A stretch of 64,000 nucleotides of DNA from positions 186,001 through 250,000 of the IMG/VR virus record IMGVR_UViG_3300010158_000027; one strand, given 5' to 3'. Within the stretch, counting starts at the first letter, position 1; every line of letters begins with the position of its first letter. The notes below the pieces were generated by a model. That model was not told the origin of the DNA. It did not search any database and saw only the letters and a list, made by a program, of their open reading frames with translations. Below, one piece after another: positions 1-64,000 of the stretch. A program made the translations under genes and the position numbers.

Positions 1-915
1 AGCGGTATACCGTCGTTAGGATTAAATGTTTCTCCACCTTTGGGGGTATGGACAGTGGATGGTAGTCCTCGAACTGTTAACGTAAGTGCTGGTAATTGTG
101 ATGATAAAATTGTTGTGAGACTACGAACGACTGACCCATCATGTAACGTAGCGTCTGACGGACTTATTCAGGTTGGTGGGGTTATTGGTGGAACGGCACC
201 ATATACGTATTCATTGGATAACATTGTGTACCAAACATCGATTATGTTTAATAATTTACCAGTTGGGAGTTATACTGTTTATGTGAAGGATATTATTGGC
301 AATATCGGAACGGCGATAGCGGTATTGACGGGAATAAGTACAATAACAACATATCAGATAAATTTATCTCTTATTAGTACTCAAACGTTAAACACAACAA
401 ACTACGCTCAAAAAATATATAATTGGGGTATTAACGTGACACCACCATTACCAGCAAACCGATCGGTGTCGTTTACGTTATATGATACTACATCAATGTC
501 TGCGGGTACCGCATCTAACGGATCACCCGTTTTGACATATTCTAACACAACTGGTACGACAGGGACAAGTCAGTTTGTTACGTCAACATTGACAACAACA
601 ACAAATAGTTATACGAACATACTTTGTCACCCTAATTATTATACAACAGGCATCACTCGAACGTATAATGTTAGTATATCGGGTACAGGTGTTGTTGGTG
701 GTCAGATATTACAAAAAGTACAAGTCGTTAATAATGGGGTAAAGTGTACGACTACTGGATCAATAAAGGATACGTTATCTATTGGTAATGTCGTTTTAAA
801 TAATCAACAAGTGTGTGAACAAATAAGTCCTTCAGTAACGCCAATTACCGTTGTTGTTGGAATGTCCGGAACCATAGCTTCCATAACCATAGGCACAGGT
901 AGTGCATCGATGTAA
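1..915 (+). CDS. Virion structural/tail-associated protein with SprB-like repeat, 5'-truncated by the window
   Basis: Frame is open from base 1; GGTAPYTYSLD..F.NLPVGSYTVYVKD resembles Bacteroidota SprB repeats; T/S/G/V-rich beta-type composition. Confidence 0.6.
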   Translation, partial: SGIPSLGLNVSPPLGVWTVDGSPRTVNVSAGNCDDKIVVRLRTTDPSCNVASDGLIQVGGVIGGTAPYTYSLDNIVYQTSIMFNNLPVGSYTVYVKDIIGNIGTAIAVLTGISTITTYQINLSLISTQTLNTTNYAQKIYNWGINVTPPLPANRSVSFTLYDTTSMSAGTASNGSPVLTYSNTTGTTGTSQFVTSTLTTTTNSYTNILCHPNYYTTGITRTYNVSISGTGVVGGQILQKVQVVNNGVKCTTTGSIKDTLSIGNVVLNNQQVCEQISPSVTPITVVVGMSGTIASITIGTGSASM

Positions 916-927
916 TATTTATAAAAT

Positions 928-3117
928 ATGTCATATATAATAAAAAACACAAGCGGATTAATAAATACAATTTTAACCGACGCCGCTAGGAAAAAGATAT
1001 CACAAGGTAAGTTCGATATCGCATATTTCCAAGTCGGAGATAGTGAGGTTAGCTATAATTCAATTACTAATCAGAATTATAACGATCTTAATGTTTTGAT
1101 GCCGCAATATAACGCGGATAATAACACACCCATACCCGAATTTAACCGATTAAACGTTAAGTACCCACTATTTGTTGACTCAACATCTGGAAGCACTTTT
1201 GGTATACCATATGATTCATCTTTTGTTGATAATATTTATAATTCCGCAGCACCTAGAGGGTTTTTCACGGGTAATACGACATATACCACATCGGCATATA
1301 CGATAAACCCTAATTTTATTGTGGGTAATGGTAATCTAAATTCGGGTAATACTTTAGTTATTTCGGCTAATACAATTGACGCGTCAGTATCAGGAACCGT
1401 AACTCCAGGTATGTTTGTGAATATATTAACAAATAATCCGACAAGTCCTTTAACAGGAAACACACCTATGTTTACCTATTTGGTGACGGGAATAACGGGG
1501 GATACGTCATCCGCAAATACGGTAACGATATCTGTCGATAGACAATTACCCAATTTACAATCTATGGGGTACACCGGAAATTCGTTTGTTGTGTTTTACC
1601 CATCAGGAATGACTGGACTATATGATACGGTAACACCACAACCATATTGGGCAACAAACGTTTTCAACTTTGAAACAAACTGTGACGTTTCACAAACGGA
1701 TGTTAAAGTTTGGAATATGAACATTCCTTGGACGGAATCACCAGCAGGAACATTTAACTCCGTAAATCAAGATTATAATTATTTTTCAGCATCAACATAT
1801 GTTGGAACAAAAGAGTATTTAGGATACGGTAGTAACGCAGGACAAATAGACACGGGTAGTGTGTATTTCAATAACTCATTTAATGAGAGTATTATTCTAA
1901 GTCCATCGGATCAAAAATCAATCGCAATTGTACACTATACGAATCAATCTATTGATAACTTTTATGGTGAAAAATTCGCACAACAAGAGTATGATCCTGC
2001 AAATCCTGGAGATACTGGACAAGCAAGAAATTTTAAAGTTGGGTTGCCATGGTTAATGTGGCATAAAAATCCAAACGGCATTATGGGTGAATATTTTTAT
2101 ACCGACCCAAGTGGGTTCACTATCGATTTATTTCAAACACATTATATTAAGTCTAAAAGAAGTGCTGACTTTAATAAACCAGGTATTAGATACTACAATT
2201 TATGGGATACAAACATAACCTCTAGTGGATACCCTAATAGGGTTGGTAAAGTTTTTCCTGACTTGAAGATGGTAGTTTTTGATGATGATGAAATCGTGGC
2301 AGCATTAAATTATAAGAGTAATCGTTCTTGGACTTTACCGGCACCAAAAGTGGGGCAAATCGTACCTAATGTGTGTGACGGAGTTTTGGGTGATGATGAG
2401 GGATTGTTGAGTGCAAATACTGAGTCAGTTTTTGTTACATATAGATTTAATAATAGTGCGTTTACGAATTCATTACATTGTAATTATTATAGTAAAGTCA
2501 CACCACAATTAGTTGATACGACGCAATTAACCTATAATGTATTTTTAAAGTTTGGAAACGAATTTAAATTTTTAAATTCACAAAACACTACAACACCAAC
2601 AGGGTTCACTGCCAATGAAATGAAAGTGTTAATACAAAAGGTAAGTAGCGGAACCACCAGACCATTACCGAATCAATGGAGAGAAATCAATGTGATGTCA
2701 CAACTGTCAGCAAGTACTACAAATGGGTTTTTAACTACTAGTGGGTTAACGGGTACAACGTTTCAAATAACGAAAGATATGTACGACACGGCACCTACAT
2801 ATCATTTATATGATTATATTAATCTACCAACACTTAATCAAAGTGGGTTAACTTTAAATTTTGGAGGGGAGTATTATTTTTATGGTACTTTACAAACGGA
2901 TATCCAAGCGACGATATATGTAATGAACTATCTATGTAATTTAGGACAAACACAATTTTTAACATCGTCTAACCCTACATGGGATGGAGTAACCAAACCA
3001 CACATCACTGAAGTAGCTCTTTACAATGCAGATAAAGAACTTATGGTTGTTTCTAAGATACAGTCCCCACAAAAAAGACAGGGGATACAACAGTATCCAG
3101 TTAAACTAGATTTTTAA
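928..3117 (+). CDS. Virion structural protein (baseplate/tail-associated)
   Basis: 729 aa, N/T-rich; C-terminal ITEVALYNADKELMVVSKIQSP resembles tail-collar/baseplate motifs; preceded by the TATTTAT motif. Confidence 0.55.
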   Translation: MSYIIKNTSGLINTILTDAARKKISQGKFDIAYFQVGDSEVSYNSITNQNYNDLNVLMPQYNADNNTPIPEFNRLNVKYPLFVDSTSGSTFGIPYDSSFVDNIYNSAAPRGFFTGNTTYTTSAYTINPNFIVGNGNLNSGNTLVISANTIDASVSGTVTPGMFVNILTNNPTSPLTGNTPMFTYLVTGITGDTSSANTVTISVDRQLPNLQSMGYTGNSFVVFYPSGMTGLYDTVTPQPYWATNVFNFETNCDVSQTDVKVWNMNIPWTESPAGTFNSVNQDYNYFSASTYVGTKEYLGYGSNAGQIDTGSVYFNNSFNESIILSPSDQKSIAIVHYTNQSIDNFYGEKFAQQEYDPANPGDTGQARNFKVGLPWLMWHKNPNGIMGEYFYTDPSGFTIDLFQTHYIKSKRSADFNKPGIRYYNLWDTNITSSGYPNRVGKVFPDLKMVVFDDDEIVAALNYKSNRSWTLPAPKVGQIVPNVCDGVLGDDEGLLSANTESVFVTYRFNNSAFTNSLHCNYYSKVTPQLVDTTQLTYNVFLKFGNEFKFLNSQNTTTPTGFTANEMKVLIQKVSSGTTRPLPNQWREINVMSQLSASTTNGFLTTSGLTGTTFQITKDMYDTAPTYHLYDYINLPTLNQSGLTLNFGGEYYFYGTLQTDIQATIYVMNYLCNLGQTQFLTSSNPTWDGVTKPHITEVALYNADKELMVVSKIQSPQKRQGIQQYPVKLDF

Positions 3118-3124
3118 TTTTTTT

Positions 3125-3730
3125 ATGAGTCAAAAACCCGATTTTAAAAACACACCAAAAGTTCTTGGATTAGACGTGTCAACTCGAACAATAGGTGTTG
3201 CAATTTTTGATATTCAAACGAAAGATTTGTTAGAATTAACACATTTTTCACCGGTAATTAAACCGAAACCTGAAGATAAAATCGAGGAGCTATTAATGAA
3301 AGTTGATGGGTTTGAAGAAAAATTAAAAGAGTATAAGAATTTAGGTATAACTAAAGTTGTGATAGAAGAACCACTTTTAAATTCAAATAATGTATGGACG
3401 GTGGGAATATTATTGAGATACAATTCAATGATAACTAAATCTATTTACGATATTTTAGGTATTGTACCAAATTACATATCTACATACAATTCAAGAAAAT
3501 TTGCTTGGCCCGATTTGGTACAACAAAACGATAAAGGGAAACATGTTTTATTTGGAGGACTACCAAAAGATATTGATAAAAAAGAGTTAATTTGGAAACA
3601 GGTTTCTGACAAAGAACCTCAAATCACATGGCTTTATACTAAAAACAATACACTTAAAAAGGAATGTTTTGATATGTCTGATTCCTACACCTGTGTTTTA
3701 GGATACATGAAACAAAATAAAATTTGGTAG
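3125..3730 (+). CDS. RuvC-like Holliday junction resolvase
   Basis: VLGLDVSTRTIGVAIFD, VVIEEP and C-terminal DMSDSY acidic residues fit the RNase H/RuvC pattern. Confidence 0.75.
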   Translation: MSQKPDFKNTPKVLGLDVSTRTIGVAIFDIQTKDLLELTHFSPVIKPKPEDKIEELLMKVDGFEEKLKEYKNLGITKVVIEEPLLNSNNVWTVGILLRYNSMITKSIYDILGIVPNYISTYNSRKFAWPDLVQQNDKGKHVLFGGLPKDIDKKELIWKQVSDKEPQITWLYTKNNTLKKECFDMSDSYTCVLGYMKQNKIW

Positions 3731-3792
3731 ATTTAGTTAATTAACCATCATTTTATTATTTTGTAATGTATTTATATATAAATTAAAATATT

Positions 3793-4194
3793 ATGAAAAG
3801 AATAATTAAATTAACAGAATCGGATTTAACAAGAATTGTTAGACGAGTAATTAAAGAACAAGAAAAGGGAGGTAATGATGAGGGAGGTAATGATGAGGGA
3901 GGTAATGATAGAGATTGGTGGTCTTTAGATCTTGCTCCGAAATTAAAACTCGCTGGATTTGTTTCAAAAACAGCCCCTAAATCTAATGTTCCATGTATTA
4001 ATAAGTGTTGTACTTATATGTATAAGGGAAACCATGACACAGGAACTAACGTACTTTTGAATTGTGGTAAAGGAAATACAGGTGGTGTTTGGACAATTGA
4101 AGTTTATAACCAAGGGGGGAAAAATTTGAAAAAATTCTCTGCGGGTCAAGATGGTGCAAGACAAGCGGTTAAATACGCACTTAGTTTAGGATAG
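3793..4194 (+). CDS. Late protein with 'LTESDL..IV.RVIKE' N-terminal leader
   Basis: Leader shared with 43365, 47772 and 49172; TATTTAT at 3769-3775. Confidence 0.7.
   Translation: MKRIIKLTESDLTRIVRRVIKEQEKGGNDEGGNDEGGNDRDWWSLDLAPKLKLAGFVSKTAPKSNVPCINKCCTYMYKGNHDTGTNVLLNCGKGNTGGVWTIEVYNQGGKNLKKFSAGQDGARQAVKYALSLG
3868..3909 (+). repeat. 15-bp tandem repeat (GGAGGTAATGATGAG x2.8) encoding GGNDE
   Basis: Directly visible, immediately after the leader peptide. Confidence 0.9.
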
Positions 4195-4214
4195 TAAATT
4201 TATTTAAAAATTAA

Positions 4215-4248
4215 AAAACCCCTCATCTCTAATACAGGTGGGGGTTTT
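4215..4248 (+). terminator. Intrinsic terminator (AATACAGG family)
   Basis: AAAACCCCTCA...TGGGGGTTTT hairpin with U-tract; near-copy at 49501. Confidence 0.8.
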
Positions 4249-4253
4249 ATTAT

Positions 4254-4282
4254 TTGACAAAACCACTCCATATGTTTATCTT
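4254..4282 (+). promoter_or_regulatory. TTGACA-N17-TATCTT promoter, 6 nt before the primase ATG
   Basis: Exact -35 hexamer with 17-nt spacer. Confidence 0.7.
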
Positions 4283-4288
4283 ATATGT

Positions 4289-5209
4289 ATGGATGATGAA
4301 TCACTATTAATCGATTTAATACTAACAATTTTTGGGGAACCAAAAAGTGTTAATGAATATTCTGGACAAATTTCAGTTGACTGTCCTGTATGTTCATACG
4401 ATATTAAAGGTTTATCGAAAACCGACGGAAAGGGAAATTTAGAAATAAATTACCAAAATCATATTTATAAATGTTGGTCGTGTAGTGAAACTCACGAAAC
4501 TCATGGACATCTAGGGAAGTTGATAGATAAGTTCGGGTCAAAGAAAGATAAAAAAACCTACAAGCTAATCCGACCGGACAAGTTTGAAAAAAAGGAAAAA
4601 GTATTTAAAGAGTTAGAACTACCAAAAGAGTATAAAAAGTTTGACGAAATACATCCCCTTCACATACCAAGAAAAGAGGCATTTAACTACCTTAAAAAAC
4701 GAGGAATAACCCAAGAGATTATTGATAAATATCAAATTGGGATTTGTATTGAAGGTGACTACGCTGGACGAATAATCGTGCCGTCATTTAATAAAAATGG
4801 GGAATTAAACTTTTTTGTTTCAAGATCATGGAATCCCAAATCGAGACTTAAATACAAAAACCCAGAAGCAGCTAAAGACTTTCTTATCTTTAATGAAAGC
4901 TTAATTGATTTTAAAAAGGATATCTACATTGTTGAGGGTGTGTTTGATTCGTTTTTCTTGGAGAATTCGATAGCGCTACTAGGTAAATACATCAATGACA
5001 ATATGTGGGAAAAACTCTACACTAAGGCAAAAAAAGATATTATCATTTGTCTCGATGGGGACGCATATGACGACGCCAAAAAACTATACGATAAACTAAA
5101 CGGGGGTGACTTATATAATCGAGTAAAACTCGTCAAACTACCAAAAGATAAGGATGTTTGTGATTTAAGAGGGGATATCACACCTTACTATATACAAGAA
5201 AAAGATTAA
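4289..5209 (+). CDS. dnaG: DNA primase (zinc finger + TOPRIM)
   Basis: CPVC...CWSC zinc finger; IYIVEGVFD and ICLDGDA TOPRIM motifs; start moved to ATG 4289. Confidence 0.85.
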   Translation: MDDESLLIDLILTIFGEPKSVNEYSGQISVDCPVCSYDIKGLSKTDGKGNLEINYQNHIYKCWSCSETHETHGHLGKLIDKFGSKKDKKTYKLIRPDKFEKKEKVFKELELPKEYKKFDEIHPLHIPRKEAFNYLKKRGITQEIIDKYQIGICIEGDYAGRIIVPSFNKNGELNFFVSRSWNPKSRLKYKNPEAAKDFLIFNESLIDFKKDIYIVEGVFDSFFLENSIALLGKYINDNMWEKLYTKAKKDIIICLDGDAYDDAKKLYDKLNGGDLYNRVKLVKLPKDKDVCDLRGDITPYYIQEKD

Positions 5210-5210
5210 C

Positions 5211-6038
5211 ATGATAGATTTAAAAATTATTGCAACTGAAATATTAGATATTTTAGAAAAAAGACGACAAGAGCTTGAACTTACATTTGTGGAGGACACA
5301 CATACCTATACGATGAAAAACTCCGAAGGTGAGTTAAAGAGTGATTGGCCGTCGGTTAGTAAAGTTATGACTTTATTTTACCCTAAGTTTGATTCAAAAG
5401 GGATTTCATTTAAGAAAGCAAAAGGTGACCCAATCGTACAGGAACAATTATTAGCTGAATGGAAAGCGGCTGCCGACTACTCAATAAACGTGGGGAGTCG
5501 AACTCACTATTTATTGGAGAAGATATCACTCGAACTATTTGGGATTGATAAAGAGGTTAGACAACCAATTTTTGACTGTGATTTTGATCAGATTTTACGT
5601 AGTGATTCTATGGTTTCAGCCGGGACTGACTTTTTAGAAACCATGAAAAAAAGGGGGGCAATATTATTAGATACGGAGTTAATTCTGGGGGATGATGAGT
5701 ATGGTTATACGGGGGCTCCCGATAAGGTGTGGATCATAATGAATAAGGAACAAACCGAGTTTGGGTTGGTTATAACGGATTATAAAACAAATAAACCAAA
5801 AAACTTCGAGGCAAGTTACTTCACCAAAAAAATGAAATATCCTTTCGAAAAGTTGGACGACACGGCTCTTGGACATTATTCAACACAATTACCGTTTTAT
5901 TGTAAATTATTGTTGAAGATGTTACAGGGATCTAAATATGAGAACATTAAAGTTTATGGGTGTATTATTGTGTTAGTTAAAGATAATGGAACATTCGAAG
6001 AATTCAGAATACCAAACAGATTCAACAAACCATATTAG
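5211..6038 (+). CDS. PD-(D/E)XK family exonuclease
   Basis: DTE...GAPDKVW...ITDYKT...HYSTQLPFY motif order. Confidence 0.75.
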   Translation: MIDLKIIATEILDILEKRRQELELTFVEDTHTYTMKNSEGELKSDWPSVSKVMTLFYPKFDSKGISFKKAKGDPIVQEQLLAEWKAAADYSINVGSRTHYLLEKISLELFGIDKEVRQPIFDCDFDQILRSDSMVSAGTDFLETMKKRGAILLDTELILGDDEYGYTGAPDKVWIIMNKEQTEFGLVITDYKTNKPKNFEASYFTKKMKYPFEKLDDTALGHYSTQLPFYCKLLLKMLQGSKYENIKVYGCIIVLVKDNGTFEEFRIPNRFNKPY

Positions 6039-6100
6039 ATATGGATATAACAAAATATCTAAAACATTTAACTTTTGTCGATATAAAGTGAAAAAAACGT

Positions 6101-6129
6101 TTGACAAAAAAAAACCAAATGATTATATT
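6101..6129 (+). promoter_or_regulatory. TTGACA-N17-TATATT promoter
   Basis: Exact -35 hexamer, 17-nt spacer, ATG 5 nt downstream. Confidence 0.7.
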
Positions 6130-6134
6130 TTAGT

Positions 6135-6224
6135 ATGACAAATGATTTAACAATTAATTGGTGGTATAATACCACCTTGGATAGTGGTACGGTAAAAATA
6201 AACGTTAATTATAATATATTATGA
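6135..6224 (+). CDS. 29-aa small ORF (MTNDLTINWWYNTT...)
   Basis: Starts right after the promoter; stop overlaps the next ATG (ATGA). Confidence 0.45.
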   Translation: MTNDLTINWWYNTTLDSGTVKINVNYNIL

Positions 6225-6475
6225 AACTAAGAATGGTTAAAACTTATAGTGTTTACCAACTTTATGACACGATGGAAATCAATAAAGAGGATTATCCTGA
6301 ACTTCAAGGGATGTCGGATGAAGATGCGATTTCATATTTGGATGAAAACATGTATGAATTTGAAATTAAAGGTAGTCAGGAAGGTTCGTTGGTAAATGAA
6401 TTTGAATTCAATCAAGAAATGCTTGAGGATGAAATTTTTGATGAAGAGTATGAACTAAAATTAATTAAAGAGTAA
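6221..6475 (+). CDS. Acidic hypothetical protein
   Basis: In operon, coupled start/stop. Confidence 0.6.
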   Translation: MKLRMVKTYSVYQLYDTMEINKEDYPELQGMSDEDAISYLDENMYEFEIKGSQEGSLVNEFEFNQEMLEDEIFDEEYELKLIKE

Positions 6476-6685
6476 ATGGACGATATTATTAAACCAAAAA
6501 TTAACATTAAGGAACAACCAACCGTTAGTTGTGAAAAATGTGAGTCTAAATTTTTTAAAGAAGTCGTGATGTTAAAAATAGTATCAAAAATTTTAACAGG
6601 TAGTCATGAAGATACTATAATACCATTCCCAACTTATATGTGTAACGAATGTGGACACGTTAATGTTGAATTTGAATTATTCTAA
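6476..6685 (+). CDS. Small zinc-ribbon protein
   Basis: CEKC...CNECG. Confidence 0.65.
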   Translation: MDDIIKPKINIKEQPTVSCEKCESKFFKEVVMLKIVSKILTGSHEDTIIPFPTYMCNECGHVNVEFELF

Positions 6686-6693
6686 ATTCCGAT

Positions 6694-6840
6694 ATGGAAA
6701 TTGGCAAAATGAAAATAACTGAAGCATTACCACACTTAAATGATGTGGCTCGAGCTTATGGTTTAAGGTTGAATAGAGTTAAGGAATTTAAAATGGCTAG
6801 ATTGATTTTAGTGAACTTATACGGTAGAGAATTATGTTAA
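6694..6840 (+). CDS. 48-aa small ORF
   Basis: Fills the gap between neighbours and overlaps the next start. Confidence 0.5.
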   Translation: MEIGKMKITEALPHLNDVARAYGLRLNRVKEFKMARLILVNLYGRELC

Positions 6841-7067
6841 CACACAAAGAATTTTACGTTTGGTTAGATGGGTATCTAACAGGTAAACTTGAGAATAAAC
6901 ACATCGATATTGTCCCGATAGTTGAAAAAATGGGGGAGGTAAGAGATGAGTTAGAAATTGATTGGGCTTCATTAAGAAGCAATAAAAAAACACCCCCATT
7001 TAACCCGGTAACAATGCCGTTTGGGGATAAGGATGATTTAGGTCATCCACCAAAAATTGTAATGTAA
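6834..7067 (+). CDS. Hypothetical protein
   Basis: In operon. Confidence 0.6.
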   Translation: MLTHKEFYVWLDGYLTGKLENKHIDIVPIVEKMGEVRDELEIDWASLRSNKKTPPFNPVTMPFGDKDDLGHPPKIVM

Positions 7068-7068
7068 T

Positions 7069-8070
7069 ATGAAATTAAAAGAATTTTTAGAAGTCGCCTT
7101 ATTAGGTAAAAAGGATAATCCAAATCAATATAATGAATCATTTGTTGATGAAACTTGTCTTTATGGTAATGAATTGGATAAATACAAAAACATCATTAAA
7201 GAATGTGATGAATTTGCTAAATGTGATTCGTTAGATATTTTAACAATGCCGTTGGTTAAGGGTAATGATGATAAAAGATACGCAGCTAACACTGTTAAAT
7301 TATCTGATTTAATGGAATTTAAAGGTAGATGTTATCTATTATCATTGGGGTTAACTCCTGAAATGTATGACCCAAGTCGATTGATTAAACCCGTTAAGAA
7401 TGGAGCGGCTATAGGACCTACTATATATGACCCAACTGATTTTACACCAAGAAAACATATCTTATTAACTTGGTCACCTGAAATGTCTCAAGATACCTCA
7501 AACGATAATGACGAGTTAACGTTAAGAGATGGTATGCATAAGCTATTAGATGATGTTTTAAACAATCCTGACGAATATAAAACTAAAGGACTTAGAAATG
7601 TTTTAGTGAGAGGTTTATTTGAAGTTATTGAAAATGATGATGACGTCGTAAGAAATGAATATGATGTTGATCTGACTAAAAATAAACCGGAGGAAGTGGG
7701 ATATACGGTTTTTTATTTAGAAACAAATGTTGTTAAACAAGGTGAGGTTAATTTAGAGATAAAAAGTAAAATTATACCACCCCATTTAAGACGACAATTT
7801 ATTGATGAGTACGGTGACAACCCAAGACTCATTACTTTAGAAATCATTGATGAGTTTTTAAGAGCACAAGAAGAAATCTCAATTAAAGGTAAACAATTAA
7901 TTAGTGAGACATTACGTGATGTGGATGAACCTATTAGTGAAACGTCATTGGATAGATTACGTCGTATATTAACAAAAAATAAAGAAGTTGAGGATCGGAT
8001 AAGTAAGTTTGAGAACTACGGCAGAAAAGTGAATTCGGATATGAAAAAATACAAACAAACTAAAAAATGA
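7069..8070 (+). CDS. Hypothetical protein, 333 aa
   Basis: Long ORF with tight coupling; no recognised motif. Confidence 0.7.
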   Translation: MKLKEFLEVALLGKKDNPNQYNESFVDETCLYGNELDKYKNIIKECDEFAKCDSLDILTMPLVKGNDDKRYAANTVKLSDLMEFKGRCYLLSLGLTPEMYDPSRLIKPVKNGAAIGPTIYDPTDFTPRKHILLTWSPEMSQDTSNDNDELTLRDGMHKLLDDVLNNPDEYKTKGLRNVLVRGLFEVIENDDDVVRNEYDVDLTKNKPEEVGYTVFYLETNVVKQGEVNLEIKSKIIPPHLRRQFIDEYGDNPRLITLEIIDEFLRAQEEISIKGKQLISETLRDVDEPISETSLDRLRRILTKNKEVEDRISKFENYGRKVNSDMKKYKQTKK

Positions 8071-8846
8071 TTAAAAAAATAGTACATTTTTCTGATTTAC
8101 ATATCAGACTATATAAGGATCACGACTTATATCGATCAATTTTGGAGTCCGCAATCGAACAATGGAAAGTATTATCACCTGACCGTATTGTCTTTACTGG
8201 TGATTTGGTACATTCCAAAAATCAGATGACACCAGAGTTAATTGAGTTTGTTGCTTGGATTTTAACTGAATGTGCTAATATCTCAAAAACTATCATTATA
8301 CCTGGAAATCACGACTTTTTGACCAATAATATTGAAAGATTGGACGCATTAACGCCAATTATTAATTCATTAAATAACTCAAATATTGTTTATTACAAAG
8401 ATAGAGGTGTTTATGAGGACGATAACGTTAGTTGGTGCGTTTACTCACAATATCAAGGAAATATCCCCCCCGACATTAGTGAAGCGAGGGGGATTAAAGT
8501 TGGTTTATTTCATGGTCCAATCGTTGGGTTAAAAACCGATCTTGGGTTTGAGTTCGGAGAAGAGGCATATGATATTGAAAAGTTTGATGGACTCGAAACC
8601 GTATTGTGTGGTGATATTCATAAACGAGCTGAGTTCCAAATTAAAGGGGGTAAAGGATATATGATAGGATCGACGATCCAGAACAACATTGGGGAAAGTG
8701 TCGGTAGACACGGTTATGGTGTGTACGATGTTGAAACTAAAGAGTATGGATATGTTGATTTGGACAACCCAAAACCATTTTTAAAGTTTGAAATAAAATC
8801 ATTTGAAGATATTGAACATGGAACCGAATTACTCAAAAATCTTTAA
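8067..8846 (+). CDS. sbcD: Mre11/SbcD-like metallophosphoesterase nuclease (nuclease domain only)
   Basis: HFSDLH, TGDLVH, PGNHD, LFHG and GDIHK motifs; SbcC-like gene nearby. Confidence 0.85.
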   Translation: MIKKIVHFSDLHIRLYKDHDLYRSILESAIEQWKVLSPDRIVFTGDLVHSKNQMTPELIEFVAWILTECANISKTIIIPGNHDFLTNNIERLDALTPIINSLNNSNIVYYKDRGVYEDDNVSWCVYSQYQGNIPPDISEARGIKVGLFHGPIVGLKTDLGFEFGEEAYDIEKFDGLETVLCGDIHKRAEFQIKGGKGYMIGSTIQNNIGESVGRHGYGVYDVETKEYGYVDLDNPKPFLKFEIKSFEDIEHGTELLKNL

Positions 8847-9612
8847 TAAAGTGACCCTCGATAGTGTCGATAGTTTTTGTAAACTAAACGGTATTGATGA
8901 TATTGAGAATTTCATTAAGGGGACGTTCAATGATGGGTTCAACATAAAAAAGTATGGACTATTAGGTAAAACACTTAATGATGGTGAAAAAGACTTAAAA
9001 ACGGGTGAAGTTGAAGAAAAACAAGTAATAAAGGAGGTGATTGTCGAAAAACGGGTGGAAGTTCCTGTTGAAGTGATTAAGGAAGTTGAAAAAATTGTTG
9101 AGGTTATTAAAGAGGTTACAGTTGATCGTATTGTTGAGGTAATTAAAGAGGTTCCGGTTGAAAAGGTGGTTATTAAAGAGATTATTAAAGAAGTGCCCAT
9201 TGAGAAAGTTGTCACAAAAATAGAATACATTAGTGACAAAGAATCTGAAAACGAGTTGTTGTTTAAAATACAACAACTTGAACAAACTGTTTTCCAGTTA
9301 AATGATGATTTGGAGTCAGAAAGGCAAGAATTTTCCACTAAAACCCAAGAAATGGCAAATCTTTTCCAGGATGACATATCTAAAAAGGATGAAAGTTTAG
9401 ACGAACTTAGACGGAGTTTAGATGTTAAACAAGACGACAACAAGTTAAAAATGTTACAAGACACCATCCAAACCCTTTCTTCGGAGGTTAGGGGACTTAA
9501 AAAGAAAAACGAAGATTTAGAGAATAAACTGTTAGATTTACCAAACCAACGTGGCGGGATTCCCGCCAAGTTTCATGGTGGTTCTAACCTAAACAATAAT
9601 TTATACAAATAA
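8818..9612 (+). CDS. Coiled-coil protein with V/I-K-E repeats
   Basis: EVIKEVEKIVEV-type repeats followed by a heptad region. Confidence 0.7.
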   Translation: MEPNYSKIFNKVTLDSVDSFCKLNGIDDIENFIKGTFNDGFNIKKYGLLGKTLNDGEKDLKTGEVEEKQVIKEVIVEKRVEVPVEVIKEVEKIVEVIKEVTVDRIVEVIKEVPVEKVVIKEIIKEVPIEKVVTKIEYISDKESENELLFKIQQLEQTVFQLNDDLESERQEFSTKTQEMANLFQDDISKKDESLDELRRSLDVKQDDNKLKMLQDTIQTLSSEVRGLKKKNEDLENKLLDLPNQRGGIPAKFHGGSNLNNNLYK

Positions 9613-9613
9613 C

Positions 9614-9964
9614 ATGAGTTTAATAATTTGGGCGGTAGTTGCCTATGGGATGACAAATATAATGGTTTACGGATCAATATTTAACGGATTAAGAGATAAA
9701 ATCCATAACTGGGGAGAAAATGATAACTCATTTTTTCAACCGATGGGACATTTTTTATCGGGATTAATTTCTTGTGTTTTATGCATGTCCACGTGGATTG
9801 GATTTTTTCTATCGATGTGTTATTTTTCACCAAATGCGGATATTATTGGACTTAATAAAGGATTATCCGTATTTTTTGATGGTATGTTATCTGCAGGTTT
9901 CGTATGGGGAATAAATGCTGTGATTGAATGGTTTGAGGAGAATAGACCGAGTAATAATAAATAA
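9614..9964 (+). CDS. Membrane protein (DUF1360-like)
   Basis: Three hydrophobic segments; SCVLCMSTWIG resembles the CxxCxxxW motif. Confidence 0.55.
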   Translation: MSLIIWAVVAYGMTNIMVYGSIFNGLRDKIHNWGENDNSFFQPMGHFLSGLISCVLCMSTWIGFFLSMCYFSPNADIIGLNKGLSVFFDGMLSAGFVWGINAVIEWFEENRPSNNK

Positions 9965-9976
9965 AATAAAAATAGA

Positions 9977-10231
9977 ATGGGAAAGGCATCAAAGGCTCAT
10001 AGAGCGAAAGTAGCAAAAAGAAACACCGACTTGAAAGTGAAAGAAAAAAGAACGCAAAAGATTTGGCAAGAGGCGTTCGAGGAACAAATGAATGTGATGA
10101 GAGAGAAATATGCATCAATGTCAGGAGAAACAATGATGGGGTTATTAGATGATGTGGAAACCTCAGAAGAACAAACAACCCAAGAAGATAACGAATCAGT
10201 TGAACCTACTCAAGAAGATCAAACCGTTTAA
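9977..10231 (+). CDS. Hypothetical protein (basic N-terminus, acidic C-terminus)
   Basis: In operon. Confidence 0.6.
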   Translation: MGKASKAHRAKVAKRNTDLKVKEKRTQKIWQEAFEEQMNVMREKYASMSGETMMGLLDDVETSEEQTTQEDNESVEPTQEDQTV

Positions 10232-10241
10232 TTAGTTTAAA

Positions 10242-12575
10242 ATGACAAAAGAAATCGATACTTCAAAGTTTGAAAACCCTTATATCCAAGTGGTTTGGGA
10301 AGATGTAAATGAGAATTTCACGCAAGACAGAATTAAAGGTGTAAAACATTATTTCCAAAAAAAATATAACACAACTAATGTTAATGTTATAACTAAGGTA
10401 AAAACTACACAGGGAGAGACTGAACAAACTATTGACGTATCGGTTAATATTATGGACACTAACTACCAAGTTGAGTTGTTAAAACAATACTTGAATGGTA
10501 AGGGGTATGATGACTATTTGGATTCCATTTTATCACATAATAACATGGTTGAGAATAAGATGCGAGAAAACGAAACGGAAACGACTATATTTAAAAAATG
10601 GTATATTAAAAATATTGAGTTTTCTAATTTCTTATCGTATGGTGAAAACCAAAAAATTGATTTTGAAAAGTGTAATGGGTTGACTGTTATTGAGTCCTCT
10701 CCCCCGAATTTTGGCGGAAAAACGGTCCTTTCGGTTGATCTTCTAATGTTTTTATTTTTTAATGAAACCACTAAGACGACTAAAGCTGAAGAAATCTTTA
10801 ATCGGTTTACTAACTTAGATACGGTATCTGTAAAGGGTGAAGTCACTATCGATGGGGAGGATTACATTATTGTTAGAAACATCGAAAGAAAGATGTCCAA
10901 AAAGGGTGAATGGAATGTGAAAACGGAATTGGACTTTTTCAAAAAAATGTCTGATGGTAGTTTACAAAATTTTACTGGGGAACAAAGAAGAGAAACCGAA
11001 AAATTCATTAAAGAGTCGATTGGAACTAAGGAAGATTTTTTAATGACGATACTAACAACATCAACAAATCTCGAAGACTTAATCGATGCAAAACCAACTG
11101 CAAGAGGACAAGTCTTATCGAGGTTTATGGGTCTTGAATTTTTAAAAAGAAAAGAGGAAGTTGCCAAGGCGATATACTCCGACTACTCAAAATCAATGTT
11201 ATCGAACATCTATAACACCGAACAGTTAAAAACGGATAACGAAAACAATGAATTAAAAATAACGGAATTAAAGGGTAATGTTGAAACCTTTAAGGTGGAA
11301 CTTCAAACTATCGAAGGTAACCTTATAAAGGGTAAAGAGTATCGTGACGATATGTTAGGAAAAAAACATACAGACATCGATGTTGAATTGAGTAGACTGG
11401 TACCTAGTGACGTTCAAAATGAGATATCAGGGTATGAATACCAGATTGAGCAAACCAATATCAAATCATCCGAATTAAAGGTTGTTGAACCAAAAGAATT
11501 TTATACTGAAGAGAATCACGATAAAGTAAAAGAAGAGTATAATATTGTCTTTAAAGATAAGATTCAGTTGGATACCATCATATCTGAAATTGAGAAATTA
11601 AAAAGTTCCGTTGATGGTGGGATTAAATGTGAGCACTGCGGAATTGATCTTATGAATGCGTCGATTACCCAATCTAAAATTTCTGAACTTGATGGTTATA
11701 ACAATCAAAGAGACCAAATTTCGGGGGTAATTACCAATTTAATGGTTAAAGAGCAAGGGTTCACGCAACTTAAAAAGGATTTCGATGAGTATGAAAAAAA
11801 CAAACTTATTAAAGAGAAATACGAAGCAACCATTGAAAATTATAACTTAAAAATTAATACCCTTAAAGGTAAGTTAACCGAGTACGATAAGATGTTGGAT
11901 AAAATTAAATCTAACGAACAAATCGATGGGCAGTTAATAAAGGCGGGAATGAGACTTGAGGAATTAGAAAGACAAAAGACACAAAAACAGAATCAAATAA
12001 GTAGTGATGAATACTCGGTTAAAACTTTAGAGGAAAAAATTAAAACCAATTTAGGTAACATTATTAAAATATCTGAAGAGCAAGAAAAAGAGAGAATACA
12101 TAAAATTTATTTGGAGGCTTACGGTAAAAATGGGATATCCAAAACCATCATGAAAACAATGATGCCATTAATCAATTCTGAACTTCAAAGACTTATGGAG
12201 GATAGTTCCTATTTTAAATTGGAAATAAGGATTTCAGATAAAAATGAGGTCGAATTCTTAATGATAGATAATGGTACGGGTGTTGAAAAATTAATGGTAT
12301 CTGGGTCGGGGTATGAAAGAACAATAGCGTCTTTAGCTTTAAGGTCGGTATTAAGTAAAGTATGTTCACTACCAAAACCTAACATCGTGGTGTTTGACGA
12401 AATATTCGGTAAAATATCTAATGATAATTTGGAAATGGTGTCCGAGTTTTTCATTAAGATTAAAGAGTATTTTGATAACATATTTTTGATTTCACATAAC
12501 CCGATGATTAACCAATGGGCGGATACGATAGTTAAAATCAAAAAAGAAGATAATATTTCACGAGTATATCAATAA
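10242..12575 (+). CDS. sbcC: Rad50/SbcC-like ABC ATPase with ~119-aa N-terminal extension
   Basis: NFLSYG, NFGGKT (Walker A), long coiled coil, CEHC zinc hook, SGSGYE signature variant, VVFDE, ISH. Confidence 0.9.
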   Translation: MTKEIDTSKFENPYIQVVWEDVNENFTQDRIKGVKHYFQKKYNTTNVNVITKVKTTQGETEQTIDVSVNIMDTNYQVELLKQYLNGKGYDDYLDSILSHNNMVENKMRENETETTIFKKWYIKNIEFSNFLSYGENQKIDFEKCNGLTVIESSPPNFGGKTVLSVDLLMFLFFNETTKTTKAEEIFNRFTNLDTVSVKGEVTIDGEDYIIVRNIERKMSKKGEWNVKTELDFFKKMSDGSLQNFTGEQRRETEKFIKESIGTKEDFLMTILTTSTNLEDLIDAKPTARGQVLSRFMGLEFLKRKEEVAKAIYSDYSKSMLSNIYNTEQLKTDNENNELKITELKGNVETFKVELQTIEGNLIKGKEYRDDMLGKKHTDIDVELSRLVPSDVQNEISGYEYQIEQTNIKSSELKVVEPKEFYTEENHDKVKEEYNIVFKDKIQLDTIISEIEKLKSSVDGGIKCEHCGIDLMNASITQSKISELDGYNNQRDQISGVITNLMVKEQGFTQLKKDFDEYEKNKLIKEKYEATIENYNLKINTLKGKLTEYDKMLDKIKSNEQIDGQLIKAGMRLEELERQKTQKQNQISSDEYSVKTLEEKIKTNLGNIIKISEEQEKERIHKIYLEAYGKNGISKTIMKTMMPLINSELQRLMEDSSYFKLEIRISDKNEVEFLMIDNGTGVEKLMVSGSGYERTIASLALRSVLSKVCSLPKPNIVVFDEIFGKISNDNLEMVSEFFIKIKEYFDNIFLISHNPMINQWADTIVKIKKEDNISRVYQ

Positions 12576-12614
12576 AGTCGTTATATTTGTAAAGCAATTA
12601 ATACTTAAAATGAT

Positions 12615-14120
12615 ATGGCAACAGTAACAGGACAAACAATAACTCAATTAACTTTATCGGTTAACGAAAAGGATGTTGAGAATAGTTACAGACAATATTT
12701 CACAAGAAAATTCTCAGATATGATTTTTACATCACCATTTTCCTGTGATGGATTAGGTGAATCAAAAAGTCAGAAAATTAGAGTATTGACAGAATTTAAA
12801 GATGAATTAAATCTTTTAAGTAAATCCAACCAAATAAAAGTTTTGGCTCAAACAGTTTATTATATAAAAAAGTTTGAACTTGCAGGGATAATGTTACCAA
12901 CAACCGTTTTTGTTGGTGATAGAAACGAATGTTTTGTTATTCACGCAAATGATTTATTTAAATACCTATCTATGGATTTGGATTGGAGTACTGCTCCGTC
13001 AAATGCTCACAAAAACTTGGTATTGGTGAATGAAATGATGTTGGACGAAAATATTAATCCACACATATTCTCAATTCATAATATTGACAAATGTATTGTA
13101 AAACTTAAAGATTTAACTGATGGTGTCACTAGATTAATACCGATTACACCGATTAATATTACTGAAGTATTTTCTTACTTTGAAAAAAATGTATTGGGTA
13201 AACATAGTTTGAATACAAACCAACTCGCTAATCTTTTTGTTCAGATTTTAATTAATCCTGACGATAATTACCTACATCCCGTTAAAAAAAGAAAAACTAT
13301 TGTAACAAAATCGTTTAATGAGGTACCGGTAAAAACGAAAGAATCGTTTAGTTCGTTTTTTAGTCACTTTTCCAATGAGTATAGTCCTACACAAAAAGAG
13401 GATCTTACCGCGGTTGTTGATAGGTTAATCGAAGATATTACAAGACGTAAACAAGGTGAATTTTTTACACCAGCATTATGGGCCAATAAAGCTCACGAAT
13501 ACATCGCTTCCGTATATGGTGAAGATTGGAAGGAGAAGTACGTTGTGTGGGATCCGGCTTGGGGTACGGGGAACTTAACACGTGGATATAAATTTAAGGA
13601 GTTGTATGTGTCCACGTTGAATTATTCGGATATTCAAACGGCCAATCAGATGGGGTATAATCCTGAAGCGGTTAAGTTTCAGTTTGATTTTTTAAATGAT
13701 GATTATGATTTTTTACCGAAGGGTTTGAGAGATGCGATTGAGGGTGGGAAGGGGATTATCGTCTTGATGAATCCACCTTATGGGTCTGTAAATGATTTCC
13801 AAAACATTAAACAAGACGGAGGACAATCTAAAAATAAAATTGAAGATACGGTAATTAAAACCCAAATGAATCAGGATCAAATGGGTCTTTGTGTTAAAAA
13901 TTTATATACCCAATTTATTTATCGTTTGAGTAAAATTGGGAATATTAATATATGTGTTTTTTCGCCACCTTTAATGTATTCTGGTATTGACTTCAAAATA
14001 TTTCGTGAAAAGGTTTTAAATAAATACGAATTTAAAGGTGGGTTCATTATGAATTCATCCCAATTTGCGGATGTAAAAAGTTGGGGATTAACATTTTCTG
14101 TTTTAAAAGTAAAGAAATAA
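12615..14120 (+). CDS. Fused restriction endonuclease / N6-adenine methyltransferase (Type IIG/IIB-like)
   Basis: N-terminal CDGL...LTEFK (D..ExK); GEFFTP, WDPAWGTGNL and NPPY methyltransferase motifs. Confidence 0.75.
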   Translation: MATVTGQTITQLTLSVNEKDVENSYRQYFTRKFSDMIFTSPFSCDGLGESKSQKIRVLTEFKDELNLLSKSNQIKVLAQTVYYIKKFELAGIMLPTTVFVGDRNECFVIHANDLFKYLSMDLDWSTAPSNAHKNLVLVNEMMLDENINPHIFSIHNIDKCIVKLKDLTDGVTRLIPITPINITEVFSYFEKNVLGKHSLNTNQLANLFVQILINPDDNYLHPVKKRKTIVTKSFNEVPVKTKESFSSFFSHFSNEYSPTQKEDLTAVVDRLIEDITRRKQGEFFTPALWANKAHEYIASVYGEDWKEKYVVWDPAWGTGNLTRGYKFKELYVSTLNYSDIQTANQMGYNPEAVKFQFDFLNDDYDFLPKGLRDAIEGGKGIIVLMNPPYGSVNDFQNIKQDGGQSKNKIEDTVIKTQMNQDQMGLCVKNLYTQFIYRLSKIGNINICVFSPPLMYSGIDFKIFREKVLNKYEFKGGFIMNSSQFADVKSWGLTFSVLKVKK

Positions 14121-14122
14121 TT

Positions 14123-15049
14123 ATGGAATATAAATTTGACATATTAGAATCAAAACCAATCACTAATGAGATTATAAAAAATGGTGATAAAAAAATATAT
14201 AATGTTGATGGGAATATTACCGCATCAACATGGGTTAGACAAGAAATAAAAGGTAAAAAGTGTAACCTTGACCACCCAAAGTTAAGTTCTGCGCTATCAG
14301 TTAAACAAAGTGGGTATAGTAAACTATGTGAAGGGTCATTTGGGTATTTTTATAATAACGGAAATAATGTTTATTATAACGGAACAAATGTTAGTATGTT
14401 TACGTCTTGTTTTAGTGGGAAATCGGGGTTACCGATAATACCTGAAAATTTTATTAAAGTTAGTTCTATGTTTTCGGCTCGTAAATTAATTGAGACTAAC
14501 TGGATTAACTGTAAAGACGAATACTTAGCACCAAACGAAGAACACGAACAATACCACCAATTCACGAATGACAGTGTTGTATATTCATTATTTAATAACT
14601 CAAGTCAACAATCCAGCCTTCGTCAAATCACATATAAAGGACAACTATGGGACATTAAAAACGAATTTTTTTGGATGTCAAAAGAAGAAATGACGGAACT
14701 CGCAAATAACAACAACTATAATGAGTTATATGGTGACGCAAGAACTGACAAAAATAGATACGTTCACACCCTACTATTCGGTGAACAAAACATATACGAA
14801 CGACTATCACCTGACGCTAAAATAGTGTTAGATAAGGCGACAGAACTTGTTAGAATGTCAATGACAATGAGAAGTCACTTCGCTGACGATCATAACCACC
14901 TTAATAGTTGGGATGCTGGTTACGCACAACTTAAATTGGTATGGAAAGAGTATTTCCCAGAAGAATTTAAAGAATTTAGACAATTATATAAAAATTTGGA
15001 AAATAGAATGAGACCTTTAGTTTATGAACTTGGATTTTTATTAAAATAA
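14123..15049 (+). CDS. Probable specificity/target-recognition subunit of the adjacent R-M protein
   Basis: Starts 2 nt after the MTase stop; position matches the C-terminal TRD of IIG enzymes. Confidence 0.45.
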   Translation: MEYKFDILESKPITNEIIKNGDKKIYNVDGNITASTWVRQEIKGKKCNLDHPKLSSALSVKQSGYSKLCEGSFGYFYNNGNNVYYNGTNVSMFTSCFSGKSGLPIIPENFIKVSSMFSARKLIETNWINCKDEYLAPNEEHEQYHQFTNDSVVYSLFNNSSQQSSLRQITYKGQLWDIKNEFFWMSKEEMTELANNNNYNELYGDARTDKNRYVHTLLFGEQNIYERLSPDAKIVLDKATELVRMSMTMRSHFADDHNHLNSWDAGYAQLKLVWKEYFPEEFKEFRQLYKNLENRMRPLVYELGFLLK

Positions 15050-15198
15050 TACGTGGGAAATACTAAAAAAGTGTATATATTTGTGTCACACTTTTAAAAC
15101 GAAAAAACAATAAAAAGGATTAATAAAATATTTATTTATAGAATATGTTTGGGATTGGGGAAAAAATATATAACTTTGTAGTATATCTAAAAAACAAA

Positions 15199-15792
15199 AT
15201 GGCGAGAAGCAGAAAACCAAAAAAGAATCCATCATATATGTTATTCATATATGGAGATTTTAGTGAATCTGAGAACTTAATACAAGAATTGTCAGGTCAG
15301 ATGTTAACGTTAGTTAGTTCACCATTTTTAAAGTACACGTATGGTGAGTTCGGTGTAGTATTTCACTTTAGGAGTGACGAATTATTTTCAGAGTTAAAGG
15401 AATATGTTGACATGGTATTAAATGATATTACTGATCAGTATTTCTTAATAGAAACCACCCCAAGTGGTGTAGATATTAAAATGACGAAAAAATTAAAAAA
15501 AGATTTTTTAAACGTTGATGATGACGCAAAAAAAGAAGAAACAAAAACAGGAGAAATAAATATAGAATTAAAATTAAACGAAAGAAGAGAAGAATTGAGA
15601 AATTTTACGTTTGAGTTCCTAAATCCAGAGGACTTTGGGATTATAGATCAAACGGATAAAATGATTAAAATTGTGGAACCCACAGTAGACGAGATATTAG
15701 AGAAAATTACAGAGGAAGGAATAGAATCATTAACAGAAACAGAAAAAGAAATACTAGACAATTATGGGAAGAGAAAAAATGGAGGGAATTAA
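15199..15792 (+). CDS. Hypothetical protein with DUF6576-like C-terminal motif
   Basis: VDEILEKITEEGIESLTETEKEIL resembles the Bacteroidota DUF6576 helix pair. Confidence 0.55.
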   Translation: MARSRKPKKNPSYMLFIYGDFSESENLIQELSGQMLTLVSSPFLKYTYGEFGVVFHFRSDELFSELKEYVDMVLNDITDQYFLIETTPSGVDIKMTKKLKKDFLNVDDDAKKEETKTGEINIELKLNERREELRNFTFEFLNPEDFGIIDQTDKMIKIVEPTVDEILEKITEEGIESLTETEKEILDNYGKRKNGGN

Positions 15793-15793
15793 A

Positions 15794-16582
15794 ATGTCAA
15801 ATCCTTTAAACCAAGACGAGATTCAAATTTACTTAAAAGACATCAGAAAATTAAAAGTTATGACACCTGAAAGAGAAAAGGTGTTAGCCGTTAAGATGAT
15901 GGGTGAAGATTGTTCAGAAAGAGAAAAGGAACTTGTCCATAAGGAACTATTGGAAGGTAATCTAAGATTTGTTATCACTGTGGCGAAGCAATATCAGAAT
16001 CAAGGGGTGGATTTATCTGATTTGATTGCTGAGGGGAACTTTGGACTTATGAAGGCGATTAAAAATTTTGATTGGAGTAAAAATAACAGGTTCATATCAT
16101 ACGCGGTTTGGTGGATTAAACAATCGATTCTACAGTCTCTGAACGATAATTCAAGAACAATAAGATTACCGGTGAACGTAATACAAGAAATGCAAAAAGA
16201 AAAAAAGGCAAACGAGAAAACTCATAATGATCTTTCAGACAAATTTGCAACACTACCAAAAATAATTGATTTGGATATGCACATAAACGAAGATGGGGAC
16301 ACATTGGTTGACATAATAAAAAACGAAAATGTGGAATCACCCGACGAGATATTCTCAACCAAAGACGCCCTGAAACAAAAGATGATTAATATAATGTCAG
16401 TTTTGGATGAAAGAGAACGAGCAATAGTTGAAGACTACTACGGCATCACTGGAACACCAAGAACATTGGAGGACATTGGAACTGATTTTTCTTTAACAAA
16501 AGAACGTGTAAGACAGATTAAAGAAAAAGCACTTCGTAAGTTAAGAAACGAATGTTCAGATTTATTTGAATATTTAGGATAA
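15794..16582 (+). CDS. Sigma70-family factor, Bacteroidota RpoD-like, with shortened region 3
   Basis: Region 1.2 YLKDI; region 2 NLRFVITVAKQY..DLIAEGNFGL..RFISYAVWWIKQSI; region 4 TLEDIG..FSLTKERVRQIKEKAL. Confidence 0.92.
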   Translation: MSNPLNQDEIQIYLKDIRKLKVMTPEREKVLAVKMMGEDCSEREKELVHKELLEGNLRFVITVAKQYQNQGVDLSDLIAEGNFGLMKAIKNFDWSKNNRFISYAVWWIKQSILQSLNDNSRTIRLPVNVIQEMQKEKKANEKTHNDLSDKFATLPKIIDLDMHINEDGDTLVDIIKNENVESPDEIFSTKDALKQKMINIMSVLDERERAIVEDYYGITGTPRTLEDIGTDFSLTKERVRQIKEKALRKLRNECSDLFEYLG

Positions 16583-16586
16583 AATG

Positions 16587-16618
16587 TTTGGTGGATTAAT
16601 ATATTCGCCATATATTTG
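16587..16618 (+). promoter_or_regulatory. Bacteroidota-type promoter TTTG-N20-TATATTTG
   Basis: Matches the -33/-7 consensus. Confidence 0.75.
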
Positions 16619-16619
16619 T

Positions 16620-16760
16620 AAGACAAACAAAAAGGGTTGAACCGAGATTACCCTTATAACTCGGCGGGATGGGACACGAAGAGCCCTGGGTGAAAATCCT
16701 CAATCTTACTCGAGCGGTAAGATGAAACTACACTCCCCCATTGGTACCAGTGGGGGTTTT
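16620..16760 (+). ncRNA. Candidate stand-alone small RNA with H-type pseudoknot
   Basis: Own promoter and terminator, no convincing ORF; AAGGGT/ACCCTT crossed by CCGAG/CTCGG; GGGT-GAAA-ATCC; ATCTTAC/GTAAGAT. Confidence 0.6.
16735..16760 (+). terminator. Intrinsic terminator
   Basis: CCCCCATTGG-TA-CCAGTGGGGG followed by TTTT. Confidence 0.8.
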
Positions 16761-16764
16761 ATTT

Positions 16765-17172
16765 TTATACCGAAATTACTATCTGATCACGACCAACAAA
16801 AAAGTCATCCGATTTCATAACCGTTTTAACGAAAATGTTAAACTCATATGGTGATACCTCCTCCAAAATTACGGGGATATTAAGTGACGTGGATTTTTCT
16901 TTAATGATAAATTCAACACCATCATAAAGTTCACCAATAACTATATATTGGACGATAGTGTCTTTTGATTTCTCAACTGCACTTAAAATATCATAATCCC
17001 TAATAGGATCACCCTGGTGTCTATTTTTTCTATGTTCGGCATGTGATTTCATACCTTGAACTGCACCACGTTTATACCCCAAATTAAAAATTATGGTAAG
17101 GTTCGCCCTTATCTGTGCAATCTTTTTTTCTAGTAATAAATTTTTCAGTATACTCTCTCTTAATGATGTCAT
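16765..17172 (-). CDS. Hypothetical protein (leader ending LLLE)
   Basis: 135-aa ORF filling the gap; divergent from 17221. Confidence 0.65.
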   Translation of the reverse strand: MTSLRESILKNLLLEKKIAQIRANLTIIFNLGYKRGAVQGMKSHAEHRKNRHQGDPIRDYDILSAVEKSKDTIVQYIVIGELYDGVEFIIKEKSTSLNIPVILEEVSPYEFNIFVKTVMKSDDFFVGRDQIVISV

Positions 17173-17220
17173 TGTTACATTACCTTTATTATAAGTATTT
17201 ATTAATTATAGTTTAATATT

Positions 17221-18417
17221 ATGAAAGAGAAATTTTTACCTTGGTTTTTATTGTTTTGTGCTTTAGGACTGTCAGGAACTGCCGCGTATTATAGTGTTGT
17301 CGGGTTGTCTATAGTGTTTGTTGGGGTGGCGTTACCCGTAATAATAATGGGATCATTCCTTGAAATATCCAAGATTGCAATTGCCACGTATCTCCACGAT
17401 AAGTGGAAAGACACGTACGGAGCGTTAAAGATATATCTAACACTTGCCCTTGTGACGTTATCACTTATCACCTCATTTGGGATTTATGGGTTATTGAGTA
17501 CGGGATTCCAAGGGAATATCGCAAAACTCGAAATCAATGAAAAGAAAGTTAAAAATGTTGAGGTTAAAAAGAAACGTTTTGAGGAGGTAAAGGTGGAACT
17601 AACTGGTGAGAAAAACACATTAGATAGCGACATTACCAAATTAAGAGATGGGTTATCTAATAACACCACCACACAATCTGTTGATAGAAAAACGGGACAG
17701 ATTGTAACAAAGGCAAATAAAGATAATAGACGTTCATTTGAAACCCAACTATTACAAGCCCAAGTAAGACGAGACACATTAGCCAAAAGAATTGATAACA
17801 TGAATGATAGTATCACTAATCTTGATGTTAGTATTTTAAATATGGAATCTGAAGAAATCTCTGGTAGTGAATTGGGAGCATTGAAATATGTTAGTGAATT
17901 ACTTGGTTGGGACATTAAAAAAACTGCAAATCTCTTTATAATGATTCTAATATTTGTGTTTGATCCATTGGCGATAACGTTAGTGATTGCCACAAATCAG
18001 GCGTTTAAGAAAAAAAAGAATCGAGATAATACCGACCAAGTTACCGAGCAAGTTGAACCAATCATCATTGAAAAAATAGTTGAGGTACCTGTTGAAGTTA
18101 TTAAGGAGGTTGAAAAAATTGTTGAGGTTGAAAAAATAGTTGAAGTTGAAAAGATAGTCGAAGTTGAAAAGATTGTTGAAGTTGAAAAGATTGTTGAAGT
18201 AATTAAAGAAATTGAAAAGATTGTTGAAGTACCAGTAAAAAAAGATGTCCTACCGATAGAGGAATATTTTGAAAGAGATGATTACCACAAAACGGATAAT
18301 ATCGAAAAGAACCCAATTGAAGACAATATCAACGAAGTGATAATACAACCGAAGAGGTTATCTTATTCAAATAGAAATAGTAATGACGGAAAATCTATAC
18401 GTATTAACAGATTTTAA
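17221..18417 (+). CDS. Membrane protein with coiled coil and VEKIVE repeats
   Basis: N-terminal TM helices, coiled coil, a further TM, then repeats. Confidence 0.75.
   Translation: MKEKFLPWFLLFCALGLSGTAAYYSVVGLSIVFVGVALPVIIMGSFLEISKIAIATYLHDKWKDTYGALKIYLTLALVTLSLITSFGIYGLLSTGFQGNIAKLEINEKKVKNVEVKKKRFEEVKVELTGEKNTLDSDITKLRDGLSNNTTTQSVDRKTGQIVTKANKDNRRSFETQLLQAQVRRDTLAKRIDNMNDSITNLDVSILNMESEEISGSELGALKYVSELLGWDIKKTANLFIMILIFVFDPLAITLVIATNQAFKKKKNRDNTDQVTEQVEPIIIEKIVEVPVEVIKEVEKIVEVEKIVEVEKIVEVEKIVEVEKIVEVIKEIEKIVEVPVKKDVLPIEEYFERDDYHKTDNIEKNPIEDNINEVIIQPKRLSYSNRNSNDGKSIRINRF
18068..18232 (+). repeat. Degenerate 18-bp tandem repeat (GTTGAAAA(A/G)AT(T/A)GTTGA(A/G)) encoding VEKIVE
   Basis: Directly visible, at least 5 consecutive units. 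Confidence 0.85.
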
Positions 18418-18982
18418 CCCAATCGGGACATCTGATAAAAAAACAAGAATAATCCTTACCGAAACAAAAAGGGACTATAGAAATTATATCCGATCGTTAA
18501 AGTATCGGTATAATAAAAAAAACCCATATTTACCAAATTATGTTATAACTAAAGAGGGTGGGATTTACAACATCATGCCCCCTGACAATTATTCAAACTA
18601 TATGGATGATGAGGAGATAAATAAAACGTCGATTATTATTTCTTTGGAGAATTTAGGGTGGTTAAAAAAAAATGCACTTTCAGATACGTATGTTAACTGG
18701 ATTGGTGATATTTATAAGGGAAAGGTGTTTGAGAAAAAATGGAGAGACTATTTTTTTTGGGAACCCTATAATGAAGAACAGATTATTGCTTTATCAAAAT
18801 TAATAATTGAACTTTGTGATAAATTTAATATCCCTAAAAAAACTTTAGGGAACAATGTCAAGTATGACGGAGTTGAAAATTTTAAAGGAGTGGTTACCAA
18901 AAGTAACTTCGATTTTATTTATAAAGATACGAACCCATCATTTGACTTTAAACTTTTAAATGAATTATTAGAAAATGACTAA
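18383..18982 (+). CDS. Amidase_2-fold protein lacking the usual Zn-binding histidines
   Basis: Overall pattern (NYVITKEGGIY, SIIISLEN, YNEEQIIAL..LI..LC, KDTNPSFDF), but IILTET and VVTKSN stand where His motifs are expected. Confidence 0.6.
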   Translation: MTENLYVLTDFNPIGTSDKKTRIILTETKRDYRNYIRSLKYRYNKKNPYLPNYVITKEGGIYNIMPPDNYSNYMDDEEINKTSIIISLENLGWLKKNALSDTYVNWIGDIYKGKVFEKKWRDYFFWEPYNEEQIIALSKLIIELCDKFNIPKKTLGNNVKYDGVENFKGVVTKSNFDFIYKDTNPSFDFKLLNELLEND

Positions 18983-19517
18983 CGAATACGACGAATTAAA
19001 ATCTCTTTTAAAGAAAACGAGAATATTAATGGAACAATCCACCATTAATAATATGGCTAAAAGTATTGAGAACAATATAGACTCAGACGTGGAGAAAGCT
19101 GAAATTGATACTGATGACGTTAAAAAAGATAAATCTAAAACGTATCGTATATCTGGTGGACTCTTAACTCTTCATGGTAAAGATAAAAGTGATTTAGAAT
19201 TAACAACAGAGGAAAAAACATGTTATCAGGAAACGATGGATGAGTTCGTTTCCGATGTATCTGATTTATCTGATTTTGGGGTTCTAAAGGTATACCATAA
19301 CGAAGTACAATGGAGTGGTAAGGTTATTGATTTTGATTTGGAGTTTTTCTTTTCTATAGGAGAAAACAATGGGGTGTACGTTAATGGAGACATGATTAAA
19401 TTGGACGATAAATTAACTGAGTTGATTACCAAACTAACCTCTTTTTATGAAAAATTTAAAACAAAGTGGGCTAAAGTGATATCACTAAGAAGAAAATCAA
19501 TAACTACAGAAAACTAG
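18975..19517 (+). CDS. Hypothetical protein
   Basis: In operon. Confidence 0.65.
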   Translation: MTNEYDELKSLLKKTRILMEQSTINNMAKSIENNIDSDVEKAEIDTDDVKKDKSKTYRISGGLLTLHGKDKSDLELTTEEKTCYQETMDEFVSDVSDLSDFGVLKVYHNEVQWSGKVIDFDLEFFFSIGENNGVYVNGDMIKLDDKLTELITKLTSFYEKFKTKWAKVISLRRKSITTEN

Positions 19518-19518
19518 A

Positions 19519-19872
19519 ATGAAAGATTTTATAACATATAATTTTAAAAATATATTAATAGTTATTGGGTTTCTGTTACTATTATTTTTTTTAGTTAGAA
19601 TTTTTAGTAAAACGAATGATAATTCAGAGTTAGTAAAATACAAATTAGAAAAATTAGACGAGGAAATTGGTAAGGTTAAAGAACTGCAAAAAGAATTTAG
19701 GGATTCGATTAGTAGTTACAAAAAGGATATCAAAAAAATTGACGAGAATATAACTAACATTAAAATGCAAAGAAACGTAACAAATAATTATTACGATAAA
19801 AAAATAGACGAACTTAAAATGTTGGACGCTAAAAAAGTTGATAGTCTATTAAGAAAACGATACAACTATTAA
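19519..19872 (+). CDS. N-terminally anchored coiled-coil membrane protein (spanin-like)
   Basis: One TM helix then heptads. Confidence 0.5.
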   Translation: MKDFITYNFKNILIVIGFLLLLFFLVRIFSKTNDNSELVKYKLEKLDEEIGKVKELQKEFRDSISSYKKDIKKIDENITNIKMQRNVTNNYYDKKIDELKMLDAKKVDSLLRKRYNY

Positions 19873-19873
19873 T

Positions 19874-20278
19874 ATGAACAAAACTATACTATTATTTTTT
19901 TTATTGATTAGTACTAACTTTTTTTCACAAAAAATAGACAGTACCCAAATATACTTCCCATATACTGTGGGGAGACAAGTCCTATTAGATTTAAATGAAC
20001 TTGATAGGACTAAAGAGTTACTTATATCATCAAAAAATGAAATAATAGAATTAGAAAAGAAAGTACTGAAACAGGATAATGAAATAAAATCTTTAGAATT
20101 GATTGATAGTACAAGTCAAATTTTAATCATTAAAAGTGATGAAAAATTTAAAATAGTTGAAAAAGAAAATAAGAAATTAAATGACGACATGGGCAAATTA
20201 AAAACTAAAAACACCATTATTGAAGTAATATCGGGAGCGTTAGTTGTAGCCATAACCTATTTATCAATATTCAAGTAA
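19874..20278 (+). CDS. Signal-peptide coiled-coil protein with C-terminal hydrophobic segment (spanin-like partner)
   Basis: Signal-like N-terminus; C-terminal IIEVISGALVVAITYLSIF. Confidence 0.45.
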   Translation: MNKTILLFFLLISTNFFSQKIDSTQIYFPYTVGRQVLLDLNELDRTKELLISSKNEIIELEKKVLKQDNEIKSLELIDSTSQILIIKSDEKFKIVEKENKKLNDDMGKLKTKNTIIEVISGALVVAITYLSIFK

Positions 20279-20529
20279 TGGCATTTACACAAAGTGAAAA
20301 AGGCGAAATAGAATCTTTAGTTAGAAAAGAGATAAAAGACTTTTTGGGTTCTAACACATTGAAGCAATTTGAAAAAAGTATGATTGATAATGTGAAAAAA
20401 GAAATACAAAAAGGGACACTAAGAGGGGATATTACCGAATTCATATCTAAAGCATTTTATGAGTTTTATTATTTAATGTGGAGACAAAAGGCGACATGGG
20501 AAAGTTCAATTAAAAACATAAAGATATGA
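20278..20529 (+). CDS. Hypothetical protein
   Basis: Coupled start/stop. Confidence 0.6.
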   Translation: MAFTQSEKGEIESLVRKEIKDFLGSNTLKQFEKSMIDNVKKEIQKGTLRGDITEFISKAFYEFYYLMWRQKATWESSIKNIKI

Positions 20530-21044
20530 ATAAGAAGGTATTAGATAAATTAATTGAGCAGGCTTTCAAAGAAACTACAGAAGCAACAGGGTCAGGTTCT
20601 GCTGGTGGGTTTAGTGGACCAGCGTTTAGTATGTGGTCTGAGGATGATGAAGCTAAGTCTGAATATAAGAAAAAAGAGGAGGTTGAGGGTGAGTTTAAAG
20701 AGGCGACGTCGTCTTCGTCTGTTGGGGCTTACGACGCACCAGGATTCCAAGACGTTAATATGAGAGGTAATACTTTAAAAGGTAAAGGTACTTCTTGGAG
20801 AAAATCACAAATACCGGGAGGATCATTTGTTAATATTGACCCAAAATGTAAAAAGTTCCCATATTGTAGTCAAGGCGACAGTAAAGATAAACCGGTTAAA
20901 TTGAGTAAATCAGAACCAAAAAGGGTAAAAAAACGTAAAAATTCACCAATGAATGAAGCGATTTATAATGTATCATTAAGGACTGGTTTATCTGAAGAAC
21001 AAATAAAAAAAATAATATTATCGGTAATCGATAATACTTTATGA
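20526..21044 (+). CDS. Probable virion-associated protein (repeated xEAT.S.S.G motifs; CKKFPYC)
   Basis: Leader ending AFKE; two EAT-S/G-rich motifs. Confidence 0.55.
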   Translation: MNKKVLDKLIEQAFKETTEATGSGSAGGFSGPAFSMWSEDDEAKSEYKKKEEVEGEFKEATSSSSVGAYDAPGFQDVNMRGNTLKGKGTSWRKSQIPGGSFVNIDPKCKKFPYCSQGDSKDKPVKLSKSEPKRVKKRKNSPMNEAIYNVSLRTGLSEEQIKKIILSVIDNTL

Positions 21045-21065
21045 TTTTAAAGATATTTATTAAGT

Positions 21066-22118
21066 ATGGATAGAGAAATATTAAATATAGTAAATAGAGT
21101 GTTATCTGAGGAGATAACGGGTAGAATTAAAAACGTTAATAATAAAATTTTTGAATCTGATGTTATGAAAAAACAAATGTGTTCTGAGTGTGGTAGTAAA
21201 ATGATTGAAGGTGAATGTAATGAGTGTGGATATGGATCCACAGAAATGGGAGAAACGTTACACGGAAAGCAATATAGAATAGATAAAAATAAAAATAATA
21301 GAATAGATAGAGAAGACTTAAAAATGTTGAGATCTAAAAAAACGACTAATAAACATAGTGATGAGTTAGATGAGAACGATTGTGTCGAATGTGATAAGGG
21401 AGCTATGTATGAATTAGATATGAATGAATCCACTGGAGACAAACTTTATTTTTATGAGTCTGAAATGATTGATATGATTGAAACTATCGTCTTAGAAGAG
21501 AAGAAAAAATCAAAAAACAAACCAAAAGGTAAATCTAAAAACCCAATAAAATTAACAAAAGACAATCAAGATAAGTCTAAAAAACAAAATGACGATTATA
21601 TTGAAAGTGTTGTTAAAAAAATGAAAGGATACCTTAAAGATGGTTCTAAAGGTAAGTATGAAATGAATCCTAAACATTTTCCTAAAGGAAACGGAGAATT
21701 GGAAGTGATGGATAAAATGGCTTACATACCATCAAACGCAGTTAAAGATTACACGGATAATTACACCGCAGCCGGGTTGGAGAACATAGATTTTAAAGAT
21801 GGTATAAAACCAGATGAAGAATGGATGGATGACTTGGTGGTTGGTTCTTCTAGAACAGGTAATAATCCTGATTGGGCAAATGCTGTCGAAACCCCGGTTA
21901 ACCAGAAACGAAACCAAATTAGAAAAGATAATTTACTATCAAAATTAAAGGCTAAAGCGTATAATAAAGCTCCACAACCTGTTACTGACGTTACTGGAAG
22001 TAAAACAGATAAAGCATCTAAAGTATTGATTAATTTAGAATCTATTGAAGATAAAAAAATTATTAGTGATATTGAAAAAATGAAAAATTTATTTCAAAAT
22101 ATTAAAAAAACACAATAA
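21066..22118 (+). CDS. Late protein with CxxC ribbons
   Basis: TATTTAT 5 nt before ATG; leader ending VLSEE; CSECG, CNECG, CVEC. Confidence 0.65.
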   Translation: MDREILNIVNRVLSEEITGRIKNVNNKIFESDVMKKQMCSECGSKMIEGECNECGYGSTEMGETLHGKQYRIDKNKNNRIDREDLKMLRSKKTTNKHSDELDENDCVECDKGAMYELDMNESTGDKLYFYESEMIDMIETIVLEEKKKSKNKPKGKSKNPIKLTKDNQDKSKKQNDDYIESVVKKMKGYLKDGSKGKYEMNPKHFPKGNGELEVMDKMAYIPSNAVKDYTDNYTAAGLENIDFKDGIKPDEEWMDDLVVGSSRTGNNPDWANAVETPVNQKRNQIRKDNLLSKLKAKAYNKAPQPVTDVTGSKTDKASKVLINLESIEDKKIISDIEKMKNLFQNIKKTQ

Positions 22119-22159
22119 TTAATACTTTCATTTTATTCAATACGCATTACTATTAGATT

Positions 22160-22648
22160 ATGAAATCCGATAATAATATGGGACGTTTTTTTGATTGGTT
22201 GGCAAAACCAATGAGCCAAGAAGATATTACTGCTTGGTATTTAGCAAATAACATAACGCCCGAACTAACAGAACTCTTTAGAGACTTTTGTTTATCTTTT
22301 TTAAGCCTACTTAACGATACGTATTTAGGTGATGATTTTTCTGAAAATCAGGAAACTAAAATAGGTATGACTACAGAACAAAAGCAAGAACACTTTAAGT
22401 GGTGTTGGAAAAAAACTGCAGAAAATTTTAGTAAAGAAAATATCGACTTTAAATTTGGGGAACAAGACTCTGAGGTTTTTGAGGGTTTCTTCTTTGAGAT
22501 ATTTTATAATCAAAAAGATTTTGAAATTAAAGGGGCGATAAATGACTTCTTTAAACAAATATTTGATTATAAGTTTAAAAAAACTAAGTCCGACATTGAG
22601 ATTTTTACAGACATATATAAAGTTTTGGAAAGATCACTTAAAAAGTGA
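22160..22648 (+). CDS. Hypothetical protein
   Basis: 162-aa ORF. Confidence 0.65.
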   Translation: MKSDNNMGRFFDWLAKPMSQEDITAWYLANNITPELTELFRDFCLSFLSLLNDTYLGDDFSENQETKIGMTTEQKQEHFKWCWKKTAENFSKENIDFKFGEQDSEVFEGFFFEIFYNQKDFEIKGAINDFFKQIFDYKFKKTKSDIEIFTDIYKVLERSLKK

Positions 22649-22713
22649 AAAATACATTTACAAAGATAAATAAATGAATATTATATATAATAAAATTAAA
22701 TTTTAACAAAAAT

Positions 22714-22899
22714 ATGGAAACTTTAGAACAGATTAAAACATTGGTAGATACACTAACAGCTGAGACTACTAAATTTTACGAAAAGAAAAATAAATCTGCA
22801 GGTACGAGAGCTAGAAAAGCGGCACAACAACTTAAAGATTTAATGCAAGTATTGAGAAAAGAGATATTAGCAGACACAAAAGAAAATGAAAATGATTAA
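22714..22899 (+). CDS. Histone H1-like Hc1-family small DNA-binding protein
   Basis: NKSAGTRARKA..QLK.L...LRK motif of the Bacteroidota Hc1-like family. Confidence 0.75.
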   Translation: METLEQIKTLVDTLTAETTKFYEKKNKSAGTRARKAAQQLKDLMQVLRKEILADTKENEND

Positions 22900-23083
22900 T
22901 ATAGTAGACACGGTTTTAACGTTCTTATTTATATTCTCAACCATATCTTTGGTTAGGTTAGGTGTTAATTTTTTAAAGGCATTACTGTCCAACCCACCAA
23001 AACCGTTTGAGTTTGAAAAATACGAAACAATGATGTATGGTTTATTCGTGTCTTACATAATCACTTACTTAATTAATTTTTAA
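22886..23083 (+). CDS. Small two-TM membrane protein
   Basis: Two hydrophobic segments. Confidence 0.6.
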   Translation: MKMINIVDTVLTFLFIFSTISLVRLGVNFLKALLSNPPKPFEFEKYETMMYGLFVSYIITYLINF

Positions 23084-23084
23084 T

Positions 23085-23519
23085 ATGATTTTTAGCCAAT
23101 TTATAAATAAAACAAATAAATACCTTAAATCGGTTAGGGTATTAAAAAACTACGTGAGTTTTGACATGATATTTCCGAGTAGTTGGTTATTACCTAAGAA
23201 ATTTCCAGAAGGGGTTGAAGTTCTACAAAACGAGAGTCAAGAAAGTATTTTAATAACTTCGTTTGTTTGTGAAAATAAACAAACCCTTATAGACGTTTTA
23301 GAATCGACTATGGATAATATTATAAAGAGTAATATCGAAAGAGAAGAAAAGGAAAGATTATTTAAAACTAAGGTACAGGAGTTAAAAGGTATATTTGAAA
23401 ATCAAAACCTTGAAAACTTAAAAGGTTTAAAATTTGACATCGAGGAACTAACTAAATTTATGAAAGATGAGGAATCAGAAATCAATAGCGGAGTTGCAGA
23501 AGCAACTGAAAATGTTTAA
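23085..23519 (+). CDS. Hypothetical protein
   Basis: In operon. Confidence 0.65.
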   Translation: MIFSQFINKTNKYLKSVRVLKNYVSFDMIFPSSWLLPKKFPEGVEVLQNESQESILITSFVCENKQTLIDVLESTMDNIIKSNIEREEKERLFKTKVQELKGIFENQNLENLKGLKFDIEELTKFMKDEESEINSGVAEATENV

Positions 23520-23679
23520 AGACGAGGAACAAATAACTAAAAAATTCTCAGAGGATTATAAAAATAAAGTCTCTGAAGAAATAAAAAAGTTCAACCCGAA
23601 GGATATTAAAAATACACTGAGCGTCGAGGAAAAATTTACAACATGGCAAAGAATATTGAGGACTTTAGGGGTGAGTTAA
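23467..23679 (+). CDS. Small coiled-coil protein
   Basis: Overlapping operon ORF. Confidence 0.5.
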   Translation: MRNQKSIAELQKQLKMFKDEEQITKKFSEDYKNKVSEEIKKFNPKDIKNTLSVEEKFTTWQRILRTLGVS

Positions 23680-23864
23680 GTAAAATTGCTCAATCTATCG
23701 AAATATTAGAAAATACATTCATTAAACAAGGTTTAGACGAAATAAGGGTATCTTTGAAAGAGGATACCTTTAATGATTTAATGATTGAGCTAAACAATAA
23801 TATCAAAGACGATAAATGTATTGTTTCAATTGGAAATACTAATATTATCTTTTCGAAAAAGTAG
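23643..23864 (+). CDS. Hypothetical protein
   Basis: Overlapping operon ORF. Confidence 0.55.
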   Translation: MAKNIEDFRGELSKIAQSIEILENTFIKQGLDEIRVSLKEDTFNDLMIELNNNIKDDKCIVSIGNTNIIFSKK

Positions 23865-24489
23865 TTTTTAATCTATATAATCTTTTTTTCTCAAACCCCT
23901 TCTCCTCTAATACACCATATATCCATTTTCTTTGTGCTGTAGACACGTCTCTAACAAAAATACCATCACTTCTACCGACACTAATAAAATAATCCTGTAG
24001 AGACTCTAAAAATCTTATAGACTCGTCTTTGTCCTTCAAAGAAAAAACACTAACATCTGAATTGATTTGTATACAAATTTTATTATTTAATGTGAATATG
24101 CTTTTTAAATCTTTTGTTTTACAATAGGTTTTAACAAGACTTAGTAATGTGATTTTAGATTTATTCTGCCAGTCGTATATGAGTTCCTCAGTATAATACT
24201 TTTCTATTTTTAAAAAAACGTACTCTGGGTTTTCTAAATTTACCGGGACATTCCTACCTAAATCATCCGTTAAAAATAAACTATTTTGAATTTTAGTCTT
24301 ATTTGTTAAAATTGCCAACTCATAGTTTGATTCTTCCGCATTTTCTATTAACTTTGGAAATAAAACCGAACTACTTTGTTTAACAAGTTCATTGAATTTA
24401 TCTAACGAACGTTTTTCTGTACGGTAACGTTTGATAATTTTTCTTTTTTTCCTATTTTTAAATAAAACTATTAAGAAATCCAATTGCAT
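23845..24489 (-). CDS. Hypothetical protein
   Basis: 214-aa ORF with no competing long + strand ORF. Confidence 0.65.
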   Translation of the reverse strand: MQLDFLIVLFKNRKKRKIIKRYRTEKRSLDKFNELVKQSSSVLFPKLIENAEESNYELAILTNKTKIQNSLFLTDDLGRNVPVNLENPEYVFLKIEKYYTEELIYDWQNKSKITLLSLVKTYCKTKDLKSIFTLNNKICIQINSDVSVFSLKDKDESIRFLESLQDYFISVGRSDGIFVRDVSTAQRKWIYGVLEEKGFEKKRLYRLKTTFSKR

Positions 24490-25477
24490 GAAAAATTACT
24501 ATGAAATTTTAGGTGTTGACGAAAAAGCAACACAAGCCGAAATAAAAAAAGCATATAGAAAATTAAGTAAACAATATCATCCAGATGTAAACCCTGACGG
24601 TGAAGAAAAGTTTAAAGATATTTCTGCGGCGTATGACAATATTGGAGATCCCAATAAGAGAAAAAATTACGATAATCAAAAAAGCAATCCATTTGCTGGT
24701 ATGGGTGGGGGATTTGATGTTAATTCTATGTTCGAACAAATGGTGAACGGTAATAGACAGAGACAACCAAAGGCTCCTGATAAAATTTTAGAGATAGTAT
24801 TAACTCCAGTTGATAGTTTTTTTGGCGTTAAAAAAGACATAGACTACGACGTATATTTAAAGTGTGATCCATGTGATGGGACTGGTGGGGAAAAGACTGG
24901 TTGCGCCACCTGTAAAGGTAGAGGGGTAGTCATCCAAATTTTTGGTACTGGTATGTTTAGACAACAGGTCCAAATGAATTGTAATTCCTGTAATGGGCAA
25001 GGATCAATACTTAAACGTAGATGTGAATCATGTATTGGTAACGGGGTAATACCAAGCAAAGAAAAATTAAATGTGGATATACCAAAAAATGTTGATAACG
25101 GTGATCATATGAGAGTTAGACTTAGAGGCGATTATTACCAACAATCCAAAATGAGAGGAGACTTAATTTTAAAGGTTACCATCAACAATACCGATAAATT
25201 TGAAAAAATGGGTCTAGATCTTATTTTAAAGATGAAGTTAGATGTATTAGATTTAATTGTTATGGATGATTTAGAAGTCGAACATCCTGAAGGTAATTTA
25301 AAAATAAAAATGCCACTTAATTTTGATTCTGATAAACCATTAAGGATGCCGAATAAAGGGTATACTATTGATGGTAATAGAGGACATTTTTATTTAAAAC
25401 TATCCGTTAAAAAGGACGGGAATGTTGATGATACTATTAAAGATGAGATTAGAAATGTTTTAAAACAAACTAATTAG
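24488..25477 (+). CDS. dnaJ: DnaJ co-chaperone
   Basis: MKNYYEILGV J-domain with HPD; four CxxCxGxG repeats; C-terminal domain. Confidence 0.92.
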   Translation: MKNYYEILGVDEKATQAEIKKAYRKLSKQYHPDVNPDGEEKFKDISAAYDNIGDPNKRKNYDNQKSNPFAGMGGGFDVNSMFEQMVNGNRQRQPKAPDKILEIVLTPVDSFFGVKKDIDYDVYLKCDPCDGTGGEKTGCATCKGRGVVIQIFGTGMFRQQVQMNCNSCNGQGSILKRRCESCIGNGVIPSKEKLNVDIPKNVDNGDHMRVRLRGDYYQQSKMRGDLILKVTINNTDKFEKMGLDLILKMKLDVLDLIVMDDLEVEHPEGNLKIKMPLNFDSDKPLRMPNKGYTIDGNRGHFYLKLSVKKDGNVDDTIKDEIRNVLKQTN

Positions 25478-25633
25478 ATATTCAGCTATTTTAATTGTAC
25501 CGTATATCGATGTACCAAACATATATACTGATATTACTAAAATACCTTTTTGAGTTTTAGATAGTGGGTCCTTACATGTCTTACATCCGCTCACTTTAGT
25601 TGGTCCTTCATTTTCTTTTAATTCGTTTTCCAT
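25460..25633 (-). CDS. Small CxxC membrane protein
   Basis: GCKTCK followed by a TM helix; minus-strand TATTTAT upstream. Confidence 0.6.
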   Translation of the reverse strand: MENELKENEGPTKVSGCKTCKDPLSKTQKGILVISVYMFGTSIYGTIKIAEYLISLF

Positions 25634-25813
25634 GGCTTTTTTATAAACATAATTATTATAAGTTGACATATAAATAAAAAATAATTATTTTAAATAAATT
25701 TATTGGTTGGGGGATAGAAATTTAAAGGGGGGGACATACTACTGATAACTTGTTTTTAAAAGGAAAAAGATTATACTTAATAAGATTAATAAATAAGAAA
25801 TAAAATAAATAAC

Positions 25814-26656
25814 ATGGCATTGAGTTATATTGGTGGTAAGAGTAAGATTGGAAAGTGGATTGTACCTTTCTACGATAAAGATATGGAAACGTATGTGGAA
25901 ACGTTCGGGGGGATGTATTGGTGTTTCTTTAATATGGACTTGAAACAGTTCCCCAACCTAAAGAAAGTCGTTTACAATGACTTTAATCCACTTAATTATA
26001 ACTTGTTCAAATGTATTCAAAACCCCACAAGGTTGTTAGAGGAAATAAACTCGATTCCTTGTCAGAAGTTCGGGGAGGAACCAACACCACCAATATATAA
26101 AGAACAGTTTGTAAGGTTTCAGGCTGAAATTTTTAATGAAGGTTTCAGCTTAGAACCTGGCGATTATGAAGTTGCCGCTAAATACGTATATGTGCTAACA
26201 CAAGTATTTAGTGGTTCTAAACCTGAAACAAGTTCGTTTATTGATTTGAAAGGGAAGTATAAGTCAAAATACTTAACGTTTAGAGATAAACTTTCTAAAC
26301 CTGATTGGATTGAACACTTTTTAAAAATCACCCACGTTGAGAATATGGATTTTGCTGACGTGATTAAAAAGTATGATTCACCAACGACATACATTTATTT
26401 GGATCCACCATATTGGAAGACAGAAAACTACTATTCGAACCACGATTTTGATAGAGAGGATCACGAAAGATTGGCTATTTGTTTAAAAGATGTGAAGGGT
26501 AAGTTTTCCTTATCGTATTATGATTTCCCATTATTATCTGAATGGTTTCCCAAAGATCAATACTCTTGGGAGAAAAAAGAATTCGCAAAAGCGGCGGCAG
26601 CAAAAAAAGGAACAAAACAAAATATGGGAGAGGAATTATTAATAATGAACTATTAA
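25814..26656 (+). CDS. dam: Dam-like (D12 class) N6-adenine DNA methyltransferase
   Basis: LSYIGGKS, YVETFGG, VYNDFN, YLDPPY. Confidence 0.85.
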   Translation: MALSYIGGKSKIGKWIVPFYDKDMETYVETFGGMYWCFFNMDLKQFPNLKKVVYNDFNPLNYNLFKCIQNPTRLLEEINSIPCQKFGEEPTPPIYKEQFVRFQAEIFNEGFSLEPGDYEVAAKYVYVLTQVFSGSKPETSSFIDLKGKYKSKYLTFRDKLSKPDWIEHFLKITHVENMDFADVIKKYDSPTTYIYLDPPYWKTENYYSNHDFDREDHERLAICLKDVKGKFSLSYYDFPLLSEWFPKDQYSWEKKEFAKAAAAKKGTKQNMGEELLIMNY

Positions 26657-26704
26657 ATAACATTTTTCTTATATTTGTGATATTTATTAATAAAACTATT
26701 TAAA

Positions 26705-28018
26705 ATGGCTATTAGATTTACAGACATCCTAAGAGATTTGATAATTGAAAACGCGAGATTTCAAATCCTTTTAGACAAATACGCAAAACCTTCAAAGGAG
26801 AAAAAGGCGGCAATATCCTTCAAAACGTTGTTTAAGCTCATCGCGGCTGACCCAACGACAAGAGTACCGAATGGTATCGATCCTGATAATGTGAGTCAAA
26901 AAGACATGGACAAGGTAAAAATTGGAAAGTATGTTCAATGGATACTTAAAAATTATATACAACCTGATGTTGAGTTTGATCCTAATGGTCAGGCGATGGA
27001 GGATTTGTATACGGTTACTTCTGATTTAATGAAGTATGAAAGATTTAAAAATAGAATTCCAGAAGAGTTTAGAGATATTAATAAGTTAACACCGGCGACA
27101 TTATACGATCAAGTTAAAGATTTTTCATTAGAAAAAACTAAGGCAAGTAAAGAAGAAAAGGCTGAAGCGTCAGTTACATACCAATACCCTGGAGCTGAAA
27201 TCGTTTATCGTGGAAGTCAATGGACGGTTGCTAGAATCGAGGATAAAGGTGAGTTAGGTAAGAAGGCGGCGTGTTTTTATGGTGGAAACCATTTGGAGCC
27301 ATCTAAGGGTGAAACAAGATGGTGTACATCATCCCCTGGACTTACATGGTTCGAAAGATACATCGCTAAAGGACCTCTTTATGTGGTTATACCAAATTCT
27401 CCACAAGCGTTTACTAGTAGCATGGATGTTGGACAAAGTTCAGGACTTCCAGCTCTTAGATACCAATTCCATTTCCCTGATAATCAGTATATGGATCCTG
27501 CCGATCATCAAATTGACTTGGTTGAATTCTTAAACAAACAAGAGCCAGGACTTAAAGAGTATTTTAAACCTGAGTTCATGAGTGGACTGACATCTAAAAA
27601 CGGGAAAAAAGTTACAGTTAACTATCCTGGAGATTCAGCATCTAAATTCATCGCTCTATATGGTTTTGATGATTTCTTCGATACTTTACCTGAAAACATT
27701 GAAAGACTTGAGTTCACCAAAAAAGGTGGGGAACCGTTATCATTGGTGATTCCAGATACTATCGGTAAGTTTAAAAGCTTAACTGCGATACACTTAGTTG
27801 GATGTGTTAGTGAAATACCTGAATCGCTTTGTAGTCTTGAAAAATTACAATTCCTTTCATTACCTGAGAATCCAAATATGAAACCATTACCTGCTTGTTT
27901 GGTTAATTTACCAAGATTAACGGTACTTAATATGAAAGGTAGTAATCCTAGCACGTCGATACCTGATGATTTAAGAAAGAAAATGGATTCTGATGATAAT
28001 TTCCATTTATTTGCTTAA
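26705..28018 (+). CDS. Late protein with C-terminal leucine-rich repeats
   Basis: TATTTAT upstream; leader ending LIIE; ETRWCTS motif; LxxLxxLxL repeats (IPESLCSLEKLQFLSL, LPACLVNLPRLTVLNM). Confidence 0.75.
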   Translation: MAIRFTDILRDLIIENARFQILLDKYAKPSKEKKAAISFKTLFKLIAADPTTRVPNGIDPDNVSQKDMDKVKIGKYVQWILKNYIQPDVEFDPNGQAMEDLYTVTSDLMKYERFKNRIPEEFRDINKLTPATLYDQVKDFSLEKTKASKEEKAEASVTYQYPGAEIVYRGSQWTVARIEDKGELGKKAACFYGGNHLEPSKGETRWCTSSPGLTWFERYIAKGPLYVVIPNSPQAFTSSMDVGQSSGLPALRYQFHFPDNQYMDPADHQIDLVEFLNKQEPGLKEYFKPEFMSGLTSKNGKKVTVNYPGDSASKFIALYGFDDFFDTLPENIERLEFTKKGGEPLSLVIPDTIGKFKSLTAIHLVGCVSEIPESLCSLEKLQFLSLPENPNMKPLPACLVNLPRLTVLNMKGSNPSTSIPDDLRKKMDSDDNFHLFA

Positions 28019-28077
28019 GGTTATTTGTAATAACCAAAATGTTTAGTATTTTTGTTTAAAGTTTAAAAATTTTGGGA

Positions 28078-28362
28078 ATGAGTTTAGAAATTGAAATATA
28101 CATGAGTCAGTTTAAAGGGTTTTTTAGTAAAAATCCTGATCAATTGAAAATTCTAATAGGTGACGTTGAACCGGAATCTTTTTATGTTAAAATAAGAGAA
28201 ACCGTAGAAAAAAATGTCACAGAAGAAAAGTCCGTCGAACCAACAAGAAAACAAATTCTTGAAATTCTAGTTGAAATAAATAGTGGTGTACCTGTCGACG
28301 AAAAAAAGTTAATGAAATTGCCCTTTATGGAGCACCGTATGGGGTTAATCTGTTTGAATTAG
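28078..28362 (+). CDS. Hypothetical protein
   Basis: Follows a TTTG-N19-TATTTTTG promoter. Confidence 0.6.
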   Translation: MSLEIEIYMSQFKGFFSKNPDQLKILIGDVEPESFYVKIRETVEKNVTEEKSVEPTRKQILEILVEINSGVPVDEKKLMKLPFMEHRMGLICLN

Positions 28363-28384
28363 TAATCTTTTAATTATACGTTTT

Positions 28385-30055
28385 ATGTCAGATGTGACAA
28401 CACTTTTTAAAAAACAACAAGTTATTTATACAACTGAGGTTTTTGAGAATTACAACAAAATACCAACAGTAAAAAAAGATAGTGATCCGATGGATATCTT
28501 TACTCATGTTTCAGCAACCCCTATACGATCGTTCGGGACATTCACATTGAAGTATACAACTCATGACGAAAACCTTTTTTTAGAAAACTACGGAACACCA
28601 TTGGCTAGTGTACATATGAGAAGAAAAACCTTAGTTATTGAGGAGACCGAAAATAAAATCGCACTTAAAATTTATAGTTATAATAATATTAGAGACGTAT
28701 CAAAAAGATTTTTTAGAGTTAGACGTGAAATTAGTTATCTGACATTCAACATTAAAAGAAAAACATTTTATTCGGGAATACTTAGACTTAAAAAACGAGC
28801 TAAAGTTGGATCTAAAATGTCCATGTATAGAACCGACTTAAATACTATGGAGGTTATTAACAGTTTACGTTATTTTAATATGGACCCCAACCCTAACTAT
28901 AGTACTAATCCCCTCTATGATGAGGTGACTAAAATATTTTTAGATAGGGTTGCTGAGAGAATGGACGTTAAGTTTGATAATGAAGATATGTTGCCAGAGG
29001 ATAAATTCTATCAGTTGTATTTGAAATTCTCAGGAATTAAATACCCAGACGCATTCTCTAAGTTCAAATCATACTACACACCAAAAAAAGAAATTAGGGA
29101 AAGTGGGAATAATCTGGTTACTTGGTTCATGACTAAAAATAAGTTTAAAGGAACAAAAATCAGAACGTTATTAAATAAATATAATAATGTTGACTTGCGA
29201 GGGGTTAATGAATTTTATAGTCTACTAGGACAAGACTTATTTAATAAAGTTAATAATGAGTGCTTTTTAAATGACACCGCCATAGGTGAGTACTTTAATG
29301 GGGTATACACTACACAAGTTTATGATTTAAGTAAAAAGGAACGTGAAAACATTGTTAAAATATTAAACACAACAACCACCAATACGTTATTAAACTCTTT
29401 ATATGATCACATCCGATATAAATCATCCTTAGCTCGATATGGTGAAAACGTTAAAATTTTAGCAACTAACTACGATGATTACGTTGTTGAACATACAGAA
29501 TGGTCGACGATTGTGCAATCTTATCGAACTGGTGTGGTTAATCGATTCTACGGTGATGATGCGTATTTGATTGAAAAACCAATTATTCATGATGGGGAAA
29601 CATATTACCCCGTACTACTAAAAACGACAGAACAATACGAGTGTGAGTCTATGATTCAAAATAACTGCGTTAGAACTTATAGTGAGAAACCTTATTGTTT
29701 TATTGTGTCTTTAAGAAAGGGGAATGTGAATGGTAATGACAGAGCTAGTGTTGAGCTACGATACTCGAAAGACGGACTTAAGGTTATGCAAAAACTAGGT
29801 AGATTCAATAAACCACTTACAGATGAGTGGATATCACCAATTAACGAATTGGAAGGGTTCGCCAAGTATCTTTATGGTAAAGACATCATAAAATTACCAT
29901 TAATGGAGAAAAGATTTCCAAATGGTAAGGTGGTTAAAACACTGTCTATATTTAAAAATGATGACATGATTAAAAATATGTACCCGGTTTGGAATAATGG
30001 TAATTGTGCTTTACAAGAGAATATGGTGGATTATAATCTATTAGACGATTTTTGA
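28385..30055 (+). CDS. PcfJ-like domain protein
   Basis: C-terminal ESMIQNNCVRTY..FIVSLR..RASVEL..QKLGRFN. Confidence 0.7.
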   Translation: MSDVTTLFKKQQVIYTTEVFENYNKIPTVKKDSDPMDIFTHVSATPIRSFGTFTLKYTTHDENLFLENYGTPLASVHMRRKTLVIEETENKIALKIYSYNNIRDVSKRFFRVRREISYLTFNIKRKTFYSGILRLKKRAKVGSKMSMYRTDLNTMEVINSLRYFNMDPNPNYSTNPLYDEVTKIFLDRVAERMDVKFDNEDMLPEDKFYQLYLKFSGIKYPDAFSKFKSYYTPKKEIRESGNNLVTWFMTKNKFKGTKIRTLLNKYNNVDLRGVNEFYSLLGQDLFNKVNNECFLNDTAIGEYFNGVYTTQVYDLSKKERENIVKILNTTTTNTLLNSLYDHIRYKSSLARYGENVKILATNYDDYVVEHTEWSTIVQSYRTGVVNRFYGDDAYLIEKPIIHDGETYYPVLLKTTEQYECESMIQNNCVRTYSEKPYCFIVSLRKGNVNGNDRASVELRYSKDGLKVMQKLGRFNKPLTDEWISPINELEGFAKYLYGKDIIKLPLMEKRFPNGKVVKTLSIFKNDDMIKNMYPVWNNGNCALQENMVDYNLLDDF

Positions 30056-30056
30056 T

Positions 30057-30401
30057 ATGGAAGAAAAAAAAGATTTTATACTACCTAACTACATAACGGA
30101 GATATATGAGTCGTCCTTTACTATTTTACCATCTATTATACAAACAAAAAATATAACAAAGGAAGGTATTGATGAATTGATAAAAAAAAATAAATTAGTT
30201 TGGTATCGAAAGTTTTTTGACGGCAACAAGTTATTTAATTTAGAGGGGTTATTAATGTATGGGACTAAGATGGATATGATTTATTATGAAAAAGTGGGGG
30301 GAGAAAGTGTCTATACTTTATATATTCTAACAAATGGGGAGAATGATGAGATGATTTCCTTTTTAATAAAAAGTCTAAATAAATTCAATACAATCGATTA
30401 A
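30057..30401 (+). CDS. Hypothetical protein
   Basis: In operon. Confidence 0.6.
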   Translation: MEEKKDFILPNYITEIYESSFTILPSIIQTKNITKEGIDELIKKNKLVWYRKFFDGNKLFNLEGLLMYGTKMDMIYYEKVGGESVYTLYILTNGENDEMISFLIKSLNKFNTID

Positions 30402-30402
30402 T

Positions 30403-30687
30403 ATGAAAGTTGTTATTTTATACACAATGAAGGGATGTCCTTATTGTACCATGATTAAAGAAGAGTTAGAAAAATCAAACATTGATTTTTTAGAAAGAGA
30501 CATTGACGAATATGAACAGGAATATGATGAATACTCAAAACTAATAGAGAATGAATATATACCCGCGTTTTTACTTCTCACTCTTGATAATGAAGATAAT
30601 CCAAACAATATTAAATTATACGCCCCCGAAAGAGATTTCCAGGATATCCACGAGGGCGTTGAAATGGTTAAGGGGTATTTAAAATAA
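30403..30687 (+). CDS. Glutaredoxin-like protein
   Basis: ILYTMKGCPYC thioredoxin-fold motif. Confidence 0.85.
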   Translation: MKVVILYTMKGCPYCTMIKEELEKSNIDFLERDIDEYEQEYDEYSKLIENEYIPAFLLLTLDNEDNPNNIKLYAPERDFQDIHEGVEMVKGYLK

Positions 30688-31560
30688 AATTAAATCGCCA
30701 ACCATATTTAATTTTTTCCAAGGCGCATTGTCATCGTCATTAATTACATCATCGACGTGGTTAATTTCTGATGACAGATACAATTCCGTTAGTTCACTAA
30801 CTGTAAATGGAAACACATCCAATATTAATGACGTTAGCCACGGGGTTTTAACTATGTGGTTGTCGTTATAAATGAATAAATTAATATTCTCGTTATCTAT
30901 TGAAGATATTTTGTTTTCGGACGTTAATTTAACGTTCAGTTCTTTAGTTATACCAACCATTGATATATTATGAAAAATATGTTTTAAAGCCATGTGGTAT
31001 AACTTTTCGTTATTGTTTGATAAACCATAGAATTTTTCTGAAATGTAAGTCTCTTGGGAAAAATCAGATTTAAATAATTTATAATCACTAAACTTTGATT
31101 TTAAAATATGAACCACATCATCATTTTTTTCTGATAAACAATCGTAATAAATAGAGAGATTTGATTTATCTAATTTTAAATTAAAATATATGTTTTTATC
31201 AACAAATGAGTTAACGAATTTTTGTATGTTAAAATCGTTATAATCTTTTTTTAGTTGGTAGTCGATATCTATCGAATCATATTCGGGATCGGTAGTGTAG
31301 TTAATGATGTCAATAACTCTAATAGTCTTAGATAAATCTTCACTATATTTAGATGTAAACTCTTGAAAAATGTCAGCAACCATCAATGGTTTATCCGAAG
31401 ACGTTTTACCCTTTACGATAAAAAAATTCCTAACGTTTATTACTGAGATTTCAGTTTTGGCGTTAGGAACGGACTCATTTATTTTTTTCACTATAAGACT
31501 TGCAAAAATATTACAAAGGTTTTTGCCGTCTAAAAAGTTATAGTATTCTGTTGTATTCAT
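30679..31560 (-). CDS. Degenerate S-adenosylmethionine synthetase (MetK)-like protein
   Basis: N-terminal DGKNLCNIFASLIV...PNAKTEI..FFIVKGKT and C-terminal APWKKLN resemble MetK termini, but the GHPDK, GAGDQG and GGGAFSGKD motifs are absent. Confidence 0.55.
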   Translation of the reverse strand: MNTTEYYNFLDGKNLCNIFASLIVKKINESVPNAKTEISVINVRNFFIVKGKTSSDKPLMVADIFQEFTSKYSEDLSKTIRVIDIINYTTDPEYDSIDIDYQLKKDYNDFNIQKFVNSFVDKNIYFNLKLDKSNLSIYYDCLSEKNDDVVHILKSKFSDYKLFKSDFSQETYISEKFYGLSNNNEKLYHMALKHIFHNISMVGITKELNVKLTSENKISSIDNENINLFIYNDNHIVKTPWLTSLILDVFPFTVSELTELYLSSEINHVDDVINDDDNAPWKKLNMVGDLILF

Positions 31561-31624
31561 TTTTTTTTAATTGAACATTTATTTTAACAATGTTATGTAA
31601 AAAAAAATATAGGTTAAATACTAA

Positions 31625-31771
31625 TTATTTTTTATTGTAATATTTTTCAACAATCTTAGTTACAGCCACCTTAACAGACTCGTTATTTTGTTGTTGTTGT
31701 GTTTGTGTTTGTTGTTGTTGTGTTTGAACTTGTGTTTGTTCGTTAGTTTTGTTTTTGCATCCGCACCCCAT
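31625..31771 (-). CDS. 48-aa MGCGCK-type small protein with Q/T tract
   Basis: Translated by eye; minus-strand TATTTAT upstream. Confidence 0.7.
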   Translation of the reverse strand: MGCGCKNKTNEQTQVQTQQQQTQTQQQQNNESVKVAVTKIVEKYYNKK

Positions 31772-31861
31772 GATTAAATTTTTTAGTAAGTTTATCGTTA
31801 TGTATATAAATATTTGATAACTATAAAAGAATCATTTGTAAATAGAAACTATTTATAGATT

Positions 31862-33058
31862 ATGGGATTAAAAAATAACGTCAGAATGGTTTTAAGAGAG
31901 CAAGATGAGGAATGGGTGAGCGTTTCACCTGAAGAGTATATGGACTTGTTAAAGTACGTTAACGGTGATGGATCGATTATAAACCGACTACCAGACTATA
32001 AGGGTAAAAAAATTAAAATTGATGGTGATTTAAATTTAAGTTATAATGGTGACATAACAAATATTGATAGTATTGATTACGTTGATGGAAATTTAGATAT
32101 ATCCAAAACGAATATAACTTATTTCGATAAAAATAAAGTTAAAGGTTGGTTCAGATATTATAGTAGTAGAATGGAGCAAATCGAAAATAAAAAGATTTTA
32201 GATAAAAAACTTAAAGTCCTTAATGGGTATCGAGAGAATGGTGAATGGAATGTGGAAGATAATGACGACGAGGTATCAAATGAAACGGAAGCTCTCTTTT
32301 TACATCTTATGGATATCGGATCTGTGGGTGAATATGAAAACGAAGAAGGGGAAACTGTACCTGAGGATAAATATTTTATTTGGACTGATAGTAATCATAA
32401 ATATTATGAATGGCTTGGAGATGAAAATGGCGAAAGCGAATGGTTGGTGATACCGGATGATAAGATAGATGATGTTGCTAGAGAATATCTGCAGGATAGG
32501 ATTGATGAGTCAGGTTATGAAACGTTCAGATCGTATGTTTGGGAAAATAATTTAGACACAGATCGAGTTGACAAATGGTTATATGACTATTATTCGGATG
32601 ATATAACAAATAATCCAGAGGAATTCGACATCCCAAAAACCCTTTCACATCAACAAAAAAACTACGTTAATATTTATACACAAAAAATAGAAAAACTAAA
32701 AATCAGATTAAACGACGAGGAGTTAGACGAAAATCAAGTTGAAGAAATTGAAGATGAAATAACCGACATCGAAGAAATTATTGAGGACATAAACGATTCT
32801 CCAGAGGGGGATTACGACGAGGCGGCTATTGAGGATGAAATAAATGGGCGAGTTAATGATGTTGGTTCTGATTTTTTAAGACACCTGAAGGATATGGGTT
32901 ATGATGATGATTATTTTTTAGAATTCGTTGACATCGATGGTGTTATTACCGATATAATTAATGATGACGGTTATGGTAATATTTTTAATGGTTATGATGG
33001 TAGAGATGATGAATATAAGGTAAACAATAAGTGGTACCACGTAATGAGACAAAATTAA
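31862..33058 (+). CDS. Acidic late protein with short GDLNLS/GNLDIS repeats
   Basis: TATTTAT 5 nt before ATG; leader ending VLRE. Confidence 0.7.
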   Translation: MGLKNNVRMVLREQDEEWVSVSPEEYMDLLKYVNGDGSIINRLPDYKGKKIKIDGDLNLSYNGDITNIDSIDYVDGNLDISKTNITYFDKNKVKGWFRYYSSRMEQIENKKILDKKLKVLNGYRENGEWNVEDNDDEVSNETEALFLHLMDIGSVGEYENEEGETVPEDKYFIWTDSNHKYYEWLGDENGESEWLVIPDDKIDDVAREYLQDRIDESGYETFRSYVWENNLDTDRVDKWLYDYYSDDITNNPEEFDIPKTLSHQQKNYVNIYTQKIEKLKIRLNDEELDENQVEEIEDEITDIEEIIEDINDSPEGDYDEAAIEDEINGRVNDVGSDFLRHLKDMGYDDDYFLEFVDIDGVITDIINDDGYGNIFNGYDGRDDEYKVNNKWYHVMRQN

Positions 33059-33062
33059 TTTT

Positions 33063-33491
33063 ATGAAGCAATTAATTAAAAAAATATTAAAAGAGGAATC
33101 GTTAAAGCATAATCTTAAACAACAGATTAAAGATTATGGTTGGGTAGATACTTCGCAAATGGTTAATGGATCAAAAGAGTTGGCAAAATTGGCATTCAAT
33201 AATGATCCAATGGGGTTTCTACATATGTTTGATGATTTGGATATGGTTCAGCGTAAGTTATCAGCAAACTGGACTTTATTTAAACAAGAAAACGGAAATA
33301 ATTTAATGTTGTTGGATAAAAAAATTATTTATATATCTTATGGTGATATTTGGTCATTTTTGACATATGGTTTTGGACTTAGAGATTCCCAAGTTAGGGA
33401 CGTTATAAAGGTATGGTTGGGTGACGTGTACCATTTAAGGGGAATTACTATAGAGGCGGGATTTGATGAATTATTCAGCCATATGCGTTAG
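33063..33491 (+). CDS. Late-type protein, paralogue of 48691-49125
   Basis: MKQLIKKILKEES leader; shared FNNDPM.FLHMF.DLD. Confidence 0.7.
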   Translation: MKQLIKKILKEESLKHNLKQQIKDYGWVDTSQMVNGSKELAKLAFNNDPMGFLHMFDDLDMVQRKLSANWTLFKQENGNNLMLLDKKIIYISYGDIWSFLTYGFGLRDSQVRDVIKVWLGDVYHLRGITIEAGFDELFSHMR

Positions 33492-33520
33492 TTGTGTAAT
33501 TTAAAAGATTTATAATTTAC

Positions 33521-33544
33521 ACCCACAAATAGTTTTACTATAAT
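33521..33544 (+). promoter_or_regulatory. TTTACA-N17-TATAAT promoter region, 6 nt before ATG 33551
   Basis: Exact -10 hexamer with 17-nt spacer; boundaries approximate. Confidence 0.6.
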
Positions 33545-33550
33545 TTATTA

Positions 33551-34297
33551 ATGAAAACAGATTGGTTATTCCAGGAACCTATTGATTTAGAACATAAACA
33601 ATATGTGCTTTTAGATTATCTACAAAAAATAGATAAAAATTTAAATAATTTAAAACTATATCCACAGTTCCAAGAGATATCGTTACATCTTGCCAGCATC
33701 AATTTATTAATCGAAAAGGGTCAATATCTAACAATGAATAGAGTATTGAAGGATCCCGACGATGAAATATTATTATCAGATTTAGTTCCCGTCGATTGTC
33801 CACAACTAACCCAAGAAGAAATCATCGAAGTGTATCAGGTATGTAAGTACTCAACAGAAAACTTATCCGACTATTTTAATCACGCAAAAGCAATCTGGGA
33901 TATCGTTAATGATGCGGTAGCAATAGACGCAGCTCAAAACCCAAAAAACATTGAACCAAAACAGGGAATTTTCTTTTTAACATATAAAAATAAAACGTAC
34001 TTCTACGAGTTTATCATTAAATCAATTAAAAGAGGTAGTTTAGAAACCAAGTGTCACATAAAAAGAATATGTGAATGTGATAAAGAAACGTTCAGACAAA
34101 AGATAAAAACGGTTAAAAACTCATTAATTAAAGATTTAAATGAAGAGTCCGTACACAAGCATTTAATAGTATTTGCTGTGAACCATAATAACGGTTATCC
34201 CCTAAAAGAAACCCTACTACCTATAGTTAAACGAAAAATCATGAATTATATGATACAATCAAAAAATATTAGACATCGGAAATTGACAAGTAAGTGA
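33551..34297 (+). CDS. Hypothetical protein (resembles a conserved Bacteroidota protein, IDxExKxYxLLxYLQ)
   Basis: Motif recollection only. Confidence 0.6.
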   Translation: MKTDWLFQEPIDLEHKQYVLLDYLQKIDKNLNNLKLYPQFQEISLHLASINLLIEKGQYLTMNRVLKDPDDEILLSDLVPVDCPQLTQEEIIEVYQVCKYSTENLSDYFNHAKAIWDIVNDAVAIDAAQNPKNIEPKQGIFFLTYKNKTYFYEFIIKSIKRGSLETKCHIKRICECDKETFRQKIKTVKNSLIKDLNEESVHKHLIVFAVNHNNGYPLKETLLPIVKRKIMNYMIQSKNIRHRKLTSK

Positions 34298-34325
34298 TAA
34301 TTTAGTATCATTAAATTAAAAAATT

Positions 34326-34463
34326 ATGGAAAAAATTGATGTATTAGTTTTAGAGCAAATGATTAAAGAAATCCCCAACGATATGGATTTAGGTAGACAA
34401 ATCAGAAAGATGGTTTTAAGTATTAAAAATGGGAGTACCGATATTAATAACACACCAAAATAA
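34326..34463 (+). CDS. 45-aa small ORF
   Basis: Follows a TTGACA-N17-TATCAT promoter. Confidence 0.55.
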   Translation: MEKIDVLVLEQMIKEIPNDMDLGRQIRKMVLSIKNGSTDINNTPK

Positions 34464-34472
34464 ATAAAAGAT

Positions 34473-34691
34473 ATGGAACAAGTAAATCACCCTGACCATT
34501 ACCGATTTGGTAAGGATAATGAATATGAAGCGATTAAAGTGATTGATGCTTGGGGATTGGGATTCTCACTGGGTAATACGGTGAAGTATATCTCAAGAGC
34601 TGGTAAGAAAGACCCCACTAAAGAGTTAGAAGATTTAAAGAAAGCTAAATTTTATTTAGAACATCACATAAACACATTAGAAAACAAATAA
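34473..34691 (+). CDS. DUF3310-family protein
   Basis: VNHPDHY..EAIKVI..FSLGNTVKYISRAGKK..EDLKKAKFYL. Confidence 0.85.
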   Translation: MEQVNHPDHYRFGKDNEYEAIKVIDAWGLGFSLGNTVKYISRAGKKDPTKELEDLKKAKFYLEHHINTLENK

Positions 34692-34693
34692 AG

Positions 34694-34900
34694 ATGACAC
34701 TAACGGAGGAACAAAAAAATCAGATACTTAATCTGTATGAAGGATTAAAAAATGACGAACAAACACTTGGCGAGGTACATGAAATCATTGTGGACTTTTG
34801 TCTCGACCAAGACATCGTTGATTTATCAGATGATGAAAACGGGGATATGTACGAGGAGTTTTCAAATAACACGTGGGATTATTTAGAGAGCATTAAATAA
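34694..34900 (+). CDS. Acidic hypothetical protein
   Basis: In operon. Confidence 0.6.
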   Translation: MTLTEEQKNQILNLYEGLKNDEQTLGEVHEIIVDFCLDQDIVDLSDDENGDMYEEFSNNTWDYLESIK

Positions 34901-34912
34901 AAAAATAAAATT

Positions 34913-35275
34913 ATGAGAAAAGATGTAGATAAAACATTAACAGAAATTTCACAAGATATTGTTGAATTGGTTTTAGGTAATAACAATGATAATAGTTTGG
35001 AAGTAGAAAAAGTTAGGGGATATTTGATGGATATTTTTGGTTATGATGCTAATTATAAACTTCACATACACACAGAAATTCCATTTGAATATGAAGAAAA
35101 TTATACATTATTAAGAGATTTGAATGAAGGTGATGTATTCATTACTAAAGCAAATACGGTTTCAATGTATTTAAAATGTGTTGGTGACGATAAACATATA
35201 TTGAGAAATATAAATAGTTGTGATGAATATGAAGTACCACATGGTAAATTTCCAGTGTTTAAAAAAATTAATTAA
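34913..35275 (+). CDS. Hypothetical protein
   Basis: AT-rich accessory ORF. Confidence 0.6.
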   Translation: MRKDVDKTLTEISQDIVELVLGNNNDNSLEVEKVRGYLMDIFGYDANYKLHIHTEIPFEYEENYTLLRDLNEGDVFITKANTVSMYLKCVGDDKHILRNINSCDEYEVPHGKFPVFKKIN

Positions 35276-35277
35276 TT

Positions 35278-35475
35278 ATGAAACATTTTGATGATTTAAA
35301 ATATATTGATTATGTGATTAGATTCACGAATCAACTTGATAGAACAAATGAATTAATGTTAGTTTGTTTGAACGTTATGAAAGATGAACCAACATTGACA
35401 ATACGTGAAGTGATTGAAAAATCATTATTTGGTTTAGATATAGAATTGAATGATTTATTAGTTGAAAAATCTTAA
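35278..35475 (+). CDS. Hypothetical protein
   Basis: AT-rich accessory ORF ending just before an attC-like site. Confidence 0.55.
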   Translation: MKHFDDLKYIDYVIRFTNQLDRTNELMLVCLNVMKDEPTLTIREVIEKSLFGLDIELNDLLVEKS

Positions 35476-35499
35476 TTTGGAACACAAAAGTAGTATTGC

Positions 35500-35593
35500 T
35501 CCTAACAGCTGGGTGTATGAGAAGGTTTGCTTAGATGAACTTTAAAATTACCACTAAACTTGATAGCAAACTTTCTTATACACCTTGTTAGCA
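35500..35593 (+). repeat. attC-like site A (TCCTAAC...GTTAGCA, 94 bp)
   Basis: 20-bp inverted arms; near-identical to 62681-62774. Confidence 0.8.
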
Positions 35594-35664
35594 CCAGTAC
35601 GGTGATTTTAATATAAAACTTGATTAATTGGAAAATAAGTAGTATATTTGTAAAAAATAGAATT

Positions 35665-35817
35665 ATGGAAAATAAAATGGAGATTATTATTACAGATAAA
35701 GAAGGTGTTAGACAAGTATCTTCTTTTTCAGAAAACAAAATTAAACATATAACTGAAACCAATCAATGGGTAGATGTTATTAAAGAAATACTAAAACATA
35801 TAAATAATAATGACTGA
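35665..35817 (+). CDS. Small hypothetical protein
   Basis: First ORF after the site-A promoter. Confidence 0.5.
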   Translation: MENKMEIIITDKEGVRQVSSFSENKIKHITETNQWVDVIKEILKHINNND

Positions 35818-36022
35818 TATTAATACTTTCATACCATCATTTGGTAATTTTATGAGTTATTGTAGTGAAAGTGATATTGAAAAAGATTTATTTAAAGAAA
35901 TTTTTTTTGAGTTTTTGGATAACCCAAAAAAATACAATAATTCAGAAATAATAAAAAAATATTTATCTGAAAAATTACCTATTAACTCATATATTCAATT
36001 AATCAATAAAATAAATTTATAA
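35810..36022 (+). CDS. Hypothetical protein
   Basis: Coupled ORF. Confidence 0.55.
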   Translation: MTDINTFIPSFGNFMSYCSESDIEKDLFKEIFFEFLDNPKKYNNSEIIKKYLSEKLPINSYIQLINKINL

Positions 36023-36025
36023 AAT

Positions 36026-36640
36026 ATGGAAAAAAAATTTAAAATACCAGAAAATGGGTTAATACCGTTTGCTGAACGTGGTCAAACTAAAATAAATACT
36101 GATGATTCTTTTGAGGCAGAACTTATTGATATCGATATTAAATGGATTGAAGATTGTTCAGATGAAGAAGTTGAAGAATTTAAAAATAAAGGGTTTGTTG
36201 AGAAAACAAACACCAATTACGATAAAAAGTTAGAAAAACTTAAATTAAAACTTCGTGATTCATTAAATAAATGTGATGTCAATTATGAAAAAAAACCTTA
36301 TTTTATTAAAAGTTTAAATTTACCATATAAAACGAAAAATGGTGATTATGAACCTAATATTTACAATCACCATTTTAATGATTTATCCTTTTGTAAGGAA
36401 ATAGTGGATGAGACTGATAGTAGAAATCCAGATGATTGGGTTTATTACCCCATTGGGATGTTTTTAAACCATAGAATATTTATGGATATTGAAAGTGAAT
36501 ATTCATACCAAGATATTATTAATTTTTTAGATTGGTTTGAAAATTACCTTAAATCTAACTACAAATTTGTTGGTGATAAAATTTTATTTGGTAATAAAAT
36601 AGTTAAAATTGAAGAAGTTTTTAAAGTATGTGTAAACTGA
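36026..36640 (+). CDS. Hypothetical protein
   Basis: 204-aa AT-rich ORF. Confidence 0.6.
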   Translation: MEKKFKIPENGLIPFAERGQTKINTDDSFEAELIDIDIKWIEDCSDEEVEEFKNKGFVEKTNTNYDKKLEKLKLKLRDSLNKCDVNYEKKPYFIKSLNLPYKTKNGDYEPNIYNHHFNDLSFCKEIVDETDSRNPDDWVYYPIGMFLNHRIFMDIESEYSYQDIINFLDWFENYLKSNYKFVGDKILFGNKIVKIEEVFKVCVN

Positions 36641-36644
36641 AATT

Positions 36645-37118
36645 ATGGAAAATATATTAAAAAGACTTGAATATAAAATATTTAAGGAATATGGAAAAAT
36701 AGTTGGTGTTGTAACCGATTATGTGTGGGATTACAAATCGTATCAGAAAGGTATTACTCAACTTGAACATAATGAAACACTCAATAAATTTGTCTTATAT
36801 TATATGAAAGAATTTAACTTAGATGTGGTTATAACATCTGGAGAAATTTGTACAATATTTGAAAATTTTGATAATTTTTATTTTATAGGTGAAAACGATG
36901 TATATAATTATCAAAGATATAAATCTGATATTAGTAAAGATTTTGAACCATTTTTTTTAATAAAAGAGGATGGTAATAATATTGGAGTTGTGATTAAAAC
37001 CAATTTTAGAATCAAATCACATCATATTATATTAACAAATACTGATGGTTCGAATTATAAAATAATTGATGTTTGGAAATTACCAAACATTAAACTAATT
37101 GAATGTTTTAAAAACTAA
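36645..37118 (+). CDS. Hypothetical protein
   Basis: 157-aa AT-rich ORF. Confidence 0.6.
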   Translation: MENILKRLEYKIFKEYGKIVGVVTDYVWDYKSYQKGITQLEHNETLNKFVLYYMKEFNLDVVITSGEICTIFENFDNFYFIGENDVYNYQRYKSDISKDFEPFFLIKEDGNNIGVVIKTNFRIKSHHIILTNTDGSNYKIIDVWKLPNIKLIECFKN

Positions 37119-37123
37119 AAAAA

Positions 37124-37459
37124 ATGGAAAAAGAAAATTTAAAAAATGGGGTGTACCTCATAAAAGCGGATAGTAAAGATTATAAATTAACAGAAGAACG
37201 TGAAAGTAAAATAAATTCACTTGAAATTAGTGGTGAACATAAAGAGTTTTTCAAAAACATCTTCAAAGAAGAACCAACACCAAAACCATCTGATTTATTA
37301 GTTGAACTTGTTGGTCAAAATCCATTTTTAAAAATAAAATCTGTAAAGAATGTTGACACTGGTGAAGATATAACTGAAAGATTTACTAGTAAAGATGTTG
37401 ATGATGTTAATTGTTTATGGACATTAACTAAAAATTTAAAATGGGTTGACAATTTATGA
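37124..37459 (+). CDS. Hypothetical protein
   Basis: 111-aa AT-rich ORF. Confidence 0.6.
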   Translation: MEKENLKNGVYLIKADSKDYKLTEERESKINSLEISGEHKEFFKNIFKEEPTPKPSDLLVELVGQNPFLKIKSVKNVDTGEDITERFTSKDVDDVNCLWTLTKNLKWVDNL

Positions 37460-37544
37460 GAACGGAAACAGAAATTAGAGAAAAATCGTTGTTTGGTTTA
37501 GATATACAATTAGATAATTCATTACTAAATTAAAAAAAAAAGAA

Positions 37545-38396
37545 ATGATAGAAACAGGAAAAATAATAAATGGGGATTGTGTTGAAGTGATGAAAACATT
37601 ACCTGAGGGGTCGGTTGATCTAGTTGTGACATCGCCCCCATACGGTGTTGGTATCGCTTACGACACTCATGATGATGATGTTGAGTTTGAAGAGTATAAA
37701 GTATTTGCAAGAAACTGGTTAACAGAAGCATACAACGTACTAAAAGATGATGGGCGTATTGCATTGAACATTCCGTATGAAACCAATCGTCAGAAAAAGG
37801 GGGGACGTATCTTTTTTGTTTCTGAGATGTATCAGATCATGAAAGAGATTGGTTTTGGGTTTTTTGGTATCGTTGATTTGGAGGAACAATCACCACATAG
37901 ATCTAAAACGACAGCTTGGGGATCGTGGATGAGTCCTAGCTCGCCCTATATTTATAACCCGAAGGAGTGTGTAATATTGGCATACAAAAAACTACACATT
38001 AAAAAGGTTAAAGGGGAACCACAATGGAAGGGTACACCAACTGACATTGAGCAGGAGGACGGAACCATAAAAAAGAAAGTTGTGTATGAAGAAACGGATA
38101 AGAAAGAATTTATGGAACTTGTTTTTGGTCAGTGGAATTACTTTGCTGATACTAAATCACTCACCAAGGCGACATTCTCGATGGACATACCGACGAAAGC
38201 AATCAAAATATTGTCCTACAAAAACGATATAATTTTGGACCCATTTGCTGGAAGCGGAACTAGTTTGGTGGCTGCCGAAATCTTAGGGAGACGATGGTTG
38301 GGCATTGAGTTATCACCAAATTATGCTGAAGTGGCAAAAACTCGAGTTGAGTATTTTAAAAATTTACAAACAGTAGTTGAAGAAATCCAAGAGTAA
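37545..38396 (+). CDS. Beta-class amino-methyltransferase (probably N4-cytosine)
   Basis: DLVVTSPPY precedes ILDPFAGSGTS. Confidence 0.88.
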   Translation: MIETGKIINGDCVEVMKTLPEGSVDLVVTSPPYGVGIAYDTHDDDVEFEEYKVFARNWLTEAYNVLKDDGRIALNIPYETNRQKKGGRIFFVSEMYQIMKEIGFGFFGIVDLEEQSPHRSKTTAWGSWMSPSSPYIYNPKECVILAYKKLHIKKVKGEPQWKGTPTDIEQEDGTIKKKVVYEETDKKEFMELVFGQWNYFADTKSLTKATFSMDIPTKAIKILSYKNDIILDPFAGSGTSLVAAEILGRRWLGIELSPNYAEVAKTRVEYFKNLQTVVEEIQE

Positions 38397-38432
38397 TCTT
38401 GGTTTTTTTGTTTTTAATGGTATTTATATGGT

Positions 38433-39851
38433 ATGAAGATAATTATAACTGAAAGCCAATACAAACAACTTATCAAAGAGTCTGGAATAAGAGACATAGG
38501 TAAGATTAGAGATAGATATAAAAAAGCTAAAATATATTTCCATCAAGATTTGGATGGTGTTACAACAGCTATCGCTATGAAAGCTTATTTGGAGAATCAA
38601 GGTATCAAAGTTGTTGATGCTGAAATTATCCAATACGGAGATAAGGAATGGTCGATAAAGAAACCGGACGCTAGTGGTGATGTAATGCCTGTATTGGTGG
38701 ATTTTGCTCACGGTAAACCAATGTTTGTTATTCATACTGATCACCACGATAGCCAAGCTGGTGTTGAATCAGGAACGTCAACAAGTTTTAAAAGTTCAAG
38801 ATCAAACGTTGAAACAATTTCGCAAAGTATATCACCAAAAGAATTATTTCCGAATGATGATATTATATTAATTTCAACTGTGGATTCTGCAAACTACGCA
38901 GTTCAAAACATTAGCCCTGAACAGGTAATGTCTTACTTATTTAAATTTGATAAAGATTCATCATTAAAAAGAAATAAAATGTTAATGGGGTTAGTAACAA
39001 ACAAATTGTTATTAGCATTTAAAAACAAACCAGGGTTCTTAGAAACGTTGGTATTGGATTGTACCCCATCATTATTAAACATATTGTTAAGAATCAAACA
39101 GATTGTCCAAGAAAAAGGATATGCTGACATTCCACAATTAGAAAAGAACAAAGAAGATTATGTATCTTCAATGAAGAGTCATAAAAACGTTGAAATGGTT
39201 GGAAATATTATCAAACAATATGGAGGGGGTTCTATGTTCAAACCGGGTTCATACGACAGATATACCCCATTCAGAAACAATCCTGAAGCTGACTTTATAG
39301 TTCTTGCTTGGCCGATGGGATTGGTACAAGCGTCTTGTAATCCATTTAAAGAAAGTAGAGCATTGAAAGGTGTTAACTTAGGTGAGATTAAAGATGAGGT
39401 ATTAAGTAGATGGGAATCACAATTAAAATCGAAAGAAATCCCCTTATCAACAATTAAATGGGTGTCTGAAAGTGGTATGAATTCTGAGTCAGTTGGATTT
39501 ACATTTAAAGACTTTGTTGCGTTATATGGTGAAAAATTTAAACAAATGGGTAATGGACAGAAATTACTTGATATATTAGGTAATATAATGACTAAACCAT
39601 TTAAATCATTATCACCAAAACAAATAGAGTTAATGGATAAAATAACTATTAATGCTTGGGATTTGATACAATCTAACAGTGGGGGACACAAATGTATTAC
39701 AAACATTTCAGGACTTAATTATTTAGGTCGACCGTCAAGACCTGGTAAAAATGATAAAGCGGAAGGTGAGGATTCTGCATCGGTTAAGTTTACTAAGATG
39801 ATACAAGATCAATTTGTTAAAGTATTACAAGATAAAATAAATAACCAATAA
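38433..39851 (+). CDS. DHH-family phosphoesterase with late leader peptide
   Basis: FHQDLDG, VLVDFA and HTDHH motifs; MKIIITESQYKQLIKE leader; TATTTAT 5 nt upstream. Confidence 0.75.
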   Translation: MKIIITESQYKQLIKESGIRDIGKIRDRYKKAKIYFHQDLDGVTTAIAMKAYLENQGIKVVDAEIIQYGDKEWSIKKPDASGDVMPVLVDFAHGKPMFVIHTDHHDSQAGVESGTSTSFKSSRSNVETISQSISPKELFPNDDIILISTVDSANYAVQNISPEQVMSYLFKFDKDSSLKRNKMLMGLVTNKLLLAFKNKPGFLETLVLDCTPSLLNILLRIKQIVQEKGYADIPQLEKNKEDYVSSMKSHKNVEMVGNIIKQYGGGSMFKPGSYDRYTPFRNNPEADFIVLAWPMGLVQASCNPFKESRALKGVNLGEIKDEVLSRWESQLKSKEIPLSTIKWVSESGMNSESVGFTFKDFVALYGEKFKQMGNGQKLLDILGNIMTKPFKSLSPKQIELMDKITINAWDLIQSNSGGHKCITNISGLNYLGRPSRPGKNDKAEGEDSASVKFTKMIQDQFVKVLQDKINNQ

Positions 39852-39902
39852 TTTGGTGGACATAAATGAATGGTTTACTATATTTATAGTAAACCATTTT
39901 TT

Positions 39903-41357
39903 ATGCTTTTAACTAACGAGATTAAGATTAGGATCACTGGTAATGTGGGTGATTATTATAGAAAAAATAACATTGATGTTAAGTTTAATGAATATAATGA
40001 TTTGCCAATTGAGTTGGTTAATCCCCAAAGTCATTTAATTGTTGATGCGGTTTGTGATGTGTGTGGTAAAGAAGTAAAAATTCAATATAGAAGATATAAT
40101 CAATCGGTTAATAAAGGTGGGTATTACACTTGTTCTGCTAAGTGTGGTAAAAACAAAATGGAGGAAACTTTTTTAAAGAAATACGGTTCTAAAAGTATAT
40201 TTAAAACGGATGACTTTAAAGAGAAAAGTAAACAAAGTAATTTATTGAAATGGGGTTCTGAGCATTTTAGACAAAGTGAAAAATGGAAAAATGAAAGAGG
40301 GTTAGTTGAACAACAAAAAAGAAAAGACACTGTGTTTAATCAATTTTTAGTTGAAAACCCAAAAGTTATTGGTCAAGATGAAAACCATTTTATTATTAAA
40401 TGTGGTGTTCATGGGGAATCTAAAATACCTAAAAATTTATATTCTAATAGAAAGATTTGTAAAACTGAGTTTTGTTGTGAATGTAATCCAATTGATGGTA
40501 ATATATCAGGGAAAGAGATTTTGTTATACAAATTAATCGGTGAATTATATGATGGAGAGATTATTCAATCGTATAAAATAAATCGTAAAGAAATTGATGT
40601 TTATTTACCTGAATTAAAGATAGGGTTTGAATTTAATGGTTTAAGATGGCATTCTGAATTATTTGTTGATAATGATTATCATATTAAAAAGACCACATTG
40701 TGCCGTGAGAATAATGTTAGATTAATACATGTTTTTGAAGATGACTTTGATTTTAAAATTGATATTGTAAAATCGATTATTGGTAACATTTTAAAAACAT
40801 CTAACAAAATTTATGGTAGGAAAACAAATATTAGGGTAATCAAGGATAAAGAAATTGTTAAAGATTTTTTAAATAAAAATCACTTACAGGGGTTTGTTAA
40901 TACGAATATGAATTATGGGTTATATTATAATGATGAACTGATATCATTAATGACTTTTATGAAAACAAGAAAGGTATTGAACAAATCACATAAAGATGGT
41001 GAATATGAATTAGTTAGATTTTGTAATAAAATTGGTACCTCAGTTGTGGGTGGAGCTTCTAAATTGTTTAAACAATTCATTAAAGATTATAACCCAAGTA
41101 GCGTTTTATCTTATTGTGATATATCTTGGGCTAATGGTGATTTATATAAAAATCTTGGTTTTGAATTAATTGGGGTAAGTAAACCAAATTATTATTATGT
41201 TATTAATGGTAAGCGGGAAAATAGGATTAATTACCAAAAACATAAATTGGTTAAAAAGGGACATGATGTGAATTTGACTGAAGTGGAAATTATGTATGGG
41301 TTGGGTTATTATAGAATATTTAATTGCGGAAATGAGAAATATCTATATCTGAACTAA
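39903..41357 (+). CDS. Hef-like free-standing homing endonuclease (Zn fingers + PD-(D/E)XK + GNAT-like C-terminal domain)
   Basis: CDVC, CSAKC, CCEC; EIDVYLPELKIGFEFNGLRWHSE; NHLQG..YELVRFC..VVGGASKLF..SYCD. Confidence 0.75.
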   Translation: MLLTNEIKIRITGNVGDYYRKNNIDVKFNEYNDLPIELVNPQSHLIVDAVCDVCGKEVKIQYRRYNQSVNKGGYYTCSAKCGKNKMEETFLKKYGSKSIFKTDDFKEKSKQSNLLKWGSEHFRQSEKWKNERGLVEQQKRKDTVFNQFLVENPKVIGQDENHFIIKCGVHGESKIPKNLYSNRKICKTEFCCECNPIDGNISGKEILLYKLIGELYDGEIIQSYKINRKEIDVYLPELKIGFEFNGLRWHSELFVDNDYHIKKTTLCRENNVRLIHVFEDDFDFKIDIVKSIIGNILKTSNKIYGRKTNIRVIKDKEIVKDFLNKNHLQGFVNTNMNYGLYYNDELISLMTFMKTRKVLNKSHKDGEYELVRFCNKIGTSVVGGASKLFKQFIKDYNPSSVLSYCDISWANGDLYKNLGFELIGVSKPNYYYVINGKRENRINYQKHKLVKKGHDVNLTEVEIMYGLGYYRIFNCGNEKYLYLN

Positions 41358-41371
41358 ATCCCCAATTTTAA

Positions 41372-41443
41372 ATCCATACTTTTTACTTGTACTATAACCT
41401 CAAGGACGAATTCGTTAGAGTATTAAATTCTAAAATTGATTAA
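41372..41443 (+). pseudogene. Remnant of the original 3' end of the DHH gene
   Basis: Reads LKDEFVRVLNSKID* versus IQDQFVKVLQDKINNQ* at the end of 38433-39851. Confidence 0.6.
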
Positions 41444-41796
41444 TATAGGGACGTCTTTACACTGTCCCCCACTTTAATTCCTAGTGAATCACAGGTACCA
41501 CCAACAACCTCCAACACTTGATCACCAACTCCAGCGTAGGATTCACATGACGATTCATCATGACATGGTGGACAGTCACTATGAATGGATGTAATGGTAT
41601 CACCATTTATGAATATAATATCTAATGGAGTTATACAATCGTACATCCAAAAACTTTGATCACCATTGTTTGGTAACATAAAAAACATGCCGTTAAAATT
41701 CATATCGAAGGTTTTGTTTTGCATCCCTTCACGTATTGTTTTTGGTGTTGCACAAAGCCTACATTTGAATGTGTTTTCATTTATAATAATATTCAT
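41440..41796 (-). CDS. DUF192 (UPF0127) family protein
   Basis: GMFF..SFWMYDCITPLDIIFI..CPPC..VLEV.GG..LGIKVGD. Confidence 0.85.
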   Translation of the reverse strand: MNIIINENTFKCRLCATPKTIREGMQNKTFDMNFNGMFFMLPNNGDQSFWMYDCITPLDIIFINGDTITSIHSDCPPCHDESSCESYAGVGDQVLEVVGGTCDSLGIKVGDSVKTSLY

Positions 41797-41947
41797 ATAA
41801 TATAAATACCATTAAATCAGGTAATGGGTACTAAATTTAGGATATCTGATGGAAATATTGAAGTTTTTATAAGAAACTTTGGCTTTTGGTGTTTTTAGAC
41901 GTATTTATTATTACTTCCGTAAAATATTCATTTTTTTTATTTAAACG

Positions 41948-42004
41948 TTTGACAAAACAATTTAATAGCGTTAGATTTGTAAAACAATTAGGAAACGTCC
42001 TAAT
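41948..42004 (+). promoter_or_regulatory. Promoter P1 (TTTGACA-N17-TAGATTTG) plus ATTAGG-AAACGT-CCTAAT hairpin
   Basis: Consensus match; hairpin repeated with covariation after P2. Confidence 0.7.
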
Positions 42005-42040
42005 AAATAAATCGAATTATTAAATTTAAACGATTAAAAT

Positions 42041-42187
42041 ATGAGTGAAGAAATTGAAGTTGTTGAGAGCAAAATGTTCTACTACTACGGACCTAACGGA
42101 GAAAAACTTTACACACCTAACAGCGAGTTCGCCGCTGCTCAGGCTAGTAAATACGAGACTCACGATGTCTACGCAGAAAAAGCTTAA
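42041..42187 (+). CDS. 48-aa small ORF (MSEEIEVVESKMFYYYGPNG...)
   Basis: Translated by eye; lies between P1 and P2; strongly biased codons. Confidence 0.65.
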   Translation: MSEEIEVVESKMFYYYGPNGEKLYTPNSEFAAAQASKYETHDVYAEKA

Positions 42188-42203
42188 AAATGTCCACAAG
42201 GAC

Positions 42204-42272
42204 TTGTCTAATTGAAAAAAAAGACTTAACATTGTAAAACAAATCGGAAACGTCCGATAACGTTCTTTGAAA
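42204..42272 (+). promoter_or_regulatory. Promoter P2 (TTGTCT-N17-TAACAT), ATCGG-AAACGT-CCGAT hairpin and boxA-like GTTCTTTGAAA
   Basis: Directly visible motifs. Confidence 0.6.
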
Positions 42273-42279
42273 TTCTAAA

Positions 42280-43155
42280 ACCGACCGAAACAGTCACCAC
42301 AGTTAAAAAAAGTGAATATAACACCTCCCTTTCTTTAAACGTGAAACTAAATTAAGTCATTGGGCCGTGTATGGTCCATTAAAATAAACCACGAAAGTGG
42401 GATAAAGTGAATTTGCGAGTGTTAGTAGATTTGCGTCTTGGGAAACTGAGGTCGAGTACACAAGTGGGATATCATCCGACCTTTAGTATTGAGGGCGACG
42501 CTTTAGGGAAAGTGGTTGGATGGAACGGCAATGTGGATTGTCAGTCTGAGGAGGGAACTCCAATAAGAATAACCCATAGGTATCAAGCGAAAAATATAAA
42601 TTCCAAATATATAATTGCGGATACCATTATAAAAGGGGACTTAAAACCGAAAGGTAAGATAAAGAACGAGTGGTGTCGCTATTATCCCTATCAAAGATCT
42701 ACCAAGATCTTGATATGAAGTAATCTTAAAATATGGAAATGGGGACATTTCACGAGGTAGTCAGGTATTCTGTTTTTCAAAAGAAAATGGATCCTAAACG
42801 GACCGCTACTTTGATTCATCCACAACACACAACTTATTACTAAATTAAGTAAAATTAACTAAAAATAAGCAAAAGTGTTCGTTACGATATGACGGAAGTT
42901 ACCCACCTATTCACTGGCTGTCAGTGGAACGTGATAACCGCAAGTTTGACCGTATTTTTATGAAAAATCTCTAGGACGTCGAAATCCGAATCAGGACGCA
43001 ATCTTGATGAGACAGGAGTAGTAAGAGAGTAGTTGTATCGTCAAGGAGTGATTGGTCTAACCAATCGGTAATGAGTGTTACAGGACAAAATCCTGTGGAT
43101 AAGAGTAGAATACATAATGACTCAAAAGACACTTAATAAAAACTATAATCTCAGG
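42280..43155 (+). ncRNA. Large ornate structured RNA, GOLLD-like candidate
   Basis: ~880 nt without a credible ORF, GC-richer than its flanks; many GNRA-capped stems; long-range GAGAGTAGTT/AACTATAATCTC closing stem; followed by a tRNA. 5' boundary approximate. Confidence 0.7.
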
Positions 43156-43176
43156 TTTTTTTTAATATTCAAATAT

Positions 43177-43249
43177 AGCAGGGGGGAGGTAAGGTATTTC
43201 ATTGGTCTCATAAGCCAACTCAAGCTGGTTCGATTCCGGTCCGATGCTA
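43177..43249 (+). tRNA. tRNA with CAT anticodon (Met or Ile2), imperfect acceptor stem
   Basis: D, anticodon (TTGGT-CTCATAA-GCCAA) and T (GCTGG-TTCGATT-CCGGT) arms intact; acceptor has a mismatch/bulge and G at position 8. Confidence 0.6.
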
Positions 43250-43260
43250 CAATATAATTA

Positions 43261-43289
43261 AACTCTACCCCAAAAAGGTGGGGTTTTTT
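43261..43289 (+). terminator. Intrinsic terminator closing the RNA operon
   Basis: AACTCTACC/GGTGGGGTT stem plus U-tract. Confidence 0.75.
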
Positions 43290-43364
43290 CGTTTATAATC
43301 CTTACTTTTTCAATTAACTATATATTTATATTGGAAGATAAAAAAATTATAAACAAAAAGTATT

Positions 43365-43877
43365 ATGAAAAAAATAGTTAGACTAACAGAATCGGATTTA
43401 ACTGATCTTATTAAAAGAATCGTTGAAGAGTCTGAAAACGATATGAAATCAACAGATGAAGATGGTGATAATGAAATGTCCAAACAAGATGCGATAGATT
43501 TAATTGCCAAATTCCTTGATAAAAAAGTTTTACCAAAACTAGACGACGAGGAAATACGTGATTTGAAACGAAAATCAGCACCAAAACGATCAAGAGGTAT
43601 TCAAGAAGAAGAAATGGATTCTAAAAGTAGAATGTCAAACTTCAAAGAAAAAATGATGATTAGAGGTGGTTTAGGTACTGCGGCCGCTGGGGTAATCGCA
43701 ACACTTAGCGAATTCACAGGTTGGTCTGAATCTGCGATGTTATCAAAAATACATTCATTTATTGAACAGGCAGGAGCTGGTAATTATGCTGGACCTATTT
43801 CAGTAGCTATGGTTGCTGCAGGATTGGCGTTAGCTCTTAAAGGTAAAGACGTACAATACAGAAGAACAAACAAATAA
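43365..43877 (+). CDS. LTESDL-leader late protein with C-terminal hydrophobic segments
   Basis: Leader family; TATTTAT at 43323; two Ala/Gly-rich hydrophobic stretches. Confidence 0.7.
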   Translation: MKKIVRLTESDLTDLIKRIVEESENDMKSTDEDGDNEMSKQDAIDLIAKFLDKKVLPKLDDEEIRDLKRKSAPKRSRGIQEEEMDSKSRMSNFKEKMMIRGGLGTAAAGVIATLSEFTGWSESAMLSKIHSFIEQAGAGNYAGPISVAMVAAGLALALKGKDVQYRRTNK

Positions 43878-43898
43878 TTAAAAAAAATCATATAAAAG

Positions 43899-43926
43899 AA
43901 ATCCCCCCAATACAGGGGGATTTTTT
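43899..43926 (+). terminator. Intrinsic terminator (AATACAGG family)
   Basis: AAATCCCCC/GGGGGATTT stem. Confidence 0.8.
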
Positions 43927-43930
43927 GGTT

Positions 43931-44263
43931 TCATCTATTTTTTAAATAACCCTCCAAGATCACAATAACCGCATCGATTTCATCCTTGTCCTCGTCACTA
44001 ACTAAATTTGAATTTTTATTTAGGTACATGTATTTCCATAAAACGAAGTAGTGAAAAAGAAACACCAGGGACAATGTGAATAACGTCACATTAACGAATA
44101 TTAAATACGGGATAAAAATTGAAAGAAATGATAAAATAAAATTATAATTTCTTGAATTAGAAAGTGATAAAAACTTATAAGTTAATATCGTTCTTCTCAA
44201 TTTTAAAGTTGACACATTTTTATACAATTCAGCTTCTTTTTGGATTTTATCTCTGTCTACCAT
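43931..44263 (-). CDS. Two-TM membrane protein
   Basis: Hydrophobic core. Confidence 0.6.
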   Translation of the reverse strand: MVDRDKIQKEAELYKNVSTLKLRRTILTYKFLSLSNSRNYNFILSFLSIFIPYLIFVNVTLFTLSLVFLFHYFVLWKYMYLNKNSNLVSDEDKDEIDAVIVILEGYLKNR

Positions 44264-44396
44264 GTCTTAAATTTTTATAAAACAAATATATGAATAATTC
44301 ACTAACCGGCAATTAATAAATGATATTTTTATAATATTCAAGTGAAATTAATTATTTATTTTTTTGTCATTGAATTAAAAAGCGTATATTTGTTGT

Positions 44397-44807
44397 ATGA
44401 AAAACGGATATAAAGTAGGACGAGCAATATCGGATAACCACATTAAGTCGGTTAAAAAATTAATTAAAGACAAAGTTTACGTCGTGGAATCGAACGGAAA
44501 CCCTGAAGGTTGGATATTTGATTATTATATAAATAACTCGATAATCAAAATCACATCGATTAGAAAGTATCGACACGCCAATGAAAGGTACCGAGACGAC
44601 CTAAAATATGCATATGAAATTGACGTTATTATTGATATGACAAATGCTCGTCACAACTCTGATAGGTATAGCGCTAGACGAATGGGTAGTATGTTGAGGG
44701 GTCCGTTATTACGAAGAATTGATGATGAGTTAAAATATTTCGGAATCGACGCATGTAGATATGCAACAATTTCAAAAATTAATTTCCAAACGGGTAGTTT
44801 AATATAA
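44397..44807 (+). CDS. Hypothetical early-type protein
   Basis: TATATTTG 4 nt before ATG. Confidence 0.65.
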   Translation: MKNGYKVGRAISDNHIKSVKKLIKDKVYVVESNGNPEGWIFDYYINNSIIKITSIRKYRHANERYRDDLKYAYEIDVIIDMTNARHNSDRYSARRMGSMLRGPLLRRIDDELKYFGIDACRYATISKINFQTGSLI

Positions 44808-44839
44808 AAAAAAGTATTACATTTGTTTAAATCAAAGAT

Positions 44840-45106
44840 ATGGCGACACTAAAACACATAACGATTATTCATCCTAAATATGGGGAAATATTGAATGAGA
44901 CATTCATCGATGAGGTACAATTCAAATTGTTTTTAAAAATGATACACTCGTCTATTGAGTTGAAACAATCACTATCTACGTTCAACGGGAAGGACTTTTT
45001 GATTCACGTACCAACTGAAATCTTAAAAGAGTGTGTGGTTATAGGTGTAGCAAAAGAGGTGTCGATGGTTGATGTTATGGTTGCAAAATCTAAGTTGGAA
45101 GGGTAG
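44840..45106 (+). CDS. Hypothetical protein
   Basis: Follows a TACATTTG motif. Confidence 0.65.
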   Translation: MATLKHITIIHPKYGEILNETFIDEVQFKLFLKMIHSSIELKQSLSTFNGKDFLIHVPTEILKECVVIGVAKEVSMVDVMVAKSKLEG

Positions 45107-45169
45107 TTTCTTTGTTTCTCTTTAAAACAAAGTGGTGGTTGCTCGAATCACAATCCGTGATCGACCCTG

Positions 45170-45198
45170 AAAGGTGAGAGAAATCTCACCTTTTTTTT
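45170..45198 (+). terminator. Intrinsic terminator
   Basis: AAAGGTGAGA-GAAA-TCTCACCTTT plus T8. Confidence 0.85.
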
Positions 45199-45219
45199 GT
45201 TTGTGTGATATTTATTATT

Positions 45220-45591
45220 ATGAATATTAATGAAATCATAAAAAAGGTATTGAAAGAAGAGTTTCTAACGAATTCCTTAATATATGAGGATGAGTTTGGA
45301 TCGGTCGAAGAGGTTAACATTCTAACTGAAGCGGAGTATCAAGGTAGAAATGTGAGTCTTGGTAAAGTCATGCAGGGGGATATTAAAAAGTTTAAGGTTT
45401 ATGTTAAAAACGATAAAGGAAAAGTCGTTAAGGTGAATTTTGGATTTGGTGGTAAATCTGCACATGGGAAACGAATGGTTATTAAAAAAAATAATCCTGA
45501 ACGTAGAAAATCGTTTAGAGCGAGAATGAATTGTGACAGTCCAGGTCCCAGATGGAAACCTAGATATTGGAGCTGTCGGACTTGGAATTAA
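45220..45591 (+). CDS. Late basic protein (VKVNFG..RRKSFRARMNCD..YWSC)
   Basis: TATTTAT 4 nt upstream; leader ending VLKEE. Confidence 0.7.
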   Translation: MNINEIIKKVLKEEFLTNSLIYEDEFGSVEEVNILTEAEYQGRNVSLGKVMQGDIKKFKVYVKNDKGKVVKVNFGFGGKSAHGKRMVIKKNNPERRKSFRARMNCDSPGPRWKPRYWSCRTWN

Positions 45592-45602
45592 AATAAAAAA
45601 TT

Positions 45603-45902
45603 ATGGGAAAAATTATAGTAACAGAAAAACAACTAGAACGGATGGTTAGAATTCTAAAAGAAAATGATCATGATGGTTCTTATATGGCAAAACAACAATT
45701 GTTTACCATAGCCACATTGGCATATAAGATGTGGGAAATGATGGAAGAGGGTGAGGAACTTGAAGATTGGATGGAAACCAAAATCGCTCAAGCCGAACAA
45801 TCAATAACCGCAGTTGTTAAGTCTCATATGTATGATGACATTGAAGATAGAGCAAAAGGTAGTGGTGGAATCGATCTGGATGGATTGATTATTGGTAATT
45901 AA
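45603..45902 (+). CDS. Late protein with leader ending ILKE
   Basis: MGKIIVTEKQLERMVRILKE. Confidence 0.65.
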   Translation: MGKIIVTEKQLERMVRILKENDHDGSYMAKQQLFTIATLAYKMWEMMEEGEELEDWMETKIAQAEQSITAVVKSHMYDDIEDRAKGSGGIDLDGLIIGN

Positions 45903-45960
45903 CCACACAGTACTAAAATATTATCATTCCCCCCTTCTTTATTGACTGGGGGTTTTTTAT

Positions 45961-47289
45961 GTCACTCCACCGAAAAACCCAACCATCTTTAGTGGTTGGG
46001 ATGTAAGGTGTGAAATAATTTAATATTTTTTTAATAAAATTCTTCTTTTTGTTAAAACCAAGATATTTATATAATATGAAGGTTATTAACAAATCATACA
46101 AAGTTAGAATTTACCCTAATAAAGAACAAAAAGTTCTTTTGGAAAAACATTTTGGTTGTATTAGATTCGTATATAATCATTTTTTAAATGTTAGAAATCT
46201 GGAATATAAAGAGAATAAAATCAATCTGAATTATGTTGTAACGGCAAATAAACTATCAGAAATGAAAAATTTAGAAAATTTTAACTTTCTTAATGAGGTT
46301 AATTCACAATCATTACAATGGAGTTTAAAATATTTAGATAACTCATTTAGAAACTTCTTCAGAGGACAAACAAAATTCCCTAATTTTAAGAAAAAATCAA
46401 ATAACCAATCATTTAAAGTACCGGTTAATTCTACATTTAAAATAGAAAAAAATAAAATTATTATCCCTAAATTTAGAGAAGGTATCCATTTTAGAGGTAA
46501 ATTAGAATTAAAAAATTTAATTAAATTTAATTCAATTAATATATCCAAAACCGCATCAGGTAAATATTATGCTTCATTACAAGGGGAATTTAATTATACA
46601 CCTAAAGTTCAAAATGATAATAAAGTAGGTATTGACTTAGGTTTAAAAAAGTTTTTAATAACCGATACTGGTGTTAAATTTGACAATCCTAAATTCCTTA
46701 AAAAACAATTAAAAAAATTAAAATACAAACAAAAACAATTAAGTAAAAAAAATAAAGGTTCTAATAATAGACAAAAACAAAGAATTTTAGTATCTTTAAT
46801 TCATGAAAAAATAAGTAATAAAAGAAATGATTTTTTACATAAGTTAAGTCAAAAAATAGTTAATGAAAATCAAATTATCTGTTTAGAAAACTTATCTGTT
46901 AAAAATATGATAAAAAACCATAAATTAGCTCAATCAATATCAGATGTTAGTTGGTCAAAATTTGTTGATATGTTAAAATATAAATCGGATTGGAATGATA
47001 GACAATTAGTTCAGATAGATAGGTTCTATCCTAGTTCTAAAAGTTGTTCCGCTTGTCATTATATAAACGAAGGATTAACATTAAAAGATGGAGAATGGAC
47101 TTGTCCTTCTTGTAATACACATCACGATAGAGATGTAAATGCTGCTAAAAATATCCTTATACAAGGAATAAACATATTGTCTGGTTCGGGAACCGAGTCG
47201 GACATTAAACAAAAACCTGTGGAGGCGTTGCGGTTACGCAAGTCTAAGAAACAGGAATCCCATTCATCTTTAGTGATTGGGTAGTTCAA
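45961..47289. mobile_element. tnpB-only IS200/IS605-family element
   Basis: Subterminal hairpins CCCAACCA-TCTTTAG-TGGTTGGG (45978-46000) and CCCATTCA-TCTTTAG-TGATTGGG (47259-47281); right end ...GTTCAA; left boundary approximate. Confidence 0.8.
46076..47284 (+). CDS. tnpB: TnpB RNA-guided endonuclease
   Basis: SYKVRIYP HTH; RuvC GIDLG, CLENL and DRDVNAA; CSAC/CPSC zinc finger. Confidence 0.93.
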   Translation: MKVINKSYKVRIYPNKEQKVLLEKHFGCIRFVYNHFLNVRNLEYKENKINLNYVVTANKLSEMKNLENFNFLNEVNSQSLQWSLKYLDNSFRNFFRGQTKFPNFKKKSNNQSFKVPVNSTFKIEKNKIIIPKFREGIHFRGKLELKNLIKFNSINISKTASGKYYASLQGEFNYTPKVQNDNKVGIDLGLKKFLITDTGVKFDNPKFLKKQLKKLKYKQKQLSKKNKGSNNRQKQRILVSLIHEKISNKRNDFLHKLSQKIVNENQIICLENLSVKNMIKNHKLAQSISDVSWSKFVDMLKYKSDWNDRQLVQIDRFYPSSKSCSACHYINEGLTLKDGEWTCPSCNTHHDRDVNAAKNILIQGINILSGSGTESDIKQKPVEALRLRKSKKQESHSSLVIG

Positions 47290-47305
47290 GAGGTAAAAAA
47301 GATTT
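47170..47305 (+). ncRNA. Probable omega/reRNA overlapping the tnpB 3' end, with flank-derived guide
   Basis: GC-richer structured tail in the last codons plus right-end hairpin; typical TnpB arrangement; boundaries approximate. Confidence 0.6.
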
Positions 47306-47311
47306 AATAAT

Positions 47312-47407
47312 ATGGAAGACACATTAGAATTAATGCACAATGAGTTTATAAACTCAGATGAGTATTATGTATTTTTACAAAAATTAGACGAAGAACCAAA
47401 ACTATGA
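47312..47407 (+). CDS. 31-aa small ORF
   Basis: Stop overlaps the next ATG. Confidence 0.45.
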   Translation: MEDTLELMHNEFINSDEYYVFLQKLDEEPKL

Positions 47408-47721
47408 GTTTAGAAAAATCCTTTTCAGATTATATTGATAAGTTTTATCCACAGCTAAATGATTTAAAGTTGGGACACCTTTTTGATGGGGACACCACAA
47501 CATTTTTTTTACAAGATAAAAGTAGAGTAAAATATTTTGTGTTTTTTTATTTTAATAATATTGGGTACGGCAGAGATTTGAATTGCCCAATGGGACTAGT
47601 AGATAATCTTGAAGGGTATTTTGATAATCAAACTGAAGGATTACTTCTTGATTGGTTCATTTCAAACTATGAAATACCTTTAAGACGGTTAGTTCCAACA
47701 GAATTAGTGAAACGTGTATAA
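47404..47721 (+). CDS. Hypothetical protein
   Basis: 105-aa ORF. Confidence 0.55.
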   Translation: MSLEKSFSDYIDKFYPQLNDLKLGHLFDGDTTTFFLQDKSRVKYFVFFYFNNIGYGRDLNCPMGLVDNLEGYFDNQTEGLLLDWFISNYEIPLRRLVPTELVKRV

Positions 47722-47771
47722 AAATATACGTTTTTTTTGTTTATTGGTATATTTATTAATAAAACGATAAT

Positions 47772-48551
47772 ATGAAAAAAATTATAAAACTTACAGAATC
47801 CGATTTAACACGTATTGTTAGACGAGTGATTAAAGAACGAGACGAACGTGACGAAGAGTGGGGACAAACAGATAAAGGTGAAGAGAGACTACAGGATTTA
47901 ATTGTTGCTGGTCGACGTTTCCTTATGTACACAGGAAATGTCGCTTCGACTTTAGATTTTGACACAGTTAACCAAATGAATGAATACGAAATAATGCGTC
48001 ATGTACGTAAAAGAGGAAACGATAAGTTGGCGTCTCGTATTGAAAAGTTATTAAAACAAGAGGGGTTTGAAGATACTACTATGGGTGTTGACAAGACTTA
48101 TCCGACTTTGACTTTACCTAAACATTTAGAAAACATGATCAATAATCTTGTTAGTGATAAAACCGAAGGGTTTAAAGTCAGTGAATATGATAATAAATCT
48201 ATGTGGGATTTAGATTATATTATTGAGGATATTTTGGCTGCTATTGAAGAAAAAATAGGGATAACAAAGTTAAACGAATTGTCTGATGTGGTTCTTGATT
48301 ATATTAACGATTTATTAGATAAATCTGACATTTATCACACAGATGGAGGTGAGTTAGAGGAGGGACACGATGATTTTACCACTCGAAATAGATATGACGA
48401 CTATAGTCAAAAAAATCATAGAAAACTCCCAAAAGGAGCTGTAAAACCAGGGAAATTTGATTTTGAAGGAACATCTTTAAAATTTAAAGGTAACGATGAT
48501 GATGATTTCGATCCGTGGAGTTTGGATGATAGCGATGAGGAATACGTATAA
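47772..48551 (+). CDS. LTESDL-leader acidic late protein
   Basis: Leader family; TATTTAT at 47750. Confidence 0.7.
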   Translation: MKKIIKLTESDLTRIVRRVIKERDERDEEWGQTDKGEERLQDLIVAGRRFLMYTGNVASTLDFDTVNQMNEYEIMRHVRKRGNDKLASRIEKLLKQEGFEDTTMGVDKTYPTLTLPKHLENMINNLVSDKTEGFKVSEYDNKSMWDLDYIIEDILAAIEEKIGITKLNELSDVVLDYINDLLDKSDIYHTDGGELEEGHDDFTTRNRYDDYSQKNHRKLPKGAVKPGKFDFEGTSLKFKGNDDDDFDPWSLDDSDEEYV

Positions 48552-48690
48552 TATGGATTGTTAGATGAGATATTAAAGAAGAGTCGGAACACGTTAAAAA
48601 TCTATATCGATCGTGGACTAATAAAAAAAGTGGAAATATGGTCGATGTTTTAAAATTACAAAAACAATTATCAAAAAAATTTTATACATT

Positions 48691-49125
48691 ATGAAACACA
48701 TTATTAAAAAAATATTAAAAGAGGAATCGTTTAAACAAAGTCTTAAACAAATGGTTAAAGAGTTTGGTTGGGAGACTACTGCAGAAATGGTTAACGGATC
48801 GGAAGAGTTGTCAAAATCCGGATTCAACAATGATCCAATGGAATTCCTACATATGTTTAATGATTTGGATGTCGCTCAAAGTGAGATTAAACCAGATTGG
48901 TATTTAGTTAAACAAGAAAACGGAAAAAATTTAATGGCTTACAATAAAAAAAGGGGACTTCTTTACGTAGTTTATGAAAGTGTTTTGTCATTTTTAACAA
49001 AAGGGTTTAAACTTGAATACGATGAAATACTGGCACTTATAAAGAAATGGGCGGATAAGTCATACAATTTAAAGGGGTTAGAAACACATGGGGTTTACCA
49101 ATATGCTATTGAGCAGTTGGGTTAA
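48691..49125 (+). CDS. Paralogue of 33063-33491
   Basis: DNA- and protein-level similarity over the N-terminal half. Confidence 0.7.
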   Translation: MKHIIKKILKEESFKQSLKQMVKEFGWETTAEMVNGSEELSKSGFNNDPMEFLHMFNDLDVAQSEIKPDWYLVKQENGKNLMAYNKKRGLLYVVYESVLSFLTKGFKLEYDEILALIKKWADKSYNLKGLETHGVYQYAIEQLG

Positions 49126-49171
49126 TCTTACAAAATTATAATTAATAATAAATAAAATAAAAAGTAAAATT

Positions 49172-49477
49172 ATGAAAAAGACAGTAAGACTAACAGAAAG
49201 CGATTTAACACGTATCGTTAAACGTGTTGTTATTGAACAAAACGAAGAGGATAGAATGGAAGGTGAAGGTATGTCCATCACAGTAGAAGATATATTTGAG
49301 GGGGTTAGAGATGCTCTTGACCAACTGGGAGGATATCGAGATTCGATGAAAACAGAAGCTATGAAATTGGCAAGAAATATTATGTCTAGTATGCAAGACG
49401 ACTTGGCTTACGTTACTGAAAATTATGAGGAACAACTTTATGATATACTTGGTGAAGAAGAAGAAGATGAGTATTAA
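49172..49477 (+). CDS. LTESDL-leader acidic protein
   Basis: Leader family. Confidence 0.7.
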   Translation: MKKTVRLTESDLTRIVKRVVIEQNEEDRMEGEGMSITVEDIFEGVRDALDQLGGYRDSMKTEAMKLARNIMSSMQDDLAYVTENYEEQLYDILGEEEEDEY

Positions 49478-49500
49478 ATAACTTAACACATAAAAACTTT

Positions 49501-49536
49501 AAAACCCCCACTTTCTAATACAGGTGGGGTTTTTTA
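49501..49536 (+). terminator. Intrinsic terminator (AATACAGG family)
   Basis: Near-copy of 4215-4248. Confidence 0.8.
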
Positions 49537-49559
49537 TTTTTAAAAAAGATTAAAAAAGG

Positions 49560-49591
49560 TTTGGCAAATCAAAGATGAATACATATCTTTG
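49560..49591 (+). promoter_or_regulatory. Bacteroidota-type promoter TTTG-N20-TATCTTTG
   Basis: Consensus match; followed by TAAGACA as at 16619 and 49965. Confidence 0.75.
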
Positions 49592-49618
49592 TAAGACACA
49601 TAAATAAAACGACATATT

Positions 49619-49945
49619 ATGAACAAAGTAGAGATGTTTGAAAACGTACACCAAGAGTTTAAAAAAAGAGGTTTCGTTACTGATCCAAGAGGTGAGGCGT
49701 ACGGAAGATGTTTATACAACCCTGAAACAAATGTTTCTATCCATGTTGGAAGTATCGGTAAATCTTCAGCGGGTATCTCAGTGTTTGATATGTCAAATAA
49801 CGGTATGAACTGGGGCGAAGCATACAAAAAACTAAAAAATGGTGTAATGGTTAGGTTTAACTTCAATACCAAAACTTTTGATAAATTTTATAATACAACA
49901 TACCAAAATAGAGTAAAAAAATTGAACGTGGCGTTGGTAGATTAA
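49619..49945 (+). CDS. Hypothetical early-type protein
   Basis: Downstream of a host-type promoter. Confidence 0.65.
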   Translation: MNKVEMFENVHQEFKKRGFVTDPRGEAYGRCLYNPETNVSIHVGSIGKSSAGISVFDMSNNGMNWGEAYKKLKNGVMVRFNFNTKTFDKFYNTTYQNRVKKLNVALVD

Positions 49946-49964
49946 AAATAAAAACATATCTTTG

Positions 49965-50140
49965 TAAGACAAACAACGGGGGTGGGAAAGTTAGAGATGA
50001 GTGTCCTACTCCCGTGATAAGAAAAGAAGTTAATTGAAATAAAAATATGTGGTAGTAAAAAACGGGAAACTCGTAAAGTGTATCAACCTGTTAACACAAG
50101 ATAGTGAAACGAGAGTGTGTGTTAACTACTAAACTACAAA
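49965..50140 (+). ncRNA. Structured leader or small RNA
   Basis: GTTG-N20-TATCTTTG promoter; 11-bp CGGGGGTGGGA/TCCTACTCCCG stem; 9-bp GTTAACACA/TGTGTTAAC stem; CTCGT/ACGAG cross-pairing. Confidence 0.55.
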
Positions 50141-50162
50141 AAATAAATTAAAAATAACCATT

Positions 50163-50435
50163 ATGAAAAAATTTGAAGATTTAGAGTTTAAAAAAATTGA
50201 AGATTCTCCGTATCAAACTGGGGTAACGTCTCGAATGGTGTTCGAAAATGGGTATGGTGTATCTGTTGTTTCTCATACATATTCGTATGGAGGTAAGGAT
50301 GGTTTATTTGAGGTTGCCGTTTTGGGTAAAGATGGTGATTTAACTTATGATACTCCAGTGACAAATGATGTTATTGGGTATTTGGAACCTGAGGGTGTTG
50401 CAGAAATTATGGAACAAGTTCAAGGGTTAAAATAA
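50163..50435 (+). CDS. Conserved phage hypothetical protein (FENGYGVSVV..SYGG..GLFEVAVL)
   Basis: Motif recognised from many phages; function unknown. Confidence 0.7.
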   Translation: MKKFEDLEFKKIEDSPYQTGVTSRMVFENGYGVSVVSHTYSYGGKDGLFEVAVLGKDGDLTYDTPVTNDVIGYLEPEGVAEIMEQVQGLK

Positions 50436-50441
50436 TATAAT

Positions 50442-50546
50442 AGTCAGGTGGCGGAATTGGTAGACGCTAAATTAATGAGTGGATAGCGTGCCATTGGGGA
50501 AGAACCAAGAAAGTTACGCGTGTTGGTTCGAGACCAGCCCTGGCCA
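50442..50546 (+). ncRNA. tRNA-like element 1 (Leu-type frame, no canonical anticodon arm)
   Basis: AGTCAGG acceptor, GCGGAATTGGTAGACGC D-arm, GTTGG-TTCGAGA-CCAGC T-arm, A73; 54-nt interior. Confidence 0.7.
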
Positions 50547-50549
50547 CTA

Positions 50550-50671
50550 AATTAACTGAGGAGCTGAACAAAAAGTAGGCAATAAGGAAAGTGAAAATAG
50601 GTACGAATGTTTCACTGTGGTAAATGGGACCGTAACTCAAGCGTAAATAGGTTACGATCGGTAGGTTAATT
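50550..50671 (+). ncRNA. Structured spacer RNA between tRNA-like elements
   Basis: AATTAAC/GTTAATT outer stem enclosing GTGAAA/TTTCAC and CGTAAC/GTTACG stems. Confidence 0.45.
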
Positions 50672-50679
50672 TTTTAAAT

Positions 50680-50829
50680 TGTCAGGTGGTGGAATTGGCA
50701 GACACAAATTGACGGTTATGGTACATACCGCTATCAAGAGAGCCGAATGTCCGTAAACACTCTATGACTTCGGAAGGTGGATAGAAACGTTCAAATAGTA
50801 TCTTGTAGGTTCGATTCCTACTCTGACTA
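50680..50829 (+). ncRNA. tRNA-like element 2
   Basis: GTCAGG/TCTGAC acceptor, GTAGG-TTCGATT-CCTAC T-arm; 99-nt interior. Confidence 0.7.
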
Positions 50830-50899
50830 CAAAGGAAGTATATGAGAGTCCTGAATGTACACAAAAGATCCCTATTGACAGCTGGAAAGACAGCAACAT

Positions 50900-51019
50900 G
50901 GTCAGGTGGCGAAAACTGTTGGCGTCAGAGTATAAAACAAAGGGCAGAGCACAAAACACTGAACATGGGAGAGGCTGAGGAACTTCCATTACTTGCAGGT
51001 TCGAATCCTGTCCTGACTA
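50900..51019 (+). ncRNA. tRNA-like element 3
   Basis: GGTCAGG/CCTGACT acceptor, GCAGG-TTCGAAT-CCTGT T-arm; ~69-nt interior. Confidence 0.7.
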
Positions 51020-51041
51020 CAAAAAATTAAAACAAATAAAT

Positions 51042-51188
51042 ATGGAAGACACAAAACATGCATGCGAATGTGGTTCAACATCAGAAGACTTACATACATG
51101 TCCATTTGCAGAAGATATCAACGGCGATTATGAATCATTATGTAATTGCTGTTCTGAATGTACGCGTGAATGTATGATGGACATTTAA
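51042..51188 (+). CDS. 48-aa Cys-rich small protein (HTCPFAEDINGD..LCNCC.EC..EC.MDI)
   Basis: Translated by eye; 8 Cys. Confidence 0.7.
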   Translation: MEDTKHACECGSTSEDLHTCPFAEDINGDYESLCNCCSECTRECMMDI

Positions 51189-51193
51189 CATAT

Positions 51194-51303
51194 AGTCAGG
51201 TGGCAGAATGGTAGACGCAGAATAAAGAGGTAAAGGTCAATCCTCTATAAAAAATTGAGTAACCTACGGGGTTATATTACAGGTTCGAATCCTGTCCTGG
51301 CAA
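51194..51303 (+). ncRNA. tRNA-like element 4
   Basis: AGTCAGG/CCTGGCA acceptor, ACAGG-TTCGAAT-CCTGT T-arm; 60-nt interior with two hairpins. Confidence 0.7.
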
Positions 51304-51304
51304 C

Positions 51305-51565
51305 ATCGGTTATTTGATCTAGCACTAGGATAATAACAGCCATTAGATGAAGCTAGCGTCGTGAATGGAGGTGTAAGCTAAGACAGACTTACAAAGTTGG
51401 GGTACCAATAGATACAAACCCCCAACACAAACAGATTGACACAAAGGCATGAACAGTGGTGTTGTCGTAAAGTGTTATAAGATTAATGATAGCTAAAAAA
51501 TAAATCTTATAACTAGGCTCTCGGCAGTACGTTATACAATCTGAACAGGTGCTTCCTGTTTATTT
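51305..51565 (+). ncRNA. Hairpin-dense RNA segment ending in a terminator
   Basis: GTTATT/AATAAC, TGTAAG/CTTACA, GTTGGGG/CCCCAAC, CAGATTG/CAATCTG, GTTATAAGATT/AATCTTATAAC, AACAGG/CCTGTT plus U-tract. Confidence 0.5.
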
Positions 51566-51612
51566 TTTACATAATACTTGACAATCTAAAAGTGATGGTT
51601 TAATATTATGTA

Positions 51613-51684
51613 AGTCAGTTAGCTCAGTTGGTAGAGCAATCCCCTTAAAAGGACGTGTCATTGGTTCGAACCCTTTACTGGCTT
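51613..51684 (+). pseudogene. Degenerate tRNA behind its own TTGACA-N17-TAATAT promoter
   Basis: Perfect acceptor (AGTCAGT/ACTGGCT) and D-arm; anticodon and T stems poorly paired. Confidence 0.55.
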
Positions 51685-51690
51685 ATTTTT

Positions 51691-52284
51691 TTATTTAATA
51701 TCCGTTGACTTAATAAGCGTATAACTAAATGAGTTACCGTGAATATCTCTAGCCTTTCTACATATCTTCATGAATTCCTCAAAATCTGCCAATTTTTTAA
51801 ATACCTGACAACCCATCGACCAGTCATTAACATATGTTGAATCCGCACCAGCATGGTGGATATTAATACCAAACACCCCCTCCTCAATTTTTGTCTCATC
51901 ATATTTCATATCACGATTTGCGTCACGATAAACTTTAACGTTTTTAGCCTGACCCAACGCCTCGTATTTACCTTGATGTAATCTGATGGTATGAGATCCA
52001 CGATACTGACCCTCAACCAATCTTGCAATACCACTTTTATTGGTTGTCTCGAGAATACCTTTAGTACCTGGATCGGTAGTTGCCGGCCAAGAATGGTATT
52101 TCCAAACACCCCCCACTTTATAGGATAATGTGATCGTATCATCAAATGAGTTTGTAACTTTTTGACCTGGTACCATATTTCTAACCCCAATGATATTAAC
52201 ATCATAACCTTTATTGTTGGCATCCTCAAACCAAACGTACCCTTTTGATTTTACCGCTAATTCTACTTGTTCTTTTGTGTACAT
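51691..52284 (-). CDS. L,D-transpeptidase (YkuD)-like peptidoglycan hydrolase
   Basis: FGINIHHAG...WSMGCQV His/Cys motif; divergent from the lysis operon. Confidence 0.7.
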   Translation of the reverse strand: MYTKEQVELAVKSKGYVWFEDANNKGYDVNIIGVRNMVPGQKVTNSFDDTITLSYKVGGVWKYHSWPATTDPGTKGILETTNKSGIARLVEGQYRGSHTIRLHQGKYEALGQAKNVKVYRDANRDMKYDETKIEEGVFGINIHHAGADSTYVNDWSMGCQVFKKLADFEEFMKICRKARDIHGNSFSYTLIKSTDIK

Positions 52285-52396
52285 AATTTTAATTATAAAT
52301 ATCACCTAAACGCGTTTCTAATATATTTATATTGATAGGAATCACATGTGGTTGATACCCATTTGAACTAATAAAAATTTAAAATAAAGATACGTC

Positions 52397-52675
52397 ATGG
52401 ATGAAAAAACACCTCAAACCAATGGGTTTATTGATACGTTTTTATCTAAACTAAAAGAGCAGTCCTTTATTATTATACTCATGTTGGGGGTAATCTACTA
52501 TCAACACGGTTTGATGGAGGAGAGAGTCTCGTTTTGGCAATCACAATACGAAAAAAAGGATCAACTAATAGATAAGACAGCTAAAGAGGATAAGGATGTA
52601 CTTTTAGATAGAATTGAATATCTTCAAAATCAACGAGACAAATATGTTGAAGAGTCATTAAACGAATTAAAATAA
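52397..52675 (+). CDS. Single-TM coiled-coil protein in the lysis module
   Basis: SFIIILMLGVIYYQ TM segment. Confidence 0.6.
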   Translation: MDEKTPQTNGFIDTFLSKLKEQSFIIILMLGVIYYQHGLMEERVSFWQSQYEKKDQLIDKTAKEDKDVLLDRIEYLQNQRDKYVEESLNELK

Positions 52676-52681
52676 TAAATT

Positions 52682-53503
52682 ATGTTGTTAAAAATAGGAT
52701 CGAAAGGTGACGATGTTAAAAAACTCCAAGAAAAATTAAAATTAACATCTGATGGGACATTTGGGCCAAATACAGAAAAAAAGGTTAAAGAATGGCAAAC
52801 AGCCAATGGATTAAATTCTGATGGTGTCGTTGGTGATGCTACATGGGATAAAATGTTTGTCTCTGCGGTGGTTACTGAAGGGGGACATATTACACCAGTG
52901 GCGGGATTAAGTATTGAAAAATTAAAAGGAACGGTTCCTGATAGCGTTTTAGCTCAGATTCCAGATACCGCAATCAAATTCAACATTACAACAAATCTAA
53001 GACTTGCTCACTTTTTATCACAATGTGCTCACGAATCGGGAGGTTTTAAATCGGTATCAGAAAATTTAAATTATTCTGCTGATGGGTTAAAAAAAACGTT
53101 TGGTAAATACTTTCCTGGTAACTTGTCAGAATCTTATGCTAAAAACCCCGAAAAGATTGCTGCTCGAGTTTATGGTGGTAGAATGGGTAATGGTGATGAA
53201 TCATCAAAAGAAGGTTATAAATTTCGTGGGAGAGGTTATCTGCAAACCACAGGCAAAGAGAATTATACAAGATTTACAAACTTTATTGGTGAAGATTGTG
53301 TGAGTAATCCCGATCTTGTGGCAACAAAATATCCATTATCCTCCTCGGCGTTTTTCTTCACGTCAAATAAACTTTGGTCTATTTGTGACAAAGGGGCTGA
53401 CGTAGATACGATTACCGCAGTAACTAAAAGAGTAAATGGAGGGATTTTGGGGTTAGATGAGCGAATTAAAGAGTTCAACAAAATATACTCATTACTGTCG
53501 TAA
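52682..53503 (+). CDS. Endolysin: PG_binding_1 domain plus GH19 lysozyme/chitinase-like domain
   Basis: LKIGSKGDDVKKLQ..DGTFGP..DGVVG; LAHFLSQCAHESGGF..ENLNYS..FRGRGYLQTTGK.NY..TKRVNGG. Confidence 0.9.
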   Translation: MLLKIGSKGDDVKKLQEKLKLTSDGTFGPNTEKKVKEWQTANGLNSDGVVGDATWDKMFVSAVVTEGGHITPVAGLSIEKLKGTVPDSVLAQIPDTAIKFNITTNLRLAHFLSQCAHESGGFKSVSENLNYSADGLKKTFGKYFPGNLSESYAKNPEKIAARVYGGRMGNGDESSKEGYKFRGRGYLQTTGKENYTRFTNFIGEDCVSNPDLVATKYPLSSSAFFFTSNKLWSICDKGADVDTITAVTKRVNGGILGLDERIKEFNKIYSLLS

Positions 53504-53551
53504 TTTTTATACTTTTTTATACTTTTTTACATTTCCACGATATTTATAATT

Positions 53552-53689
53552 ATGGAAAGAAAAACTTTAATTATTACTAAAGAAACGCATCAAAAATTAA
53601 AAGAATATTGTAAAAATAATTCTATTAAATTAAATGATTGGGTTGATAAATTAATACTTAATGAAATAAAAAAGTATGATGGAAAATAA
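53552..53689 (+). CDS. 45-aa ribbon-helix-helix-like DNA-binding protein
   Basis: MERKTLIITKETHQKLKEYC..NSIKLNDWVDKLI; TATTTAT 4 nt upstream; overlaps the GIY-YIG start. Confidence 0.6.
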   Translation: MERKTLIITKETHQKLKEYCKNNSIKLNDWVDKLILNEIKKYDGK

Positions 53690-54332
53690 TTGGTATGTTT
53701 ATCGTCATATTAGAAAGGATAAGAACGAACCTTTTTATATCGGTATTGGTAATAAAAAAAATTATGCAAGAGCATATCAAACTAACCCTAATAGGCGTAA
53801 TGAGATTTGGGTAAAAATATTTATTAAAACTGATATTGAAATTGAAATTATTTTAGAAGGTTTAAGTAAAACTCAAGCTTCTGAAAAAGAAAAAGAATTT
53901 ATTAAGTTATATGGTAGAAAAAATTTAAATACTGGATCATTAACAAATATGACCGATGGGGGTGACGGTGTATGGAATTGTGCTAGATCGGAGGAAACCA
54001 AAGAAAAGATAAGACAACAAAAATTAGGGGATAAAAATCCAATGTTCGGTAAATTTCAATCGGATGAAACAAAATTAAAAAAAAGTAAAGCATTAACAGG
54101 ACAAAAAAGGTCGGAGGAAGTTAAGAAAAAACAATCAATAAGTTCAATTAAATCGGGTCAGGCAAAATCTGTTGATGTGTTTAAGTTTGATGATAATGAA
54201 TATATCGGAAGATTTTATGCGATTTCGGAAGCTTGTAGAGTTTTAGGTTTTTACCACGCAAACAGTAAAGCTAGTTTAGTTGCAAATGGTAAAAGAAATC
54301 ATACCCACGGATACGTGTTTAAATATGTGTAG
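53676..54332 (+). CDS. GIY-YIG homing endonuclease with NUMOD3/NUMOD1-like motifs
   Basis: WYVYRH..PFYIGIG; SEETKEKIR/SDETKLKKS/SEEVKKKQS repeats; C-terminal HTH. Confidence 0.85.
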   Translation: MMENNWYVYRHIRKDKNEPFYIGIGNKKNYARAYQTNPNRRNEIWVKIFIKTDIEIEIILEGLSKTQASEKEKEFIKLYGRKNLNTGSLTNMTDGGDGVWNCARSEETKEKIRQQKLGDKNPMFGKFQSDETKLKKSKALTGQKRSEEVKKKQSISSIKSGQAKSVDVFKFDDNEYIGRFYAISEACRVLGFYHANSKASLVANGKRNHTHGYVFKYV

Positions 54333-54340
54333 TTCCCTCG

Positions 54341-54400
54341 ATTAATGGGCTCTCTGATAGACTAAAATACTTCAAGGTATACCATAACTTACTTAAGTGA
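54341..54400 (+). pseudogene. Remnant of the original 3' end of the endolysin gene
   Basis: Reads INGLSDRL(K)YFKVYHNLLK* versus GLDERIKEFNKIYSLLS* (frame at the A-run should be re-checked). Confidence 0.65.
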
Positions 54401-54435
54401 TATTTATTATAAAATAAACTTTTAAATTTTAAATT

Positions 54436-54603
54436 ATGAAATTATCTAAAGAACAAATTATGGGAATTATTAGACACGCATTTACATTCGTAGGTGGTAT
54501 CTTCGTAATGAAGGGACTTGTGAGTGAAACAATGATCGTTGAGATCGTTGGTGCGGCAATGACATTCACAGGTGCGGTTTGGTCTATTATTGACAAAAAA
54601 TAA
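54436..54603 (+). CDS. 55-aa two-TM putative holin (Pam3-gp28-like)
   Basis: KEQIMGIIRHAFTFVGGIFVMKG..VGAAMTFTGAVWSII; translated by eye. Confidence 0.7.
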   Translation: MKLSKEQIMGIIRHAFTFVGGIFVMKGLVSETMIVEIVGAAMTFTGAVWSIIDKK

Positions 54604-54700
54604 TTTTAAAATTAAATTAACAATTAAAATCCCCATATAATGTGGGGGTTTTTAGTTTAACGATATATTTATATAACGGTACAAAAAATAATAATAACAA

Positions 54701-55309
54701 ATGGTAAATTACGTAAATATTATAATCGCATTTATAACGGGGGTATTAGGTCCAATTTTAATAGTCTATATTAAGAGTAAATTGGAAAAGAAAGAAAAAC
54801 CAGACATGGTTAAAGAAACGTTAAGAGTTGCTGAAATGGTAACAAACAAAATCGAACATATTAAAGAGGAGTTTAAGGCGGATAGGGTTTGGATAACACA
54901 ATTCCACAACGGAGGTAACTTTTATCCAACAGGTAAATCCATGGCTAAATTCTCAATCATGTACGAAACGGTACATCCAGGTGTTGCGTCAGTTCAAAGT
55001 AATTTCCATAACATACCAGTTAATCTGTTTTCAAAATCAATTAATCGATTATTAAGTGACGATTTTATTGAAATCCCTGATTTTAAAGATGAAACGGTAG
55101 CAACATACGGATTAAAGTATATTGCTGAAGATACTGGATCTAAATCTGGATATCTATTTGCTATTAAAACAATTGACGATAAGTTTATAGGGACACTAGG
55201 TCTTGATTTCACAAAAAGAAAAACCAAATTAGATATCGAAGCGATCAACCACCTATTGGTCCACGCAACATCACTCGGTGGTGTATTGATGACACACTTA
55301 CAACAATGA
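54701..55309 (+). CDS. N-terminal TM plus GAF-like domain protein (T4 holin T-like architecture)
   Basis: TM residues ~6-22; ADRVWITQFHNG..LFAIK..FIGTLGLDF GAF-like pattern. Confidence 0.5.
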   Translation: MVNYVNIIIAFITGVLGPILIVYIKSKLEKKEKPDMVKETLRVAEMVTNKIEHIKEEFKADRVWITQFHNGGNFYPTGKSMAKFSIMYETVHPGVASVQSNFHNIPVNLFSKSINRLLSDDFIEIPDFKDETVATYGLKYIAEDTGSKSGYLFAIKTIDDKFIGTLGLDFTKRKTKLDIEAINHLLVHATSLGGVLMTHLQQ

Positions 55310-55962
55310 GACAAGTATTAATTGAACAATTAGTAAAGAGAATCAAACAGACGTTAGTTACCGAAAGGAAGACTGATGAAATTTCATTGAAACTATCCAG
55401 AATGGTAATCAAACAGTTTAAAAAAAATGAGAATTTTGAACTGTATAATCTAAGTTTTGAAAGAGGTGACGAATATGCTGTCTTCGATTTTAAATGTTAT
55501 TTTTTAGAGGATGAAGAAATGGATGATCCGTTTTCGATACAGGCTGAAGCTGACATGGAGGAAATATTTATCGAGATTACGTTTAACCCTAATGCTTTTC
55601 CAGAAAACATGAACGACTTGGTTGCTGAAGTAAAAGAAACGATAGAGCACGAATTGGAACATGTTGAACAGCAAAATTTCCAAGACAAGGAAACATATAA
55701 CGATGAAGAGTATAGTCACAAAGACGAAGATTTTAATTTTAAATATTTAACATCAAAAATTGAAATACCAGCATATGTTAGGGGTCTCATTAAAAGATCA
55801 AAAACCAAAAGAATTTCTTTAGAAGACGCCATGGATGAATGGTTCGAAGAAAACAAAAGGAAATTTAAAGATCACAAAAAAGAATGGGCATTAATTAAAC
55901 AAACATGGTTGGATTATGCAAATCAAATGAGATCAAAAGGAAATATCAAAAAATTTAAGTAA
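55306..55962 (+). CDS. HExxH zinc metallopeptidase-like protein
   Basis: TIEHELEHVEQ plus downstream EIPAYVRG. Confidence 0.65.
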   Translation: MRQVLIEQLVKRIKQTLVTERKTDEISLKLSRMVIKQFKKNENFELYNLSFERGDEYAVFDFKCYFLEDEEMDDPFSIQAEADMEEIFIEITFNPNAFPENMNDLVAEVKETIEHELEHVEQQNFQDKETYNDEEYSHKDEDFNFKYLTSKIEIPAYVRGLIKRSKTKRISLEDAMDEWFEENKRKFKDHKKEWALIKQTWLDYANQMRSKGNIKKFK

Positions 55963-56005
55963 CCCATTGTCTTATCCTTATTTTATACTTAATTTTTATA
56001 AAAAT

Positions 56006-56443
56006 ATGGGTATGTTAAAAAATAAGATTAAAAGATTAGTAAAACGTTTTAGAGTAAAGTTTTATAGATGGGAAAAGGGGTCTAGTTGGTTTAAAACACC
56101 TGCGGAACCAACAGGGTATGAGAATATCTGTAAGGCTATTTGTCGAAAAATGATTAATCATCCAGATTCTAAATTTACAATCGCACCACTTTCACATAAG
56201 AGGTATATTATCAACAAACCGTTAGACATATTTATTATTATTGTTGATTCCAAAATTGAGATAACAAACCACGTTTATCACTACGTTATTAATTTAGGTG
56301 AAAGGGACGTTAATAAAATTATTGAGCATTTTGACAATAAAGTTGATAATATCCGAGTTCAATACGAGGGAGAAATTAAATCACAAATCGAAAACACATT
56401 ACATAGCATTTATGACAAAATCACCAACAGTCAAAACCCCTAA
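56006..56443 (+). CDS. Hypothetical protein
   Basis: ORF after a promoter-like motif. Confidence 0.6.
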   Translation: MGMLKNKIKRLVKRFRVKFYRWEKGSSWFKTPAEPTGYENICKAICRKMINHPDSKFTIAPLSHKRYIINKPLDIFIIIVDSKIEITNHVYHYVINLGERDVNKIIEHFDNKVDNIRVQYEGEIKSQIENTLHSIYDKITNSQNP

Positions 56444-56609
56444 AGGTATTGGGGAGTTAGATAATATTTATATCTCCGAATTAGGATTCTTAATGGTTAA
56501 AATCTATTTTAAAAATGGGACATATATAACTTACAATTTAGGCAAACACGATGAAAACAATAATGTATTCACCGATAAAATAAACAATTTCAATATAGTT
56601 GATTTATGA
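56412..56609 (+). CDS. Small hypothetical protein (MTKSPTVKTPKG...)
   Basis: Internal ATG of the tracked ORF. Confidence 0.55.
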   Translation: MTKSPTVKTPKGIGELDNIYISELGFLMVKIYFKNGTYITYNLGKHDENNNVFTDKINNFNIVDL

Positions 56610-56704
56610 GAAAAATTTATATATTTTTTTGGTGGTTATGGAATTATCCTGAAATTGTATGGATGAAATTTAAATCATATTTTAAAAAATGACAATCCAA
56701 CAGA

Positions 56705-56941
56705 ATGAAAAAATTAATTAGTATATTTGGGGTATTAATTTTGTTATCATGTAAGTCTAAGACTTATAAATACCAGATTAATGGTGAGGTATACATACCA
56801 TCGGCAGAATCAAATCGAAGGTATCCGGCAACATGGTATACCGATACGATATCCTTCGATAGTGAAACTGCTTATTATTTTAATAGTGACGGTAGTGAGG
56901 TTAGAATTGAACCACCTTATATTTTAAAATATAATAAATAA
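56705..56941 (+). CDS. Putative lipoprotein
   Basis: MKKLISIFGVLILLS-C lipobox-like signal. Confidence 0.65.
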   Translation: MKKLISIFGVLILLSCKSKTYKYQINGEVYIPSAESNRRYPATWYTDTISFDSETAYYFNSDGSEVRIEPPYILKYNK

Positions 56942-56952
56942 AAATAAGTGAT

Positions 56953-57210
56953 ATGACGGAAAGAGAATTAATACTTTTAGGGTTTAAAAGTGAAGAAATG
57001 GGAGAGCACGAAGATGATGAAACGTATTACTACGTTTTAGATATTGTCGATGGTATTACCTTTATTACACGAACCAATGATGAGATTAAAGATGATGAAT
57101 GGTATGTTGAATTTTTTAATACAGACCCCTCAGTTAGGTTCCACGATTTTAAGGAAGTACAATTATTAATCAATCAATTAACAAACGCCATTGTCAAAAA
57201 TGAAATTTAA
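56953..57210 (+). CDS. Hypothetical protein
   Basis: In operon. Confidence 0.6.
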   Translation: MTERELILLGFKSEEMGEHEDDETYYYVLDIVDGITFITRTNDEIKDDEWYVEFFNTDPSVRFHDFKEVQLLINQLTNAIVKNEI

Positions 57211-57580
57211 GATACCAACACATGATCCATACACTGGTGAATTAAATCCCCATTACGAGGAACTCACCGGAGAAAAACATCCACATTTAATTGAATATAA
57301 TGAGGATGAAACCAGTCATTGTTTTAATCTACAATCACTTATCGGTAAAGAATTTAGATACGATGGTAAGTATGGGATTTCTAATTGGACGGACAAGGTT
57401 AAAAATATCGAACCAAATTCAAACATCTATCCCAATCCGTTAGAATCGATAAGGGCAACCAAAAGTGGAAACGTAACCAAACCATATAAAATGGTTGGAT
57501 ACACCTATAATTTACATGTTAGATCAACAAGGGGTGAACAACTTTACGAGTTTGAGAAGTGTATATTTTTAGATAATTAA
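57200..57580 (+). CDS. Hypothetical protein
   Basis: In operon. Confidence 0.6.
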   Translation: MKFKIPTHDPYTGELNPHYEELTGEKHPHLIEYNEDETSHCFNLQSLIGKEFRYDGKYGISNWTDKVKNIEPNSNIYPNPLESIRATKSGNVTKPYKMVGYTYNLHVRSTRGEQLYEFEKCIFLDN

Positions 57581-57596
57581 AAAACATATTAGACTA

Positions 57597-58211
57597 ATGG
57601 ATATTTTTAACACAAAAATAGATTTGACCAAAATAACGTGCCATTCTGGAGGGGCGGTGGGATCAGATACCGTTTGGGACGAGATTGGTGAAGAGTTTGG
57701 TGTCAAAACCAATGCTTATTCCTATAGAACAAAGTCGCACGTATCTCAGAATAAGGTGGAGATTTCCGACCAAGATTATGAAGAAGGTGTTATTCAAATA
57801 ACCAAAGCAAACGAAATTTTGGGTAGGTTTGGTATTCATAAATATATGAATCTATTGGCTAGAAACTGGTCGCAGGTTAAATATTCAAAACAAGTTTTTG
57901 CGATTGGTACTATAATCGAAGCTGGCGGGAAATCCGTTAAAGGATACAAAAACAAGTCTAAAAATGACGTAGTTGATGGTGGTACAGGATATGCCGTTAT
58001 GATGGCAATCAATCAAAAAAACGATGCTTATGTTTTCGACCAAATTAAAGATAAGTGGTTTAAATGGGATTATGACTCTCTTAGGTTTGCGGAGTTAAAA
58101 GATGTTCCTTCGATTACAGAACAGGATTTTGCGGGTATAGGAACAAGAGAGATTCGACCGAACGGAATACAAGCAATCAGAGATGTTTATACAAAAACAT
58201 TTATTAAATAA
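57597..58211 (+). CDS. SLOG/DprA-like Rossmann-fold protein
   Basis: CHSGGAVGSD, GGTGYAV and FAGIGTR motifs. Confidence 0.65.
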   Translation: MDIFNTKIDLTKITCHSGGAVGSDTVWDEIGEEFGVKTNAYSYRTKSHVSQNKVEISDQDYEEGVIQITKANEILGRFGIHKYMNLLARNWSQVKYSKQVFAIGTIIEAGGKSVKGYKNKSKNDVVDGGTGYAVMMAINQKNDAYVFDQIKDKWFKWDYDSLRFAELKDVPSITEQDFAGIGTREIRPNGIQAIRDVYTKTFIK

Positions 58212-58285
58212 AAAAAACAACAATTAAATCCTCATCTGACAAGTTGGGGATTGTTTTTTTAAAATAAAATTTCTATATTTACAAT

Positions 58286-58690
58286 ATGGAAAAGCGAAGT
58301 AAACACTACGGAGACGTGGTAAAGTGGATAGAAAAGGTAATTGACTCTTGCGAGACATATCGGCAATCAATTACCGTACTTAAATTAATCAGAAATTTTC
58401 GTCAACAATTAATTAATAAATCTCCAGAGACGTATTGGGGAAGTTACCATTACGACATTATTAGTCCACTCGAAAGTAGATTAAGGAGTCGACAATATAC
58501 TATCACATCGACACTAAATGATGGGGAGGATATCGACAAATTAAAAAAAAAACTTGAGGATTTAACAGATAAGTACTCAAGGGTTGTAACCATCCAATCT
58601 GATCCAAAATATCTTGGAACGTTTGAGGATGACAGGAACCAAATTGCGAAGGAAATAAAACTGGTAAAACGTAAAATTAACAATAAATAA
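58286..58690 (+). CDS. Hypothetical protein
   Basis: TTGTTT-N17-TATATT promoter 6 nt before ATG. Confidence 0.6.
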   Translation: MEKRSKHYGDVVKWIEKVIDSCETYRQSITVLKLIRNFRQQLINKSPETYWGSYHYDIISPLESRLRSRQYTITSTLNDGEDIDKLKKKLEDLTDKYSRVVTIQSDPKYLGTFEDDRNQIAKEIKLVKRKINNK

Positions 58691-58966
58691 ATGATTGGTA
58701 TGTTGAAAAATTTTGTAAAATGGTTTGAAATAAACTGTGGATGGTTTTTTACACATGGTAGAAAACAAGCTGCGTGGGCGGAATACTTAAGAAAAAAATA
58801 TGGTAAAGAGGAAACTAAAAAACCAACTCGTATCACGTTTAGTCCAACACCTAAATGTTTAATTTGTGAAACTGACATGGAAACAATAAAATTAAACCAA
58901 CCATTTTGTGGTGGATGTCTATCTGTTTTGACGGGATTAGTTAAAAATAAGAAAGATGAAATTTAA
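58691..58966 (+). CDS. Small zinc-ribbon protein
   Basis: CLIC...CGGC. Confidence 0.55.
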   Translation: MIGMLKNFVKWFEINCGWFFTHGRKQAAWAEYLRKKYGKEETKKPTRITFSPTPKCLICETDMETIKLNQPFCGGCLSVLTGLVKNKKDEI

Positions 58967-58975
58967 ATATAAGTT

Positions 58976-60268
58976 ATGAATACATTAGATAAAAAATACA
59001 CAGATTTACTCCGAGATATATTAGATAATGGAGTCCGCAAGGAGGATCGTACTGGGACAGGCACACTTTCAGTATTCGGAAGACAGATTCGTCATAATAT
59101 GTCTGAAGGATTTCCATTGATTACATCAAAGAAGATGTATTTTAAGGGTATTGTAACCGAACTATTATGGTTTTTAAGAGGTGATACAAACATTAAATTC
59201 CTAATTGATAATAGTTGTCATATTTGGGATGGAGACGCTTATCAAGCTTATTGTGAGCGATATTGGGAATTAGATGAGATAGATAAAATAAAATATGGTA
59301 GTTCATATTATAATAACGAAACTAATGAGTATGAGTTCGAAACATATTCAAAAGAAGAATTCGTTGACTATATCAAAACAAATGATGAGTTTGCTAAGAA
59401 GTACGGAGATTTAGGCCCAGTTTACGGGAAGCAGTGGAGAGATTGGAAGCATATTAAAGAAGGCGGTTACTTACTTAAAAATGGAAATGAAGGTACAGGA
59501 ACAACAACTAAACATATTGACCAAATCGCAAACCTAATCAACGACCTTAAAACAAACCCAGACTCACGTAGGTTAATGGTTTCAGCGTGGCATGTTGGTG
59601 ATATAGATGAAATGACATTGCCGCCATGCCATTTCGGATTTCAAGTTTATACAAGAGAGTTTAGTTTGGACGAGAGAAAACAAATATTTGAAGATAGAGG
59701 ATACGTTTGCGATCTATGGCCATTTAATGGTGACTGGCATGGTGAATATGATGGATTTGGAATACCACGCAGAGCAATCTCATTAATGTGGTCGCAAAGA
59801 TCGTGTGATATTTTTTTGGGAATCCCATTCAACATCGCTTCTTATGGGTTGTTATTAGAAATCATTGCTAAAACAGTTAATATGGTTCCTGATGAATTGA
59901 TTGGAAACTTGGGTGATACTCATTTATATTCAAATCACATTGAACAAGCAAAGGAACAAATAGGTAGAGAATTAACATATAAAGAACGTTATGATATTTG
60001 GTTTGAGAATAATTACCAAACTGGTATGGAATATAATTTAGATGTCGAACAAGACTTTAATAATAATGTTGGTGAAGATTACATGACTGTACCACCTTAT
60101 AGGTCGAGAGAACCTTTTCCATTACCAACATTAAAAATAAATTCAGGAAATGATAATTGGCATTTATTAGGTATCAACGAAATCATTAATAGTTTAGATC
60201 CAGATATTACTTTTAAAATAGAGAACTATCAATCACATCCGACAATTAAAGCACCACTATCAAATTAA
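58976..60268 (+). CDS. thyA: Thymidylate synthase with large insertions
   Basis: DRTGTGT, ELLWFLRG, LGPVYGKQWR, PDSRR, LPPCH, QRSCD.FLG.PFNIASY, GDTHLY.NH. Confidence 0.95.
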   Translation: MNTLDKKYTDLLRDILDNGVRKEDRTGTGTLSVFGRQIRHNMSEGFPLITSKKMYFKGIVTELLWFLRGDTNIKFLIDNSCHIWDGDAYQAYCERYWELDEIDKIKYGSSYYNNETNEYEFETYSKEEFVDYIKTNDEFAKKYGDLGPVYGKQWRDWKHIKEGGYLLKNGNEGTGTTTKHIDQIANLINDLKTNPDSRRLMVSAWHVGDIDEMTLPPCHFGFQVYTREFSLDERKQIFEDRGYVCDLWPFNGDWHGEYDGFGIPRRAISLMWSQRSCDIFLGIPFNIASYGLLLEIIAKTVNMVPDELIGNLGDTHLYSNHIEQAKEQIGRELTYKERYDIWFENNYQTGMEYNLDVEQDFNNNVGEDYMTVPPYRSREPFPLPTLKINSGNDNWHLLGINEIINSLDPDITFKIENYQSHPTIKAPLSN

Positions 60269-60274
60269 TCGATT

Positions 60275-60511
60275 ATGAAAACAGGAACCATTAGACATAA
60301 AGACAATATCGGGGTTTATATTGAATATGAACCAAGAAAAGTTTACGGATATTATAAGAACGAAGAGATCTGTAAAATATATTATAGTGAAATAATATTG
60401 AACCCAGACATATTTGCACCTGAGGTTAGTGTTGGAGATAAGGTGTCGTTTATTATTAAAACATATGGAACTGGTGATGGTTCATTTTATGTTGCAGAAA
60501 TAGTTGATTAA
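60275..60511 (+). CDS. Hypothetical protein
   Basis: In operon. Confidence 0.55.
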   Translation: MKTGTIRHKDNIGVYIEYEPRKVYGYYKNEEICKIYYSEIILNPDIFAPEVSVGDKVSFIIKTYGTGDGSFYVAEIVD

Positions 60512-60557
60512 CATTAATCGGATAACTATATTTGTATAGGTAAACAAAATTGAAATT

Positions 60558-60764
60558 ATGGAGAAAGAAAATAACAAATGGACAAGAGATCAAGGAGAAT
60601 TGGATAAGCAAAGACTCCTCGAAGCATTAAAGGAAATTTCCGTCTCAGAAGAGGATTTGGAATGGGTTAGTGATAAATTAGATGGGATAATCGACGAGAA
60701 AGAAAAAAATGAAACAAAAGGTAATATTAGTGATAATAACTTTAATAATCGTTTACACTTATAG
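60558..60764 (+). CDS. Hypothetical protein
   Basis: Follows a TATATTTG motif. Confidence 0.55.
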   Translation: MEKENNKWTRDQGELDKQRLLEALKEISVSEEDLEWVSDKLDGIIDEKEKNETKGNISDNNFNNRLHL

Positions 60765-60815
60765 TTATACCCAATCAAAGTACTATACCCCTTTTTAAAA
60801 ATTAAACCACATAAT

Positions 60816-61136
60816 ATGGAACCAATAGTTAATAAATTAAATTTTGATTTACCAGAAACACCAGACTTTAATCTGGACAATATTGTAAACGAATTCATTC
60901 AGGAGCAACTAAAAAGGGAAGATGAAATTTTTACATCAGCTTTAAGAAAAATGGCTGAACCACCAATAAAGGGTGAGATTACAAAAGGTAAGGTAAAGTG
61001 GAGAGGAATACGGATTGTTCAACATAATGATGGATTTAAATATACAAAATGGTTAGAGCAAAGAGGTAAACAGATTAGTCCAAAAATTATATTTGACGGT
61101 ATTATTAATAATGATTTAAATTATGAAAGCGAGTGA
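60816..61136 (+). CDS. Hypothetical protein
   Basis: 106-aa ORF. Confidence 0.55.
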   Translation: MEPIVNKLNFDLPETPDFNLDNIVNEFIQEQLKREDEIFTSALRKMAEPPIKGEITKGKVKWRGIRIVQHNDGFKYTKWLEQRGKQISPKIIFDGIINNDLNYESE

Positions 61137-61599
61137 TTTAAGGATTGGGAATTGGGTAAAAATAAAAGAAGAGTTTTCAGAAAGAGACATTCCTTTAGAA
61201 ACATTAGAATTTCAAATTGAAGGGTTTAATGATGGAAGTAACAGATACGAAGAAGGAGCAAAACAAATTTTATTTTGGAGTATAAAAAATAAAGTTTTTG
61301 GGACTACAACTAGTGGGTCTTATGATATAGAATGTGAACCTATTTTATTAACAGAAGAGTGGTTGTTGAAGTTTGGTTTTAAAAAAGAAAACAATACCAC
61401 ATATTCAATAAGTGACAAATTAAGTTCTAGTGAAGTGGGAAAATGGTATTTTTTTAAAAATGAAAACAATTCGTTTACACCACATATAAAAAGAGAAAAT
61501 AAGTTTAGCTGGATTGGAAAAGAAATTAAATACGTACACCAACTACAAAACCTATACTTTGCTCTTACTGGAGAAGAACTTTTATTAAAAGAAATATGA
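61123..61599 (+). CDS. Common Bacteroidota-phage hypothetical protein (LRIGN..LTEEWLLKFGF..YVHQLQNLYFALTGEEL)
   Basis: Recognised motif family. Confidence 0.75.
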   Translation: MKASDLRIGNWVKIKEEFSERDIPLETLEFQIEGFNDGSNRYEEGAKQILFWSIKNKVFGTTTSGSYDIECEPILLTEEWLLKFGFKKENNTTYSISDKLSSSEVGKWYFFKNENNSFTPHIKRENKFSWIGKEIKYVHQLQNLYFALTGEELLLKEI

Positions 61600-61689
61600 A
61601 TAAAGAAAGAATTAGGATGGACTGAACAAACGAGGACAGAAGGACATAGGCAATTTGTTTCTTTGGTTAAACCACAAATGTAGCCTTGT

Positions 61690-61820
61690 TGCTAACGGTT
61701 GAGGGTTTATTTAGTGGCGACTTTACGCACAAAACTTAATTAGAAATACAAAACTTGATAATATGAAAACTGATAATTTGAAACACGAAACTAAGCCATT
61801 GAATAAACCCTTTGTTATGC
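61690..61820 (+). repeat. attC-like site B (TGCTAAC...GTTATGC, 131 bp)
   Basis: Arms AGGGTTTATTTAGTGGC / GCCATTGAATAAACCCT. Confidence 0.8.
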
Positions 61821-62056
61821 GAAGTTTTTTTAAGAAACCAAGTAAGATTATAGAGGTGGAAATCCCAAAAGGTTTTTTCAATTGTGGCGTAAGTGTATGC
61901 AACCACTTTTTTGCAGATACAAATAATAGCGTAGATTGGAAAACGCTTAAATTTCCATTACCAAAACCATTAGGTAAAAAATGGGAGATATTAAGATATG
62001 ATATTGTGAATGAAGAAAAAACCATTGTAGAATTAGTTTCTCGTGGGTGGTTCTAA
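61763..62056 (+). CDS. Cassette 1 ORF (start lies inside site B)
   Basis: ATG within the attC-like loop; GTT crossover is an in-frame Val codon. Confidence 0.6.
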   Translation: MKTDNLKHETKPLNKPFVMRSFFKKPSKIIEVEIPKGFFNCGVSVCNHFFADTNNSVDWKTLKFPLPKPLGKKWEILRYDIVNEEKTIVELVSRGWF

Positions 62057-62062
62057 AATTTC

Positions 62063-62193
62063 GCATAACGATACTCAGATATATGGAGTTTTTTCTTAAA
62101 TTGAAATAATAAACTTAAATAATATGAATAAAGATAATAAGAACACAGAAGTTAATGACACAGATAAAAAATTACATATATCTGATGTTAGAA
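62063..62193 (+). repeat. attC-like site C (GCATAAC...GTTAGAA, 131 bp)
   Basis: Arms TCAGATATATG / CATATATCTGA. Confidence 0.8.
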
Positions 62194-62363
62194 ATAGTAT
62201 TCAAGAACGGATTAAAGGACATAAAAACAACATCAGTAGTTGTTTAGAGTTAATACAGACTAAAGGTAGAGAAACTGATGTTGTTATTAACTTATCAGTT
62301 AGTATTAGGAACTCAGAAATTAGAATATCTGAACTGGAATTAGTTCTTGAATATTGTTTCTAA
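62124..62363 (+). CDS. Cassette 2 ORF (start inside site C, stop inside site D)
   Basis: In-frame GTT; the TAA stop is the TAA of TTCTAAC. Confidence 0.6.
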   Translation: MNKDNKNTEVNDTDKKLHISDVRNSIQERIKGHKNNISSCLELIQTKGRETDVVINLSVSIRNSEIRISELELVLEYCF

Positions 62364-62434
62364 CGTTTTGCAACTACGCTTAACGGCTATCGGAAGCGAA
62401 CGTTTCAAGCCGTTGAGTGTAGATGCTGTTAGGT
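62358..62434 (+). repeat. attC-like site D (TTCTAAC...GTTAGGT, 77 bp)
   Basis: Arms CTACGCTTAACGGCT / AGCCGTTGAGTGTAG. Confidence 0.8.
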
Positions 62435-62464
62435 GCAGTATTTTTAACAAGTAAATTTAAAATT

Positions 62465-62686
62465 ATGATAATTGATTACAATAAAATAATAGAAAAGCAT
62501 TTAGGTGTTAATACTCCTCAATGGATAAAAGACAATGTATATAGTTGCATTAAAGAAATAGAAGAGCAAAATAAAAAAGAATGCAGTTATATCTCAGATG
62601 GAAGGTTTACATCAGGCAATTGTCTTTATTGCGGAAAATCCAAATACACTCACGGTTTATCGGTAGGTTCGTGCTATTGCAGCTAA
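62465..62686 (+). CDS. Cassette 3 ORF with CLYC motif (stop inside site E)
   Basis: Own AAAATT-ATG start; TAA within AGCTAAC. Confidence 0.6.
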   Translation: MIIDYNKIIEKHLGVNTPQWIKDNVYSCIKEIEEQNKKECSYISDGRFTSGNCLYCGKSKYTHGLSVGSCYCS

Positions 62687-62774
62687 CGATTGGGTGTATG
62701 AGAAGGTTTGCTTAGATGAACTTTCAAATTACCACGAATACTCATAGCAAACTTTCTTATACACCTTGTTACAA
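62681..62774 (+). repeat. attC-like site E (AGCTAAC...GTTACAA, 94 bp)
   Basis: 20-bp arms; sister of site A. Confidence 0.8.
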
Positions 62775-62835
62775 CCAGTACGGTTAATTTAAGATAAAAC
62801 TTGACTAATTGGAAAATAAGTAGTATATTTGTATT

Positions 62836-63030
62836 ATGGAAGAAGAAAAACACATTATTGAAACTTTAGCTAATATTGGCGTAGAAAAAGAAACAACGCT
62901 TGAAATAATGCACGAACTCTTATTTAATTCAAGTAACTACGCTGATAATCAAGATGCGATTGACACTATGTTACAAGAAAAATTGGGGATTGATTTATAC
63001 ATAACATTAACACAATATAAAAAAATATGA
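62836..63030 (+). CDS. Cassette 4 ORF a
   Basis: TTGACT-N17-TATATTTG promoter 4-6 nt upstream. Confidence 0.55.
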   Translation: MEEEKHIIETLANIGVEKETTLEIMHELLFNSSNYADNQDAIDTMLQEKLGIDLYITLTQYKKI

Positions 63031-63392
63031 AAAACAGATTTTACATAAAAAACTTTGAAGAAGCCGCTTCATTGAGGAAAAAAGAATTAGACGATGCTTT
63101 GGTTGAAAAATACGAAAAACTCTTATTTCTAGAGAATATCCCAACTGAAGATAAATTAGAATTATCTCAATTGTATGAAGATTTTACTAAGTTTTTAATA
63201 AATGTTGATAATTGTGAAGAAAATTTTCAAACTCTCTTCATTCCGATAACTAAAAAACTATATACTGAGTTTAAAGAAACTGATTTTATTAAAATATTTG
63301 AAATGTATTCAGAGTGGTGTGTTAATTCTAAACTAGAGAATGACGATGAAATATTTAAAGGGTTTATGACGTACTATAAATCGAAGCGATAA
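63027..63392 (+). CDS. Cassette 4 ORF b
   Basis: ATGA-coupled; ends just before TATTGGTTATAAC. Confidence 0.6.
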   Translation: MKNRFYIKNFEEAASLRKKELDDALVEKYEKLLFLENIPTEDKLELSQLYEDFTKFLINVDNCEENFQTLFIPITKKLYTEFKETDFIKIFEMYSEWCVNSKLENDDEIFKGFMTYYKSKR

Positions 63393-63397
63393 TGTAG

Positions 63398-63430
63398 TAT
63401 TGGTTATAACTAGTGGCTATACGAACTTTA
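63398..63430 (+). repeat. Partial attC-like site F (left arm only)
   Basis: TATTGGTTATAAC complements GTTACAACCAGTA of site E; no clear right arm. Confidence 0.55.
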
Positions 63431-63559
63431 AATTGTATAAAAAATGAAAGTTATTGAAAAACAGTTAGATAACCATACAATCAAAATTATGATTATTTCT
63501 CATAGATTTAATAACTTTCCTAATCTTGACTCAGAAGGATGTTTAATACTTAAAAGAAT

Positions 63560-63919
63560 ATGAAAAATAAAATGCTTATAGTGGACGATGAGGAGGATAT
63601 CTTAATATTCTTATCATATCACTTTAATAAAAATGGTTTCGATGTTACAACAGCATTAGATGGAGCCATAGGGTTATCTGAATTTGAAAAGAAAAAATTC
63701 GATATTGTTATAACGGATATACGTATGCCAAATATGGATGGTATAGAAATGTGTGGTGAGATAAAAAAACAAGATGATACAACCCCAATCATATTTTTAA
63801 CTGCGGTTACAGATGATTATAAAATATTGCACGCAATGCGAACAGGTGCGTCCCAGTTTGTTGATAAACCAATCAAACTAGATGAACTAACAGATATCGT
63901 TAACGGTTTAATTAATTAA
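63560..63919 (+). CDS. Stand-alone response-regulator receiver domain (CheY-like)
   Basis: LIVDDE, VITDIRMPNMDG, IIFLTA, FVDKP. Confidence 0.92.
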   Translation: MKNKMLIVDDEEDILIFLSYHFNKNGFDVTTALDGAIGLSEFEKKKFDIVITDIRMPNMDGIEMCGEIKKQDDTTPIIFLTAVTDDYKILHAMRTGASQFVDKPIKLDELTDIVNGLIN

Positions 63920-63920
63920 A

Positions 63921-64000
63921 ATGACAAAAGAGCAAATTTTAAAATACGGAGAAATACAATACCTAAAAGGTAGATTGGATGAACTAGATAAGGCGTTCCC
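63921..64000 (+). CDS. Hypothetical protein, 3'-truncated by the window
   Basis: MTKEQILKYGEIQYLKGRLDELDKAF, open to the end. Confidence 0.5.
   Translation, partial: MTKEQILKYGEIQYLKGRLDELDKAF

Follow-up and report, generated by a model that had tools for sequence, protein, structure and literature searches.

In phage T4, IPI, IPII, IPIII and Alt carry capsid-targeting sequences (CTS) that are removed by gp21 (PMC9026906), a protease with the cleavage motif L/I-x-E (PMC9026906). Many head proteins of phiKZ, 201phi2-1 and SPN3US shed N-terminal propeptides at x-x-E (PMC5694885); these are thought to be CTS-like, and among them paralogues that have diverged are described as having identical N-termini (PMC5694885). 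The leader peptide described here was found in a window of 64,000 nucleotides (the whole stretch of DNA analysed) from the genome of an uncultured 281-kb T4-like freshwater jumbo phage. Four ORFs of the window, at 3793, 43365, 47772 and 49172, have in common a "class A" leader of 22 residues, MKRIIRLTESDLTRIVRRVIKE(Q), whose I-x-E terminus fits the gp21 L/I-x-E pattern. The genes and their neighboring elements are as follows (here and below, an arrow stands after the Glu that ends a leader or site):

3769..3776, + strand: TATTTATA, late-type promoter-like motif, 24 nt 5' of the ATG at 3793
3793..4194, + strand: class A leader gene, 133 aa; leader profile E 8.8e-19
3793-3858, + strand: leader of the 3793 gene, codons 1-22, end V-I-K-E↓Q
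43260-43286 and 43896-43926: terminator-like hairpins flanking the 43365 gene
43323-43330: promoter-like motif of the 43365 gene
43365..43877, + strand: class A leader gene, 170 aa; acidic body; diverged leader, end I-V-E-E↓S
47750-47757: promoter-like motif of the 47772 gene
47772..48551, + strand: class A leader gene, 259 aa
49172..49477, + strand: class A leader gene, 101 aa; leader end V-V-I-E↓Q
49506-49529: terminator-like hairpin 3' of the 49172 gene

The 49172 gene lacks its own promoter motif and comes after the gene at 48691-49125. The body of the 3793 gene opens with GGNDE repeats, and its protein has no match in Pfam, PHROG or NCBIfam.

A sequence-only reading of this DNA had given the four ORFs a common start, MK+I/T.+LTESDL..IV+RV(I/V).E, and a common start is confirmed: all four read MK+I..LTESDLT(R/D)(I/L)(V/I)+R(V/I)(I/V).E, scoring E 1e-16 to 1e-18 in a search of the genome with the leader profile. 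Its observation that conservation is limited to the first ~65 bp also holds: identity over the first 66 nt, computed among the 8 strict copies of the genome, averages 75% (range 61-92%) and falls to 39% upstream and about 30% downstream. The bodies are unrelated, as it had said (BLASTP similarity is absent among the bodies of the four ORFs). The genome-wide count that it called for yields 9 class A genes, to which about 25 genes with leaders of related classes can be added. The core observation stands, on a far larger scale than the sequence-only reading had it.

The leader opens with MKRIIR, a short hydrophobic strand; LTESD follows as a capping box, and LTRIVRRVIKE forms a basic amphipathic helix with a charge of +4 and a hydrophobic moment of 0.74, in the top 1% of shuffles; downstream there is often an acidic or glycine-rich linker, and then the unrelated body. 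Aligning 223 non-redundant class A leaders shows positions 1-20 to be nearly invariant, position 20 being I/V. Position 21 is free (K94 R34 N28 S24 M12 Q11), position 22 is E in 218/223, position 23 is mostly Q/N/E/S, and beyond it conservation is absent. This h-x-E terminus (h being a hydrophobic residue) closes every leader class, with classes B and D ending as class A does, exactly where conservation stops; the background frequency of generic [ILV]xE is 0.015 per position. At the level of DNA, the first two positions of the codons are fixed across 92 non-redundant copies, while position 3 and synonymous Leu, Arg and Ser codons vary. Since the amino acids are fixed while synonymous sites vary, selection acts on the peptide.

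The leader is N-terminal in 111 copies and internal in 1. In the local set, internal copies amount to about 1%. A few proteins have a conserved internal second copy, which counts against a capsid-targeting role, and conserved internal copies of the helix occur without the N-terminal MKRIIR part. Two-copy proteins head the ranking of the representative search because their two scores add up.

Looser leaders had also been proposed for eight further genes. Six of these proposals (38433, 45220, 45603, 31862 and the pair 33063/48691) stand, supported by homologues in related phages that have other leader classes at the equivalent place; the other two (26705 and 21066) do not. One further weak candidate, at 18975, is included in the list:

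18975..19517, + strand: candidate class C-like leader gene, ..LKKTRILME↓Q; 180 aa; weak; promoter motif 59 nt 5'
21066..22118, + strand: proposed earlier, VLSE↓E; promoter motif present
26705..28018, + strand: proposed earlier, LIIE↓N; weak LRR match; promoter motif present
31850-31857: promoter motif of the 31862 gene
31862..33058, + strand: short D-like leader gene, ..RMVLRE↓Q; 398 aa
33063..33491, + strand: class D leader gene, MKQLIKKILKE↓ES; 142 aa
38387-38402: hairpin of the 38433 gene
38421-38428: promoter motif of the 38433 gene
38433..39851, + strand: class B leader gene, leader MKIIITESQYKQLIKE↓S; 472-aa DHH/RecJ-like protein, weak family matches
45169-45194: hairpin of the 45220 gene
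45209-45216: promoter motif of the 45220 gene
45220..45591, + strand: class D-like leader gene, ..IIKKVLKE↓E; conserved small protein, very basic
45603..45902, + strand: class B-like leader gene, leader MGKIIVTEKQLERMVRILKE↓N; 99 aa
48691..49125, + strand: class D leader gene, 144 aa; paralogue of 33063

Orthologues of 38433 have only MKKILKE↓T ahead of the same body, and an orthologue of 31862 has ..LIKKIIKE↓E there. Those of 45220 (73-79% identical overall, with bodies 77-93% identical in BLAST) bear class B or A-like leaders, and those of 45603 have leader variants of the same class. The 33063 protein is a full-length paralogue of 48691 and of those at genome positions 276823 and 278038, with similarity that extends beyond the leader; its homologues elsewhere in phages have a class B leader. 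The 45220 protein has a second conserved site, L-T-E↓A, ~35 aa in. In the case of 26705 and 21066, homologues offered no support for leader status, leaving generic [ILV]xE and a promoter motif; calling these two leaders is overreach and is unsupported.

What do the leaders precede? The bodies include phage lysozyme and peptidoglycan-binding proteins, which would plausibly be fitting as ejected cargo, together with Ig-like (CarboxypepD_reg) and LRR-like domains; the majority are small ORFans, and numerous bodies are acidic. Ig-like, LRR-like and peptidoglycan-binding bodies would suit display on an outer surface as well, a point that counts against capsid targeting. The labels "DHH" and "LRR" that had been given to bodies are weak, in that Pfam matches exist but fall below the curated cut-offs. 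Neither the leader nor most bodies have a family in Pfam, PHROGs or NCBIfam. No sequence relative of the DHH-like protein (38433) was found in the PDB. Searches of the ESM Atlas with three cargo bodies brought up nothing beyond clusters of unannotated phage proteins and matches at chance level, and hence no functional lead; the AlphaFold2 model of the 45220 cargo family (mean pLDDT 43) was too poor for a fold search.

Among homologous bodies, some follow a class A leader and others a class B2 leader, the exchange stopping exactly at h-x-E (for example, ..RVIKEN↓EEEWI and ..RQYLKEN↓EDEWI, where the arrow stands one residue after the Glu). Different leader classes on homologous bodies bear out the proposal of a modular tag. 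They do not bear out its suggested exchange by recombination within the conserved leader: the DNA varies at synonymous sites, exact runs common to leader copies are mostly 7-19 nt (one pair has 39 nt), and the observed swaps exchange the leader itself.

TATTTAT had been seen upstream of most of the listed ORFs, and TATTTAT(A/T) is indeed found <=60 nt 5' of 8/12 of them. Genome-wide it is 12-fold enriched 5' of genes, and it precedes sheath, tube, baseplate wedge, adaptor, fibre, protease and scaffold-like genes. It lies 5' of 22/34 leader genes vs 64/307 others (odds ratio 7, p 3e-7) and, in relatives, 5' of 57/92 leader genes. Judged from the sequence, it is a late-type, promoter-like motif, and late expression is predicted for the leader cassettes; the metatranscriptome contigs have low coverage only. 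The tagged genes number about 35, ~1/10 of the genome, and are concentrated in islands. The view of 3769-49477 as one regulon does not survive: genes for primase, SbcCD, a sigma factor (at 15764-16582, possibly the one that reads TATTTAT(A/T)) and TnpB, and a GOLLD RNA, also lie inside. Composite terminator-promoter cassettes were considered as a general feature and rejected, a terminator-like hairpin being found 5' of just 6/35 leader genes.

In public metagenomes the leader is found on 7,195 protein clusters, with 9-14 class A and 13-17 class B genes per near-complete genome. It is found in none of the isolated phages searched. In RB69 the class A and class B profiles match nothing at E<=1; the same search recovers 9 class A and 13 class B copies in the window's own genome, which served as positive control. 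Among 185,579 prokaryotic species genomes there is 1 match: the leader is phage-specific and essentially absent from bacterial genomes. A literature search on the LTESDL motif found no paper.

A prohead protease, the partner that a capsid-targeting tag calls for and that the sequence-only reading wanted located, is present: a gp21-family (S77) protease is encoded at 69583-70293 of the genome (E 6.9e-24), and S77 proteases are also found in 3/3 other near-complete leader-bearing genomes and in 4/7 fragments. To our knowledge, all T4-like phages have one, relatives without the leader included, so that this co-occurrence is weak evidence. The capsid protein, of the gp23 type to go with a gp21-type protease, retains the T4 maturation site: its I-N-E↓A, kept in relatives, aligns with L-T-E↓A of RB69 gp23 and V-S-E↓A of immuto, and the mature protein is predicted to start at Ala61; the protease itself has conserved h-x-E sites at both ends, within otherwise variable stretches. 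Specificity for L/I/V-x-E thus appears to have been retained. Co-folding of the protease with leader residues 1-40 gave a score of 0.00, which is no evidence either way.

We somewhat favor the reading that the leaders are long T4-type capsid-targeting propeptides in a far more conserved form. It draws on the match between the sharp conservation boundary and the gp21-type protease motif; on the presence of the S77 protease with its h-x-E specificity apparently retained; on selection acting on a peptide that is almost always N-terminal and phage-specific; on a promoter motif common to leader and head/tail genes, and modular swaps ending at h-x-E; on a basic amphipathic helix to set against an acidic scaffold-like protein (pI 4.3; scaffold-like genes lie at 67754 and 70666-72153 of the genome); and on cargo that includes lysozyme and peptidoglycan-binding proteins. 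The basic helix would dock the protein onto the very acidic scaffold core or the inner shell during prohead assembly; the S77 protease would then cut after the Glu of I-x-E, residue 22, and perhaps a second time after L-T-E at residue 9; the body, freed inside the head, would leave along with the DNA when the next cell is infected. Classes B, C and D would be interchangeable variants of one kind of tag. Capsid targeting as originally proposed is in this way backed circumstantially, by the protease, the h-x-E ends, the promoter motif and modularity, and loses its element of recombination in the leader.

Against this reading, twenty near-invariant residues over thousands of proteins exceed what T4-style targeting seems to need, which suggests a more specific partner. 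One can also suppose, though we think it quite unlikely, that the leader is, rather than a simple T4-style propeptide, the dedicated high-specificity sorting code of an uncultured freshwater jumbo-phage clade, with one receptor reading a 20-residue address; the rare internal copies would then mark polyprotein units, the 7,195 clusters a catalogue of what is loaded and delivered, and the destination might be other than the head interior.

Such invariance is also what a specific protein-protein interface would produce, and the helix might simply stay on, as an uncleaved docking handle that anchors diverse domains at one common site in or on the virion, whose capsid or neck they might decorate. 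The Ig-like (CarboxypepD_reg), LRR-like and peptidoglycan-binding bodies are typical of displayed adhesins, internal helix copies lacking MKRIIR are conserved, and the leader genes have the late-type promoter motif. We nevertheless consider this unlikely: the bodies are mostly small ORFans, unlike adhesin domains, the one residue flanked by the conserved I and E is the variable one, and dissimilar leader classes have only the terminal h-x-E in common, at the end of conservation and at the swap boundary. That same boundary is left unexplained if the tag leads to a non-virion destination, being bound inside the infected cell by something of phage or host origin (a chaperone, for instance, or a late complex for lysis or at the envelope), with its likeness to the gp21 motif coincidental. 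Lysozyme and peptidoglycan-binding bodies could serve lysis, the link to the head runs through motif logic and nothing direct, and the co-folding lent it no support. The leader is not hydrophobic, however, and so is not a Sec or SAR-type signal, and, being virtually absent from prokaryote genomes, it is not a host export signal either; we rate this destination as very unlikely.

A double-glycine bacteriocin or RiPP leader was considered because pediocin-type leaders look similar, and was rejected: the leader ends K-E-Q rather than in GG or GA, is found in 1/185,579 species genomes and matches no NCBIfam leader model. Finally, it might be the nucleic acid that is conserved over the ~65 bp, serving as a site of recombination, in translation initiation or as an mRNA element, with the peptide incidental. 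The steep fall in DNA identity at the leader's edges, the one 39-nt exact run, and the cassettes that have an upstream terminator and promoter, like T4 PeSL elements (PMC4122927), lend themselves to that interpretation. The variation of third positions and synonymous codons under fixed amino acids, the shortness of most exact runs and the scarcity of upstream hairpins make it extremely improbable, and a function at the DNA or mRNA level was rejected as largely refuted by the free synonymous variation.

A packaging role for the leader would mean that sequence alone reveals which proteins a whole clade of abundant lake phages injects. Thousands of metagenomic protein families, almost all of them lacking a known function, would be labelled; counter-defence and host take-over would be the first roles to suspect for the tagged proteins, and jumbo-phage proteins delivered with the DNA would become accessible without cultivation. 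The leader would also be a well-defined peptide tool for loading foreign proteins into capsids. Even if uncleaved, it is a phage protein module of unusual conservation and spread, of which we found no description.

How, then, does this system compare with those already known? Encapsulin cargo-loading peptides offer an analogy only: they likewise are short conserved peptides that send diverse cargo into an HK97-fold shell; unlike the leader they are C-terminal, about 10 residues long, uncleaved, and belong to cellular compartments. PhiKZ, 201phi2-1 and SPN3US, jumbo phages like the source of this window, have N-terminal propeptides on head and ejection proteins. Those phages are of a different lineage, their propeptides are mostly >100 residues long and not common to unrelated proteins, and their motif is S/A/G-x-E, with a small P3 residue where the leader has I/V/L; this P3 residue, the gp21-type protease and the gp23-type capsid protein set the leader apart from phiKZ-type processing. 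With the PeSL/IP-locus shuffling of T4-like phages there is the likeness of small cargo genes in plastic islands, with their own promoters and some upstream terminator hairpins; the differences are that TATTTAT(A/T) is late-type rather than of the early sigma-70 type, and that the composite element is found in only 6/35. The T4 CTS remains the nearest relative in kind, if not in sequence (there is no match to T-even CTS, RB69 having been searched). The leader, at 22 residues, is longer than the 10-19 of T4; it is nearly invariant at 20 positions over 7,195 clusters, while T4 CTS are short and tolerate substitution; it marks 9-14 class A and 13-17 class B genes per near-complete genome rather than a handful; and many of its bodies are acidic, not basic alone. 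The likenesses go to the principle: an N-terminal tag on unrelated proteins, an L/I-x-E end, a genome that encodes a gp21-family protease, expression that the promoter-like motif predicts to be late, and sets of cargo that vary between related phages in plastic regions (PMC9026906, PMC4122927). If the capsid-targeting reading is correct, the T4 principle has been taken to a larger scale and a stricter form in phages remote from the T-even group.

The shared N-terminal peptide (leader) that the sequence-only reading had placed at the start of four ORFs (named here, as are others below, by window start position: 3793, 43365, 47772 and 49172) is present in all four, and a profile search finds nine copies of this 22-residue class (A) in the genome, the others starting at genome positions 142, 2973, 6160, 12934 and 58376. 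Conservation at the level of DNA is confined to the leader, as proposed (75% identity among copies over the first 66 nt, background on either flank), and the bodies, the protein parts behind these leaders, are mutually unrelated. Motif enrichment at N-termini across the genome is strong: in 18 genes [IL]TE[SQEDN] falls within residues 1-10 (background 0.0002 per site), and in 19 genes [ILV]xEQ falls at residues 16-30 (~10x background). The N-termini were grouped into four classes:

Class A: MKRIIRLTESDLTRIVRRVIKE
Class B: MKIIITESQYKxLIxE; longer variant xxIITEEEKxRILxMH...LxE
Class C: ..EINRMKxL...ISE
Class D: MKxLIKKILKE

Some 35 genes in the genome carry a leader of one of these classes. 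They cluster around the contig ends (21 of 68 genes from 265 kb to 27 kb vs 14 of 273 in the rest), with a second island at window 31-50 kb, in and near which lie:

Window 42753-43157, + strand: full-length GOLLD RNA (RF02032, 277 bits, E 5e-78), just 5' of leader gene 43365
Window 43260-43286: terminator-like hairpin, after the GOLLD RNA
Window 46076-47284, + strand: TnpB / IS605 OrfB-type gene (OrfB_IS605, Cas12f1-like TNB and HTH domains), within the island
Window 51612-51685, + strand: tRNA gene (Rfam, 41 bits; undetermined two-base anticodon by ARAGORN)

Contig word depth over the GOLLD RNA is ~100 and up to ~9,000 in two lake metatranscriptomes; for neighbouring protein genes it is at most 20.

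The window spans positions 186001-250000 of one virus contig in IMG/VR, which is 281,269 bp long and 96% complete by CheckV estimate, with G+C of ~31% and the majority of its genes on the + strand. The source is a distant T4-like jumbo phage: large terminase, portal, prohead protease, a very acidic scaffold-like protein and a gp23-type capsid protein are encoded at genome 63-74 kb. By capsid protein its closest cultured relatives, Flavobacterium phage immuto and Microcystis phage Mel-JY01, are just 42-43% identical; related contigs originate from lake metagenomes. The host is likely a member of the Bacteroidota: when 185,579 prokaryote species genomes were searched for the leader, the sole match was a 3.3-kb contig that had been binned with a Bacteroidetes MAG. 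In and just after the head region, outside the window, lie:

Genome 64957-67734: portal ORF, N-terminal half HNH-endonuclease-like
Genome 72180-73982 (18180-19982 of piece L005): capsid gene, with a ~250-aa insert (alignment columns 120-370) in which relatives vary greatly; propeptide and core are conserved
Genome 74070-75845: large homing endonuclease gene, directly 3' of the capsid gene
Genome 75896-81747, after the head module: four genes with hydrophobic signal-peptide-like N-termini, one encoding a 1,330-aa protein

What is conserved in the leader? In a set of 92 non-redundant copies the first two codon positions do not change, whereas the third does, as do the synonymous codons of Leu, Arg and Ser. 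The functional unit is therefore the peptide, not DNA or mRNA; that the leader is a nucleic-acid element is, against this pattern, very improbable. Among 223 non-redundant leaders the first 20 positions are near-invariant; the residue at 21 varies freely, that at 22 is Glu (218 of 223) and that at 23 is chiefly Gln, Asn, Glu or Ser. Beyond position 23 this set shows no conservation and a mild enrichment of Glu, Asp and Gln. Residues 8-22, with a net charge of +4, score as a basic amphipathic helix by their hydrophobic moment (0.74, within the top 1% of shuffles). Of 112 unique local cases, 111 have the leader at the N-terminus. Proteins with two class A copies top the representative search and are real yet rare (P0142, P0146, P0152, P0157, P0163 and other metagenome proteins; also an ORF of L058, at residue 267): their second copy is internal and lacks the Met and MKRIIR part, but keeps the h-x-E end (h, hydrophobic).

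Different leaders are found on homologous bodies, which makes the classes look like variants of a single type of tag that can replace one another. Proteins of two DNA pieces, L035 (class A) and L028 (class B2), have a common body from GGPL onward; in another pair, L073 (..RVIKEN|EEEWI) and L045 (..RQYLKEN|EDEWI), the sequences differ right up to the h-x-E site. In the 45220 family, bodies that are 73-79% identical overall (77-93% in BLAST alignments) follow leaders that are D-like, B or A-like; the 33063/48691 family has class D in the source phage and class B elsewhere; 31862 has an orthologue with a D-type leader, and the DHH-like protein (window 38433..39851, + strand) a 16-residue class B leader in the source phage vs only MKKILKE↓T in orthologues (the arrow marks the predicted cut). 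The proposal that leaders are exchanged by homologous recombination within the leader found no support: exact DNA matches between copies are short, mostly 7-19 nt. The 45220 family (window 45220-45591 and orthologues) has a second conserved site, L-(T/N)-E↓AEYQGR, ~35-40 residues in, and may therefore lose a longer propeptide; the body after that site is very basic and highly conserved.

Late expression of the leader genes is predicted from a putative promoter motif: TATTTAT(A/T) is the top-enriched octamer 5' of genes (58 observed vs 4.7 expected). It lies upstream of tail sheath, tube, baseplate wedge, head-tail adaptor, tail fibre, protease and scaffold-like genes, is absent from the replication blocks, and precedes 22 of 34 leader genes vs 64 of 307 others (p 3e-7); leader genes without it stand directly behind another leader gene. 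Among relatives 57 of 92 class A genes have it, vs 7 when the upstream sequence is shuffled. A candidate reader of the motif is encoded at window 15764-16582 (+ strand), a complete sigma-70 family factor with regions 1.2, 2 and 4. Terminator-like hairpins number 20 in window 31-50.5 kb (6.8 expected) and flank several cassettes on both sides; one lies immediately 5' of only 6 of 35 leader genes.

A word-based metagenome search returned more than 456 proteins of 73-233 aa with near-identical leaders and entirely different bodies, and when 1.84 billion cluster representatives were searched exhaustively with the profile, 7,195 matched at E<=0.001 (629 at E<=1e-10); IMG/VR holds 290 TESDLTRI loci. 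Related genomes of 230-296 kb, with capsid proteins 77% identical to the source phage's, each have 6-14 genes of class A and 7-17 of class B; in the 296-kb relative G001 a 15-kb stretch (within its bases 105001-125000) is densely packed with more than 12 leader genes, which belong to classes A, B and D and mostly have their own TATTTAT(A/T). The class A and B profiles have no match in immuto, Mel-JY01, LR756508, RM378 or RB69 (the positive control worked), leader tblastn none in 50,697 phage records, and no paper in the searchable library contains the string 'LTESDL'.

Most bodies match no family in family searches, the recognisable ones are varied, and pI ranges from 4 to 9.6; "effector" is, for these reasons, an unproven name for them. 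Those recognised are:

Genome 254488: phage lysozyme (PF00959), class B leader
Genome 21257: peptidoglycan-binding protein, class C leader
In G001: peptidoglycan-binding protein, class A leader
Ig-like CarboxypepD_reg domain, beginning directly after ..IVEQ|SGG
DHH/RecJ-like enzyme, a weak match

The prohead protease that the sequence-only reading had proposed to locate is of the gp21 type and is encoded at genome 69583-70293 (Peptidase_S77, E 6.9e-24). Its likely sites are kept in the head proteins: the capsid protein's ..HLINE↓ASS aligns with ..FLTE↓AEIGG of RB69 gp23 and ..IVSE↓AN of immuto, Glu-Ala being invariant (the N-terminal 60 residues are 85-100% invariant among relatives); the protease itself keeps an h-x-E 8-10 residues ahead of its conserved core (VIKE↓S, MLEE↓N, FLKE↓Q, FIME↓S) and an L-x-E ~30 residues from its C-terminus, both within otherwise variable stretches; and the scaffold-like proteins abound in (I/L)xE sites. 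T4-like specificity has thus very probably been retained, and all leader classes end in that motif. The main rival, that the leader is a docking handle that stays uncleaved, appears unlikely; a tag sorting proteins to some destination other than the virion is less likely still.

Phage T4 offers the precedent: gp21 cleaves after the Glu of L/I-x-E, internal-protein propeptides of 10-19 residues direct their proteins to the core of the prohead before being removed, and processing of the IPIII capsid-targeting sequence is governed by its residues 8 and 10 (PMC9026906). The reading we favour, with moderate confidence, is that the leaders constitute a capsid-targeting propeptide system of the T4 type, expanded and tightened.

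What the first reader, a model, noticed from the sequence alone, without database searches (positions are those of the whole stretch)
30679..31560. Collapsed, apparently inactive SAM-synthetase homologue in a phage with three methyltransferases
SEEN: 293 aa; the N-terminus (DGKNLCNIFASLIV..PNAKTEISV..FFIVKGKT), a late segment (EKLYHMALKHIFHNISMVGITKELNVKL) and the C-terminus (DVFPF..APWKKLN) follow the MetK order, but GHPDK, GAGDQG and GGGAFSGKD are missing. ESTABLISHED: MetK works as an oligomer, and phage T3 SAM lyase binds and inhibits host MetK to counter SAM-dependent defences. INFERENCE: a pseudo-enzyme that hetero-oligomerises with or modulates host MetK, or a SAM-binding sink.
Basis: inference. 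Interest (0 to 1): 0.6.

Follow-up and report, generated by a model that had tools for sequence, protein, structure and literature searches.

The report
Catalytically stripped SAM-synthetase-fold phage protein
A jumbo phage carries a well-conserved gene whose protein keeps the whole fold of the enzyme that makes S-adenosylmethionine but has lost every residue that enzyme needs. It is therefore a previously undescribed non-enzymatic offshoot of a fold that was known from one enzyme only, and its job is still open.

Summary
Window 30679-31560 (-) is a real 293-aa gene under purifying selection (dN/dS about 0.1-0.2). Its AlphaFold model (pLDDT 88.6) matches only methionine adenosyltransferases (MAT/MetK): Foldseek E 1e-14, VIA Z 20 against 7 for the next unrelated fold. 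A deeper family profile also reaches MAT by sequence: 41 of 42 PDB hits, and sub-threshold Pfam hits in 23 of 48 relatives. All eight MetK substrate-binding motifs are missing in about 220 relatives. About 200 clusters exist, all 220-295 aa, all from uncultured phages.

New here:
- The gene is the second gene of a conserved two-gene unit. A TATTTATA promoter-like element comes first, then a 48-aa MGCGCK...VEKYY protein, then the MAT-like gene.
- The unit always runs against its neighbours and ends tail-to-tail with a glutaredoxin gene.
- The middle repeat is dispensable.
- The sheet face that carries the active site and dimer contact in MAT looks unconstrained.

One complex prediction gave no answer, and the loss of SAM-binding residues speaks against a canonical SAM sink. 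Best reading: a non-catalytic MAT-derived binding protein. It is an undescribed family, a new variant of a known kind, of moderate to high interest.

The parts
30679..31560 (-). CDS of the 293-aa MAT-fold protein (P0001); the stop codon is at 30679-30681
   Evidence: ORF. Fold. Family. Purifying selection. Single copy in the 281-kb genome.
31291..31560 (-). Residues 1-90: repeat 1 (strand, helix 12-30, hairpin 36-53, helices 61-79, strand 81-87). It corresponds to the MetK N-terminal Pfam domain and holds the conserved N17, F46, G51, T53, D84 and Y88. The GHPDK site is replaced by a variable D-G-K-N.
   Evidence: DSSP. Conservation. hmmsearch and hhalign mapping. PF00438 sub-threshold hits.
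31051..31290 (-). Residues 91-170: the middle repeat. It is poorly conserved, 36-54% gapped across the family, and largely missing in a 220-250 aa subgroup.
30682..31050 (-). Residues 171-293: repeat 3 plus C-terminal helices. It holds the conserved S174, G179, S181, K/R186, S244, L247, D248, F250 and W281. It matches S-AdoMet_synt_C profile positions about 47-122 only, so the P-loop part is missing.
31625..31771 (-). Small 48-aa ORF upstream of, and co-oriented with, the MAT-like gene. It has an MGCGCKNK start, a Q/T-rich linker of variable length, and a conserved SVK.AVTKIVEKYYNKK end. It is the likely first gene of the unit.
   Evidence: Present in 41 of 41 related loci checked, in frame, with conserved termini. 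Also present next to remote members at 21-24% identity. No Pfam or PHROG family.
31805..31812 (-). TATTTATA promoter-like element facing the small ORF and the MAT-like gene, 33 nt upstream of the small ORF start
   Evidence: Coordinates. The motif is enriched in intergenic DNA and co-oriented with genes genome-wide. It is present about 30 nt upstream of the small ORF in 40 of 41 loci.
31850..31857 (+). Second TATTTATA element, facing the divergent 398-aa acidic gene (4 nt before its ATG)
30403..30687 (+). Glutaredoxin gene, convergent with the MAT-like gene and overlapping its 3' end by 9 bp. This neighbour is conserved even for the remotest family members.
   Evidence: Pfam. Synteny.
31862..33058 (+). 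Divergently transcribed 398-aa, very acidic protein (net charge -60) of unknown fold. It is context, not shown to be functionally linked.

Best explanation
Shown:
- The gene encodes a compact, highly diverged homologue of S-adenosylmethionine synthetase. It keeps the three-repeat MAT fold but none of the eight substrate-binding motifs.
- It founds a phage-only family of about 200 clusters at 50% identity.
- It is under purifying selection.
- It sits as the distal gene of a conserved two-gene unit (promoter-like TATTTATA, then a small MGCGCK...VEKYY protein, then the MAT-like gene). The unit is transcribed against the flow of a conserved accessory region in a deep clade of uncultured jumbo myophages.

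Inferred:
- It does not make SAM. It works by binding rather than by MAT chemistry, that is, as a pseudoenzyme.
- Repeats 1 and 3 serve as a rigid platform whose conserved residues are mostly fold determinants.
- The variable middle repeat and the unconstrained sheet face are the evolving contact surface.
- The co-transcribed small basic Cys-Gly-Cys protein is the most likely direct partner.
- The ultimate target (a host protein, possibly in SAM metabolism) is not identified.
For: Fold.

Sequence homology: 23 of 48 relatives hit PF02773 and 7 of 48 hit PF00438, all collinear and below the gathering score. The family profile against PDB sequences gives 41 of 42 hits as MAT, best E 0.0018. hhalign gives a collinear alignment, 12-290 to 16-377.

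Loss of catalysis: motif counts of 0-1 in 222 family members against 70-79 in 81 control MetKs (motif list from 10.1101/2021.01.05.425418). Pfam matches skip the P-loop part of the profile. The positions equivalent to Glu42 and Glu55 are variable.

Real and selected gene: 341 word-search hits and 200 representative clusters, all 220-295 aa; dN/dS 0.09-0.2.

Operon: the small ORF is in 41 of 41 loci and the TATTTATA element in 40 of 41. The same pair occurs in lineages at 21-24% identity.

The middle repeat is dispensable. The exposed face of the strands is variable and polar, while the buried face is conserved.
Against: - No binding partner has been demonstrated, and the pairing with the small protein rests on conserved adjacency only.
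- The assignment of sheet faces comes from hairpin register and hydrophobic periodicity, not from coordinates, which I could not read.
- A handful of nearly invariant polar residues (N17, T53, D84, Y88, S174, S181, K/R186, D248) could form a new pocket rather than hold the fold together.
- One lineage (L145) has a 317-aa acidic gene upstream instead of the small ORF.
- In a remote lineage a terminator-like hairpin separates the small ORF from the MAT-like gene, so co-transcription may be partial.
Confidence: 0.55

Rival explanations
1. Pseudo-subunit of host MetK. The dead MAT-like protein docks on the MetK dimer or tetramer and changes SAM synthesis. It could poison the shared active sites to starve SAM-dependent defences. 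Or, like the trypanosome 'prozyme' paralogues, it could activate the enzyme to feed the phage's three DNA methyltransferases.
For: It is a homologue of an obligate oligomer whose active sites lie between subunits (established knowledge of MAT). Its catalytic residues are lost. Two highly conserved DNA methyltransferase genes lie within 7 kb and a third lies elsewhere in the genome. There is a precedent that phages target MetK: the T3 SAM lyase-MetK complex (PDB 8bb1 appears).
Against: The complex prediction with E. coli MetK gave no answer (not counted either way). The face that should contact the invariant MetK sheet looks unconstrained across the family. MetK oligomers are stable, so subunit replacement within an infection cycle is kinetically doubtful (inference). 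The host, and so the relevant MetK, is unknown. SAM depletion conflicts with the phage's own methyltransferases.
Confidence: 0.15
2. Neo-functionalised enzyme or small-molecule binder. The MAT scaffold has been given a new pocket, built from N17, T53, D84, Y88, the S174-x4-G179-x-S181 loop, K/R186 and D248. It acts on, or senses, an unknown ligand.
For: These polar residues are 86-96% conserved over 104 cluster representatives down to about 20% identity. Several lie at beta-loop-alpha positions that are topologically equivalent to where MAT places GHPDK, the start of the gating loop and the DTYGG/P-loop (inference from topology).
Against: There is no Asp/His/Lys/Glu constellation typical of a catalytic centre. 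K/R186 aligns with a residue that MATs also conserve (the Arg of kvDrs), and F250, F252 and W281 align with MAT's FDL/FNF and W-E-K C-terminal blocks, which suggests fold determinants. The middle repeat, one third of the pseudo-threefold arrangement, is dispensable.
Confidence: 0.2
3. A genuine SAM synthetase with an unrecognisably diverged active site.
For: Only the shared fold and the presence of SAM-consuming methyltransferases in the genome.
Against: All eight substrate-binding motifs are absent in the whole family, although they are kept from bacteria to archaea and in viral metK genes. About 90 residues, including the P-loop and the gating loop, are missing.
Confidence: 0.02
4. A chance ORF or a decaying pseudogene.
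For: None beyond the lack of Pfam or PHROG hits for the protein itself.
Against: Full-length orthologues occur in 62 viral loci and about 200 clusters. dN/dS is 0.09-0.2. The fold is confident. The position and orientation are fixed.
Confidence: 0.01

Closest known systems
Bacterial/eukaryotic methionine adenosyltransferase (MetK/MAT; Pfam PF00438, PF02772, PF02773)
   Same: Whole-chain fold with three beta-alpha-beta-beta-alpha-beta repeats (Z about 20, TMq about 0.7). Collinear weak sequence similarity in the first helix and hairpin and in the C-terminal domain, including the FDL/FNF and W-E/K-K-x-D/N blocks.
   Different: About 90 residues shorter. All eight substrate-binding motifs are absent. 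Pfam scores are below the gathering cut-off. The middle repeat is dispensable. The active-site/dimer face is not conserved. The family is known only from phages.
Archaeal MAT (PF01941; e.g. PDB 7p82)
   Same: Same fold at lower similarity (Z 14.6, 263 residues aligned).
   Different: No sequence match. Archaeal MATs are active enzymes of about 400 aa.
Virus-encoded canonical metK auxiliary metabolic genes
   Same: A MAT-superfamily gene carried by a phage.
   Different: Viral metK genes retain the substrate-binding motifs and are inferred to be functional enzymes (10.1101/2021.01.05.425418). This family has none of the motifs, and G000 has no canonical metK.
Phage T3 SAM lyase (gene 0.3), which binds and inhibits host MetK
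   Same: Only the hypothetical target: a phage protein acting on host SAM supply to evade type I R-M and BREX (10.1101/2023.02.27.530186).
   Different: An unrelated fold and a real enzyme. No evidence here for MetK binding (one search gave no answer).
Dead paralogues of oligomeric enzymes ('prozymes', e.g. trypanosomatid AdoMetDC prozyme)
   Same: A homologue of an oligomeric enzyme that has lost its catalytic residues yet is kept under selection. The comparison rests on my own knowledge of that system.
   Different: Hetero-oligomerisation with an active paralogue, the defining property, is not shown here. The active paralogue would be the host's, not the phage's.

Membership tests
MAT/MetK enzyme family (EC 2.5.1.6) | Three-domain MAT fold (three beta-alpha-beta-beta-alpha-beta repeats) | tested here: met
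   AF2 pLDDT 88.6. Foldseek E 1e-14. VIA Z 20.3 over 288 of 293 residues. Atlas TM 0.76.
MAT/MetK enzyme family (EC 2.5.1.6) | Passes the Pfam gathering score for S-AdoMet_synt_N, _M and _C | tested here: not met
   P0001 has no hit even at E<=10. In the 20 relatives scanned one by one, C-domain hits score 13-22 bits against a cut-off of 25; the N-domain hit scores 13.8 bits against 33.1; no M-domain hit is among the listed families.
MAT/MetK enzyme family (EC 2.5.1.6) | GHPDK motif (His14, Asp16: triphosphate and Mg binding) | tested here: not met
   0 of 222 family members against 79 of 81 control MetKs. The aligned positions 11-14 are variable.
MAT/MetK enzyme family (EC 2.5.1.6) | GAGDQG motif (Asp118) and the gating loop | tested here: not met
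   0 of 222. The region falls in a MetK-only insertion in hhalign.
MAT/MetK enzyme family (EC 2.5.1.6) | P-loop GGGAFSGKD plus KvDRS (Lys265, Lys269, Asp271) | tested here: not met
   0 of 222. Pfam matches begin at profile position about 47, after the P-loop. Only the Arg position of DRS is kept as K/R186.
MAT/MetK enzyme family (EC 2.5.1.6) | acE and gEit (Glu42, Glu55), DaK (Lys165), TgRKi (Arg244, Lys245) | tested here: not met
   0-1 of 222. The equivalents of Glu42 and Glu55 (residues 39 and 52) are variable.
MAT/MetK enzyme family (EC 2.5.1.6) | Dimer formed through the flat sheet, with inter-subunit active sites | tested here: inconclusive
   The inferred exposed face of the strands is variable and polar, but no coordinates and no homodimer prediction were available.
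MAT/MetK enzyme family (EC 2.5.1.6) | Synthesis of SAM from ATP and methionine | not testable with these tools
   Needs an enzyme assay or complementation of a metK depletion strain.
MAT superfamily (homology, irrespective of activity) | Statistically supported common ancestry with MATs | tested here: met
   41 of 42 PDB sequence hits of the family profile are MATs, best E 0.0018. 23 of 48 members hit PF02773, best E 4.3e-5. The fold is matched uniquely.
Archaeal MAT (PF01941) | Match to the AdoMet_Synthase profile | tested here: not met
   No match in G000 at E<=1. Structural similarity only, Z 14.6.
Phage inhibitors of host MetK (T3 SAM lyase type) | Physical binding to host MetK | tested here: inconclusive
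   Complex prediction with METK_ECOLI scored 0.02, verdict 'no answer'. The host MetK is unknown.
Pseudoenzyme / prozyme-type regulators | Catalytic residues lost while the gene stays under purifying selection | tested here: met
Pseudoenzyme / prozyme-type regulators | Hetero-oligomerises with, and regulates, an active homologue | not testable with these tools
   Needs pull-down or co-expression with the host enzyme.

The most novel reading that the evidence does not exclude
This is the first catalytically dead branch of the otherwise monofunctional MAT fold. The phage 'pseudo-MAT', made together with a small Cys-Gly-Cys peptide, engages host SAM synthetase (or another SAM-pathway protein) and retunes SAM supply during infection. 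It would do so either to blunt SAM-dependent defences or to feed the phage's own DNA methyltransferases.
Probability: 0.15. Interest if true: 0.85.

Novelty: new variant of a known kind. Interest (0 to 1): 0.6.

Why it matters
To my knowledge the MAT fold is a textbook case of one fold with one reaction, conserved from bacteria to humans. My library searches found no non-catalytic derivative described.

A family of about 200 clusters that keeps the scaffold, discards the whole active site and stays under selection in large phages shows that the fold can be re-used. It gives a clean system to ask what a MAT platform is good for apart from catalysis.

If the target turns out to be host SAM metabolism, it would be a second, mechanistically different way for phages to manipulate SAM, besides the T3 SAM lyase.

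The conserved small MGCGCK...VEKYY partner gene and the genome-wide TATTTATA element are also new handles on the biology of an uncultured clade of jumbo phages.

Tried and rejected
- Single-sequence searches found nothing: Pfam at E<=10, PHROGs (only a 0.08 hit), phmmer against PDB, BLASTP against E. coli MetK.
- The shallow family profile (A1) found only noise in PDB. It gave no significant hhalign match to an 81-sequence MetK profile (E. coli plus 80, mostly gammaproteobacterial). Only the deeper A2 profile worked.
- tblastn of P0001 and two remote members against 50,697 deposited phage genomes found no match, so there is no cultured relative and no known host.
- The BFVD viral structure library gave one uncharacterised 208-aa hit. 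The ESM Atlas feature search gave nothing.
- Complex prediction of METK_ECOLI with the family alignment scored 0.02, verdict 'no answer'. This is neither support nor evidence against. That used the only job, so the homodimer and the pair with the small protein could not be tried.
- The sigma-70 promoter and terminator scan around the gene was not above chance.
- There is no radical-SAM gene, AdoHcyase, canonical MAT or archaeal MAT in the genome, so the protein has no SAM-cycle context.
- The acidic 398-aa neighbour was folded to test a DNA-mimic or anti-defence context. The model is confident, but there is no fold match beyond generic helical hairpins.
- The upstream 317-aa gene of lineage L145 has no Pfam family.
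- A T4-type late promoter (TATAAATA) was considered and rejected. The functional orientation in this genome is the reverse, TATTTATA.
Full report
**1. The observation**

The ORF listing and translate give an ATG-initiated ORF at 30679..31560 on the minus strand, 293 aa. Taken alone, the protein has no Pfam match even at E<=10, only a 0.08 PHROG hit, and no PDB sequence match. BLASTP against E. coli MetK (fetched by annotation) is not significant.

**2. The gene is real and belongs to a family**

- The word search found 341 relatives. All are 286-296 aa, all are 'hypothetical' and none has a Pfam domain. Some lie on contigs up to 299 kb.
- An exhaustive profile search of 1.84 billion representatives found 200 clusters at E<=1e-3 and 79 at E<=1e-10. 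Apart from fragments (45-210 aa) and one 338-aa protein that matches only the C-terminal part, the best 150 are 220-295 aa. None of them is a canonical MAT of about 385 aa.
- Sixty-two IMG/VR loci carry the gene.
- Codon analysis of 31 orthologues gives dN/dS of 0.09-0.2 for pairs with unsaturated dS.
- The gene is single-copy in its genome.

**3. Fold**

With a 33-sequence alignment, AlphaFold2 gives pLDDT 88.6 and pTM 0.85. The model shows three consecutive beta-alpha-beta-beta-alpha-beta repeats plus C-terminal helices.

- Foldseek against the PDB returns only methionine adenosyltransferases at the top, with E about 1e-14, probability 1.00 and TMq 0.65-0.71.
- VIA-align against 48,161 representative chains, independent of Foldseek, gives Z 20.3 (5h9u; 288 residues aligned, rmsd 4.1), Z 19.8 (4le5) and Z 14.6 (archaeal MAT 7p82). 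The next, unrelated folds are at Z 7 and cover a single repeat.
- The ESM Atlas shape search also returns MAT, TM 0.76.

**4. Homology by sequence**

A broader alignment of 48 full-length members, down to 19% identity to P0001, changes the picture.

- Scanned one by one, 23 of the 48 members hit Pfam S-AdoMet_synt_C (best E 4.3e-5) and 7 hit S-AdoMet_synt_N.
- The matches are always collinear: protein residues about 177-255 to profile positions 47-122 of 138, and residues 11-72 to positions 17-78 of 99. In the 20 members scanned one by one they are always under the gathering score.
- The same profile against all PDB sequences yields 42 hits at E<=10, and 41 of them are SAM synthetases. The best E is 0.0018, with N-terminal (13-71) and C-terminal (180-287) stretches in the right order.
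- hhalign against an 81-sequence MetK profile gives a full-length collinear alignment (12-290 to 16-377) of weak significance, P = 0.01.

Fold and sequence together justify calling this a true, very remote MAT homologue.

**5. Loss of the catalytic apparatus**

[quoted passage not shown] It shows that viral metK genes keep them (10.1101/2021.01.05.425418). In 222 family members of at least 205 aa these motifs occur 0, 1, 1, 0, 0, 0, 0 and 0 times. In 81 control MetKs they occur 70-79 times.

In the alignments:
- The GHPDK site corresponds to the variable residues 11-14.
- Glu42 and Glu55 correspond to the variable residues 39 and 52.
- The GAGDQG/gating-loop region and the GDCGLTGRK...GGGAFSGKD region fall in MetK-only insertions.
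- Only the Arg of DRS is kept, as K/R186.

SAM synthesis by the MAT mechanism is therefore excluded as far as sequence can tell, and so is SAM binding in the canonical site.

**6. What the family does conserve**

Over 104 cluster representatives, the residues kept at 86% or more are N17, I38, F46, G51, T53, D84, Y88, S174, G179, S181, S244, D248 and F250. K/R186 is basic in 94%.

The middle repeat (about residues 91-170) has a mean column conservation of 0.13-0.24 and is 36-54% gapped over most of its length. A 220-250 aa subgroup lacks most of it.

From the hairpin register, one face of strands 36-43 and 46-53 is conserved and hydrophobic, which marks it as the core. The other face, which in MetK carries Glu42 and Glu55 and forms the dimer contact, is mostly variable. 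In repeat 3 the strands alternate between positions that are 92-98% hydrophobic and positions that are variable and polar.

This is an inference from sequence periodicity, because I had no access to the model's coordinates. It suggests that the face which is invariant in true MATs is free to vary here.

**7. Genomic setting**

- The window is G000:C1:186001-250000 of a 281,269-bp IMG/VR virus record that is 96% complete.
- It is a contractile-tailed phage, with a portal and a tail sheath. It is only distantly related to T4-like phages, Flavobacterium phages and Microcystis phages, and to an uncultured 484-kb phage.
- Around the gene lie DnaJ, a D12/Dam methyltransferase, an LRR protein, a PcfJ-like protein, a glutaredoxin, a second DNA methyltransferase, SbcC, ThyA, a homing endonuclease and a TnpB-type transposase.
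- A third DNA methyltransferase lies outside the window.
- There is no canonical or archaeal MAT, no radical-SAM enzyme and no AdoHcyase.
- The order DnaJ, Dam, LRR, 96 aa, PcfJ-like, 114 aa, Grx, then the MAT-like gene on the opposite strand, then 398 aa acidic, 248 aa ... MTase is kept in all loci long enough to show it.
- Even members at 21-24% identity still end tail-to-tail with a glutaredoxin gene, there followed by a thioredoxin gene.
- The MAT-like protein evolves at a middling rate: 40-55% identity where the methyltransferases keep 82-94%.

**8. A two-gene unit (new)**

A 48-aa ORF at 31625-31771 (-) lies upstream of the gene on the same strand. It has an MGCGCKNK start, a Q/T-rich linker and a SVKVAVTKIVEKYYNKK end.

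- In 41 of 41 related loci examined there is an in-frame equivalent with both ends conserved and a linker of variable length. About ten loci have two tandem copies.
- Lineages whose MAT-like protein is only 21-24% identical have the same small ORF. An example begins with the same MGCGCKNK, continues Q-rich and ends in ..INKTVEKYY.. plus lysines.
- In one of those lineages the small ORF is followed by a terminator-like hairpin.
- One lineage has a 317-aa acidic gene upstream instead.

The octamer TATTTATA occurs 125 times in the genome. Of these sites, 55 lie in the 5.4% of the genome that is intergenic, and 42 are co-oriented upstream of genes against 14 in the reverse orientation. The motif mostly sits 3-19 nt before the start codon. 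In the window there are 30 sites against 15.8 +/- 3.3 expected. One copy at 31805-31812 (-) faces the small ORF and one at 31850-31857 (+) faces the divergent 398-aa gene. Forty of the 41 loci keep the copy about 30 nt upstream of the small ORF, and none has one directly upstream of the MAT-like gene.

The unit is therefore: promoter-like element, small protein, MAT-like protein.

**9. Function**

What is shown is a selected, non-catalytic MAT-fold protein made next to a small conserved protein. The rest is inference. I favour a binding or adaptor role (confidence about 0.55), with the small protein as the likeliest direct partner.

It lacks support for these reasons:
- The one complex prediction, with E. 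coli MetK as a proxy, gave no answer.
- The would-be docking face is not conserved.
- The host is unknown.
- Stable MetK oligomers are unlikely to exchange subunits quickly (inference).
- The phage's three methyltransferases need SAM.

If there is a MetK link, activation is as plausible as inhibition. A remodelled ligand pocket or a new enzymatic activity cannot be excluded (about 0.2). A true SAM synthetase is very unlikely (about 0.02).

**10. Novelty**

No deposited phage genome carries the family. The viral structure library holds one uncharacterised relative. Full-text searches found no MAT pseudoenzyme, in phages or elsewhere. I file the family as a new variant of a known kind: a member of the MAT superfamily by descent, and not a member of the MAT enzyme family by any of its defining catalytic features.

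**11. Limits**

- No coordinates were available for surface mapping.
- The host is not identified. Shine-Dalgarno motifs are depleted (3% of 256 ORFs against 9.4% background) and leaders are A-rich, which hints at a Bacteroidota-type host.
- Only one complex job was available.

Noticed in passing
whole genome G000; in the window e.g. 916-923, 3769-3776, 15133-15140, 31850-31857, 38421-38428 (+) and 31805-31812, 41801-41808 (-): A promoter-like octamer, [A/G]TATTTATA. There are 125 sites, 55 of them in the 5.4% of the genome that is intergenic. 42 are co-oriented upstream of genes, mostly 3-19 nt before the ATG, which implies leaderless or near-leaderless mRNAs. The motif often follows a GC hairpin plus a T-run. 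It precedes both structural and accessory genes. It is the reverse complement of the T4 late-promoter consensus, so it is not that element.
   Followed up: partly
window 31625-31771 (-): A 48-aa protein with an MGCGCKNK start, a Q/T-rich linker of variable length (CAA/ACA repeats) and a conserved ...VEKYY.KK end. It has no known family. At its ends it is better conserved across the clade than the MAT-like protein. In some relatives it is duplicated in tandem.
   Followed up: partly
window 31862-33058 (+): A 398-aa protein with 26% Asp+Glu, net charge -60 and pI 4.2. Its AF2 model is confident (pLDDT 90.4), but no PDB fold match was found beyond generic helical hairpins. It is conserved in 59 of 62 loci and is transcribed divergently from the MAT-like unit.
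   Followed up: partly
whole genome G000 (256 ORFs of at least 100 aa): Shine-Dalgarno cores occur upstream of only 3% of ORFs, against 9.4% at random positions, and leaders are A-rich. This pattern fits hosts that do not use SD, such as Bacteroidota. The host is otherwise unknown.
   Followed up: partly
family members P0147, P0155, P0159, P0163, P0174, P0187, P0191 and others (220-250 aa): A subgroup of the family matches only the N-terminal (about 1-105) and C-terminal (about 153-295) parts. The middle MAT repeat has been largely deleted, leaving a two-repeat derivative of the fold.
   Followed up: no
G000:C1:64957-67734 (locus L148:4957-7731), outside the window: The 925-aa portal protein carries HNH-endonuclease matches at residues about 114-278, ahead of the portal domain (412-806). 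This could be a fusion or an inserted homing element.
   Followed up: no
window 51612-51685 (+): ARAGORN calls a tRNA-like gene with an undetermined, two-base anticodon ('ta').
   Followed up: no
window 46049-47284 (+): An IS200/IS605-type transposase (TnpB-like; PHROG 506, E 5e-128) lies inside the phage genome.
   Followed up: no
window 24431-25477 (+): A full-length DnaJ (J domain, CXXCXGXG zinc-finger domain and C-terminal domain) is encoded by the phage and conserved in the syntenic loci.
   Followed up: no
window 58976-60268 (+): The thymidylate synthase is unusually long (430 aa). Its match covers protein residues 1-352 but only profile positions 29-280 of 335, which suggests an insertion of about 100 residues in the enzyme.
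   Followed up: no

What the first reader, a model, noticed from the sequence alone, without database searches (positions are those of the whole stretch)
42280..43155. ~880-nt ornate non-coding RNA (GOLLD-like) followed by a tRNA
SEEN: no credible ORF, and dense stems: TGGGCC/GGTCCA (42361), CCAC-GAAA-GTGG (42389), CTTGG-GAAA-CTGAG (42437), GGAG-GGAA-CTCC (42550), ACC-GAAA-GGT (42646), AAGATCT/AGATCTT (~42695), CACTG/CAGTG (42912), TCAGGA/TCTTGA (42991), GATTGGT/ACCAATC (43050), ACAGGA/TCCTGT (43080). A 3' multi-way junction is closed by GAGAGTAGTT/AACTATAATCTC. ESTABLISHED: GOLLD and ROOL RNAs are large, GNRA-rich, often phage-borne, lie next to tRNA genes, and their function is unknown. INFERENCE: this is a GOLLD-family member or a new ornate RNA class.
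Basis: partly seen in the sequence, partly recalled or inferred. Interest (0 to 1): 0.7.

Follow-up and report, generated by a model that had tools for sequence, protein, structure and literature searches.

The report
GOLLD cage RNA in lake phage
This is a genuine member of the known GOLLD family of giant phage RNAs (which self-assemble into protein-free cages), sitting in a 281-kb freshwater phage, very abundant in lake RNA samples, followed by a decayed tRNA-Met look-alike and preceded by a small conserved protein gene that travels with it.

Summary
Rfam's GOLLD model (RF02032) matches window 42753-43157 end to end at 277 bits (cut-off 150). The Rfam model covers only the 3' half. The 5' half (42361-42752) is collinear with GOLLD env-38, whose 14-mer cage structure is solved. 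In 28 non-redundant phage homologues, 66 of its 102 predicted pairs show compensatory changes. No ORF is conserved.

In five of six lake and freshwater metatranscriptomes, assembled RNA covers only about 42287-43142, at depth 100-1100, while flanking genes sit at 0-3.

The "tRNA" (43178-43248, anticodon CAU) falls below tRNA thresholds. It occupies the position of a true tRNA-Met in relatives and keeps its stems, so it is most likely a 3'-processing handle.

The host is probably Bacteroidota.

New leads:
- A 48-aa gene (42041-42187) is linked to GOLLD in 10 of 11 loci sampled from the protein side.
- An invariant box, GTTCTTTGAA, precedes the RNA.
- A copy of the 16S rRNA 3' tail sits in a 5' hairpin.

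Verdict: a new member of a known kind. The function of GOLLD remains unknown.

The parts
41949..42003 (+). Promoter of the small ORF (TTGACA 41949-41954; -7 box TAGATTTG 41972-41979), followed by the hairpin TTAGGA-AACG-TCCTAA (41988-42003).
   Evidence: The same promoter-plus-hairpin cassette occurs only twice in the 281-kb genome, here and before GOLLD.
42041..42187 (+). ORF48: a 48-aa acidic protein of unknown function, the conserved upstream partner gene of GOLLD in this clade.
   Evidence: Searches show the family alignment. There are 227 clusters and 95 representatives. It has no Pfam, PHROG or PDB match. In protein-first sampling GOLLD lies directly downstream in 10 of 11 loci.
42204..42234 (+). 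Bacteroidota-type promoter of the GOLLD unit: -33 TTG at 42204-42206, a 20-nt spacer, then the -7 box TAACATTG at 42227-42234. Homologues have TTGAC-N19-TAACTTTG.
   Evidence: alignment of upstream regions. One search shows the motif type is enriched on the coding strand of the genome.
42243..42258 (+). Leader hairpin ATCGGA-AACG-TCCGAT, which could also act as a palindromic operator.
   Evidence: Compensatory variants are CAGGA/TCCTG in L027 and L044, and TTAGGA/TCCTAA at 41988.
42262..42271 (+). Invariant box GTTCTTTGAA, lying 8-16 nt before the first GOLLD helix in all homologues. It is either a second promoter element or a processing signal.
   Evidence: It is not part of the abundant RNA.
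42272..42360 (+). Clade-specific 5' extension with hairpin 42283-42295 and a long A/U-rich hairpin 42298-42343. The apical part of the long hairpin carries AACACCUCCCUUUCU (42320-42334), a copy of the Bacteroidota 16S 3' tail with one extra C.
   Evidence: One search shows compensatory changes (CACA/UGUG, ACAAA/UUUGU, AUAAA/UUUAU). establish the 16S tail. RNA contigs start at 42287 and 42291.
42361..42752 (+). GOLLD 5' domain of the env-38 type, which forms the cage 'cap' in the solved structure.
   Evidence: 102 pairs, 66 with double-sided changes, 97% of cells paired against 36-40% in slid controls. It is collinear with the env-38 sequence printed. The 21-nt motif at 42392 is found in 74 phage contigs.
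42753..43157 (+). GOLLD conserved 3' domain (Rfam RF02032, model positions 1-416). It includes the A-rich linker 42814-42884, the P21a loop with palindromic UCGA (42979-42982), the P21b hairpin 42991-43007 and the terminal hairpin P27.
   Evidence: (277.2 bits, gathering score 150).
43156..43177 (+). Conserved U-tract (43156-43163) and the spacer CAAATATA before the tRNA-like element. This is the probable region of the mature 3' end.
   Evidence: RNA contigs end at 43129-43142.
43178..43248 (+). tRNA-like element with anticodon loop CUCAUAA (CAU). It has a cloverleaf with two mismatches in the acceptor stem. It is the degenerate orthologue of the tRNA-Met found 9-11 nt after GOLLD in relatives, and is proposed to be an RNase P processing handle.
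   Evidence: 20.8 bits against 29; ARAGORN does not call it; the MFE structure is a cloverleaf; true tRNA-Met at the same place in L010, L011, L065 and L037; minihelices in others; and L006 (stem-preserving substitutions).
43260..43292 (+). Intrinsic terminator (a 10-bp stem with ACCCCA/TGGGGT, then a T-run) that closes the GOLLD-tRNA-like unit.

Best explanation
Window 42361-43157 encodes a full-length GOLLD RNA of the env-38 type. In this clade it carries an added 5' hairpin extension that starts at about 42277-42291. The host genome is a 281-kb freshwater jumbo phage, which probably infects Bacteroidota.

Shown:
- The RNA belongs to the GOLLD family.
- Its structure is supported by covariation across both domains.
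- In nature it exists as a discrete, very abundant RNA of about 850-880 nt, while its neighbouring genes are nearly silent.

Inferred:
- Transcription starts at a Bacteroidota-type promoter (42204-42234) and/or at the invariant GTTCTTTGAA box.
- Transcription runs through the tRNA-like element to the terminator at 43260-43292.
- RNase P cleavage at the 5' edge of the tRNA-like element (43178), followed by trimming, releases the GOLLD 3' end.
- By homology with env-38 (PDB 9MEE), the RNA then self-assembles without protein into a closed dihedral homo-oligomer, most likely a 14-mer. The 5' domains would form the caps, the 3' domains the equatorial rings joined by the self-complementary P21a/P21b loops, and the A-rich linkers would point inwards.
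- The cage makes the RNA nuclease-resistant and therefore abundant. It serves the phage as an RNA-only compartment or sequestering scaffold connected with the translation and tRNA apparatus.

The cargo or target is not known. The co-travelling 48-aa protein is the first candidate to test.
For: Family membership: RF02032 matches at 277.2 bits over model positions 1-416.

The 5' domain:
- It aligns with the GOLLD of a 635-kb phage.
- Its 21-nt motif occurs in 74 phage contigs, with the 3'-end motif 750-785 nt downstream.
- It is collinear with the printed env-38 sequence.

Covariation: 66 of 102 pairs show double-sided changes and 97% of cells are paired, against 17-24 pairs and 36-40% in slid controls. 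The P27 and pseudoknot helices also covary.

Loops that form intermolecular kissing contacts in the solved cage stay self-complementary: UCGA here, and GC or AU in relatives (Kretsch 2025, PMC12286853).

Expression:
- In RNA runs X8, X11, X17, X19 and X20, contigs cover only about 42287-43142 at depth 100-1100, with flanks at 0-3.
- Adapter junctions lie at 42291 and 43129.
- The DNA control X1 is flat, 31 over GOLLD against 26.8 over the flank.

Promoter and host:
- Upstream alignment.
- Motif enrichment of 31 against 12.8 +/- 4.5.
- SD-like motifs before only 7 of 279 ORFs.

tRNA-like handle:
- A true tRNA-Met lies 9-11 nt after GOLLD in L010, L011, L065 and L037.
- Acceptor/T-arm minihelices occupy the same place in L003, L009, L024 and L076.
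- Substitutions preserve the stems in L006 and in the X18 strain.
- A terminator lies only after the element.
Against: - Oligomerisation was not tested here and rests on homology. Stoichiometry varies within the family: 10-, 12- and 14-mers are reported (PMC12990946). This RNA also lacks the P11a extension of env-38.
- RNA ends come from assembled contigs, not raw reads, so the 5' end (42277-42291) and the 3' end (43142-43177) are approximate.
- One RNA run (X18) has a contig that bridges GOLLD, the tRNA-like element and the terminator, and it also covers flanking genes. That may be precursor RNA or DNA carry-over.
- RNase P processing is an inference. The acceptor stem has two mismatches, and one strain variant introduces an A.A mismatch in the T stem.
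- About half of the homologues have no tRNA-like element at all, only a spacer and a terminator.
- The biological function of any GOLLD RNA is unknown.
Confidence: 0.85

Rival explanations
1. The cage idea is incidental. The RNA acts directly on the host translation apparatus, for example as a multivalent decoy. The 16S-3'-tail copy displayed on the 5' extension hairpin (42320-42334) would titrate a protein that binds the anti-Shine-Dalgarno tail in Bacteroidota ribosomes (bS21 is the obvious candidate). Alternatively, the RNA holds or protects tRNAs and ribosome-rescue factors against host tRNA-targeting defences.
For: - AACACCUCC(C)UUUCU equals the last 14 nt of Bacteroidota 16S rRNA with one inserted C. 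It is conserved in six relatives.
- Kretsch et al. cite ribosome binding by GOLLD in pull-downs, and sequestration of bS21 (RpsU) as a hypothesis for OLE RNA.
- Relatives place GOLLD beside tRNA arrays, tmRNA, SmpB, T4-type RNA ligase 1 and an arginyl-tRNA transferase domain.
Against: - The tail copy sits in a clade-specific extension. A sister group has AACCCCCUUUUCUUU instead, and env-38 lacks the extension altogether.
- The tract is also simply the pyrimidine strand of an A/U-rich hairpin.
- The phage's own genes lack SD sequences, so freeing the ribosomal anti-SD would not obviously help it.
- No binding data exist.
Confidence: 0.15
2. The tRNA-like element at 43178-43248 is just a decaying tRNA-Met pseudogene with no role. 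The GOLLD 3' end is then set by termination at the conserved U-tract directly after hairpin P27 (43156-43163).
For: - It scores below the tRNA threshold and has two acceptor-stem mismatches.
- An Aeromonas phage annotates an 85%-identical 54-nt stretch as tRNA-Pseudo-CAT.
- The U-tract after P27 is conserved in most homologues, and about half of them have no tRNA-like element.
- RNA contigs stop before 43157.
Against: - The P27 stem has only 3-4 bp with a 9-nt loop, which makes a poor intrinsic terminator. The strong terminator lies after the tRNA-like element.
- The two differences from L006 both turn G.U pairs into A-U pairs.
- The X18 strain carries a compensatory U-A to C-G change in the anticodon stem and two wobble-to-Watson-Crick changes.
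- tRNA, tRNA-like or minihelix structures recur at this exact position in distant relatives.
Confidence: 0.35
3. The region is a new class of ornate RNA unrelated to GOLLD, or a protein-coding or DNA-level element.
For: An ORF of 103 aa (42407-42718) exists.
Against: - The full-length Rfam GOLLD match has E = 5e-78.
- The region is collinear with env-38.
- The ORF is not conserved in frame, strand or position.
- Substitutions follow base-pairing, not codons.
- The region is present as abundant RNA.
Confidence: 0.01

Closest known systems
GOLLD RNA env-38 (Rfam RF02032; cryo-EM structure PDB 9MEE; Kretsch et al. 2025, PMC12286853)
   Same: - The same 3' domain (full Rfam model) and a collinear 5' domain.
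- Shared blocks include GGCCG..UAUGGUC, CGAAAG.GGAUAAAGUG, CAAUAAGAAUAAC, GUGGUG, the UACCA-loop hairpin and GAAGUAA.CUU.
- A conserved GAAA loop at the P11 position.
- P21a and P21b hairpins with self-complementary loops, and an A-rich internal linker.
- An environmental aquatic phage origin with a tRNA-Met neighbour.
   Different: - The core is about 36 nt shorter (797 against 833 nt). The P11a extension is replaced by a plain ACC-GAAA-GGU hairpin.
- The P21a loop carries a 4-nt palindrome, UCGA, instead of the GC/CG dinucleotide.
- There is an extra 5' extension of about 75-85 nt with two hairpins.
- tRNA-Met is upstream in env-38. Here a degenerate copy lies downstream.
- The oligomeric state of this member is untested.
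Streptococcus agalactiae GOLLD (12-mer, PDB 9L0R) and Lactobacillales/Mycobacterium prophage GOLLDs
   Same: The same family and 3' domain, location in phage or tRNA-array contexts, and cage-forming behaviour.
   Different: - Those members lack P9, P11a-c and P21b, and form 10- or 12-mers (PMC12990946).
- They reside in prophages or bacterial tRNA arrays.
- The 5'-domain motif of this subtype was found in none of 185,579 prokaryote species genomes.
ROOL RNA (another phage-borne ornate cage-forming RNA)
   Same: It is large, GNRA-rich, phage-encoded, located near tRNAs, forms an RNA-only cage, and has no known function.
   Different: Its sequence and fold are unrelated. No Rfam ROOL match was found in the window.
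tRNA-like 3'-end processing modules (e.g. the MALAT1-mascRNA arrangement in vertebrates; tRNA punctuation of polycistronic transcripts), recalled from general knowledge
   Same: A tRNA-shaped element directly 3' of a long, stable non-coding RNA could recruit RNase P to generate the mature 3' end.
   Different: This is an analogy only. No cleavage has been shown here, and this element descends from a real phage tRNA-Met gene.

Membership tests
GOLLD RNA (RF02032) | A covariance-model match above the curated gathering score over the conserved 3' domain. | tested here: met
   277.2 bits against 150, model positions 1-416 of 416, E = 5e-78.
GOLLD RNA (RF02032) | The helices and long-range pseudoknot of the 3' domain are kept by compensatory changes. 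| tested here: met
   The Rfam alignment shows all helices formed. In 28 homologues the pseudoknot strands (42886-42895 / 43031-43041) and P27 covary.
GOLLD RNA (RF02032) | A large, separately folding 5' domain (about 400 nt) upstream of the conserved half, giving about 800 nt or more in total. | tested here: met
   The domain spans 42361-42752. It has 102 predicted pairs, 66 with double-sided changes, and 97% of cells paired against 36-40% in slid controls. It is collinear by eye with the env-38 sequence printed.
GOLLD RNA (RF02032) | It is encoded by phages or prophages, usually beside tRNA genes. | tested here: met
   The genome is an IMG/VR virus record of 281,269 bp, 96% complete. A tRNA-Met-like element follows directly. 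Homologues sit next to true tRNA-Met genes or inside tRNA arrays. This genome has only three other tRNAs and no tRNA island nearby.
GOLLD RNA (RF02032) | It is expressed as a discrete long non-coding RNA. | tested here: met
   In five metatranscriptomes, contigs are confined to about 42287-43142 at 100-1100x, with flanks at 0-3. The DNA control is flat. Contigs carry no strand information and give only approximate ends.
GOLLD RNA (RF02032) | It assembles into a protein-free dihedral homo-oligomeric cage. | not testable with these tools
   Support is indirect only. The P21a and P21b loops, which kiss their own copies in 9MEE, remain self-complementary: UCGA here, and GC or AU in relatives.
tRNA (RF00005), for 43178-43248 | A score above the Rfam gathering threshold, or detection by ARAGORN. 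| tested here: not met
   It scores 20.8 bits against 29, and ARAGORN does not report it.
tRNA (RF00005), for 43178-43248 | A cloverleaf with a 7-bp acceptor stem, a T arm with a UUCGAUU-type loop and a 7-nt anticodon loop. | tested here: inconclusive
   The MFE structure is a cloverleaf with a normal anticodon arm (CUCAUAA) and T arm. The acceptor stem has a 2x2 mismatch and the D stem is weak. The position is orthologous to true tRNA-Met genes in L010, L011, L065 and L037.

The most novel reading that the evidence does not exclude
In this freshwater-phage clade GOLLD is not a lone RNA gene. It is one half of a mobile two-gene module consisting of a 48-aa acidic protein (ORF48) and GOLLD, which share the same promoter-plus-hairpin cassette. 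The small protein would be the long-sought partner of the cage: cargo, assembly or opening factor, or co-effector. The clade-specific 5' hairpin that displays a copy of the host 16S rRNA 3' tail would point the cage at the Bacteroidota ribosome or at bS21.
Probability: 0.15. Interest if true: 0.75.

Novelty: new member of a known kind. Interest (0 to 1): 0.4.

Why it matters
GOLLD is one of the largest structured bacterial/phage RNAs, and its cage architecture has only recently been solved. Its function has remained unknown since 2009. This locus does not change what GOLLD is, but it gives practical handles on that question:

1. Field evidence that the RNA accumulates far above neighbouring phage transcripts in lakes.
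2. A probable host phylum (Bacteroidota) with genetically tractable Flavobacterium models.
3. A small conserved protein gene that travels with GOLLD through different genomic contexts.
4. A recurrent tRNA, tRNA-like or minihelix element exactly at the 3' end, which suggests how the RNA is matured.
5. A 16S-tail mimic that can be tested for ribosome or bS21 binding.

Tried and rejected
- **Conserved ORF across the region.** Rejected: the longest open frame changes strand and frame among homologues.
- **Prophage or host identification.** I scanned 185,579 prokaryote species genomes with the 5'-domain 21-mer and found no hits. Host inference therefore rests on promoter and SD statistics only.
- **Leader-trailer pairing.** An rRNA-like RNase III stem between GTTCTTTGAA and the spacer after the U-tract gives only 6 bp here and is not conserved in relatives. 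Rejected.
- **GTTCTTTGAA pairing with the invariant P14 loop UUCAAAAGA.** The match is imperfect (it needs a bulge) and both elements are invariant, so it cannot be tested. Left open.
Not supported.
- **Fold of ORF48.** The AlphaFold model has pLDDT 73. Foldseek against the PDB gave nothing with E <= 0.001, only weak beta-grasp/PB1-like resemblance. Pfam and PHROGs gave nothing.
- **Mapping env-38 residue numbers onto the window by alignment.** Not done, because the env-38 sequence exists only as printed text. Loci that share a 23-nt env-38 motif (L090-L098) are not env-38 itself.
- **The Weinberg 2009 paper.** It could not be read because it is not held. Statements about it come from Kretsch 2025 or from memory.
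- **Raw reads.** None were available. All runs are kept as contigs, so exact RNA ends and strandedness could not be read.
Full report
**1. What is there**

A cmscan of the whole window against Rfam 15 gives one strong non-tRNA hit. GOLLD (RF02032) matches 42753-43157 on the + strand at 277.2 bits (gathering score 150), E = 5e-78, covering model positions 1-416 of 416 (repeated). It is the only copy in the genome.

The Rfam model describes only the conserved 3' half of GOLLD.

The window is bases 186001-250000 of a single 281,269-bp IMG/VR virus record, rated 96% complete. Almost all of its genes lie on one strand and most of its proteins are unknown.

**2. Checking the observation**

- GNRA-capped hairpins number 10, against 1.95 +/- 1.39 in shuffles.
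- The MFE z-score is -2.7.
- The 103-aa ORF at 42407-42718 is not conserved. In 28 non-redundant homologues the longest stop-free stretch jumps between strands, frames and positions.

**3. Homologues and structure of the 5' half**

A blastn search against phage records found the GOLLD of a 635-kb uncultured phage (LR745206). It aligns with the window from about 42360 to 43160.

A 21-nt motif from the 5' half (CGAAAGNGGGATAAAGTGAAT, window 42392) occurs in 74 IMG/VR contigs. In the 51 contigs with enough flank, the GOLLD 3'-end motif TAATCTCA follows 750-785 nt later, as it does in the window.

After removing sequences more than 95% identical, 28 remained. On the 5' domain (42350-42760), RNAalifold predicts 102 pairs:
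- 66 of them have at least one sequence in which both sides changed and the pair was kept.
- 97% of cells are standard pairs.
- Sliding the 3' partner by 1-3 columns gives only 17-24 such pairs and 36-40% paired.

This includes the AAGATCT/AGATCTT hairpin, whose stem changes freely under an invariant UACCAA loop (alignment).

The exception is the proposed closing helix GAGAGTAGTT/AACTATAATCTC. Its AGTT belongs to the covarying pseudoknot helix formed with 42886-42895. AACU...AGGU is the small terminal hairpin P27, which itself covaries (ACG/CGU, AGG/CCU, AGC/GCU, GGA/UCC).

The env-38 GOLLD sequence is printed in the supplement of Kretsch et al.. It is collinear, block by block, with window 42361-43157. 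The env-38 construct starts at the GGCCG that corresponds to 42363 and ends at UCUCAGCCU, which corresponds to 43149-43157. The window RNA is therefore of the same subtype as the solved 14-mer cage (PDB 9MEE). Its main difference is a shorter P11 region: ACC-GAAA-GGU instead of a nested GGGGAAACCCC hairpin. This comparison was made by eye, because the printed sequence could not be passed to a tool.

**4. Expression in nature**

The k-mer index found the sequence in many freshwater DNA runs and in six metatranscriptomes.

I laid their contigs on window 40500-45500, with these results:
- Runs X8, X11, X17 and X19 show depth 100-1100 between about 42287 and 43142. Everywhere else the depth is 0-3.
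- X20 behaves the same way, at 100-184 against 0.
- In X8 a 749-nt contig of 100% identity starts at 42287.
- In X11 one contig starts at 42291 directly after an Illumina adapter, and another ends at 43129 directly before an adapter.
- The DNA run X1 is flat across GOLLD and its downstream flank, 31 against 26.8, so DNA carry-over cannot explain the RNA profile.
- X18 is the exception. It holds a related strain, covers flanking genes too, and has one contig bridging 43064-43352.
- The leader 42205-42290 is not held by the RNA runs that hold the body.

Caveat: these are assembled contigs without strand information, so the ends are approximate.

**5. The transcription unit**

Upstream alignment shows three elements:
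1. A Bacteroidota-type promoter: TTG, a 19-20 nt spacer, then TAnnTTTG. In the window this is TTG 42204-42206 and TAACATTG 42227-42234.
2. Usually a hairpin (42243-42258) with compensatory variants.
3. An invariant box, GTTCTTTGAA (42262-42271). It lies 8-16 nt before the first GOLLD helix in all 28 homologues, in the loci found from the protein side, and in loci carrying an env-38 motif.

Two readings of the box remain open. It could be a second -7-like promoter element, with a start near 42277. That would fit the contig starts at 42287 and 42291, allowing for the usual loss of extreme 5' ends. Alternatively it could be a processing signal.

The promoter-plus-hairpin cassette occurs only twice in the genome. 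The other copy drives the small ORF just upstream.

Downstream, P27 is followed by a conserved U-tract, then a short spacer, then the tRNA-like element. Only after that comes a strong intrinsic terminator at 43260-43292.

**6. The 'tRNA'**

ARAGORN does not call it, and the Rfam tRNA model gives 20.8 bits against a threshold of 29.

Its MFE structure is nevertheless a cloverleaf. It has a normal anticodon arm (loop CUCAUAA, anticodon CAU) and T arm (UUCGAUU). The acceptor stem has a 2x2 mismatch.

What relatives carry at this position:
- L010, L011, L065 and L037 have a bona fide tRNA-Met(CAT) starting 9-11 nt after GOLLD. It is preceded by the same CAAATAT spacer.
- L003, L009, L024 and L076 carry an acceptor-plus-T-arm minihelix.
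- L001, L012, L027 and L046 carry other tRNA-like forms.
- About half have only a spacer and a terminator.

The two differences between the window and its 90% relative L006 both convert G.U pairs of the T stem into A-U. The X18 strain has a compensatory U-A to C-G change in the anticodon stem and two wobble-to-Watson-Crick changes. It also has one A.A mismatch.

I read the element as a degenerate descendant of a tRNA-Met gene, retained as a processing handle for RNase P. I give this about 0.55, against about 0.35 for a functionless pseudogene.

**7. Host**

- The composite Bacteroidota promoter motif occurs 31 times on the coding strand, 16 times on the other strand, and 12.8 +/- 4.5 times in shuffles.
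- SD-like motifs precede only 7 of 279 ORFs (15 in a control window), and positions -14 to -11 are A-rich.
- Both features are typical of Bacteroidota. That attribution rests on established knowledge and is an inference here.
- The GOLLD 5' motif is absent from 185,579 prokaryote species genomes, so no prophage copy points to a host.

**8. How it probably works**

The literature shows the following:
- GOLLD env-38 forms a closed D7 14-mer, 380 Å across.
- The 5' domains form the caps and the 3' domains the rings.
- The variable linker lies inside.
- Symmetric kissing loops L21a and L21b join the two halves.
- Other members form 10- or 12-mers.
- The function is unknown.

In the window the P21a loop carries the 4-nt palindrome UCGA (42979-42982). 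Relatives carry GC or AU, which are all self-complementary. The P21b loop keeps GC. The conserved GAAA at the P11 position and the A-rich linker (42814-42884) are also present.

I therefore infer that this RNA forms the same kind of cage. Its nuclease-resistant assembly would then explain why it is 100-1000 times more abundant than the mRNA of ORF48, which has the same promoter type.

What the cage does is not known. The gene neighbourhoods of relatives point towards translation and tRNA biology. They include tRNA arrays, tmRNA, SmpB, T4-type RNA ligase 1 and an arginyl-tRNA transferase domain.

**9. Leads found on the way**

*(a) ORF48 (42041-42187).* It encodes a 48-aa acidic protein with a predicted beta-beta-alpha-beta fold (pLDDT 73). 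It has no Pfam, PHROG or PDB relative.

- Homologues lie directly upstream of GOLLD in 14 of the 28 non-redundant loci.
- The family has 227 clusters at 90% identity and 95 representatives at 50%.
- Starting from the protein instead of the RNA, 10 of 11 loci with at least 1 kb of downstream DNA carry a GOLLD (266-332 bits) right after the ORF. These loci came from 8 family members. The genes on either side differ between loci.
- The one exception is the most divergent member. It is followed by the same promoter type but an unrecognised sequence.
- The sampled members are related, so this shows a module and does not yet prove a functional partnership. The protein's acidity argues against simple RNA binding.

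*(b) The 16S-tail copy.* The clade-specific 5' extension has two covariation-supported hairpins. The apex of the second carries AACACCUCCCUUUCU (42320-42334).

- The 19-mer GCTGGAACACCTCCTTTCT hits at least 120 genome records, almost all Bacteroidota.
- In Flavobacterium laiguense it is the very 3' end of the 16S rRNA.
- The GOLLD hairpin therefore displays the last 14 nt of the host-phylum 16S rRNA with one extra C.
- It is conserved in six relatives but replaced by AACCCCCUUUUCUUU in a sister group.
- It may be a decoy, or merely the pyrimidine strand of an A/U-rich stem.

**10. Verdict**

It is a new member of a known, structurally solved family and not a new class. Its value lies in the handles it offers on GOLLD's unknown function.

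Noticed in passing
window 42041-42187 (+); homologues in L006, L011, L013, L014, L021, L023, L033, L039, L044, L048, L051, L065, L067, L077-L086: A 46-55-aa acidic protein family with no annotation (pattern ..YYY..G.K.YTPN..FA...A..YGT..VYVEK) is encoded directly upstream of GOLLD. It travels with GOLLD through different gene contexts, and GOLLD lies downstream in 10 of 11 protein-first loci.
   Followed up: yes
window 42320-42334 (+): AACACCUCCCUUUCU, at the apex of a 5' hairpin of the RNA, copies the 3'-terminal 14 nt of Bacteroidota 16S rRNA (the anti-Shine-Dalgarno tail) with one inserted C. It is conserved in six relatives and differs in a sister group.
   Followed up: partly
window 42262-42271 (+); L083 2723 and 3064: The invariant box GTTCTTTGAA precedes every GOLLD of this subtype. 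In L083 a second copy, with the same promoter and hairpin, precedes an unrecognised non-coding stretch of about 300 nt, possibly another RNA.
   Followed up: partly
window 41949-42003 and 42204-42258 (+): A Bacteroidota-type promoter followed by a GGAAACGTCC-centred hairpin or palindrome occurs exactly twice in the 281-kb genome, before ORF48 and before GOLLD. The hairpin could equally be an operator for a dimeric repressor.
   Followed up: partly
L077/L078 4652-5070 (-); L086 3829-4263; L083 1-773; L077 3684-4352: In related phages GOLLD is flanked by a phage-encoded tmRNA (72-74 bits), SmpB, a T4-type RNA ligase 1 and an arginyl-tRNA-protein transferase domain. This is a translation, ribosome-rescue and tRNA-repair neighbourhood.
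   Followed up: no
window 51612-51685 (+): A tRNA (Rfam 41.3 bits) whose anticodon ARAGORN cannot name. It has an unusual anticodon arm with loop CUUAAAA and is one of only three tRNAs ARAGORN finds in the genome.
   Followed up: no
window 46049-47284 (+): A 411-aa ORF (TTG start) matches PHROG 506 'transposase' at 5e-128. It is possibly a TnpB/IS605-type gene inside the phage genome, and any guide RNA beside it was not examined.
   Followed up: no
window 39870-41357 (+) and 41440-41796 (-): A homing/HNH endonuclease (phrog_3339, 4e-96) and a DUF192 protein lie just upstream of the ORF48-GOLLD module. DUF192 and the 136-aa ORF at 44397-44807 are also syntenic in several relatives.
   Followed up: partly
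whole genome G000 (window = 186001-250000): Signals of a Bacteroidota host. TTG-N18-21-TAnnTTTG is enriched on the coding strand (31 against 16, and 12.8 in shuffles). Only 7 of 279 ORFs have an SD-like motif, and the upstream regions are A-rich.
   Followed up: yes
L043 (IMGVR_UViG_3300020161_001956, 14,520 bp): This contig carries the GOLLD locus twice as a perfect inverted duplication around its centre. It is probably an assembly artefact and was excluded from the analyses.
   Followed up: no
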